DNA of 35,956 bases from Hydrurus foetidus. Taxonomy: Eukaryota. Below are positions 1 through 35,956 of this stretch, piece by piece. A program made the position numbers and the translations under genes. The notes beneath the pieces were generated by a model that saw only the letters and a list, made by a program, of their open reading frames with translations, was not told the DNA's origin and did not search any database. The stretch spans positions 1-35,956 of the forward strand of contig UYFQ01000774.1 in the NCBI GenBank assembly GCA_900617105.1, in the 5' to 3' direction. Numbering within the stretch: position 1 is the first letter of the stretch; each line of letters starts with the position of its first letter.

Positions 1-341
1 GAGAGAGCTTGCTTAGGCCTTTTCTGCAATAATCCATCAATTACGGGTGCAGAAGAGTTAGTGCAGAAGTCTGCAGAGTCAACAGACTTGCGGCTGTCGG
101 AAACTTTGCACGGTAGTGTGACGTAGAGAAAGTATGGGTCATCAAAGTCGCTGTTATCAGCTGCCGTCCCCGAACTGAGACTCAAATAAGACATCAGCGA
201 AGAATCACTTGAACTGGTACTTTTTTGATCATCCACGGCTAATTCTGAAGACTCATCCGAACGAGAATCCAGATCAGGACTCGAGACAGATGGCCTTTTC
301 TTCCTCACTTTTACAGATAAAATATTCAGATAATCATCCAT
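1..341 (-). CDS. 5' part of an unknown Ser/Asp-rich putative host protein; runs off the window
   Basis: Manual translation from ATG at 341 gives MDDYLNILSVKVRKKRPSVSSPDLDSRSDESSELAVDD... with no stop for 113 codons to position 1. No recognisable domain. Confidence 0.4.
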   Translation of the reverse strand, partial: MDDYLNILSVKVRKKRPSVSSPDLDSRSDESSELAVDDQKSTSSSDSSLMSYLSLSSGTAADNSDFDDPYFLYVTLPCKVSDSRKSVDSADFCTNSSAPVIDGLLQKRPKQAL

Positions 342-382
342 GAGCTCGTTTCAACGAGTTTCGAGGTTAAAAGTGTGCTATA

Positions 383-719
383 TGTTGGAGATATCGTAGT
401 TTATGACACGGACACAATCAGTGTACTTATGCATTCGTACGGTCGTACGGATTAATTTGTGTGTGTGTGTGTGTGTGTACGTACATGCGTGACGACGATG
501 AATGGACCCGTGCATCGTCTCTGTACTTCAAGCGTAGTGTAGAATGTCTTTTGTTGTTGCGTTGAAAGGGACTCGGGGACTTCAGCAGGGATGAAGCACA
601 GTCAATTAACAAGTGTTTACTGCCATACAAGAGCTTATTTCACGAGTCCTGACCGAGTGACCTTCAACCACAGTACAGCGAGAGGCGTACGTGTGGGCCG
701 AACCGAAGATCCGTCAACA
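383..719 (+). repeat. 5' LTR of element A (337 bp)
   Basis: TG...CA ends; contains (GT)10 at 459-478; repeated at 5661-6017. Confidence 0.95.
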
Positions 720-729
720 TAATTGACTG
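720..729 (+). promoter_or_regulatory. Non-tRNA primer-binding site of element A (TAATTGACTG)
   Basis: Directly follows the LTR-terminal CA; exact reverse complement of LTR 599-608 (CAGTCAATTA); does not start with TGG. Confidence 0.75.
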
Positions 730-743
730 CCACAGGCATTCCG

Positions 744-3700
744 ATGCCTCCCAAACGCGCCGCAGAAGCTTTCAAAAGTACAGAGGAGTGTATACTTCAA
801 TACGGCAAACACAACAACATTATCAAATGGAGAGAACACATGCAAACGGTTGTAACCGAACTATACGGGATAGTTGGCATGTTCTTCACAACAAATGTGA
901 GATACGAGCTCCCGAGAGTTTCTTACAGGGATTACCCTGCAGATTCGTCATCGGAAAGCTCCAGTTCCGAAGAAGACGACGAGATAGCCGAAGGTCAACA
1001 GGAACAACCGCCTGACCCAGAGACCGTGGCGTACGCCGCCGCGAGGCCTGCTCGCATCGCCGCCAGACAGGCGAGGAACGAGAGGAGGCGTAAAGCGTCA
1101 GAACGCTCTAGAGCAAAATTTAAAGAAGATGATTACATACAGAGAAAGAGGGACATCAAAACGCAGAAAGAGAACGAACGTACGATGTACCCGATGATGT
1201 GGAAGCGCATGTCGCTGCTATCACAAAGTAGGGTGAGGGAGGAGGAAGATTTCAAGACCGCATATGACACCCTGGACTGTGTCATGTTGTGGACGCTCAT
1301 AAGGAGGACTCACCTCACACACATGTACGGGGGCGATGAGACACTGCAGGAGTACAACCAACACGAACAGGAGAGTAAGTACGGCTCAATGAGGCAAGGT
1401 GAGAGAGAGCACATTGTCACCTTCAAGAACAGATTCGATGAACAGGTGACCGCGAACGCTGCTGTCGGAATCGCTGCGGTGACAGAGTCGAAGCGAGCAT
1501 TGGATTTCCTAGGGAAGCTCGACACTCGAAGGTACAAGATCATGCTAGACGACATGAAGCATGACGCCTTACGACGCAAACCAGGGGCGTTCCCAACCAC
1601 ACTCGCCCTAGCTTTCCACATCGCCTCAGAGTGGAATGACCGAGTCCCTGCATCCACACCCACACCGACACCGGCGGGTGCGAACGCAGCGTACGTGACC
1701 GAGGGAGTCCACGTCACAGCGGCCAAGGACCCGGAAAAGAAAGCGGGGAAAGCCGGAGGTGGCAGCAAGAAATCCTTAGCAGACGTCGAGTGCTACAAAT
1801 GCGAAACAATGGGACACTACGCGCGGAACTGCCCACAGAAGAAATCGTCGTCATCGGAAAAAGTCCACGTCACGGTGGAAGAGTCAGACGAAGAATACGA
1901 AGGAGAGTCGAGCGAGTGGGGTGTAGCTCTCGTCACTGGCGATGAAATATGCTGCTTCTCCAGATTCGACGTGCTGTTAGACAACGAGGCCTCGCTGAAC
2001 ATATTCAATAACGCTGAACTACTTACTGACCTGAGGAAGTCGCAGTCGACAATTCGAGTGAGCGGTATCCAGCAAGGAGGAGGAGTGAGCGTAGATCGGG
2101 AAGGGGAGTTCGGAGAGTTTGGCACGGTGTACTACAGTAGTTCGGCATCGGCAAACATCCTGTCATTCGCGTCGCAGGTCGACTCAGGTGCGTCGATCAG
2201 ATATGACCACCTGAGCGACTGCTTCACTCTTAGGCCGAAGAGCAGCACGAGGATCTATCGGTTCGGGAGAAAGCGAGTCATAGGAAGCGAGGGGAGGTTC
2301 TACTCGTGCGACTGGAGGGATGTCGAGCACGACAGAGTGTTAGTAACTACGGTGGTTGAGAATCTGAAAGCGTTTACGAAACGAGAGATCGAGCAGGCGA
2401 GACGAGCTCGTGAGCTGCTCGCTAGGATGGGCTTCCCGACGGTGGAACAGGCGATGTCGATCGTGAACAGCGGAAGTAACTTCGACATTACGGCGAGAGA
2501 TTTCCAGATCGCTGATGCGATATGGGGCAAAGATATAGCCTCTATAAAAGGGAAAACAGTGAAGAGAGCTACTGCTATCGCTGATATTACAGTCAGCACG
2601 AAATTAATGCAAAGGGATCAGGTGCTGTCTATCGACATTATGTTTATAGACAAACTAGCGATACTAGTTGGGGTATCTACACCACTGGGACTAACTATTG
2701 CATATAGCCTAAACACAGCAGATCTAACAAAGCCAGCAAGGACAGCAGCCCAAGTAAAGATCGGGATAAACCATTTTATCGCAGTCCTCGCTGCGCAAAA
2801 CTTCAGGACCTCCATAATCATGAGCGACGGAGAGGGGGCTGTCAAGAGTCTCATTGACGAGCTGGGAAGGCTCGGTGTGGAGGTTGACGTCAGTGGAGCC
2901 GGCGGCCACGTCGCTAGGATTGAGAGAAAAATTCGCATTGTTAGAGAACGGGTACGATGTCACGTAGCGTACCACCTTCCGTTCACACTATCGACGGTGG
3001 GTATCGCCATGCTCGTACTGTACTGTATATCCAGGCTGAACTACGAACCGGCCGGATTACGGGAATGGGGCCCGAGTCCGCGTGAAGCATACATCGGTAG
3101 GAAGCCTGATGGTAAGAGAGACTTTAGATGCTCGTTCGGAGATTATGTGCAATGTACCGTTCCTAACACTGATTCAGGATTCAAGAGCCGAACCGAGGAC
3201 TGTGTGGTTATGCTCCCCCTCGGAAATCGCACGGGCTCAGTGAGAATGCTTTCGCTCAGCACAGGAAGACTAGTGAACAGGGACCAATTCAGAGTGCTAC
3301 CGATGCCCGAGTCCGTTATAAAGAGACTAAATGAACTCGCGCATGCAGATGGTAGAGTAAAAGGGAAGGGTGATCTGTACGCACGGCCCACGTCGTACGA
3401 GCAGTACGGGAACGCTGCCAAGGGACTGCCCGACACGATGGAACCCAACGTCAACAACGGTGTGGATCCATCGATAGAACCTCTAGATGACGACCGTGAG
3501 ACTAGAAACGAAGAGGTAGACAACGGTGACCAGCATCAAGACAATGGAGGAGAATTGGGTGAACAACAGTACGACAACGGCGAAGCACCGAACGAGGTAG
3601 ACCCGAGGGACGACAGTGAACCATACGAGGAAGCGGTACAGGCCGAACAACCTGAAGAGCGCGACAATGATATAGATGATCTGATCGATAGTATGAACCG

Positions 3701-5594
3701 GATGCGAGCTGGGCCGAGGGACCAAGTCGAAGATCCCACCGGGGGACTAGATGAGAGAGGAATACCGGAGGACTACATATCGACAGACGGGAGACCAGAC
3801 GAGTACAGTGAAGCGAGAGGAGCAGTGAGCCGGGCGACGGAGCTGCTCGCTGCGCCTGCACCGCGCTACGGGATAAGTAGACATGAGGTGATGGACTTTT
3901 TTAGGAACGGTGGTGGAACCGCACTTCTAACGCGCAACTACGACGGTGACGGTGCAGACTGGGGAGACTATGTACTGAACATATCGGTGAACGAAGCGCT
4001 GAGGACCAGGGGTGATGCGGCGCTGAGTGTGATTGAAAAAGAGCTAAAGCAGATGATCGATAAGAAGGTGTGGGCACCTGTCTCTGTGAGCGACCTATCA
4101 ACGGAGGAGAAGCACCGAATCATCAGGTCAAGCATGTTCCTGAAGGAGAAATTCCTCGCGAGCGGGGAGTTCGAGAAGCTTAAGGCGAGGCTGGTCGCCG
4201 GAGGGAACCAGCAGGATCGAGATCTATACGATGATCTATCAGCACCGACAGTCGCGACGAGCTCAGTGTTCACACTGCTGAGCATAGCAGCGCACGAGAA
4301 TAGGATGATCACAGTGATTGACATCAGCGGCGCATTCCTCAATGCGGACATGGATACGGGACTAGCGGTGCACATGAGGTTAGATAGGAACATGTCGAAC
4401 ATTATGACTAAATTGGCTCCCCATTACTCGCGCTTCACAGATCATAAGGGGTGCATAGTGGTGAAGCTGGACAAGGCACTGTATGGGTGTGTGGAGTCGG
4501 CTGCACTATGGTACGAGAACCTGAGAGCGAGCCTGTCCGATTTGGGATACTCACCTAATGCACACGACATGTGTGTCTTCAACAAACACGACGAGTACGG
4601 GGTGCAATGCACTATCGCGGTGCACGTAGATGATCTGATGATCACTAGCGCGAACGGTGAAATGATCGAGTCAGTGTCGGCCGGTCTGATAAAAAGGTAT
4701 GGAGACATTACGAGGAAAAATGGACCTATTGTGAATTACCTAGGCATGGTGTTCGACCTTACCACTGCAGGCAGAGCGCGAGTGTCGATGACGGGATACG
4801 TGGAGGACATGCTGAGGGAAAGCGGCACAACAGGGGGTGCAAGGACCCCAGCAACGGAGGGGCTGTTCGATGTGAGAGACGACAGCGACATGGCGAGTGA
4901 GGAGCAGCGGATACGGTTCCACAGATTGGTGGCAAAAATGCTCTACCTGGCGAAGCGTGCGAGGCCAGACTGTCTGACGGCGGTGGCATATCTGGCAACA
5001 CGGGTAACACGGTGCAGCGTGGACGACCTTGGGAAGCTTGAGCGTCTGTTGAAGTATGTGAACAACACGAAGGATAGAGGTATAGTGTTCGAGGCGGGTG
5101 CGAAGGGAATCGTCGTGAGTGTTCTCATCGATGCGGCATACGGAGTACATCCGGACGGGAGGTCGCACACGGGGAGCTGCGTGGTGATCGGAACAAGGGG
5201 TGCGGTGCACAGCAAATCGGCAAAGCAACAGATCGTCACCAAGTCGAGTACGGAGGCGGAGCTCGTTGCATTATCTGACTCAACTAACCAAGCGCTTCAC
5301 ATGAGACACTTCATTATAGGACAAGGACACACGTGCGGACCAGTGACAGTGTACCAAGACAACATGTCATGCATGTCACTGATCGAGAGAGGGCGGTCAG
5401 CGGCGGAGCGGACGCGCCATATCGCCATCAGATACTTTTGGCTGAAGGAAAGGGTGGATCAAGGAGAAGCGAGAGTGCGACACCTGGGGACCAAGGAGAT
5501 GTACGCGAACCTTCTGACGAAGCCGCTACAAGGTGCACAGTTCAAGTGCGAGAGACAAGGGCTTACGGGATGGGACGCGACCACAGTAGTTTAG
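744..5594 (+). CDS. Copia Gag-Pol polyprotein of element A
   Basis: Uninterrupted ORF, likely ATG at 744 (MPPKR). Zinc knuckle CYKCETMGHYARNC; protease LLDNEAS; integrase D(SIDIMF)-D(SDGEG)-E(ARIER); RT KARLVAGG, DISGAFL, LYG, HVDDL; RNase H DAAYG, STEAE, QDN, ANLLTKPL. Confidence 0.95.
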   Translation: MPPKRAAEAFKSTEECILQYGKHNNIIKWREHMQTVVTELYGIVGMFFTTNVRYELPRVSYRDYPADSSSESSSSEEDDEIAEGQQEQPPDPETVAYAAARPARIAARQARNERRRKASERSRAKFKEDDYIQRKRDIKTQKENERTMYPMMWKRMSLLSQSRVREEEDFKTAYDTLDCVMLWTLIRRTHLTHMYGGDETLQEYNQHEQESKYGSMRQGEREHIVTFKNRFDEQVTANAAVGIAAVTESKRALDFLGKLDTRRYKIMLDDMKHDALRRKPGAFPTTLALAFHIASEWNDRVPASTPTPTPAGANAAYVTEGVHVTAAKDPEKKAGKAGGGSKKSLADVECYKCETMGHYARNCPQKKSSSSEKVHVTVEESDEEYEGESSEWGVALVTGDEICCFSRFDVLLDNEASLNIFNNAELLTDLRKSQSTIRVSGIQQGGGVSVDREGEFGEFGTVYYSSSASANILSFASQVDSGASIRYDHLSDCFTLRPKSSTRIYRFGRKRVIGSEGRFYSCDWRDVEHDRVLVTTVVENLKAFTKREIEQARRARELLARMGFPTVEQAMSIVNSGSNFDITARDFQIADAIWGKDIASIKGKTVKRATAIADITVSTKLMQRDQVLSIDIMFIDKLAILVGVSTPLGLTIAYSLNTADLTKPARTAAQVKIGINHFIAVLAAQNFRTSIIMSDGEGAVKSLIDELGRLGVEVDVSGAGGHVARIERKIRIVRERVRCHVAYHLPFTLSTVGIAMLVLYCISRLNYEPAGLREWGPSPREAYIGRKPDGKRDFRCSFGDYVQCTVPNTDSGFKSRTEDCVVMLPLGNRTGSVRMLSLSTGRLVNRDQFRVLPMPESVIKRLNELAHADGRVKGKGDLYARPTSYEQYGNAAKGLPDTMEPNVNNGVDPSIEPLDDDRETRNEEVDNGDQHQDNGGELGEQQYDNGEAPNEVDPRDDSEPYEEAVQAEQPEERDNDIDDLIDSMNRMRAGPRDQVEDPTGGLDERGIPEDYISTDGRPDEYSEARGAVSRATELLAAPAPRYGISRHEVMDFFRNGGGTALLTRNYDGDGADWGDYVLNISVNEALRTRGDAALSVIEKELKQMIDKKVWAPVSVSDLSTEEKHRIIRSSMFLKEKFLASGEFEKLKARLVAGGNQQDRDLYDDLSAPTVATSSVFTLLSIAAHENRMITVIDISGAFLNADMDTGLAVHMRLDRNMSNIMTKLAPHYSRFTDHKGCIVVKLDKALYGCVESAALWYENLRASLSDLGYSPNAHDMCVFNKHDEYGVQCTIAVHVDDLMITSANGEMIESVSAGLIKRYGDITRKNGPIVNYLGMVFDLTTAGRARVSMTGYVEDMLRESGTTGGARTPATEGLFDVRDDSDMASEEQRIRFHRLVAKMLYLAKRARPDCLTAVAYLATRVTRCSVDDLGKLERLLKYVNNTKDRGIVFEAGAKGIVVSVLIDAAYGVHPDGRSHTGSCVVIGTRGAVHSKSAKQQIVTKSSTEAELVALSDSTNQALHMRHFIIGQGHTCGPVTVYQDNMSCMSLIERGRSAAERTRHIAIRYFWLKERVDQGEARVRHLGTKEMYANLLTKPLQGAQFKCERQGLTGWDATTVV

Positions 5595-5660
5595 TTAAAT
5601 TATTAAGACAACATATGCGTGATGTGTGAATAGAAATGATTGTGATGTGGCATAGGGGTG

Positions 5661-5733
5661 TGTTGGAGATATCGTAGTTTATGACACGGACACAATCAGT
5701 GTACTTATGCATTCGTACGGTCGTACGGATTAA

Positions 5734-5779
<46 letters not shown>

Positions 5780-6017
5780 TACATGCGTGACGACGATGAA
5801 TGGACCCGTGCATCGTCTCTGTACTTCAAGCGTAGTGTAGAATGTCTTTTGTTGTTGCGTTGAAAGGGACTCGGGGACTTCAGCAGGGATGAAGCACAGT
5901 CGATTAACAAGTGTCTACTGCCATACAAGAGCTTATTTCACGAGTCCTGACCGAGTGACCTTCAACCACAGTACAGCGAGAGGCGTACGTGTGGGCCGAA
6001 CCGAAGATCCGTCAACA
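5661..6017 (+). repeat. 3' LTR of element A (357 bp)
   Basis: Copy of 383-719 with (GT)20 at 5737-5776 and two substitutions seen; preceded by AGGGGTG. Confidence 0.95.
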
Positions 6018-6266
6018 TTATAGGTCAATCCTTACGCACAGGAGGATTACAAAATACAAAATAGAAAAAAACCCTGATTTGTCGTGTTCACGTTTGTTCC
6101 GCCGGAGGATCCAATTTACAAAATCACTTTTCTCATTTTTTTCAAATCATCCATCAATGCAAATGACAGAAAAACGCCTGCGATTCTCCAAAGCTAATTG
6201 CCTTGACAAAATCGCATTGACCAGTCTAAAGTCACAATATATCACAGACAAGTCAAGTTTTCAACG

Positions 6267-7827
6267 ATGGACAACGACCTTACGATTCGCGACTGCACTG
6301 ACCAGGCTGGCAACTTCGATGCCGAAAAATTCAATGCTTACAGGAAGCAGCGGGACTCATTTTTTGATGAAATTGAGGAAGATGATGAGATTGAACCAAA
6401 GAGGAGAAAGCTCACGCCTCGTTTTAACGAAGGATATGATCCTAATTCATCCCTTGACTCTAATTGGTACAAGCGTTACATCAAGCACCCACATCACAAA
6501 CAGAACGCGAAGCATTTCAGCTTGTTTCGAAGACGATTTAGAATGCCACATGAGTCTTATAAGAACCTTGTTAATGAGGCTAGGGACAACAATTGGTTCC
6601 CCCAATACGAGAACTACAATGCTATTGGTCAAAAAGGCATCTCCTTGGATATACTTATTCTAGGTGCCCTATGTTATTTGGGTCGAGGTTGGACTTTCGA
6701 TGATCTATTTGATGCAACAAACGTCTCGGAAGAAGTGCACAGGAAGTTCTTCAAAGACTTCACACTTGCATGCCGAACTCATCTCTATCCTAAGTGGGTC
6801 AAACGTCCTGAGATACCCGAGGAAATAGAAGACTGCATGTCAGAATTCAACGAAGCAGGCTTCGATGGATGTATCGGATCAGCAGATGTCACTCATGTGA
6901 TACTAGAACGCTGCCACTCAAGATTGAAGAATCAAAACCTCGGAGGTAAAAGTTCTCATACCACAAGAGCTTTCCAGATTCTAGTTAATCATCGTCGTCA
7001 AATCATTGCCTCAACGGTTGGGTACCCTGGTAGATGGAATGATATGACTATAGTTCGGTTTGATGGGTTCGTAACTGATGTTCAGAGAGGGTTGTATTTA
7101 GAAGACAATAAATTCACACTGAAGAATGAGAAGGGAGAAGACGAGAATCATTCCGGGGCATGGATACTTGTTGACGGGGGTTACCTTAACTGGTCTACAC
7201 TAATATGCCCATTCAAAGATTCTATATCAGTTAAAGAACAAAGATGGTCACGATGGGCAGAGTCAATGAGAAAAGATGTAGAGTGCACGTTTGGTATATT
7301 GAAAGGTATTATAATTGACTACTATGTAATCTATAAAATAAATATTTTCTATTGTATTTAATATAATGTATTATTTTTATAGGGAGATGGAGAATACTTT
7401 TAAATCAGGAATAAGGGTACATGGTATAGAACAAGCTGATAACATATGGTTCACTTGTTGCGCATTACATAATATGTTATTGAATGTAGATGGCTTAGAT
7501 AAGAGATGGAAAAAAGGAGTCAAAAGTCCATTTGAAGGTGAATTAGGATGGCATGCTTCAAATGGTGTAGAAAGATACGCACCTTTAATATTTCGCAGAG
7601 TTCTTAATAATCTTAGCAATGTCAGAACGTTAGATTCTTCTACAATGTCTCGTCATGATGTTACATATGCGGACGCAAAAGAAAGGGAAACTGCTGCAGA
7701 CAAAACTAAATTTAAAATATTAAAGATGACAAATAAAATATTTCGAGATTAACTAGTCATTCACTTTCATAAACGATGGGAAATGAAAGATATCGTGTGG
7801 CCTTCTAGAACAGGAAAAATGGCTTAA
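6267..7827 (+). pseudogene. Harbinger-type DDE transposase, disrupted
   Basis: Motifs FRRRFRM, GCIGSADVTH, LVDGGY, RKDVECTFGILKG. A GT-AG intron 7306-7382 rejoins GILKG-RWRIL. Frameshift near 7397 and in-frame TAA at 7750-7752 before the tail LVIHF...IVWPSR. Confidence 0.82.
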
Positions 7828-7880
7828 ATATTAAACGAATGTTGTATTGAAAAATTGTAATTAATTTAAATGTTGTTGAT

Positions 7881-9886
7881 TCAATTTTTTTTGTTAGTGT
7901 GACGAGTCATTACAGGTACAGAGCGATTATGAAAGGGTAAAATTGTAGTTTTGATGATGGCAGAATTTGCTGAGCTGGAAGAGCTAGGAGAGCTTGAAGA
8001 ACTTGAAGAGGGATAAGATTTTGAACTCACAGCTCGCTTCGCGACCGGTGACTTCTTATTCAAATCATTGAAGAAAGCATCGACTCTTCTTGTCAACACC
8101 TCACTTTCAATATCAGACGTTTTTTTTTTATTACTTCTGCAACTGCTTCTATATTTTTTTGAGTCACTGCTATCATTGGAATTTTGTCTCTTGCACTAGA
8201 TGCGTCGGAATCGGAATCAGATGAGCTGTCATCGTCTTTGATATTATTCGGGTTGAAAAGGATATTGCTACTACGCTGGAGGTTGCTTTGTGAATGAGGT
8301 TGACTCTGGGACACAACACGGGCAGTTGACCTTGCGGATGATGCTGTAGCTCGGACAGTCACAAGAGCTGATGGCGTAGAGCGAGGTTGACTCACACAAG
8401 ATGTAACTACATTCGATGGGACTGATATTGCAGTGATTTCTTTCGCCCACTTTATCATAATAGTTGTCCAATATTCTTTATCAGCAGGATCTATTGACAT
8501 TGAAGTCATCTCTTTCGCTACATTATAGCTGTCCATTAGCACTTTCCTATCATTTTGTTGAATTAGAATTCTCTGACAATCTTTGCGAGATCAAATTTCG
8601 CGTTATTGTATGCTGAGATACCTCTGTCAATATCCTCGTTACTGAGATTTTGAAACGTTAAAAAAACTATGTTAACATCATAGTAAAGTGCGAATGTCTG
8701 GAATATGATTTAACATGAATTTTTTAATCTTACCGTATTTGATTTCGTTTTTTTGTCGTCTTCTCTTTCATAGATGATTTATTCATATTTTTGTTAGCTC
8801 TGGCGGATGAGTCGATGCTTTCACTGTCCATACTCAAACAGTTCGTTATGTCAAAATTGTACGCTCCTACCCCATAGGGCCCGTACAAAATGAAAAAGAG
8901 CAGCGCAGGAGGATAAAAATTATTTAAATTTGTTTGAAACTTCTCTTCTCCTTTCTTACTTCGTACAGCATTCCCTTCTTCTTTTTCTTCATACTCATCA
9001 TCTATCGGTTCGAAAGTGTCCTCGTTGTCGTCACCATTCTCCACATCTTCACCAATATCGCTACCACCTGCAGAGCAAATGTAACCAAAAACATTTACCC
9101 AGCGTTACCCCTGTAAACTAAAGAGATTTATCGATACATCAACGGACTTTTGAATTACAGCAACAAGTCAAAATGGCAAAAAAAACATCACGTGACCGCA
9201 AAAGTGAAGACTTTAGCGTATTACTCAAAAAGGAAGGTGTTACGGAATTAGAAATAATTTACCGACTGATTCGTCATCGTCGGCTACCTCGAGAGATTGT
9301 TCCTCCATCGCACGCTTCATGACATGCTGAAGAGCATTATCCTCGTTCATCCCGCTCGGCATATTGCCATCGACTAAGAACTCCATCCAGTAGGCTAGAA
9401 ATTTCTTCGCCTCACAAAGGGCTGCTTTGGCTTTATCTAAAATTTGTCTTCTCGTGATGAGATTCTTACCCTTGAGAGTTGGCTTGAATAAGACTTCATT
9501 GATGCTCTCTCGACTGATGCCAGTAAGATGTCCATACCCACTGGCAATCCTCCCAGAATCCCATAATACATTGAACCTTCCTCTGCCGTCAAGAAAATTT
9601 TCTGCCATGCCGACATGATCCTCGTCATAGTCATGGTAAGTTTTGCTGCATTTCTCTCTTATCCCTGCAATATTCAGGGTGCTCCCCTCAAGCACTGAAA
9701 TATAACTCGCGCCAGATAAAAGCCAAGGAAAGATTTCTGCTGCTTAGCAGTCAGCGGAGGCGGCGGAATATATTTTACAGGTTTTGCATGCGAAGCCGGT
9801 TTCGCAGTAGCTGGCCTGCTGTGAGAAGATTTGCTCCTTTTGCTCACAGAGGAGTTCGTGGAATTCGGCGCTGCAGAATGCTTCAT
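7881..9886 (-). pseudogene. Second (accessory, putative DNA-binding) gene of Harbinger-like element 1, multi-exon and frameshifted
   Basis: Chain of minus-strand ORF pieces (from ATG 9886 MKHSAAP; 9695-9240; 9044-8730; 8542-8093; 8099-7881) inside the TIRs, convergent with the transposase. No Myb/MADF motif recognised; exon limits uncertain. Confidence 0.5.
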
Positions 9887-10222
9887 TATATATAATTGTG
9901 ATGTTGGAAGTACAACGTCGACAACTGCAAGATGTAAATTTGTGATCTGTGAAAGTCCTCGGATCGACAGCCGCGCGTAACAAACGAGGATGTGACAGAA
10001 TTGAAATTTGGGCGAGTTTGTAATTTGTCGGTGCGTTACAGACGAGACATGACAAATGACAATTCGAGGATCTGACAAAACGATCTATTTTGTATTGTGT
10101 AATCCTCCTGTGCGTAAGGACTGACCTTAGAAAAGGGTTCTTTGAAATGTGCATATTTGGCCGTTTTTGGCCAAAACCGAAATTCAAAAATGGTAATTTC
10201 GCACCGAGACCGTCAACGAGGC

Positions 10223-10384
10223 GATTTTTTCGTACCGAGGAAGCGTTTTTCGTACCCATGAAACGCACGAGGGGCGCGCGTCTTTATAGTACCGGAGGTA
10301 TGGAATAGTAATTTCATACCGAGACCATAAAACCCCTCGTGCGTTTCATGGGTACGAAATAAGCTTCCTCGGTACGAAAAAATC
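10223..10384. repeat. 52-bp inverted repeat (10223-10274 / 10333-10384)
   Basis: GATTTTTTCGTACCGAGG...GCACGAGGGG is the reverse complement of CCCCTCGTGC...GGTACGAAAAAATC (2 mismatches here, perfect against 11283-11334). Confidence 0.85.
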
Positions 10385-12233
10385 TGCCGAGGTAACTGGC
10401 GAGAGTACGAACGTTACTTTCCATGCCGATTACCTTTGTTGCACAACGAAATTCGTCGAAGCATTATTTGTTCAGGCAGTTTTCTCTACTCGCACCATGA
10501 TATCGAGGACATTTTTTTTGGCGTTGCCGAAGTTTTGGTGCTGCTTCGAAGATAAACGGTTGATGGCGTAAAAATCTCTTCTTAATACATTACGCAAATA
10601 GTGAACAAATTAGCTGCACGGATTAGGAAGTACTAGTTACTATCAACCGCCGACGGTGGCAGCTCGATAAGATCGATTTCAGTTTTTAGCTATGTAGTCG
10701 ATTGACGTGAGCTACGATGTAAGTAAGCAAAAAAGCATGTTCAACAAAGTAATCATCGCAAACTGTTCCGGCCATCGCCGGTTTCAGATCGTCACGGTCC
10801 TGTCAAAGGGTAGCCCCAAATCGGAGATCCCCGACGGCACGGCGCGTCCAGGATTTCAGGGGAGATCTACGGTTGCAGATCGCGAAATCCACCGGTCATC
10901 CAATTTACAAAATCGAGCCACGCCGCCAAAAATCTGTCGATCCCCTGCTTCCCAGCCGTGTCAGATGAGAGCTTCTTGCTGTCCTCATGCCGCCTAGTTC
11001 CCTAGCATTTCGCCTCATATATCGTTTAATATTATGGACCGCATGTGGCGTAGCGTATAGCGTATGCGTGTATATAAAGGGTTGGAGCCGCAGTTTCTGT
11101 AGCCTGTTCCTCACAGCGGTACGAAAAGGAGCTTTTTCGTACCCAGGTATGAAAAGGAAATCTTTTTCGTACCTGGAGGTGAGGTACGAAAAAATGAAAA
11201 TTTGAGTGGGGGTCCATACCCCATAAAGAGTCTTTATAGTACCGGAGGTATGGAATAGTAATTTCATACCGAGACCATAAAACCCCTCGTGCGTTTCATG
11301 GGTACGAAAAACGCTTCCTCGGTACGAAAAAATCTGCCGAGGTAACTGGCGAGAGTACGAACGTTACTTTCCATGCCGATTACCTTTGTTGCACAACGAA
11401 ATTCGTCGAAGCATTATTTGTTCAGGCAGTTTTCTCTACTCGCACCATGATATCGAGGACATTTTTTTTGGCGTTGCCGAAGTTTTGGTGCTGCTTCGAA
11501 GATAAACGGTTGATGGCGTAAAAATCTCTTCTTAATACATTACGCAAATAGTGAACAAATTAGCTGCACGGATTAGGAAGTACTAGTTACTATCAACCGC
11601 CGACGGTGGCAGCTCGATAAGATCGATTTCAGTTTTTAGCTATGTAGTCGATTGACGTGAGCTACGATGTAAGTAAGAAAAAAGCATGTTCAACAAAGTA
11701 ATCATCGCAAACTGTTCCGGCCATCGCCGGTTTCAGATCGTCACGGTCCTGTCAAAGGGTAGCCCCAAATCGGAGATCCCCGACGGCACGGCGCGTCCAG
11801 GATTTCAGGGGAGATCTACGGTTGCAGATCGCGAAATCCACCGGTCATCCAATTTACAAAATCGAGCCACGCCGCCAAAAATCTGTCGATCCCCTGCTTC
11901 CCAGCCGTGTCAGATGAGAGCTTCTTGCTGTCCTCATGCCGCCTAGTTCCCTAGCATTTCGCCTCATATATCGTTTAATATTATGGACCGCATGTGGCGT
12001 AGCGTATAGCGTATGCGTGTATATAAAGGGTTGGAGCCGCAGTTTCTGTAGCCTGTTCCTCACAGCGGTACGAAAAGGAGCTTTTTCGTACCCAGGTATG
12101 AAAAGGAAATCTTTTTCGTACCTGGAGGTGAGGTACGAAAAAATGAAAATTTGAGTGGGGGTCCATACCCCATAAAGAGTCTTTATAGTACCGGAGGTAT
12201 GGAATAGTAATTTCATACCGAGACCATAAAACC
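10281..12233. repeat. Tandem direct repeat: two near-identical ~950-bp units plus a ~53-bp partial third
   Basis: TCTTTATAGTACCGGAGGTATGG recurs at 10281, 11231 and 12180; only a few differences seen between units. Confidence 0.93.
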
Positions 12234-12625
12234 GAATTGTTTCTCGCACCGAGGGCGCAGCCCGAGGTTCGAGATACTTCGAGGTTTATGGTCGAGTGTA
12301 CAAACGTTACTTTTTACTTTTTATTCCGATGGGTTCATAAGACCGTCCCTTACGGGCGGGCTTCTGAAAATGAAAACGTGGTATTTTTTCTTTTGAGATT
12401 TTCCAACCGACCCTTACGGGCATGAAACTGAGGGAAATCATTCCAAGTTCTCAGTTTATCGATTTTTGGTCTGGCCAAACTGAGAAATACGACCCTTTTT
12501 CTCAGTTTCCTCAGTCGCTCCATTTCTGAAAATGAGAACTTGGAATCTCATCTGGAGAGCTGTATGGGACAGACAACGATGTCGTAATGACTCTCTAATT
12601 CACATTTCGTGTCTCATACGTGACC

Positions 12626-14091
12626 ATGGAGCTTCCTCAAATGATCGACTACATCGACTACCCCAGCGGAAGCCTAGACATGTTCCGTTATTCGACTAGT
12701 TTACAACAGTATGACGACAAAAAAAGGAAATTGGAGAGTCTCGTCAGTTCTACGAGTGCTAAGAGGCCATTCGCGACAAGAAGATCATACAGAAGGAGGG
12801 ATCTGAAATCGTCAATTTGGTGGATTGATTATGTGGTTGATGAGTATCAGACATTCAGGGATCCTGCTCATCGCGACGGCAAGCTATTTCGATTTCGCTT
12901 CTCTCACTCGTTCGATTCAGTTCACGAGATAGTAGCCAAGATTCAGGAGAAAGAGCATTATTTCCGGCGGAATAAAAGTGATAGCAGGGGCAAGACATCT
13001 AGTCCCTTAGAACTTCTAGTGCTTGGATCTTTACGTGTTCTTACCAGAAATGTCACGTTGGATGATCTATTTGAACAAACATACATCAGCCCTGAAGTTC
13101 ACAGGTGTTTCTTCAATGAGTTTACAACATGGTACAGTGCTGTAGTTTTCCCTACAGCGGTGAAGATGCCTACTTTGGCAGAGGTTCTTGATAATGGCGC
13201 GGAGTATAGGGTCTCCGGTTTTCCTGGCTGTATTTGCTCTGTGGATTGTGTTCCATGTTCGTGTTTGGGGAGTCTCTACTAATCTCAAATAGGTTTCAAC
13301 TGGAAAAGAGAAATTTCCATCTCGTGTCTTCGAGGCTGCAGTAAATCATACAGGCATGATTGTTTCTGCGACTAAAGGCTTCTATGGAAGTGTTTCAGAC
13401 AAGTCCATAGTAAAATTTGATGGTGCTATGATGGCCATGAAAAATGGTATGTATGATGATAATTCTTACGATATATACAATGATGATGGAGTAATGATGA
13501 GCGTCAAAGGAGCTTACAACTTATGCGACAACGGATACCACAAGTGGTCCACCATGATGGAGCCTACTAAAAGACCTGTTGATCAAGACGATTACAACTG
13601 GACAGAGATGTTAGAAAGATTAAGGAAGGATGTTGAAAAGCTTTTCGGTGAGCTGAAGCAGAAGTTTGCAATCCTGAAGTACGGCAGCCGTTTCAACAAT
13701 ATGGCTCTCATGGATAATATATTTCTGACGTGCTGCGCGATTCATAACCAGCGGAAGGTATTAGCTGGTATGAACGAAATGTGGAACTTAGAAGAGATAT
13801 GCGATCGTGACTTTGATGGTGATTTATCTCAAGAAGAAGCTTCTGTATTTCGTAGATTGACAGAATACAAAACAAAACAAAACACCACTCGATGACAACA
13901 GTGGGATGGGTGGAGATGAGCATTTGATTCTGCCTTATGATGATAATGTAGTTGAAGAACATGATGTATCTCATGACATCGTTGAATGTCGACTTATAAC
14001 ACACTTCAAATGGGCTAACAAAAACAAAGAGGTTTTCTGGGCGACAAGGAATGGTTCAATATCTAGATACAATGTCGCAAGTGATAGGTGA
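12626..14091 (+). pseudogene. Harbinger-type DDE transposase, disrupted
   Basis: FRFRF, PLELLVLGSL, GFPGCICSVDCV, LCDNGY, RKDVEKLFGELK and tail LITHF...VFW. Frameshift ~13253, TAG at 13290-13292, second frameshift ~13880. Confidence 0.82.
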
Positions 14092-14105
14092 TAAGTCGCA
14101 TATTT

Positions 14106-14545
14106 CTAATCTAAATCATAATCTGTATCAAACAAGTTCTCTTCAGTACTAAGTGATGAGAACTCAGTGATGTGGTCTGGGTGACCTGTTAATTCAGAAT
14201 CAGGACTCTTGATGCTACTGCTGCTAGTACTACTACACGAGCTTTGACCAGAGCTTGAGATTTTTTTGGTTGATGTATCCAAGGTCGTCCCACCAAAAAC
14301 GCTCTTTTTTACGGCAGGGGTGCTGATTTTCGCTTTCTTTTGATTGTGTTCTGTCTTTATAATCTCTTGTTTTACGTGTGTTTTTTGCATATCAAAATCC
14401 TCATCAAGTCCTCTCTTGCAGGAATCCATTTTAGCCTTCCTTATTCCAAATTCGCTGCTCATCGATCTCATACGCTGATAAAGTTCTCGCATGTCTCGTT
14501 GAAACTCGTCCTTATCCATTATACTCTCCATGCTTTTTAACATAC
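14106..14545 (-). pseudogene. Last exon of the putative second gene of Harbinger-like element 2
   Basis: 145-codon Ser/Lys-rich ORF convergent with the transposase, preceded on the minus strand by a possible acceptor (...TTACAG). Confidence 0.4.
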
Positions 14546-14548
14546 TGT

Positions 14549-14736
14549 AATGTGCAGTGCAGTGCAGTGAAGCGCAGTACAGTGAGTGAAGCGCAGTAAT
14601 GTGCAGTGCAGTGCAGTGCAGTAAAGTGCAGAGAAGTGAAGGGGAGTGAGTGAAGTGTACAGTACAGTGAGTGAAGTACAGTACAGTGCAGTGAAGCGCA
14701 GTACAGTGCAGTGAAGCGCAGTAATGTGCAGTGCAG
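14549..14736. repeat. Degenerate (GTGCA/GTGAA/GTACA)n pentamer repeat
   Basis: Seen directly; probably intronic in the minus-strand gene. Confidence 0.9.
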
Positions 14737-14903
14737 TAGGCTTGAGCGAACCTGGCCTTCGACTTTTAGAAAGCTGGCCTCAAATTCGTCTCAATAGGTA
14801 GGTGGGGAGGAAACAACGGAAAGCGATGAAAAACCATTTTTTAGTATTAGAACCGTATATGGTTGCATGAAAAACAAAGAAGACATGAAAAACAACAGAA
14901 GAC

Positions 14904-15685
14904 TTATTCTACAACCAATGTTTCCTCAATTTTATAATGCTGTAACATTACAGAACACTCAGTGTAGTCTTCTAATGACCGTCTCATCTGACTAACAGAA
15001 AAAGAATTTTTTAGGATGGAGAACACTCGCTCAGCAGCAGCAGATGATGGAGCAAGGGTAAAGCAATAACGAGCAAATGTTGCCAAATTAGGTAATCTAG
15101 CAAAGCGGTCCATCCAAAATATTGCACAACGATCCAACTGAACATTGTAGACCCCTTCATCGTCGGTTCTACGAAAATCCGAAACTTCACGTTTGTAATT
15201 GATGAGCTCATGTACCATACTTTCAATATGAGGGTTGTGAAATCTGTTAAGCTTAGTCACTGCAACCCTAAAAATATCCGCAAAATTAGGAACTTGAAAG
15301 TTGTCTCTCATCCATACTGGATTCGCGTATCTGCAAGTTTTGTAAATCTCCAAATCGTCACGGAGCTTTCCCATTATAGTGTCATTGAAGTACTTCACGC
15401 CTCCGTGCACACTCAGTTTTGCTTCTCTCTAATGTGCTCGGTTAGAGCATCTTTTCCCATGCCCTCGTATAGGACATTATCGCCGAGCAGAGTCGTTACG
15501 CAGTCATCGACAACATTCGACATACCAGGAAAAGTGAGATTGTCATAGTTCTCATTGAGCCAGTCACTGCATTCGATTATCGTGTTATAGGCCAACAGAG
15601 AACAGCACCTACGTGCTTTGGGCTGTCTATCAGCCGAGTAGTGTTGAAGTGATGTTGGAGATTGTAAAACTTCGATGGACGCCAA
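14904..15685 (-). pseudogene. hAT transposase C-terminal (dimerisation) fragment
   Basis: FW...LPNLATFARYCFTLAPSSAAAERVFSIL fits the hAT C-terminal motif. Stop just upstream of 15410; N-terminal region absent. Confidence 0.8.
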
Positions 15686-15789
15686 TGTTTTCGATTCGAA
15701 CGATCTGGAATCCTGAAAGTGGACATGAAGGCATCAACGTCACTTTCTGGGGACATGAAGAAAATCAGATGTTTTTTACAGGAATGCCT

Positions 15790-15837
15790 GGGGGGTCTAT
15801 ATATGAGGGGGTCTATATATGAAGGGGTCTATATGAA
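15790..15837. repeat. Three ~16-bp GGGGTCTATATATGA units
   Basis: Seen directly inside the hAT element. Confidence 0.75.
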
Positions 15838-16261
15838 GTGGGGGGTAAATAGAGGGTGAGTTGGGAGTGGGCCAGAATCCAGGGAACCATCACTCATTCA
15901 TTTCAACATTCTGTACATCGTATTTTATTGCATTTTTGAGTTCACCACTACCAAAGGTAACTTTCCCCAAAGTTTGGACCACTAAAACATTTGGGAACCC
16001 CAAAATTTAGGGGACGTTTCATTTTGCTGGCCTCAGCGATCGCCAGACCACCTAAAACTGGCCCGGGGCCAGTGAGGCCAGGTTCGCTCAAGCCTACACT
16101 GAACGCTACTTCATGTCGAGAGGGCACTTCCAGTTTCGTGAACTCTGCGACTGAGATGTCCATCTGTTTTTTTTCAGTCAATCAAGTACCACAGCGGTCG
16201 TAAAACTGCCGGATTCGCTGTAACACAATTAGTGACGAAGTATTTCTGTTGTTGGATAAGG

Positions 16262-17862
16262 ATGGAACAAAGTCAGCAAACTTCAAGAAAATCACGGAAA
16301 CCTCCAGGTTACTCCAATGCCTTTAATATTTGGCGCACTCACAGCCTCAACAAAGTGACATATTTCACAGGCGATAAATTTCGGCAGCAAAGAATTCAAT
16401 CATGGCAGCCTGTTATGACTCCTGTCAAACTCGTCGTTGTACTCGTAACGATCGGAGTATTATTCATTATCTTGGGAGCTTCGCTGTACAAGATGTCGGA
16501 GGACGTAAGCTCTATTTCGCTGTCTGGATGAGAAAACTACGAAACTCTTTGAAGTAATCATGTGCCACCAACACTCAGAATTCCTTATCTCTTGAATACT
16601 GTAGAAGCTAGATCTTCGAGTTGTCTATGATGGAAGTAGCAAAAACGACGTCCAGTGTCAGATTGGATATGCGAATGAGGGGAGGCAGTGCACGGTCAGT
16701 AATTGCAACTGTGCTGATAATAACTCACACGTTAAATCAGAGCTTCTCTAATCTTCCAGCGGTTCCTATGATGTCAGGTCTCTTTTGTCTTCGACCGTGA
16801 TGTTACAGGTCCCTTATTGGTATACTACGAGCTTGACAGGTTCTACCAAAATCATCGAATATACGTCAACAGCTACAGCTCAGCGCAGCTATTAGGGGCG
16901 GTGAGACACGTCATTCACTACTGTTCTTTAATGTTTATTCTTTCATAGTTGAACGTCTAAGAATTTATATCAAGCATTAATGATACATTCTGATCTCTAT
17001 TATGTTTGTTCGCTAAACTTCACTCACTTGCAGAACATAGGATCAAGCGACAAAGCACTATCCCTCGCATGCAACCCCTCCTCAATGAACGAAATGATGA
17101 ACCTAAACCCTTGCGGACTTATAGCGAAATCCTTTTTCACAGGTAGGATGCAAACACTGCTGATGAATACCGCAGTTGAAAGCCTTGAGCTGATCTAACA
17201 ACGTTTCGTGACTTTCCTAAAATTGGTCGACATTATCATTTCAATAATTAAATCCAGATATAATTACGTTAACTGGGAGTTCCAAAAGTGGTGTTGAAAT
17301 GAAAGAAAAAAATATCGCTGCTCCTGCCGATATACTAAAATTTAATCAAGTGAATGGATTTCGAAGTGAAATCGTGGCCAATGAAGGCGTCTCGTGCTCT
17401 GATGTCGGTCTACCTAGTAACTGCAAATACTACCGTGACAGGGACACTAATGCCTCGTATCTCTTCCACTATCCAAGTGATGAAACAGTACAGTACTTGT
17501 ATGAGCAGTATCCTAGGCAAATATCCCCCATACTTGGCGTCACCGACGAGCACTTTATAGTTTGGATGAGAACCGCTGCACTTCCTAAGTTCAGGAAATT
17601 ATACGGAAGAATTCATCAAAATTTCGTCAAAGGCGATTTTATTAAATTCAATGTTGAGGCCAACTTTGAAGTGCGTAGTTTTAATGGAGACAAAGCCATC
17701 ATTATCGGAACAGCAGGGGCGTCAGGTGGTAAGAATTCTTCTTTAGGAATTGCTTTTCTCGTGTGCGGGTGTTTGGGTATTTTTTTCGCTGGAGGTTTTT
17801 GGGTGCAGTTTAAATTGAATCCGAGATTTTTAGGAGATCAACGTTTGTTGAGATGGGATTAA
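16262..17862 (+). CDS. CDC50: CDC50/LEM3-family P4-ATPase flippase beta subunit, 6 exons
   Basis: Exons 16262-16307, 16371-16504, 16605-16694, 16778-16900, 17034-17142, 17259-17862 joined by GT-AG introns stay in frame. Motifs FRQQRIQSWQPVMTP, YYELDRFYQNHR, PCGLIA, EHFIVWMRTAALPKFRKLYG, GGKN; two TM segments. Confidence 0.92.
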
Positions 17863-18656
17863 GAGTTAAGAATAGTGCAGTATATTGTACAGCACTGCGC
17901 TGGACTGGACTGCATGATTCAGGATACTGAGTTGCTCTCTAATCCCTTGGAGCGTGATGACCGGATGGCCCTCGAATCGTTCTTTTTTATTTGCTGCTTC
18001 ACCTCATTTAATATATTACATCTATCATGCTCAACTTCTTCTTGCAGCTTCAAGTACATCAATCCGCGTTACTTGTTCTATTTTTACTGTTAAATAATAT
18101 CAGCAATTCCAAAGTGTAGCGTTCGTAGTATTTCTTCTATCTTTAATATTTATCTTCGAGGATTGATGAGGATCATGCCAACAAGTTAGAATCATTTTTA
18201 AGCAAGTATCGCTCAACAGATGGATTCTGTGAATTATTTTGTTGATGTAAAGTGTTCTGTACACAACAATGTGTCCATCGACTCCCTTCTGATCCGATTA
18301 TACACAGAAGAAAGCTGCGGCCAGATTTCCTACATAATATACCGTGAAAATAATTTTAGCGGCTCCCGGCTACTGCCAATATTTGCAGTCAGTCATTGTA
18401 GAGGAGTTTGAAGGGAAGTACGCGATATGATATGGTATAGCAGTTTAAAAGCATGTAATGAAGTCATGTTGAAAGAGTATGTGTCGACAAACATAAGTCG
18501 TAACACCACTATCACTGCGATCTGCTTCATGAAATGGACAAACTAAGAAAAAATCTAGCTTTTCCTTTCGATGACTCCGAGTTGAAGAGATCTTGTGAAA
18601 TTGATGTCCAACTCTTCTCGATACAGAAGTGTAGCCTCTCAACAATGATCGCAGAT

Positions 18657-19730
18657 TCATTGTAGAAGCATATCATTTAATCTTTCGCATATTTCAATCG
18701 TTTGAGTTTCATTAGCACCCTTGGCGAAAAATCCATGGTGCATGTTATTATACACTACAGTTTCCACAGGAACTTTGGAGTCTTCTAATCGTCTCCCGAA
18801 TTTCAAACCTTCGTCAAGAAGTATGTCATGTTTTGCCAGAACAATAAGAGTCCTAGGAAAGTTCTGTAGAATATCATCTGGTGTGCGCATGGGACACGCC
18901 CTATAGTCGGCAGCATCTACTGCTTGATCCGATAAATACATTGACCAAAAATATTGCATCTGCCTCAAAGTTAGCAGAGCGAATGAGGTGCTGTATCGAA
19001 AGTGGCTGTCGAGATATACGCCATGATCGAGGCAAGGGTATAGAATAAATAAGCCTTTAACTTCCGCTTTGTCGGCAGGATTTGTGAATGCTGGATCCTG
19101 ATTTAGTGCGGTGACAGAAGCTGCAATCGTCCCCCCAGCACTCTCACCGGAGATATATATCCTCATAGGATCCCCGCCGTACTCCCTTATCGAGAGTCTT
19201 GTCCACTGCAATACGTCAGCAGCATCATTTACTGCAGCAGGAAAAGGATTCTCAGGTGCTAGTCTGTAATCAACATTTAAAACTATGAAATCCGTGTACT
19301 GAACAATCTTGCTGCACAATGTGTCCTCGTTCGTGAAATTTCCTATAACGAAGCCGCCTCCATGATACCATATTAGAACAGGCCGCAAAGTTAAGGTGTC
19401 AGATTCAATTCTTCCTCCGATGGTGGATTCGTTGGTTACTCGACGGTACAGTCTCAGCGAAATAGCCATGTTTGCACTGCTGTTCATAGATATACTGAAG
19501 AGAGATACATCCTTCGACAGAGTAGAAGGAATACTGTTGATCATTTTGCGAACTTTTGCTAGACCAGCAACTCTATTGTTGAGAGCTGGATAAATGTCTC
19601 TTACGAATAAACCCATAATCGTCGAGATTACCAGTGAAGTCGTATCCACCTCACTTCTATAACATGCGAGTAGAAGGCTCGCGATGCCGACAGCACCGGA
19701 GAGCAGTAGAATACTGGATGTCAAATACAT
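18657..19730 (-). CDS. Alpha/beta-hydrolase, hormone-sensitive-lipase-like esterase with hydrophobic N-terminus
   Basis: HGGGF oxyanion motif, DYRLAPE, GESAG nucleophile, catalytic D (HDIL) and H (HGFF); 357-aa single ORF. Confidence 0.9.
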   Translation of the reverse strand: MYLTSSILLLSGAVGIASLLLACYRSEVDTTSLVISTIMGLFVRDIYPALNNRVAGLAKVRKMINSIPSTLSKDVSLFSISMNSSANMAISLRLYRRVTNESTIGGRIESDTLTLRPVLIWYHGGGFVIGNFTNEDTLCSKIVQYTDFIVLNVDYRLAPENPFPAAVNDAADVLQWTRLSIREYGGDPMRIYISGESAGGTIAASVTALNQDPAFTNPADKAEVKGLFILYPCLDHGVYLDSHFRYSTSFALLTLRQMQYFWSMYLSDQAVDAADYRACPMRTPDDILQNFPRTLIVLAKHDILLDEGLKFGRRLEDSKVPVETVVYNNMHHGFFAKGANETQTIEICERLNDMLLQ

Positions 19731-19920
19731 TGCTCCAGCCGTTCAAGAATGGAGTAGCTTCGGGCAGCTGACTGATCGAGCTTTACCCCGGCAGCGAAGT
19801 TGACACTTATGGTAGAAGTGAAGGCATTATTGCATGATCTGCCACAGTACACTCATCGCTCGCACAAGCTCCGAGCTCGAGCTCACAGCTGTTGGAGTAT
19901 CTGGGAAAAAGACACTGCTG

Positions 19921-20378
19921 TGGTCGGCTAAAACCGTGAAAGCGATCTCCGGTTCCCCTAAGTGACTGTTGCAGTCAACTTTGCGTAGGAGAATAGAGAC
20001 TTGTATTATTCTCTTTGTTCTTGTAAAATAACTTCTTCTTCTCTCAATGGAACGTCTTGAAGCGTATAGGCGCGCTTTCCTATACTCTCTAGACTTCCCG
20101 AAGAGGAGTTTGGATTCTGGAGCTAAATTATTTACGTGGCAAAGAAAGATGCGAGGCTACCAATATTACTCGAGCTATTTCTCATCGGCATTCATCGATA
20201 TATGTCAGCTAAACTACAAAACGTACGTAATTGATTGAAGCAGTTGAAGATCTTTCTACGAATCTAAAAGGTTCAATCAAAATATCTGAGGCTACGGGCT
20301 GCTGAAGTCATCACCCTAGAAGGGCCTAGGATCAGGTATCCAGTACATCTGTACGTGCGATACTGAGAGCCTCGAACA
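19921..20378 (-). repeat. 3' LTR of element B
   Basis: Direct repeat of 25366-25823; preceded on the minus strand by AAGGGGTA. Confidence 0.95.
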
Positions 20379-20620
20379 TACCCCTTGATGAGTTCTGTCA
20401 GTTGCGTTGAAGGCATGATGATATTTACAGAATTCGGGTACCGCGCGGCTGTTTTTCTTCATACGCCTGAAACTTGAAAAATGAAAAATGAAAAACCTGA
20501 AAGCCAGGAAACGGAATGTTTTTGACCCGAACTTTCTCCTGTGAACTTTCTTCTCGTGAGTTCTTCTCGTGGCTCCGACATGCCTGATTCTCCGTCGAGT
20601 CATAAAATAAAATCAGAACA

Positions 20621-23600
20621 CTACCCTGCAACGAGCTTCCGAAGCTTCTCAAATAGTGATCCATGCAGGGGCTTAGTAAGCAGGTCCGCAATCATTTCCC
20701 CAGTTGGCAAGTACTGCAGGATAATCTCCTTTTCCTCGATGTAGTGGTTAATAAAGAAATGGCGTATCTTCACATGCCTGGTACGTTCGCTCGTAGACTT
20801 GCCTCGATTTGCTAAGAAGATTGTCGACTGATTATCTTGGTAAACGACTGCAGGTCCAATCGAAACGCCATGATGGATTAGAAATTCTCGCGTCCAAAGC
20901 ACTTGCGAGAGCGCATCGGAAACTCCTACCAGCTCCGCCTCTGTCGATGATCTGGTAACGATTTTCTGTTTGCTGCTTCTCACATAGACCGTTGCATTCC
21001 CAATCTGAATAACAACACCCGTTACTGATTTCATGTCACTGTAGGTTCCAAATGATGCGTCGACATAGGCGCGGACCTCAATCAACGCGCCAATGCGAAG
21101 GGTGAGTACCCTGCCTCGTGTACCGTATAAGTACGATAGTATCCGATCTAACTTCTTCTCATCATCTTCATCAGGACAAAGGACTCTCGTGGCACAGTAC
21201 GACACTGCAGTCAAGATTTCGTTCCGAATGCGTTTTGCCAGGTAATGCAATTCCATCACGCACGAGTGAAACCATTCTTGCTTGACCTTACTGAGTTTGG
21301 GAGATAGCGGATTTGATATGAAAAGCTTTTCCGTCGCTGGAGTCTTTGCTACAGTCTTCACATTATACTTTTCTAATATATTGTCCACGTAACCATCCAT
21401 AGAGAGCATTACTTGACCGGGTACTCCGAAGTCCCAGTGTACCCCCAGAAAGTCATGCTGTTTTCCTATCCTGGACGTGATCTCAAAGTATTTCGACCGT
21501 AGGGCGTCCGCAATCGATGTGAGTGTCTCCTGTTCCTCTGAGATGATCATGAGGTCGTCAACATATACCAAGATAGTGTCTATCTTATCGTTGTTTACTC
21601 TCGTGAATGAACACTCATCATACGGATTCTTCGTAAATCCCAGGCCATGAAGAGTTGAGGATAGTTCCTTATACCACAGCACCGCCGATTCTATACAGCC
21701 GTATAGAGCTCTTCGAAGCTTCACGACGATGGTGCCATCCGGTCTCGTGAATTCGACATACTCTGGGGCCAATCTGCACAGCAACACTGTGACCTCTTTG
21801 CTTAGTCGCACATAGACTGTGTGCTCACCCATCGCGGCGTTCAGGTATGCTGCCTTGTGGTCAAGAGTCATGACGTGTTGCCTTCTGTGTGCTGCAAGTG
21901 ATGCTGCCATTAACACTGTACTGAGTGCAACCGTGGGTGATGATGTTTCTTGGTCTCTGTATAGCGATCTATCTTGTCTATGCCCCCCTGCAACAAGGCG
22001 GGCTTTCATGCGGTCGATTTGACCGTTGGGTAGTTTCTTCGGCGTTAAGATCATTTTTGATGGAATAGCTGTATTGATTTTGCTCGATTCTCTGACGAAT
22101 TCGAACACTTCCTTCTTAATCAAATTCTTTAACTCTTCTACTACAGCGCCATCTGTAACTTCAGCGCCGTATTGGGACGTTGCGCTTTTGATGGTGAGCG
22201 CAGCGTAGACGTGACGCTCTAGAGTTGATTTCCTGAAATTATAGCCTGGATTGATAGCATTGCGTGTAAGTGCAAGACTGTTGTCATCGACTGAATTCTG
22301 AGACTCTTCTTGCGTGCTAATCTCTGCGTCGACGTCATTTATCATGTCTGTAGGGATAGAGTCTGCAGGAACTAGCGAGAAATTCTCTTCTAGCGGTCGT
22401 GGCTCATTTCCGATAAGGTGTGCTGGATTCATGATCGGAGATTCGTTGATAATGTTTTCTTGATTTGACTCCTGAGGTTCCTCACGAATGTCTAAATTTT
22501 TGCCGTCATTTTCAGGTGACGTCTCTGTGGTGGTATCCGAGTCGATTGTATCTACCCCTCGATGAGGATCGAGCGCATAGGGTTTGTCGGGATTGTCAAG
22601 AGGTGACTCTGGCGGTCCGAGATCGATGTGCTGTAACGGTAAGGATCCTGCGAGTTGTTGGAGTCGTTTGATCGCTGCCTGTGTGAGAAGAGCTGGGCGA
22701 AATATATCTCCAGTGATTTCACGAAGAGTATCTAAATTCAGACATTTGTGTGTGCCTTTTAGGTTGCGCGTCGTTCCTAACCAGACGCAGTAGTCAGCTC
22801 TAGGCATCGCAGTATTACTCTGGACGGTCTGTGCACGCTGTAAAAATCCTGTCGTCCCGAATGCAAATGGTGCGTCGATTCTATAATTCGGGATTCGTCC
22901 TTTAAAAGCCGTGTACGCAGGCTGATGACCTGGTGAGTTTACCTTCGGTACCATATTCGATGTGTGAACAACAAATGCAATTAGATAAACCGCTAACTTC
23001 GATGGTAATGTGTATGGAAGGCTGTGGAGCGTGGATCGCGCCTTGTTCTTGATATGTCGTATGGCTGCTTCGGCATGTGGCGTATGGGATCCACGTCCGA
23101 GAATATTGATTTCAACGCCAAGCTTCTCAACCTCATGTCGGACGGATTTGATGGCACCTTCGCCGTCTGATGTGACGGAGGCGACGCGGAAACCTTTCGA
23201 ATGATATTGCGCAACATGGAGAAGGAGTGCCTCACCAGCCTTCGATCGAGATCGTTCACCACTCTTGTCTCCTGATGTGGCATCGTTTCCTGGACCAAGG
23301 TGGCTTACCATGATCAGACCGAGGAGGACTGATATGCTCAGGAGGAATGCCTGCCCAAGAAAGTAGAAGAGGTCTACTTGAAGATCTTGCTTGACGGATT
23401 GGTGGATTGGGATCATGTCGTTGTCGCGACATTTCGTCGCTTGTTGAGTGCCTTGGCCGAGCTGGTACGCGGCAGGTGTGCCGTAGATGTCCTGCGCATT
23501 GACTAAGTCAGATCTGGTAAATCTGATTTCTTTCATACTTCCCCTCTGTACTATTTCAGCCGCTGCTTTGTAACTTATGTAACCCATTCGCTGCATAAAT

Positions 23601-25285
23601 TGGTAGGCATCTCGAGCAGCATTCAGCTGCTTGATCGAGTATTTGGCGGATTTTGACGCGATGGTGACGACGTATGCCTGTCGTAGTGCGTTGAGGTCCA
23701 TGACGTAGTGGCCGTCCGTGCATGTGAAGGTGAGTGTAGGGCTGGTGTCGGAAATAGCAGTAAATGAATCGTGTTCGTCGTCGTAGTAGATGTCATGTGT
23801 TTCCTTCAATTTGTGATAGCTGATGATATTTGCAGCCATTTGTTGACTGTAGTACCCCCTAATTCCTATTTCATGAATTGTGCCTTCTTCTGTTATTCTG
23901 ACTCTGTCACCTGTTATCCCTTGTACTGTTACAGGTGTTAGCGTCTTCTGGATATCCCGTGTGAGAGCTGGGTTGCGAAATAGATGTATACTCGCTTGAG
24001 TGTCGAGGAGGAGGAGTGTGTCCTGATCTCCCGATACATTGGACAAGAAGACGCTCTTGGTGTGCTCCTGAGGATCATGTGGGTCAAACTGAGATGATAG
24101 GGCTCCATCCAGAGCACTTGATGCGAGGAATATAGTCTCGTCATGTTCGGATGCCGAGAAGTGTACCTTTTTATCGGGACAAGAAGAGGCACGGTGGCCT
24201 TTCTTTCCGCAGGTCCAACACACTATGACATCAGGTGTGATTGTACTCGGAATGCTCGCTGTCGCCGTTTCCGTTGACTTCGAGGGCTCCTTTTCTTGGA
24301 TCGAGGACCGACCCCTGCCACGTCCACCACGGCCTGTCCGGCCTGCCCGGCCCCGCCCCCTACCTCCGTCTATCTTGATGTCGTCGGCTCTCGTCAGGTA
24401 AATGCTCTCCAATTCACTTCCTCTTCCACCTCGGAATCTGATCACTTGAGCATCCTTGACCTCTCTCCAGAGTGTGGAGCTTAGTTCGGGTAGGTCAGCG
24501 ATCCCTCGCCTTTCATTATCCAAATAATCTCTCACTAATCCGGCATATCTTGACATGTCTAGACGGTTGAGAATGCCCGTTACCAGCTCTTCTTCTGGAA
24601 TTACTGGGAGGCCAACAGCAGTTCTTTCGAGCTGGTGGTCATCAACGCGCTTACGGAATGCGAAGCTCGTTTCGTAGGGTTGCATCCGGATGGTCGCCCA
24701 CGCCATCTGGACCCTCTCGCGATCTTGACCAGGATTGCCGCTTTGTCGTGCGATATGAGTGGCACGAATTCTTTGAATAAGGTAGAGTAGATCTCTTGCT
24801 TGATAGCTCTCTGTCCAGTCTTCATCATCTTGAATTTCACCCCTGGAAGATTCACTGAGTTGTGCGTACACCAACGCAAAAACTGCTTGCTTGTTCTCTG
24901 CTATTTTCTTAGAATCGGTTTTCCAATCCTTTTGGTCGCTCAGGAATTGGGACATAATGGCTTTCCCCAAGTTTCCAGCTGGGATTTCTTCTGGCATTAC
25001 CGGCTCCTCGTCTTCATCTCCGAAGGTAGGTGGTATGGTCCAGAATGCATGACAGATTGATGGTTTGTAGGTTATTGCTGTGTGTTCCCCCATCAACTGA
25101 AGAAACTCTATCGGCTTGTTTTCTTTCGCAGTAGCTCCAAAGTTGAGGGTTGGAAGCTCTGGATTATGGCCCTTGAATGCAGGCTCTCGTGTGCTCTTCA
25201 TCTGAGCCACTGGAGGGGCGTGTCTGCCGCGACCGGCTCCCCTTCCTGGACCTCTTGGTCCTCGACCATGACCGCGTCCGGACAT
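20621..25285 (-). CDS. Copia Gag-Pol polyprotein of element B (1554 aa)
   Basis: RG-rich Gag; CWTCGKKGHRASSC; LLDTQAS; integrase QVDLF/SDGEG/HAEAAIR; RT KARLVAGG and YVDDL; RNase H DASFG...ADLLTKPL. Confidence 0.95.
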   Translation of the reverse strand: MSGRGHGRGPRGPGRGAGRGRHAPPVAQMKSTREPAFKGHNPELPTLNFGATAKENKPIEFLQLMGEHTAITYKPSICHAFWTIPPTFGDEDEEPVMPEEIPAGNLGKAIMSQFLSDQKDWKTDSKKIAENKQAVFALVYAQLSESSRGEIQDDEDWTESYQARDLLYLIQRIRATHIARQSGNPGQDRERVQMAWATIRMQPYETSFAFRKRVDDHQLERTAVGLPVIPEEELVTGILNRLDMSRYAGLVRDYLDNERRGIADLPELSSTLWREVKDAQVIRFRGGRGSELESIYLTRADDIKIDGGRGRGRAGRTGRGGRGRGRSSIQEKEPSKSTETATASIPSTITPDVIVCWTCGKKGHRASSCPDKKVHFSASEHDETIFLASSALDGALSSQFDPHDPQEHTKSVFLSNVSGDQDTLLLLDTQASIHLFRNPALTRDIQKTLTPVTVQGITGDRVRITEEGTIHEIGIRGYYSQQMAANIISYHKLKETHDIYYDDEHDSFTAISDTSPTLTFTCTDGHYVMDLNALRQAYVVTIASKSAKYSIKQLNAARDAYQFMQRMGYISYKAAAEIVQRGSMKEIRFTRSDLVNAQDIYGTPAAYQLGQGTQQATKCRDNDMIPIHQSVKQDLQVDLFYFLGQAFLLSISVLLGLIMVSHLGPGNDATSGDKSGERSRSKAGEALLLHVAQYHSKGFRVASVTSDGEGAIKSVRHEVEKLGVEINILGRGSHTPHAEAAIRHIKNKARSTLHSLPYTLPSKLAVYLIAFVVHTSNMVPKVNSPGHQPAYTAFKGRIPNYRIDAPFAFGTTGFLQRAQTVQSNTAMPRADYCVWLGTTRNLKGTHKCLNLDTLREITGDIFRPALLTQAAIKRLQQLAGSLPLQHIDLGPPESPLDNPDKPYALDPHRGVDTIDSDTTTETSPENDGKNLDIREEPQESNQENIINESPIMNPAHLIGNEPRPLEENFSLVPADSIPTDMINDVDAEISTQEESQNSVDDNSLALTRNAINPGYNFRKSTLERHVYAALTIKSATSQYGAEVTDGAVVEELKNLIKKEVFEFVRESSKINTAIPSKMILTPKKLPNGQIDRMKARLVAGGHRQDRSLYRDQETSSPTVALSTVLMAASLAAHRRQHVMTLDHKAAYLNAAMGEHTVYVRLSKEVTVLLCRLAPEYVEFTRPDGTIVVKLRRALYGCIESAVLWYKELSSTLHGLGFTKNPYDECSFTRVNNDKIDTILVYVDDLMIISEEQETLTSIADALRSKYFEITSRIGKQHDFLGVHWDFGVPGQVMLSMDGYVDNILEKYNVKTVAKTPATEKLFISNPLSPKLSKVKQEWFHSCVMELHYLAKRIRNEILTAVSYCATRVLCPDEDDEKKLDRILSYLYGTRGRVLTLRIGALIEVRAYVDASFGTYSDMKSVTGVVIQIGNATVYVRSSKQKIVTRSSTEAELVGVSDALSQVLWTREFLIHHGVSIGPAVVYQDNQSTIFLANRGKSTSERTRHVKIRHFFINHYIEEKEIILQYLPTGEMIADLLTKPLHGSLFEKLRKLVAG

Positions 25286-25354
25286 GTCTTGATTTTACTG
25301 CCAGATACTCTCTGGACTTTCTCAGCAATCAAGATACTCTCTTGAAGCTTTAAT

Positions 25355-25365
25355 ATCTTTCTTTG
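25355..25365 (-). promoter_or_regulatory. Non-tRNA primer-binding site of element B (CAAAGAAAGAT on the minus strand)
   Basis: Abuts the 5' LTR end; exact 11-nt complement of LTR segment 25585-25595. Confidence 0.75.
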
Positions 25366-25823
25366 TGGTCGGCTAAAACCGTGAAAGCGATCTCCGGTTC
25401 CCCTAAGTGACTGTTGCAGTCAACTTTGCGTAGGAGAATAGAGACTTGTATTATTCTCTTTGTTCTTGTAAAATAACTTCTTCTTCTCTCAATGGAACGT
25501 CTTGAAGCGTATAGGCGCGCTTTCCTATACTCTCTAGACTTCCCGAAGAGGAGTTTGGATTCTGGAGCTAAATTATTTACGTGGCAAAGAAAGATGCGAG
25601 GCTACCAATATTACTCGAGCTATTTCTCATCGGCATTCATCGATATATGTCAGCTAAACTACAAAACGTACGTAATTGATTGAAGCAGTTGAAGATCTTT
25701 CTACGAATCTAAAAGGTTCAATCAAAATATCTGAGGCTACGGGCTGCTGAAGTCATCACCCTAGAAGGGCCTAGGATCAGGTATCCAGTACATCTGTACG
25801 TGCGATACTGAGAGCCTCGAACA
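25366..25823 (-). repeat. 5' LTR of element B
   Basis: Direct repeat of 19921-20378, upstream of the gag ATG at 25285. Confidence 0.95.
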
Positions 25824-25828
25824 TGCTG

Positions 25829-26114
25829 TAGTTGTATAGTATGTGTATGGATCCCGACGGACAGCGGCGTGCATCATAGCGCGCGTACCGCTGACCGTTG
25901 GCTGTGTGGGCTCGTGGAGCCATCCATTCGCCTGTCTTCAACATGGGTGAAAACGTGCAATTGTCTTGATATGTAAAGCTTCGTTGCCGTCTTGATTGAT
26001 GCCGGTGCACAAGTTTAATTATCAAGTAATTACGCAAACACACGCCTATTTTACGAGCCTTGGGTCACCGGTCGCCGAGAGTGCAAAGCATCCGGATTTA
26101 GAGATTCCCCAACA
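25829..26114 (+). repeat. Major part of the 5' LTR of element C
   Basis: Matches 31140-31425; ends CCAACA. Confidence 0.93.
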
Positions 26115-26124
26115 TAATTAAACT
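26115..26124 (+). promoter_or_regulatory. Non-tRNA primer-binding site of element C (TAATTAAACT)
   Basis: Abuts the LTR end; exact reverse complement of 26012-26021 (AGTTTAATTA). Confidence 0.75.
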
Positions 26125-26141
26125 AGATCAGCGCATTGAGA

Positions 26142-29100
26142 ATGCCGCCGAAGAAACAAGAAGAACCAAAATCAGGTGCAGAGCACTGCATGCTGAAGTT
26201 TGGGCGCCAGAACAACGTGGTGCAATGGAAGGAAGACATGCAGAACGAGGCATGCGGCCTGTACGGTATGACCGGCATGTTCTTCAGCACCAATAGGCAC
26301 TACGTCCAACCGTATCCTCGAGAGGAGGATTACAACCCCACCTTCCAAACGGTGGATACAGATTACCCGACGGCGGGTATCGAAAACGAGGAAGAAGAAG
26401 ACGGATCCGTAGACCCTGACGATGTCATGATCGGACCACAGCCTCCTCCGCCAGTGCCTACAGTGTACTCAGAGGCACTCATAGACAAACTGCGAGCCAG
26501 TGCGTTCGAAGGACGGCGCAAGGCAGTCGAGACTCAAAGAACCGATGAGCAAAAGCTGTGGTCGCTCATGTGGTCGAGGATGTCCACAGGATCCAAATCT
26601 AAGGTGCGCGAGGAGCCAGAGTTCGAATCATGTCGCCTCAGACTGGACAGCGTTCAGCTGTGGGAGTTCATCCGCAGGAGCCATCTAACCCACATATACG
26701 GTGAAGACGACTCAATGAGAGCGGTGAATATCCACGAACAGACACTGAGGTACAACTACCTCAGACAGGGTGACCGTGAGTATATCGGCGATTTCAAAAC
26801 GCGATTCGATAACCAGGTATTAGCCAACAAGGGTGTTGGTATGACAGAAGTGGAAGAGTCGATAAGAGCTATCGACTTCCTCAGTAAGTTAGACCCCAAG
26901 AGGTATACCGGTATGTTAACATTTATGCGTAATAACGCTGTACAAAACATACCAAACAGTTACCCTTCCACCTTAGCCGGAGCATACAGGGTAGCGTCAT
27001 CTTGGACCAACGCCGGCGGCGGAGTCCCCCTCGGAGCCGAGCAACATTCGGCATTCCTGACCGACAATTTGCCTACAACAAAGGAAAAAGTCCCGGGAAA
27101 GGGCTCGAAAGACAAGACAGCTGCAACAAAGAAGAAATCACCGTCAGTGATTTGCTTCGTATGCGGAAACGCCGGGCACTTCGCGAAAGACTGCGAAAAG
27201 CGCAAGCTCGGGGAGCACGCTCTGCTTGCAGCGACGGGAGATGAGTTAGAAGACGATGATGAGAGCATAGAAGCAGCCTTCGTCACGACAGATGAGACTG
27301 CCCTGTTCACGCGGAGCCACGTGTTGCTTGACAATCAAGCCTCCGTCAACGTATTTTGCAATCCGGGACTCCTAACTGACATCCGGAAATCGAGGCATGC
27401 GATCCTCCTCAACGGAGTACAGCTCGGGGCGGCTGGTGTGCGAGTTAACCAAGAAGGCTACTTCGAGGACATCGGACCTGTATATTACAGCAGCGGAGCC
27501 ACTGCCAATATACTGTCCTTCGCAGCGATGGCTGATAGCGGTGCAGAAATCCGATATGAGCATGAAGCGGGGTGCTTCATCCTGAGACCAACGGGCAGCA
27601 GTACAACGTACACCTTTAGCAGACAAGACCTGCCGGGTTCAGCGGGACGATTCTATGTGTACGATGCGAGCGACATCGCGAGACAGAAGCAGTCTAGAGA
27701 AGTCATAGAGAGAGCACTAGTCGCTACAGTTCAGGACAACATGCGGAAGTTTACGAAACGCGAGATCGCGTCAGCAGGTGAGGCCAGGGAATTGCTCGCT
27801 CGTATGGGATACCCTCCAGTTGAAATGGCGATCGCCATGATTCGAGGGGGGAACAACTTCAGCGTCTCGGAGGCAGACTTCAGGAACGCCCATACGATCT
27901 GGGGCAAATGTCTGGCGAGCATGCGGGGCAAGACTCACAAAAAGTCATCGCCCAAGGCCGATATCTCGCTAACACCTGCGCCAGCACAACAGCAGCAAGT
28001 CCTAAGCGTGGACATCATGTATCTGGAGACAACAGCGATACTTATCGCAGTATCGACCCCTCTGGACATGACCCTCGCAGTGAGCCTCATTCGACTCGAC
28101 ACTGGAAAGACCTCTCGCCAAGCGGCAGTGGTAAAGCCAGCTTTATGTGAAATGATTTCAATACTCAAATCTAGGAACTTCCTAGTGCATGTTATCATGT
28201 CCGACGGGGAAGGCGCTATCGGAAAAATGAGGCCTGACCTAATGGCACTAGGAATTGAGGTCGATGTGTCTGCAGCTGGCGGACATGTTGCAAGAATTGA
28301 AAGACGAATTCAGATGGTAAAGGAGCGTGCACGCGCTCACATATGCGGCAGACTGCCATTCACACTAACCGACCTGGGTAATTCATATCTAGCACTATAC
28401 TGCGTCTCTCGTATCAACTGTCAACAGTCAGGCTCAAGGCCAGGGGGACTCTCCCCGAGAGAATTGTTCTCGGGAAGGCGGGTTGATGGGACCCTGGACT
28501 TCCGCGCTGGATTCGGAGACTATGCCGTTTGTACAGTACCCAACACAGATAACACAATGACATCACGCACTGAAGACTGTATTGTCATGCTACCTACACA
28601 CAGCAGGACTGGCTCATTCAAGATGCTCTCACTCACCACCGGCAGGATCGTTACAAGGGATCAGTTCAAGATACTGCCGATGCCACAGTCAGTCATCGCG
28701 ACACTGAATGCCATGGCAGTCAGAGAAGGGAAGAAAATCATTCAAACTAAATTACATGTGTTTGATGAACTGCTATTCGCCAACAGCCTCGATAAGTCTA
28801 ATATGCCAACCTTCATTACCAACCCCCCCACTCAGGATGTTCCAGTCGAAGAAAGCGTGGTGCAACAACAACCAACACTCATCGACCTACCTTCAGCTGA
28901 CATCTTCGAGATTCCTCCTTCCGATGTGGGGGGGGGGGTAGCAACAGCAGCCGACATCGACACAGCAGCAGTACCAGAAGAAATCAGAATTTTGGAACTC
29001 GAACCATTCGGGGTGCACGTACAGGATGTACCCACACCATACCAACACCACACCACCAACACCCATGTACGAACCGACACCTCCAGACGACATTCCCGAC

Positions 29101-30963
29101 ATCGCACTCACACCAGACAGCGATCCAAGTGCACAACCAGCGATATCTACCGTGAGAGAGCAGCGCAGGGTGCCAACCCCAACAGAGAGAATGGTGACCC
29201 GGTCATCACGAGCGAGTGAAGATGCATTTGTGACCATCGACGAAAGCGTCACAGCAAGAGCATCCAGCACAACAGCGTCGACTCACAGCGTTGACGAGGT
29301 GCTACAGCGCCATAGGGACGAAATGAATAAGAGCAGTACAGCAAACATCAGCGTCAAGGAGGCGTTCCGCACCAGGGGTGACGAAGCCAAGCGGGTGATA
29401 GTATCAGAGCTGAAACAGATGCTGGACAAAAGGGTATGGGTGCCAGTGATGGGGGGAAAGCTGTCAGCAATGCAGAGGGCGACAACAATCAGATCCTCGA
29501 TGTTCCTGAAGCAGAAAAACAACCCAAACGGGAGCTTCCACAAACTCAAGGCGAGGCTGGTCGCAGGCGGCGACCAGCAGGACAAGAGTCTTTACGAAGA
29601 CTTATCCTCACCAACAGTGTCGACCAGCGCGGTTTTCACCCTGTTGGCCATCGCAGCACACGAGAAGCGTGCAGTCGCGGTTGTCGACATCAGCGGAGCT
29701 TACCTCAACGCAGACATGGCATTGGGAACTCCGGTACACATGCGCCTCGACCGTACTATGTCGGACCTCATCATCGGCATCGACCCGACGTACAGTAAGT
29801 ACACAGACGCGAGAGGCGGGGTCACAGTGCATTTGAAGAAAGCTCTCTACGGGTGCGTTGAGAGTTCCGGACTGTGGTACGAGAACCTACACTCGACTAT
29901 GGTAGGGCTGGGGTACGTACGGAATATCTGCGATAAATGCGTATTCAACCGGACCGGCCCGGACGGGCATCAGTGCACTGCCGCAGTTCACGTCGACGAC
30001 TTGCTCATATCGAGCGCGAGCAAGATCTCCATCAGCCATCTGGTAGATGGACTGCGCACGAGGTACGGTGAGATTACCCTATCACATGGACCTTCTATAA
30101 ACTATCTCGGTATGGCAATAGACATGCATGTACCAGGTCAAGCGATGATCACCACGACAGGATATAGCGACGAGATCGTCAAAGTGTCAGGAGTGAAGGG
30201 AGCCGCAAGGTCACCGGCCACGGAAGGGCTGTTCGAGACAAGGGAGGGAGCGGCGCTTGTCGGCGAGCCAGTGCGAGTATGGTTCCACAAGATCGTCGCC
30301 ATGGTGCTATACCTGGCCAAGCGCACTAAACCCGAATGCCTGGTTGCTGTGGCCTACCTGGCCACTCGAGTTCACAAATGCACACTAGACGACGTGGAGA
30401 AACTTCAAAGACTAGTGCGGTACATACACGCGTCGAGGGACAGCGGCGTAGTTCTGAGGCCGGGTGCAGCTGGGATATCGGTGAGGCTCTTCGTAGACGC
30501 ATCCTATGGGGTGCACAGCGACGGACGGTCACACACAGGGAGCTGCGTTGTCATCGGGGACGTTGGGGCGGTGCACTGCAGATCATCGAAACAGCTCATA
30601 GTAACGAAGTCGAGTACAGAGGCCGAGCTCGTAGGCCTTTCTGACTCGGCCAATCAGAGCATATTCATCCGCACTTTTCTCATTGCACAGGGTTACAAGA
30701 TGAAGCCGGTCACCATATATCAAGACAACCAGTCATGCATGGCACTGGTGGAGCGCGGGAGGTCCGGAGCCGAGCGCACACGCCACATCCAGATCAGGTA
30801 CTTCTGGGTCAAGGAGCGGGTGGACACCGGCGAAGTGCGAGTGGAGTACCTGCGAAGTGAAGACATGTACGCGAACGTACTGACGAAGCCCCTCCAGGGA
30901 TCGCAGTTCACAAGAGAGAGAGATGGACTCACGGGATGGTGCGCAGAGAACCCAAAGAAATAA
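26142..30963 (+). pseudogene. Copia Gag-Pol of element C, frameshifted between integrase and RT
   Basis: ORF from 26142 (Gag, CFVCGNAGHFAKDC, LLDNQAS, integrase) and ORF 29026-30963 (RT HVDDL, RNase H) are in different frames. The break lies in a C/A-rich linker ~29035-29055. Confidence 0.88.
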
Positions 30964-31108
30964 GGGTGCCAGCGACAGAGACGACGAGGCGCCCGATACC
31001 ATTTAGTTAGATATTAATGCATGCAAATCAATTCACCTTTTTACCTTTATTGCTGACATGAAAACATATTGCTGCCTGGATGCTCAACTACTGCGTGCCT
31101 GTTGGGTG

Positions 31109-31425
31109 TGTTGGAGTATCCGGAGAAAAGACACTGCTGTAGTTGTATAGTATATGTATGGATCCCGACGGACAGCGGCGTGCATCATAGCGCGCGTACC
31201 GCTGACCGTTGGCTGTGTGGGCTCGTGGAGCCATCCATTCGCCTGTCTTCAACATGGGTGAAAACGTGCAATTGTCTTGATATGTAAAGCTTCGTTGCCG
31301 TCTTGATTGATGCCGGTGCACAAGTTTAATTATCAAGTAATTACGCAAACACACGCCTATTTTACGAGCCTTGGGTCACCGGTCGCCGAGAGTGCAAAGC
31401 ATCCGGATTTAGAGATTCCCCAACA
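31109..31425 (+). repeat. 3' LTR of element C
   Basis: TGTTGG...CCAACA, followed by TSD ACAGC. Confidence 0.95.
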
Positions 31426-31450
31426 ACAGCAAGGGGGTTATTGTGCCGGT

Positions 31451-31789
31451 TGTTGGAGATATCTGAGTTTATGGCACGAACACAATCAGTGTACTTATGC
31501 TTTCGTACGGACGTACGGATTATTATGTGTGTGTGTGTGTGTGTGCGTACATGCGTGAAGACGATGGATGGATCCGTGCATCGTCACTGAATACTTCAAC
31601 AGTAGTGTATGAGTGAATGTTGTTGTTGCGTTGAAAGGGACTCGGGGACTTCAGCAGGGATGAAGCACAGTCAATTAACAAGTGATTACTGACTACACCA
31701 AGCTTATTTCACGAGTCTTGACCAAGCGATCCACGACACACGTACTGCGAGAGGCTGTACGCGGCGTCGAAACTCGAGATCCGTCAACA
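31451..31789 (+). repeat. 5' LTR of element D (339 bp)
   Basis: TGTTGG...TCAACA, with a GT tract; homologous to 383-719. Confidence 0.92.
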
Positions 31790-31799
31790 TAATTGACTG
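31790..31799 (+). promoter_or_regulatory. Non-tRNA primer-binding site of element D (TAATTGACTG)
   Basis: Reverse complement of LTR 31668-31677. Confidence 0.75.
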
Positions 31800-31813
31800 G
31801 CTAGGCATTTCCC

Positions 31814-34800
31814 ATGCCTCCCAAACGCGCTGTAGAAGCCCTCAAGAGTGCAGAAGAGTGCATTCTCCAACACGGCAAACACGGCAACGTCATCAAGTGG
31901 AGAGAACATATGCAGACGATCGTCACAGAACTGTACGGAATCGTGGGGATGTTCTTCACCACAGGCGTGAGATACGAACTTCCGAAGTTATCATACGAGG
32001 ATTATCCCTCAGATTCTTCTTCGGAAAGTTCAGATGAGTCCGACGATGAGGAACCGGGCGTCAACGGTCCGCTAGACCAGGTACGAACTGCAGCAGCAGC
32101 CGCCGCTAAAGCCGCACGCGCTGCGGTGCGACTGGCGAAATCAGAAAGGCAACGCAAAGCCACACAGAAATCTCGTGCGAAATTCAGAGAGAATGAGTAC
32201 ATTCAGAGGAGGAAAGATTTAAAGACGCAACACGAGAACGAACGTACGGTCTTCCCCATGATGTGGAAGCGTATGTCGCTCATATCCCAGAGCAGAGTAA
32301 GGGAGGAAGAGGAGTACAGGACGGCATATCTCACCCTAGACTGCGTCCTATTATGGACACTGATCGAGCGAACCCACCTCACGCACATGTACGGTGCAGA
32401 CGAGGCACTGGTAGAGTACAATCAGCACCAACAGGAGATGAAATACGCGTCTATGAGACAAGGTGAGAGAGAGCACTTAGTAACCTTCAAGAATCGCTTT
32501 GACGAACAGGTGACGGCGAACCTCGCTGTGGGGATCGCAGCCGTATCGGAATCGAAGCGGGCACTCGACTTCCTCGGCAAACTCGATCCCCGCAGGTTCG
32601 GGGTCATGATGGGCGATATGAAGCATGACGCACTAAGGCGTAAACCGGATGCGTTCCCAAATACACTCGCCTCAGCCTTCCACGTATCGAACCAATGGAA
32701 CGAGGGAAGAGACCCCATACCAGCAGCCGCACCAGCACCCATCGGTGCGAACGCAGCGTACGTTACAGAAGGAGCACACGTTACCGCCTCCAGTGACCCG
32801 GAGAAGAAAGCGGGGAAAGCAGGAGGGACCGGTAAGAAATCCTTAGCAGATGTCGAATGCTTCAAATGTGAATTGAAGGGACACTACGCAAGGAACTGTC
32901 CGCAACGGAAACCGTCAGTTGAGAAAGTCCACGTCACGACGACAGAGTCGGACAGTGAGTACGAGGGTGAGGTTAGTGAGTGGGGTATAGCACTGGTCGC
33001 AGCACAGGAGGTATGCTGCTTCACAAAGTACGATGTTCTACTGGACAACGAAGCCTCGCTGAACATCTTCAGCAACAAGGATTTACTCACCAACGTGCGA
33101 GTGACCGACAAGAAAGTGCGAGTAACTGGGATCGAGCAGAGGGGAGGCGTTTCAGTCGATCAAGAAGGAAGCTTCGGGGAGTTCGGAACTGTTTACTACA
33201 GTGGAGCAGCGTCGGCCAACATCTTGTCATTTGCGTCACAAGTTGATTCGGGAGCTGCTATAAGATACGACTACCTTGATGACTGCTTTACCCTGCGACC
33301 TAAGGGGAGCGAGAACGTGTATCGATTTGGAAGGAAGCATGTCGCAGGCAGCGAGGGTAGATTCTACTCTTGCGATTGGAGAGAATTCATGAACGATCGA
33401 GCCCTGGTGGCAACAGTTACTGAAAACCTGAGAGCATTCACGAAGCGTGAGGTGGAGCAGGCTAGGAGAGCCAGGGAGATGCTTGCTAGGATGGGGTTCC
33501 CGACAGTGGAGCAGGCGATGTCGATCATCAACAGTGGGAGCAACTTCGAGGTTAGCGCGAGAGATTTCCAGATCGCTGAAGCGATATGGGGGAAGGATAT
33601 AGCTTCCCTGAAAGGGAAGACTACCAAGCGAGCGACTGCTGTCGCAGACATCACCGTGAGCACAAAAATACTACAAAGAGATCAGGTCCTATCGATCGAC
33701 ATTATGTATTTAGATAAATTAGCTATTCTAGTCGGGGTGGCTACTCCACTAGGTCTAACTATTGCATATAGTCTCAATACAGCAGATCTGAAGAAGCCAG
33801 CGAGGACAGCAGCTCAGGTGAAGCTTGGAATCAGCCATTCCTTGGCGTCCTCGCCTCGCAAAACTTTAGAGCCTCCGTGATCATGAGCGACGGAGAGAGC
33901 GCAGTGGTCAGCCTCGTCGACGAGTTAGGGAAACTTGGGGTGGAAGTGGACATCAGCGGCGCTGGCGGGCACGTGGCTAGGATAGAAAGAAAAATCAGGC
34001 TTGTTAAGGAACGAGTACGATCTCATGTAGCGTACCATCTACCGTTCACATTGTCGACCGTGGGTATCGCCATGTGTGTACTGTACTGTATATCCAGGCT
34101 GAACTACGAACCGGCCGGACTACGAGAATGGGGCCCCAGCCCCCGAGAGGCGTTTATCGGTAGGAAGCCTGATGGTAAGAGGGATTTTCGTTGTTCATTC
34201 GGAGACTACGCACAGTGTACCGTTACTAACACCGATTCAGGAATGGAGAGTCGAACCGAGGACTGTGTGGTGATGCTCCCCCTTGGTAATCGTACCGGGT
34301 CCGTCAGAATGCTATCGCTCAAAACAGGGCGCCTGGTCAACCGTGATCAGTTCCGAATACTCCCGATGCCGGAGTCGGTCATCAAGCGACTTAACGATCT
34401 CGCACTGGCTGACGGTAGAGTCAAGGGTAAGGGGGAATTGTACACGAAACCGGCGAGCTATGCCCAGGACGCAGGCGCAGTGAGTGACCTCCCGGACACC
34501 ATAGAACCCAAAGTGAACGATGGAGTCGACCCTGCGGTCCTGCCACTTGATGACGTGAACGGGCCAGATCAGATAGACAATGGTGAAGGCGTGCAGCACG
34601 GACATGGGAGGGAGTATGAGCAGAGCGACGGTGACGCAATTAACGATATGGATCCACACAGTGGGGATGTAGACCAGCATGGGGTTGCGGAGGATGGGGA
34701 GCATGAGCATGTGGACAGTGAGATGGACAGCCTAGTTGAGAACATGAGCCGCATGCGAGCGGGGCCACGCGACCACGAAGAGACATACGCAAGCGAGATC

Positions 34801-35956
34801 GACGCGAGCGGAGTGCCGGTGGACTACACAGCAGGGGACACGGGTGTGGAAGAGCAGCGGAATGCGAGGGATGCACTGGATCACGCAGCGCGTCTACTGG
34901 ACGTGCCACGGAACCCGATGGGGCACGGCGTCACCAGACACGAGTTGATGGACTTCTTCAGGATGAGAAGTGGCTCGGCACTGCTTACACGGAACTACGA
35001 TGGGAACGGTGCAGACTGGGGAGATCATGTGCTCAACATATCGGTCAATGAGGCGCTGCGAACGAGAGGCGATGCAGCAGTGGGTGTGATAGAGAAAGAG
35101 CTCAGGCAGATGATCGACAAGAAGGTTTGGGAGCCAGTCGACGTGAAGGGGCTGTCATGGGAGGAGAAAAAGAGGATAATCAGGTCTAGTATGTTTCTGA
35201 AGGAGAAGTTCCTTGCAAGCGGGGAGTTTGAGAAGTTGAAGGCAAGACTAGTCGCGGGAGGGGATCAACAGGATCGCGACCTGTACGACGACCTGTCCGC
35301 ACCGACAGTAGCGACGAGCTCGGTCTTCACGTTGCTGAGCATAGCCGCACACGAGGGGAGGAGGATCGCGGTGATTGACATCAGCGGGGCTTTTCTGAAC
35401 GCAGACATGACCACGGGACTCTCAGTGCACATGCGACTGGATCGTAACATGTCAGGCATCATGGTGAGACTGTCGCCCCCATATGCGCAATTCGTCGACC
35501 ACAAGGGGTGTATCGTGGTGCGCCTTGACAAGGCACTGTACGGGTGCGTGGAGTCAGCCGCGCTGTGGTACGAGAACCTGAAAGTCGGACTGTCCGAAAT
35601 GGGGTACGTACCGAACACACACGACACGTGTGTGTTCAACAAGCACAACGAGCACGGAGTACAATGCACTATCGCCGTGCACGTGGATGACTTGATGGTG
35701 ACGAGTATCGATGGGTCTATGATCGAGGTGGTTGCAACCGGTCTGATAAAAAGGTACGGCGACATTACCAGGAAGGATGGCCCTATAGTGAACTACCTAG
35801 GGATGGTTTTCGACCTTTCATTCACAGGTGTGGCACGCGTGTCGATGACGGGATACGTGGAAGACATGCTCAAAGAAAGCGGGACGAAGGGGGGTGCGAG
35901 ATCACCAGCGACAGAGGGACTCTTCGACGCGAGGGAGAGTGCGGCGATGGCGAGCG
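31814..35956 (+). pseudogene. Copia Gag-Pol of element D with a 1-nt frameshift in integrase; incomplete at the window edge
   Basis: ORF 31814-33880 follows the A protein to GISH. One T is missing near 33838 (CATTCCTT for CAT TTC CTT); the shifted frame continues through integrase and RT (HVDDL) toward the window end. Confidence 0.88.

Follow-up and report, generated by a model that had tools for sequence, protein, structure and literature searches.

How do the Copia elements in this DNA of Hydrurus foetidus obtain a primer for reverse transcription? The window, the whole stretch of 35,956 nt that was analysed (contig UYFQ01000774.1), contains four elements, A to D, and the preliminary description had reported that none of them has a primer-binding site (PBS) starting with TGG, which is indeed the case. 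Instead, each of the four elements has, just past its 5' LTR, 10-11 bases that are exactly reverse-complementary to a stretch of its own LTR, the arm. It is from this pairing of the PBS with the element's own terminal repeat, instead of with a host tRNA, that we infer that the lineage likely primes itself. Reverse transcription would very probably be primed by the element's own RNA in some form, and probably in the manner of Tf1, in which the RNA 5' end would fold back on the PBS and a cut by RNase H would free the primer.

Four Copia elements and their primer-binding sites

The elements are laid out as follows (positions in the window, strand):

383..719, +, 5' LTR of A, 337 nt, TG...CA, placed by LTR-LTR alignment and target-site duplication (TSD)
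599..608, +, LTR arm of A, predicted self-primer, exact reverse complement of the A PBS
720..729, +, PBS of A, exact complement of 599-608, beginning at +1 past the LTR
744..5594, +, gag-pol of A, intact single ORF with zinc knuckle, integrase (~2358-3338), reverse transcriptase (RT, ~4143-4835), and RNase H
5661..6017, +, 3' LTR of A
19890..26114, +, 5' LTR of C, in two parts (19890-19920 and 25829-26114) separated by the insertion of B
19921..20378, -, 3' LTR of B, same sequence as its 5' LTR, arm copy at 20140-20150
20621..25285, -, gag-pol of B, intact single ORF
25355..25365, -, PBS of B, 11 nt, exact complement of the B arm
25366..25823, -, 5' LTR of B, 458 nt
25585..25595, -, LTR arm of B, predicted self-primer, starting at C/A
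26012..26021, +, LTR arm of C, predicted self-primer, immediately 3' of CA
26115..26124, +, PBS of C, exact complement of 26012-26021
26142..30963, +, gag-pol of C, two frames that overlap (one to 29219, the other 28942-30963)
31109..31425, +, 3' LTR of C, arm copy at 31323-31332
31451..31789, +, 5' LTR of D, family of A
31668..31677, +, LTR arm of D, letters identical to the A arm
31790..31799, +, PBS of D
31814..35956, +, gag-pol of D, frame change near 33840, continuing past the window end

The four elements are Ty1/copia LTR retrotransposons, with an RVT_2-type RT, LTRs of the form TG...CA, and 5-bp TSDs. Among the Pfam models, only RVT_2 (at just 60-95 bits) and zf-CCHC matched the window proteins, those for integrase, protease, and chromodomain giving no match, and a sequence search against the PDB returned weak zinc-knuckle and Gag matches only. 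The region of A upstream of the RT was predicted to adopt a retroviral-type integrase fold (pLDDT 85.6), for which the top Foldseek matches were all integrases (E 4e-10). The D, D, and E of the integrase were invariant in 76 of 76 alignment rows; at its N-terminus, conserved HHCC residues were not found. An integrase fold upstream of the RT-RNase H, with RVT_2 downstream, bears out the Copia domain order that had been proposed.

LTR ends were set independently of the pairing, by LTR-LTR alignment and TSDs. A and D, which are 76% identical in nucleotides, form one family with one PBS. The TSD of A reads CTATA/TTATA, with one mismatch, and a purine-rich, PPT-like tract lies directly before its 3' LTR, the arm copy of which carries an A>G change at 5902 that makes a G.U wobble against the PBS. 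B sits inside the 5' LTR of C in opposite orientation, flanked by TGCTG/TGCTG (19916-19920 and 25824-25828); this TSD places the LTR end at 25366, so that the 11-nt site begins at +1. The TSD of C is ACAGC/ACAGC (19885-19889 and 31426-31430), and its gag-pol is interrupted or frameshifted between integrase and RT. An Rfam search of the window (E up to 1) yielded no ribozyme, and a weak scaRNA match in the TG repeat of the A 3' LTR was rejected (22.8 bits, cut-off 65). No tRNA genes were found in the window. Positions 1-7500 are covered by contigs from three runs of one study, which may be the source of the window and carry no information on RNA ends.

All four of the pairings initially described proved exact. 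In dinucleotide-shuffled versions of the own LTR, the PBS was recovered by chance 7, 3, and 7 times per 20,000 shuffles for A, C, and B, respectively, and each PBS matched the LTRs of the other families over 3-7 nt only. The hits in the three families, earlier treated as independent, are not fully so, since A and C have the first 5 PBS bases in common and 60% RT identity.

Pairing in relatives and the edge of the arm

Dozens of relatives from environmental DNA, 37-60% identical in the RT, retain the pairing in other letters; L031 and L025 are examples. We compared own with cross-element pairing in 33 contiguous LTR-to-ORF regions, taking the best result over all CA sites alike for own and cross combinations. 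A pairing of at least 10 nt was reached by 25 of the 33 own combinations, against 35 of 1,054 cross-element combinations; at a minimum of 12 nt these numbers were 16 of 33 and 2 of 1,054, and at 14 nt 11 of 33 and none of 1,054. Between relatives, PBS and arm change together, letter for letter. The true junction was recognized on inspection in 32 of the 33 regions, with at least 9 nt of pairing in each of the 32. Of these 32, two had one mismatch and one had a non-CA LTR end; the junction of L051 runs into an integrase fragment. A control with other dinucleotides in place of CA was dropped, as it recovers the same hairpin one base over, and a blind rule placing LTR ends by the terminal inverted repeat alone was noisy and excluded from the counts. 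No relatives were found in the viral contigs searched.

Further features were tallied in 42 elements, a set picked after inspection of the data, for which the junction pattern was widened and four loci with other hairpins were excluded. None of these 42 PBSs starts with TGG, and their first 9-mers comprise 39 different sequences with 83% A+T. Duplexes are 9-21 nt long, with loops of ~55 to 370 nt. An AAT core recurs at PBS positions +2 to +4, and a U directly follows the arm 3' in 24 of 42 elements (33% expected, p about 0.001).

A primer derived from the RNA 5' end predicts an initiator-like C/A at the 5' edge of the arm, and this is what was observed: CA occurs at the edge in 35 of the 42 elements (6.4 expected) and TCA in 26 (2.3 expected). 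Transcription would accordingly be predicted to start at 25595 in B, at 26011-26012 in C, and at the A at 598 or 600 in element A. The initiator of oomycetes is YCAYTYY, and mammalian data are cited for initiation at A (PMC3599244); the full oomycete motif is matched by only 7 of the 42 edges, and YYANWYY by 13. The oomycete INR+FPR block was also weighed as a possible source of the AATT core and set aside, but it is reportedly absent from Thalassiosira (PMC3599244).

Of 38 elements for which folds were predicted, 35 had a mean pair probability exceeding 0.5 for the duplex between PBS and arm, with values of 0.98-0.99 in A, B, and C; the prediction began at the inferred start, a choice that favours the duplex. 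Side duplexes as in Tf1 were sought in 38 elements with five rank tests, which may overlook short or offset stems. Four lay at null mean ranks of 0.45-0.58; the fifth had a null mean of 0.47 as well, yet 10 of 38 elements fell in the top tenth.

A probable self-derived primer and its alternatives

In the Tf1-like mechanism that we consider probable, transcription would start at the A of C/A, and the arm would form the 5'-terminal 9-21 nt of the RNA. By folding back, the RNA would bring its 5' end into a duplex with the PBS and close R-U5 as a loop; the element's RT/RNase H would then cut this duplex at its 3' edge, leaving a 3'-OH beside the LTR-terminal CA, as in Tf1. Extension of this 3'-OH by the RT would yield minus-strand strong-stop DNA, and a new PBS would be copied from the primer in every cycle. 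Such re-copying would explain why a substitution or indel on one side has its counterpart on the other. The tRNA-independent, Tf1-like priming put forward in the preliminary description is, as far as sequence can indicate, well supported by the own-versus-other comparison and the initiator-like arm edge.

A less likely variant is that the RNA's own 5'-terminal 9-21 nt do serve as primer, but are supplied by another route: in trans from a second packaged RNA, from aborted transcripts, or through a cut by a host nuclease. Conserved side duplexes of the Tf1 kind were not detected, the lengths of duplex and loop vary, and the U after the arm and the AAT core hint at a different recognition rule, all of which would suit this variant. 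Against it, the predicted folds strongly favour the cis duplex, and cleavage by RT/RNase H has a precedent in Tf1 (PMC10085805). Chance or an assembly artefact is the least credible explanation. A+T-rich tracts pair readily, as illustrated by the 125 of 1,054 cross pairs that reach 9 nt, and many relatives are collapsed assemblies, read over joined contig ends; but the own-versus-cross comparison excludes chance for the set as a whole, the shuffles concur, and the window elements are uncollapsed, with LTR pairs and TSDs present.

Two other readings assign the pairing a role apart from priming. A host tRNA or tRNA fragment might prime at or near the site, the LTR pairing being a regulatory hairpin that covers it until the tRNA is loaded. 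Retroviral U5-leader stems offer an analogue for such a cover. Priming by a tRNA or half-tRNA is usual in Copia (PMC6317226), but a cover hairpin needs neither the exact +1 register nor an initiator-like far edge, and the lack of TGG starts and the many different, A+T-rich 9-mers are unlike a conserved tRNA segment; we regard this reading as improbable. Less probable still is that the CA at the arm edge is a poly(A) site, with the pairing hiding the 5' LTR copy against early polyadenylation. Cleavage at poly(A) sites often follows CA, with U-rich sequence thereafter, and the arms are A+T rich. However, AATAA-type signals, of which the 4,544 nt examined downstream of the arms hold 11, are absent from the 1,480 nt examined upstream of them, and this reading leaves the exact +1 register unexplained and the elements without a primer.

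Comparison with known elements

Self-priming has an experimental precedent in Tf1 (PMC10085805, PMC4600332), which is reported to require two extra duplexes beside the central one. Tf1 and Tf2 of Schizosaccharomyces pombe and the Tf1/sushi group (Tj1, Tosmo1-3, Tcn1) are Ty3/gypsy chromoviruses. As described for these, the PBS adjoins the CA of the 5' LTR and complements an LTR segment at the RNA 5' end (here a predicted one), and it lacks a tRNA match (PMC10085805, PMC4600332), which is probably so here, to judge from the 42 sites without TGG starts. Unlike them, the Hydrurus elements have the Copia order, an RVT_2 RT, and no chromodomain match. The three-duplex "pretzel" of Tf1 was not detected, and self-priming, which was shown by experiment in Tf1, is inferred here. 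Lacking the Ty3/gypsy domain order and the chromodomain, the elements do not belong to Tf1/sushi, and the resemblance is likely convergent.

Within Copia, self-priming has been predicted for 89% of 203 plant TAR elements (Neumann et al. 2019, PMC6317226), and the same paper points to a proposal made earlier for Houba and Osr-1. The supposition that no Copia case had been described is therefore contradicted, though no experimental one was found in the literature examined, and we found no paper on self-priming in the stramenopile-type Copia lineage. For TAR, self-complementarity of at least 10 bp that begins at most 5 bp from the LTR end was taken as the criterion (PMC6317226), and the PBSs in the window show exactly this. 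The elements resemble those reported for TAR (Houba, Osr-1, Fourf) in their superfamily, 5-bp TSD, and single ORF. In contrast to TAR, a plant lineage, the nearest Atlas clusters of the window proteins are diatom-labelled; low RVT_2 bits, the lack of Pfam integrase and protease matches, and the lack of a conserved HHCC contrast with TAR as well. The lineage is likely separate from TAR, to judge from these protein features and cluster labels.

A tRNA PBS is also lacking in the fungal GalEa Copia elements with a Conserved Hairpin Site (CHS; PMC5445492), where one of the two common post-LTR motifs contains TAATTA, as do several PBSs here. The GalEa motif is described as conserved, 9-bp palindromic, and pairing 12-41 bp downstream, with no LTR complement found (PMC5445492). 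The sites studied here are variable and pair upstream with the own LTR, which places them outside GalEa/CHS. Similarly, the variety of the 42 PBSs and their lack of TGG starts would set the elements apart from tRNA-primed Copia.

The diatom CoDi Copia elements (CoDiI, CoDiII; PMC2806351), whose primer sites are not described in the main text of that paper, are probably the nearest named group. A diatom-type subgroup of the relatives forms a clade (FastTree support 100), with 37-43% RT identity to A and the same pairing. Our guess, from the described distance of CoDiII to other Copia, is that this subgroup is CoDiII.

We lean, by a small margin of confidence, towards a large, ancient stramenopile Copia clade, in diatoms and probably chrysophytes, that primes itself throughout, independently of Tf1 and TAR, by a single duplex without a pretzel and with a PBS re-templated each cycle. 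B, with identical LTRs and an intact ORF, and A are suited to a direct test; from the position of the arm, the start of transcription is predicted to ~2 bases. If the proposal is true, annotation tools requiring a tRNA PBS would overlook such elements, and the elements themselves would escape control by tRNA fragments. Self-priming would be more than an oddity of Tf1 and a plant subgroup: either tRNA-free priming would have evolved three or more times among LTR elements, or a deep Copia branch would have kept it as an ancestral state. Self-priming as an ancestral state has been raised before (PMC3601003), and the finding would bear on whether it or tRNA priming originated first in LTR elements. 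Priming independent of tRNA would then be the rule in a Copia lineage of aquatic protists that is both large and divergent.

Copia elements and neighbouring features

Four Copia LTR retrotransposons (A to D) were delimited in the window by self-alignment and target-site duplications (TSDs); the window also contains host genes and DNA transposon ORFs:

383 to 6017, forward strand: element A, intact ORF
6207 to 7361 and 12599 to 13895: PIF/Harbinger-type transposase ORFs (DDE_Tnp_4, Plant_tran)
17248 to 17862: CDC50/LEM3 fragment, host gene
18657 to 19742: intron-free alpha/beta hydrolase, host gene; more distant named relatives bacterial or archaeal
19890 to 31425, forward strand: element C, TSD ACAGC; its 5′ LTR holds B
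19921 to 25823, reverse strand: element B, TSD TGCTG, identical LTRs, intact ORF; within the 5′ LTR of C
31451 to beyond the window end: element D, same family as A

Insertions are clustered and nested between 19890 and 31799, with D beginning 25 bases past C. Immediately past the right end of A lies a pair of 44-nt inverted repeats (6022–6065 and 10084–10127), followed by a tandem duplication of approximately 950 nt (10280–12233, 99.7% identity) with an imperfect palindrome (10223–10384), and by a low-complexity CAGTG-type tandem repeat (14551–14737). For a host esterase gene nearby, only one named eukaryotic homolog was found, in the chrysophyte Mallomonas annulata (37% identity). The host is likely a stramenopile and possibly a chrysophyte.

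The reverse transcriptase (RT) of A is 60% identical to that of C and 43% to that of B. As Pfam matches in these elements were limited to RVT_2 and a zinc knuckle, the domain order was verified by structure: the region of A upstream of RT (2358–3338) has a confident predicted fold (pLDDT 85.6) matching retroviral integrases (E 4e-10), which bears out the Copia order, integrase before RT, of the preliminary description. The integrase D, D, and E residues and one extra His are invariant across 76 rows of A2, an alignment of relatives. The N-terminal domain of integrases usually has an HHCC motif. These zinc ligands are not conserved in the A2 columns checked for the integrase N-terminus of A (2358–2560; 76 rows), where His reaches 25/76 in one column and Cys never exceeds 4/76, yet this region is predicted to fold as a helical bundle.

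Pairing between primer-binding sites and LTRs

In A, B, C, and D alike, the primer-binding site (PBS) directly 3′ of the 5′ LTR is, as previously described, the exact reverse complement of a segment of the same LTR (the arm). The TSD of B resolves a two-base ambiguity at the LTR end, placing its 11-nt site at +1. In 20,000 shuffles of the own LTR, the PBS recurred 7 times for A, 3 for C, and 7 for B, and matches to the LTRs of other families spanned only 3 to 7 nt. An Rfam check of the window (E up to 1) found no ribozyme.

Relatives were gathered with an RT-RNase H alignment, yielding 78 metagenome loci from the best 80 of at least 536 confirmed matches. A further 26 eukaryote-type Copia elements (L079–L104) lie on contigs binned with prokaryote genomes, where they are most likely eukaryotic contamination; 4 of these (L101–L104) belong to a different, more distant Copia lineage. 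Of the 104 loci, 70 included the end of RNase H and were flanked by 200 nt or more. In 33 of them the sequence was contiguous from pol across the LTR up to the next ORF, 22 were read across a pair of contig ends, and the other 15 had sequence on the downstream side only. Following any CA, the longest match was 10 nt or more in 25/33, 14/22, and 2/15, respectively, a few of these being other hairpins.

As a control, the identical maximisation was run against the region of every other element. Among contiguous loci, pairings of at least 10, 12, and 14 nt were found in 25, 16, and 11 of the 33 own comparisons, versus 35, 2, and 0 of 1,054 cross pairs. Nine of the 33 lacked a 10-nt match at the junction and were inspected individually. 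Four (L009, L010, L015, L080) had 9-nt pairing there, two (L035, L088) paired over 16 nt with one mismatch each, L042 paired over 11 nt following a non-CA end, and L025 paired over 13 nt at its true junction; L051, whose junction runs into an integrase fragment, was kept out of judgement. Pairing was also found in six loci outside the 70 (L096, 14 nt; L070, 17; L049, 15; L046, 16; L075, 14; L001, 9).

Covariation, reported for the families of the window, was recovered in these relatives, both in the excess of own over cross pairing and in mirrored changes between close pairs: two PBS positions distinguish L009 from L010, each matched in the arm, and L046 and L076 are one substitution and one indel apart, both mirrored. 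Ten rows that have another RT motif group together (support 100 in FastTree, without bootstrap), and every member of this subgroup shows the pairing. The PBS/LTR pairing is real, far beyond chance, and clade-wide.

Separately, L014, L030, and L037, on metagenome contigs, are tandem elements with one common LTR, which may be real tandems or collapsed assemblies, and L029 and L045 carry perfect inverted repeats of 24–50 nt after pol, distinct from the PBS pairing.

The arm edge as a candidate transcription start

Self-priming predicts that the far edge of the arm is the transcription start, a prediction that pairing alone does not make. The edge was studied in 42 cases picked after inspection: A, B, C, and 39 relatives with at least 9 nt of pairing at an LTR-type end, with L029, L045, L086, and L018 excluded as other hairpins. 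CA lies within one base of the edge in 35/42 (6.4 predicted from LTR composition) and TCA in 26/42 (2.3 predicted), and 40/42 have A or T at +3. The edge fits YCANW in 29/42, YYANWYY in 13/42, and YCAYTYY, the oomycete consensus (PMC3599244), in 7/42; a TATA-type motif was found upstream in 0/37. The CA could alternatively mark a poly(A) site, but no AATAA-type signal lies just upstream of the edge, which argues against that reading. In RNA folding begun at the putative start, the PBS/arm duplex is predicted to form in 35/38. The PBSs are 83% A+T, with 39 different first 9-mers, and loosely share an AAT core (+2 to +4); none begins with TGG, as had been noted for the window.

Probable self-priming and the placement of the lineage

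Tf1, a Schizosaccharomyces pombe gypsy element experimentally known to be self-primed, provides the most likely model. By analogy, the 5′ end of the element RNA would anneal to the PBS, RT/RNase H would cut at the duplex edge, and the freed fragment would prime minus-strand synthesis at the terminal CA of the LTR; what we infer in this scheme is where transcription starts, that the RNA is cut, and by which enzyme. What the sequences show is that the PBS pairs with the arm in an exact register, that the two covary, and that the edge of the arm is initiator-like, in agreement with the Tf1-like self-priming of the preliminary description. Tf1 requires side duplexes (PMC10085805), however, and conserved duplexes of this type were not found in the elements examined by folding, which counts against a straight Tf1 copy. 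Self-priming in some form is likely, and the complete Tf1-type route is likely too, though somewhat less so.

In Tf1, the end of the cDNA carries a DNA copy of the PBS (PMC11042837). If such copying applies here, the primer would re-template the PBS every cycle, and the mirrored changes would then result from replication chemistry and be evidence for it rather than for independent selection. An A>G change at 5902, in the 3′ LTR arm of A, would form a G·U pair in the next round, and is possibly an intermediate of re-templating or plain decay.

While these elements probably work like Tf1, they are not Tf1/sushi members. The preliminary description knew of no case in Copia, but self-priming was already predicted for 89% of 203 elements of the plant Copia lineage TAR (PMC6317226, which cites Capy 2005 on Houba and Osr-1). 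In the accessible text of a 2025 plant review (PMC12786077) and of PMC6875170, "self-prim" does not occur. Fungal GalEa Copia elements are described as PBS-less but bear a different hairpin (PMC5445492), and the diatom CoDi lineages are described, in the accessible portions of PMC2806351 and PMC2774666, without primer sites; we found no open-access paper on self-priming in diatom or other stramenopile Copia. ESM Atlas returned diatom-labelled clusters for A and one subgroup member, with only 3–4 labelled members apiece. The elements described here are not the first Copia case of predicted self-priming; placed relative to TAR and CoDi by indirect signs, they probably represent a lineage separate from TAR.

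Follow-up and report, generated by a model that had tools for sequence, protein, structure and literature searches.

The window, a stretch of 35,956 nt of Hydrurus foetidus DNA, holds four copia retrotransposons, here called A, B, C and D, together with two host genes and further repeats (Table 1). Directly after the 3′ LTR of A stands a Harbinger-like DNA transposon, which encodes a DDE transposase (Plant_tran, DDE_Tnp_4) and has terminal inverted repeats of 44 nt. Beyond it lie a tandem repeat with a unit of about 950 bp, present in two to three copies and carrying a 52-nt inverted arm, and a second transposase-like gene, split between two frames, that resembles the first by eye. One of the host genes encodes a CDC50/LEM3 flippase subunit, for which the best named match (over 17248–17862) was from Ochromonas, at 55%. 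Judged by this one gene, the host is probably a chrysophyte; an Atlas search with it gave no clue to the taxon. The other host gene, intronless, encodes an alpha/beta hydrolase and ends about 150 bp from the LTR of C. Over the C LTR (25824–25950, 19890–19920) the summed depth of the contigs from the DNA runs was about 24,000, compared with 130 in the flank, which suggests a large family or many solo LTRs.

Table 1. Position of the features of the window; numbering starts at its first nucleotide
Feature	Position	Strand	Description
Element A	383–6017		Related copia element; LTRs differ at 2 sites and by a repeat-length change
Harbinger-like DNA transposon	6022–10127
Tandem repeat	10223–12313
Second transposase-like gene	12599–13895
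CDC50/LEM3 flippase subunit gene	16142–17862	+
Alpha/beta hydrolase gene	18657–19742	−
Element C	19890–31425	+	Related copia element; LTRs differ at 4/317 sites; ORF frameshifted; own duplication ACAGC
5′ LTR of C, split by B	19890–19920 and 25829–26114	+	Halves match the 3′ LTR of C (31109–31425) at 313/317
Target-site duplication TGCTG, left copy	19916–19920	+	From sequence and empty site
Element B	19921–25823	−	Ty1/copia retrotransposon
3′ LTR of B	19921–20378	−	458 bp; carries a second copy of the 11-nt motif at 20150–20140
Polypurine-tract-like G-rich stretch AAGGGGTA	20379–20386	−	Short; just before the 3′ LTR of B
Gag-Pol ORF of B	20621–25285	−	Single, 1554 aa
Primer-binding site CAAAGAAAGAT	25355–25365	−	Directly after the 5′ LTR; exact complement of 25595–25585, 11/11 nt
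5′ LTR of B	25366–25823	−	458 bp; starts TGTTCG, ends CGACCA; ends from target duplication and empty site
Predicted self-primer ATCTTTCTTTG	25585–25595	−	LTR positions 229–239, 230 nt from the LTR end
Target-site duplication TGCTG, right copy	25824–25828	+	From sequence and empty site
Element D	31451–35956, cut by the window end		Related copia element; frameshifted

Element B has its domains in copia order. Its reading frame is open across 1557 codons, with the first ATG at 25285, and the polyprotein (P0001) comprises, from N- to C-terminus, an RG-rich Gag, a CCHC knuckle, a protease (DTQ), an integrase core (D, D, E), a reverse transcriptase (RT; YVDD) and an RNase H. The RT corresponds to the Pfam family RVT_2 (E 1.7e-24, 87 bits against a cut-off of 31.6), and zf-CCHC was also matched; the protease, integrase and RNase H residues were assigned by copia motifs rather than by a profile match. 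All these motifs are retained in 14 relatives, except for the last RNase H motif, which is absent from two truncated relatives. An HHCC zinc motif at the N-terminus of the integrase is typical of Ty1/copia. No such motif was found in B, whose residues 541–640 hold just one C and one H, and in 14 relatives M or L takes the place of H at the aligned motif. The integrase lacks the zinc motif throughout the subclade of B, and by eye the same is true of A, C and D. A PDB sequence search returned weak zinc-knuckle matches only. That the protein of B is more distant than those of its neighbours, as had been proposed from its YVDD and RG-rich Gag, is borne out by YVDD in place of the HVDD of A, C and D, and by an identity of 29% to A over 1544 residues; in RT-RNase H, B is 41% identical to C. 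Its LTR is likewise distinct, and at E < 1 blastn matched it to none of those of A, C and D.

B interrupts the 5′ LTR of C after its first 31 bases and has the opposite orientation. The intact 3′ LTR of C provides the empty site, with a single TGCTG, and the same empty junction was seen in contigs of two DNA runs. The earlier note had regarded the LTR edge as set by the TGCTG duplication. This 458-bp register is indeed preferred, but the empty site alone does not impose it: owing to a repeated CA where the LTR ends, an LTR of 460 bp with a 3-bp duplication and a 9-nt primer match would fit equally. The 460-bp alternative was judged less likely, since the 458-bp end better mirrors the LTR start, since A and C have 5-bp duplications, and since in the relatives L001–L004, L011 and L012, too, the primer site opens with C and follows a clear inverted repeat at the LTR terminus. 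With this 2-bp ambiguity at its end, B shows the TG…CA LTRs, the polypurine tract and the 5-bp target duplication of Ty1/copia elements. Of 10 circular relatives, 9 have a G-run similar to that of B ahead of the start of the LTR.

The two LTRs of B are identical at 458/458 positions which, combined with the intact ORF and the location inside C, upholds the view that the insertion is very recent; B is younger than C. Of the four elements of the window, B also remains the foremost candidate for activity, since C is frameshifted and has four LTR differences, D is frameshifted and cut by the window end, and the LTRs of A differ from each other. In two DNA runs, the contig with the flanking host gene had a depth of 128–130, the interior of B one of 600–690 with 0–1 differences across most of its length, and the contigs of its LTR one of 1420–1610. 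Read loosely, as depth is not copy number, these values suggest about five near-identical copies of B. Depth and near-identity support a recent amplification, which is distinct from present activity. At position 24300 the window differs from the main DNA-run contigs by a missense change in the Gag linker (P0001 residue 332), either a private change or an assembly error. A sibling LTR family is present in the same organism (run X4, 20070–20356), with 32 differences in 276 nt, one of which, at 20148, falls within the 11-nt motif.

All strand-resolved RNA signal over B was antisense. Two freshwater metatranscriptome runs, each from a separate study, showed nine joints over B, every one a GT-AG intron on the plus strand, of 73–161 nt, lying within 20781–25131 opposite the ORF, and two of them were common to both runs; at the joints found in the DNA runs GT-AG occurred in 0 of 6. 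These antisense RNAs come from related wild copies and not from this strain. An antisense gene was considered and is not supported, as the spliced pieces have no long frame (the longest spanning 112 of 175 and 79 of 219 codons). The antisense RNA is possibly read-through or linked to silencing.

Immediately past the 5′ LTR, where a tRNA site would be, B carries CAAAGAAAGAT, and its exact 11-nt complement, ATCTTTCTTTG, lies about 230 nt before the LTR end. Both the self-complementary site and its taking the place of a tRNA site had been put forward in the earlier note, and both are supported here. No TGG-type tRNA primer site was found in the 26 nt after the LTR, and ARAGORN detected no tRNA gene in the window. 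The motif is of low complexity, as might be expected of a chance match in an A/T-rich region. A complement of at least 11 nt, however, arose in just 9 of 20,000 dinucleotide shuffles of the B LTR. When all positions of the internal region of B were compared, 11 nt was reached only at the position right after the LTR.

The arrangement was then sought among relatives of B. A search with the RT-RNase H protein yielded 773 proteins, the best of them 84% identical; no relatives were found in the viral contigs or prokaryote genomes searched. Metagenome contigs were scanned with an alignment of 15 close proteins, giving 80 loci, 32 of which were examined, leaving out 45 that were under 4 kb and three (L008, L059, L073) with no usable gag start. 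For each locus, every candidate LTR end before gag was assayed for a complement within the LTR and compared with 200 shuffles handled alike. A perfect complement of 9–16 nt at the LTR end was observed in 27 of the 32 loci, including the near-duplicates L017 and L018, and it reached at least 10 nt in 23 of the 32. With all candidate ends allowed for, 23 of the 27 paired loci were individually significant (p ≤ 0.025) and four were not. Three loci (L036, L037, L065) had only 8 perfect bases, and two could not be judged for pairing: L005, without the LTR part that bears the motif, and L046, without a recognisable LTR end. For L036 a 10-nt match picked by the script was dropped, as it did not lie at the LTR end; the true end, located by eye, shows 8 nt, a mismatch and two more pairs. 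Within the window, A, C and D each carry a 10-nt self-complementary primer site. With the same arrangement in these three elements and in the 27 loci, a chance origin of the pairing in B is effectively refuted.

The letters of the paired stretch differ from element to element. In a set of 29 elements, without the near-duplicates D and L018 and the falsely picked L036, there were 25 different primer-site 9-mers; when 812 cross pairs were compared, the 9-mer of one element matched the LTR region of another in just 14. In close relatives, a change on one side of the pairing was mirrored on the other (L001–L004; L015, L017, L029 and L057; A compared with C). The elements are kin, and therefore these counts overstate the number of independent events. 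Covariation arising automatically, by copying of the primer into the primer site, was not relied on, because the primer sequence is not inherited in Ty1 and Ty3 according to the account in PMC5371799. Because the primer sites are so varied, no single tRNA could serve them. This bears on a reading in which a tRNA half or another host RNA primes synthesis and its sequence was captured by the LTR secondarily. Half-tRNA priming is described as common in the copia lineages Osser, Bryco and Bianca (PMC6317226), so that such a primer would have precedent. The diversity of 9-mers, three of them in this window and each matched by the element's own LTR, and the fact that no Rfam match was found over B nevertheless make a host primer very unlikely. 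The 11-mer CAAAGAAAGAT, moreover, presumably does not fit an anticodon arm.

Some peculiarities of individual relatives were recorded. The LTR of L038 (1–50, 4937–5426) is apparently CG…CG instead of TG…CA, and a 15-nt self-complementary primer site is present nonetheless. In L032 (97–115) a primer site of 16–17 nt overlaps the gag start codon, where pairing might block translation as well. An (A/T)CAAG motif right after the paired stretch is common to A, C, D and several loci.

The edge of the paired stretch was inspected for signs of a transcription start. The first A of ATCTTTCTTTG belongs to a CA dinucleotide (25596–25595), and B reads GCA-TC there. A CA whose A coincides with the first paired base or directly precedes it was found in 21 of the 29 elements (background 12%) and pyrimidine-A at the 5′ edge in 25 of the 29 (background 31%), counts that come from kin elements and so do not represent independent events. 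Diatom start sites have been described by the patterns CAY(+1)A or TCAH(+1)W, while TCATTCT is named as the most frequent initiator in Phytophthora (PMC4686930, PMC3599244). The CA edge fits these CA-containing diatom and oomycete initiators, and thereby lends indirect support to the paired stretch being the putative 5′ end of the RNA. RNA taken from 25595 folds with an 11-bp stem that closes the whole leader (z −2.87, pair probability 0.97–0.98). The stem is equally good (0.91–0.98) when the 5′ end is moved upstream by as much as 228 nt, and for that reason folding cannot place the start of B. Among the 27 predicted leaders, folded without a shuffled control, stem probability was at least 0.75 in 22 and below 0.15 in four. 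The five sequencing runs compared are contigs, which cannot show RNA ends, and the contigs of the RNA runs X1 and X2 (shares 0.11 and 0.07) leave the predicted start and most of the B LTR uncovered.

The sequences themselves show the pairing, where it lies, how it covaries among relatives and that B has no standard tRNA site, and the interpretation that we favour is that B quite probably primes reverse transcription as Tf1 does, with the first 10–11 bases of its own RNA, start and cleavage being predicted. The RNA would start at the CA 25596–25595, with the A or the next base, which would make ATCTTTCTTTG its 5′ end, and folding predicts that this end pairs back onto the primer site over a loop of 219 nt. 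By analogy with Tf1, the RNase H of the element would cut past the paired stretch, and the freed 3′ end would prime minus-strand DNA synthesis through U5 and R. The RNase H motifs are intact in B. The remaining cycle would be that of an ordinary copia element, in which the plus strand is primed at the G-rich tract and the 5-bp duplication arises on integration.

The same letters could serve a primer that acts in trans, either the 5′ end of the second packaged RNA or a short promoter-proximal transcript of any LTR copy. The covariation and the CA edge would fit such a primer equally well, the intramolecular stem is not favoured in 4 of the 27 leaders, and the depth of the LTR contigs, more than twice that of the interior, is a hint of extra LTRs. 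By contrast, the strong intramolecular stem of B and of the 22 leaders, and the fact that fold-back is the route described for Tf1, argue for priming within one molecule and render a trans primer unlikely. A further alternative is that the pairing works as a structural switch in translation, dimerisation or packaging while priming proceeds by another site or mechanism. Any selected RNA helix would co-vary, and fungal copia elements of the GalEa group keep a hairpin of unknown role at the primer-site position (PMC5445492). In B, however, the 3′ arm starts at the first post-LTR base, where the 3′ end of a primer must sit to define the LTR end, and the 5′ arm ends at the initiator-like CA, so that a purely structural role appears distinctly unlikely and priming by the element's own RNA the better reading.

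The earlier note had presented B as an independent instance of self-priming. A tree of RT-RNase H was built with FastTree from 73 sequences (A, B, C, D, the 32 loci and 37 of 120 listed proteins) and rooted at midpoint; without an outgroup, the position of its root is uncertain. B fell in a fully supported subclade with the proteins P0002–P0027, inside which there were none of the DNA loci. The pairing is present on the sister branch, which contains A, C, D and most loci, and further out (14 nt in L034 and L043, 16 nt in L055). Because sister and more distant branches also carry it, shared ancestry is the simpler reading. B thus adds a data point with different letters, but not a separate origin, and the self-priming trait probably goes back to the ancestor of a wide radiation of copia elements in aquatic protists, to which A, C and D also belong.

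In the accounts consulted, self-priming is demonstrated for Tf1, a gypsy element, and in copia is predicted from sequence for a single lineage of plants. That the pairing has survived many sequence changes across a copia radiation of protists is strong evidence, of a comparative kind, for the ability of a copia enzyme to self-prime. It is also relevant to a question raised in PMC3601003, namely whether hairpin priming goes back to an ancestor, which is argued there to be possible, or arises again and again. B itself is a convenient element for testing, with one open ORF, identical LTRs, several near-identical copies and an exact predicted start, and the natural sibling with a change inside the primer adds to its value as a test case. 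In practical terms, LTR annotators based on tRNA would miss the primer sites of this copia group.

Among copia elements, a precedent is the plant lineage TAR, for which self-priming was predicted in 89% of 203 elements, following earlier proposals for Houba and Osr-1 (PMC6317226); self-priming in copia is therefore not new as an idea. TAR elements (Houba, Osr-1) and B share a copia organization, a single ORF, a 5-bp duplication and a prediction of self-priming made by the same sequence rule, and B satisfies that rule, a complement of at least 10 bp starting 0–5 bp after the LTR (PMC6317226). TAR is found in plants whereas B belongs to a probable chrysophyte, and the two are likened by this rule. 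The RT and RNase H motifs of B, and its integrase devoid of HHCC, presumably differ from those of plant copia elements. The TAR precedent lessens the surprise of finding B, and an intact, multicopy B makes copia self-priming directly testable. A literature search, with most subscription journals outside its reach, found no publication on self-priming in stramenopile or algal copia elements. CoDiI and CoDiII of diatoms resemble B in being stramenopile copia elements of similar size with TG…CA LTRs (PMC2806351). A term search of the main text of that paper returned no primer-site description, and no named CoDi protein was among the matches to the proteins of B; the top Atlas look-alike of the B RT region is a cluster in which diatoms are the commonest known phylum (three members with a record). 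The fungal GalEa elements are, like B, copia elements without a tRNA primer site, but they are described as having no LTR complement to their conserved hairpin site, whereas in B the complement is present and co-varies in relatives (PMC5445492).

Outside copia, Tf1 is the experimentally shown self-primer, in which the primer site is paired by the 11 leading bases of the element and RNase H cuts these (PMC7175516), and Tj1 of S. japonicus has been proposed to self-prime likewise (PMC4600332). As described for these elements, Tf1/Tf2 of Schizosaccharomyces pombe, Tj1, the Tf1/sushi group and Tcn1, all Ty3/gypsy, share with B a post-LTR primer site complementary to about 11 nt inside the LTR and the lack of a tRNA site. 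They differ in that B has copia order, with the integrase before the RT, an RT of the RVT_2 type and no chromodomain match, whereas Tf1/sushi elements have the Ty3/gypsy order RT-RH-IN and belong to the chromovirus lineage; moreover, the paired length in the relatives of B ranges from 9 to 16–17 nt, compared with about 11 nt in Tf1-type elements. A broader scenario, to which we would give even chances, places B in an old and wide copia radiation of ochrophytes and other aquatic protists that would have lost tRNA priming separately from Tf1/sushi and from plant TAR, amounting to a third origin. In this radiation a copia RT-RNase H would use primers of 9–17 nt, their length set by the distance from the initiator CA to the cut, and B would now be amplifying, its copies giving rise to multiply spliced antisense RNA in wild populations. 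By analogy, B most likely works like Tf1, yet it is a copia element that stands outside the Tf1/sushi group.
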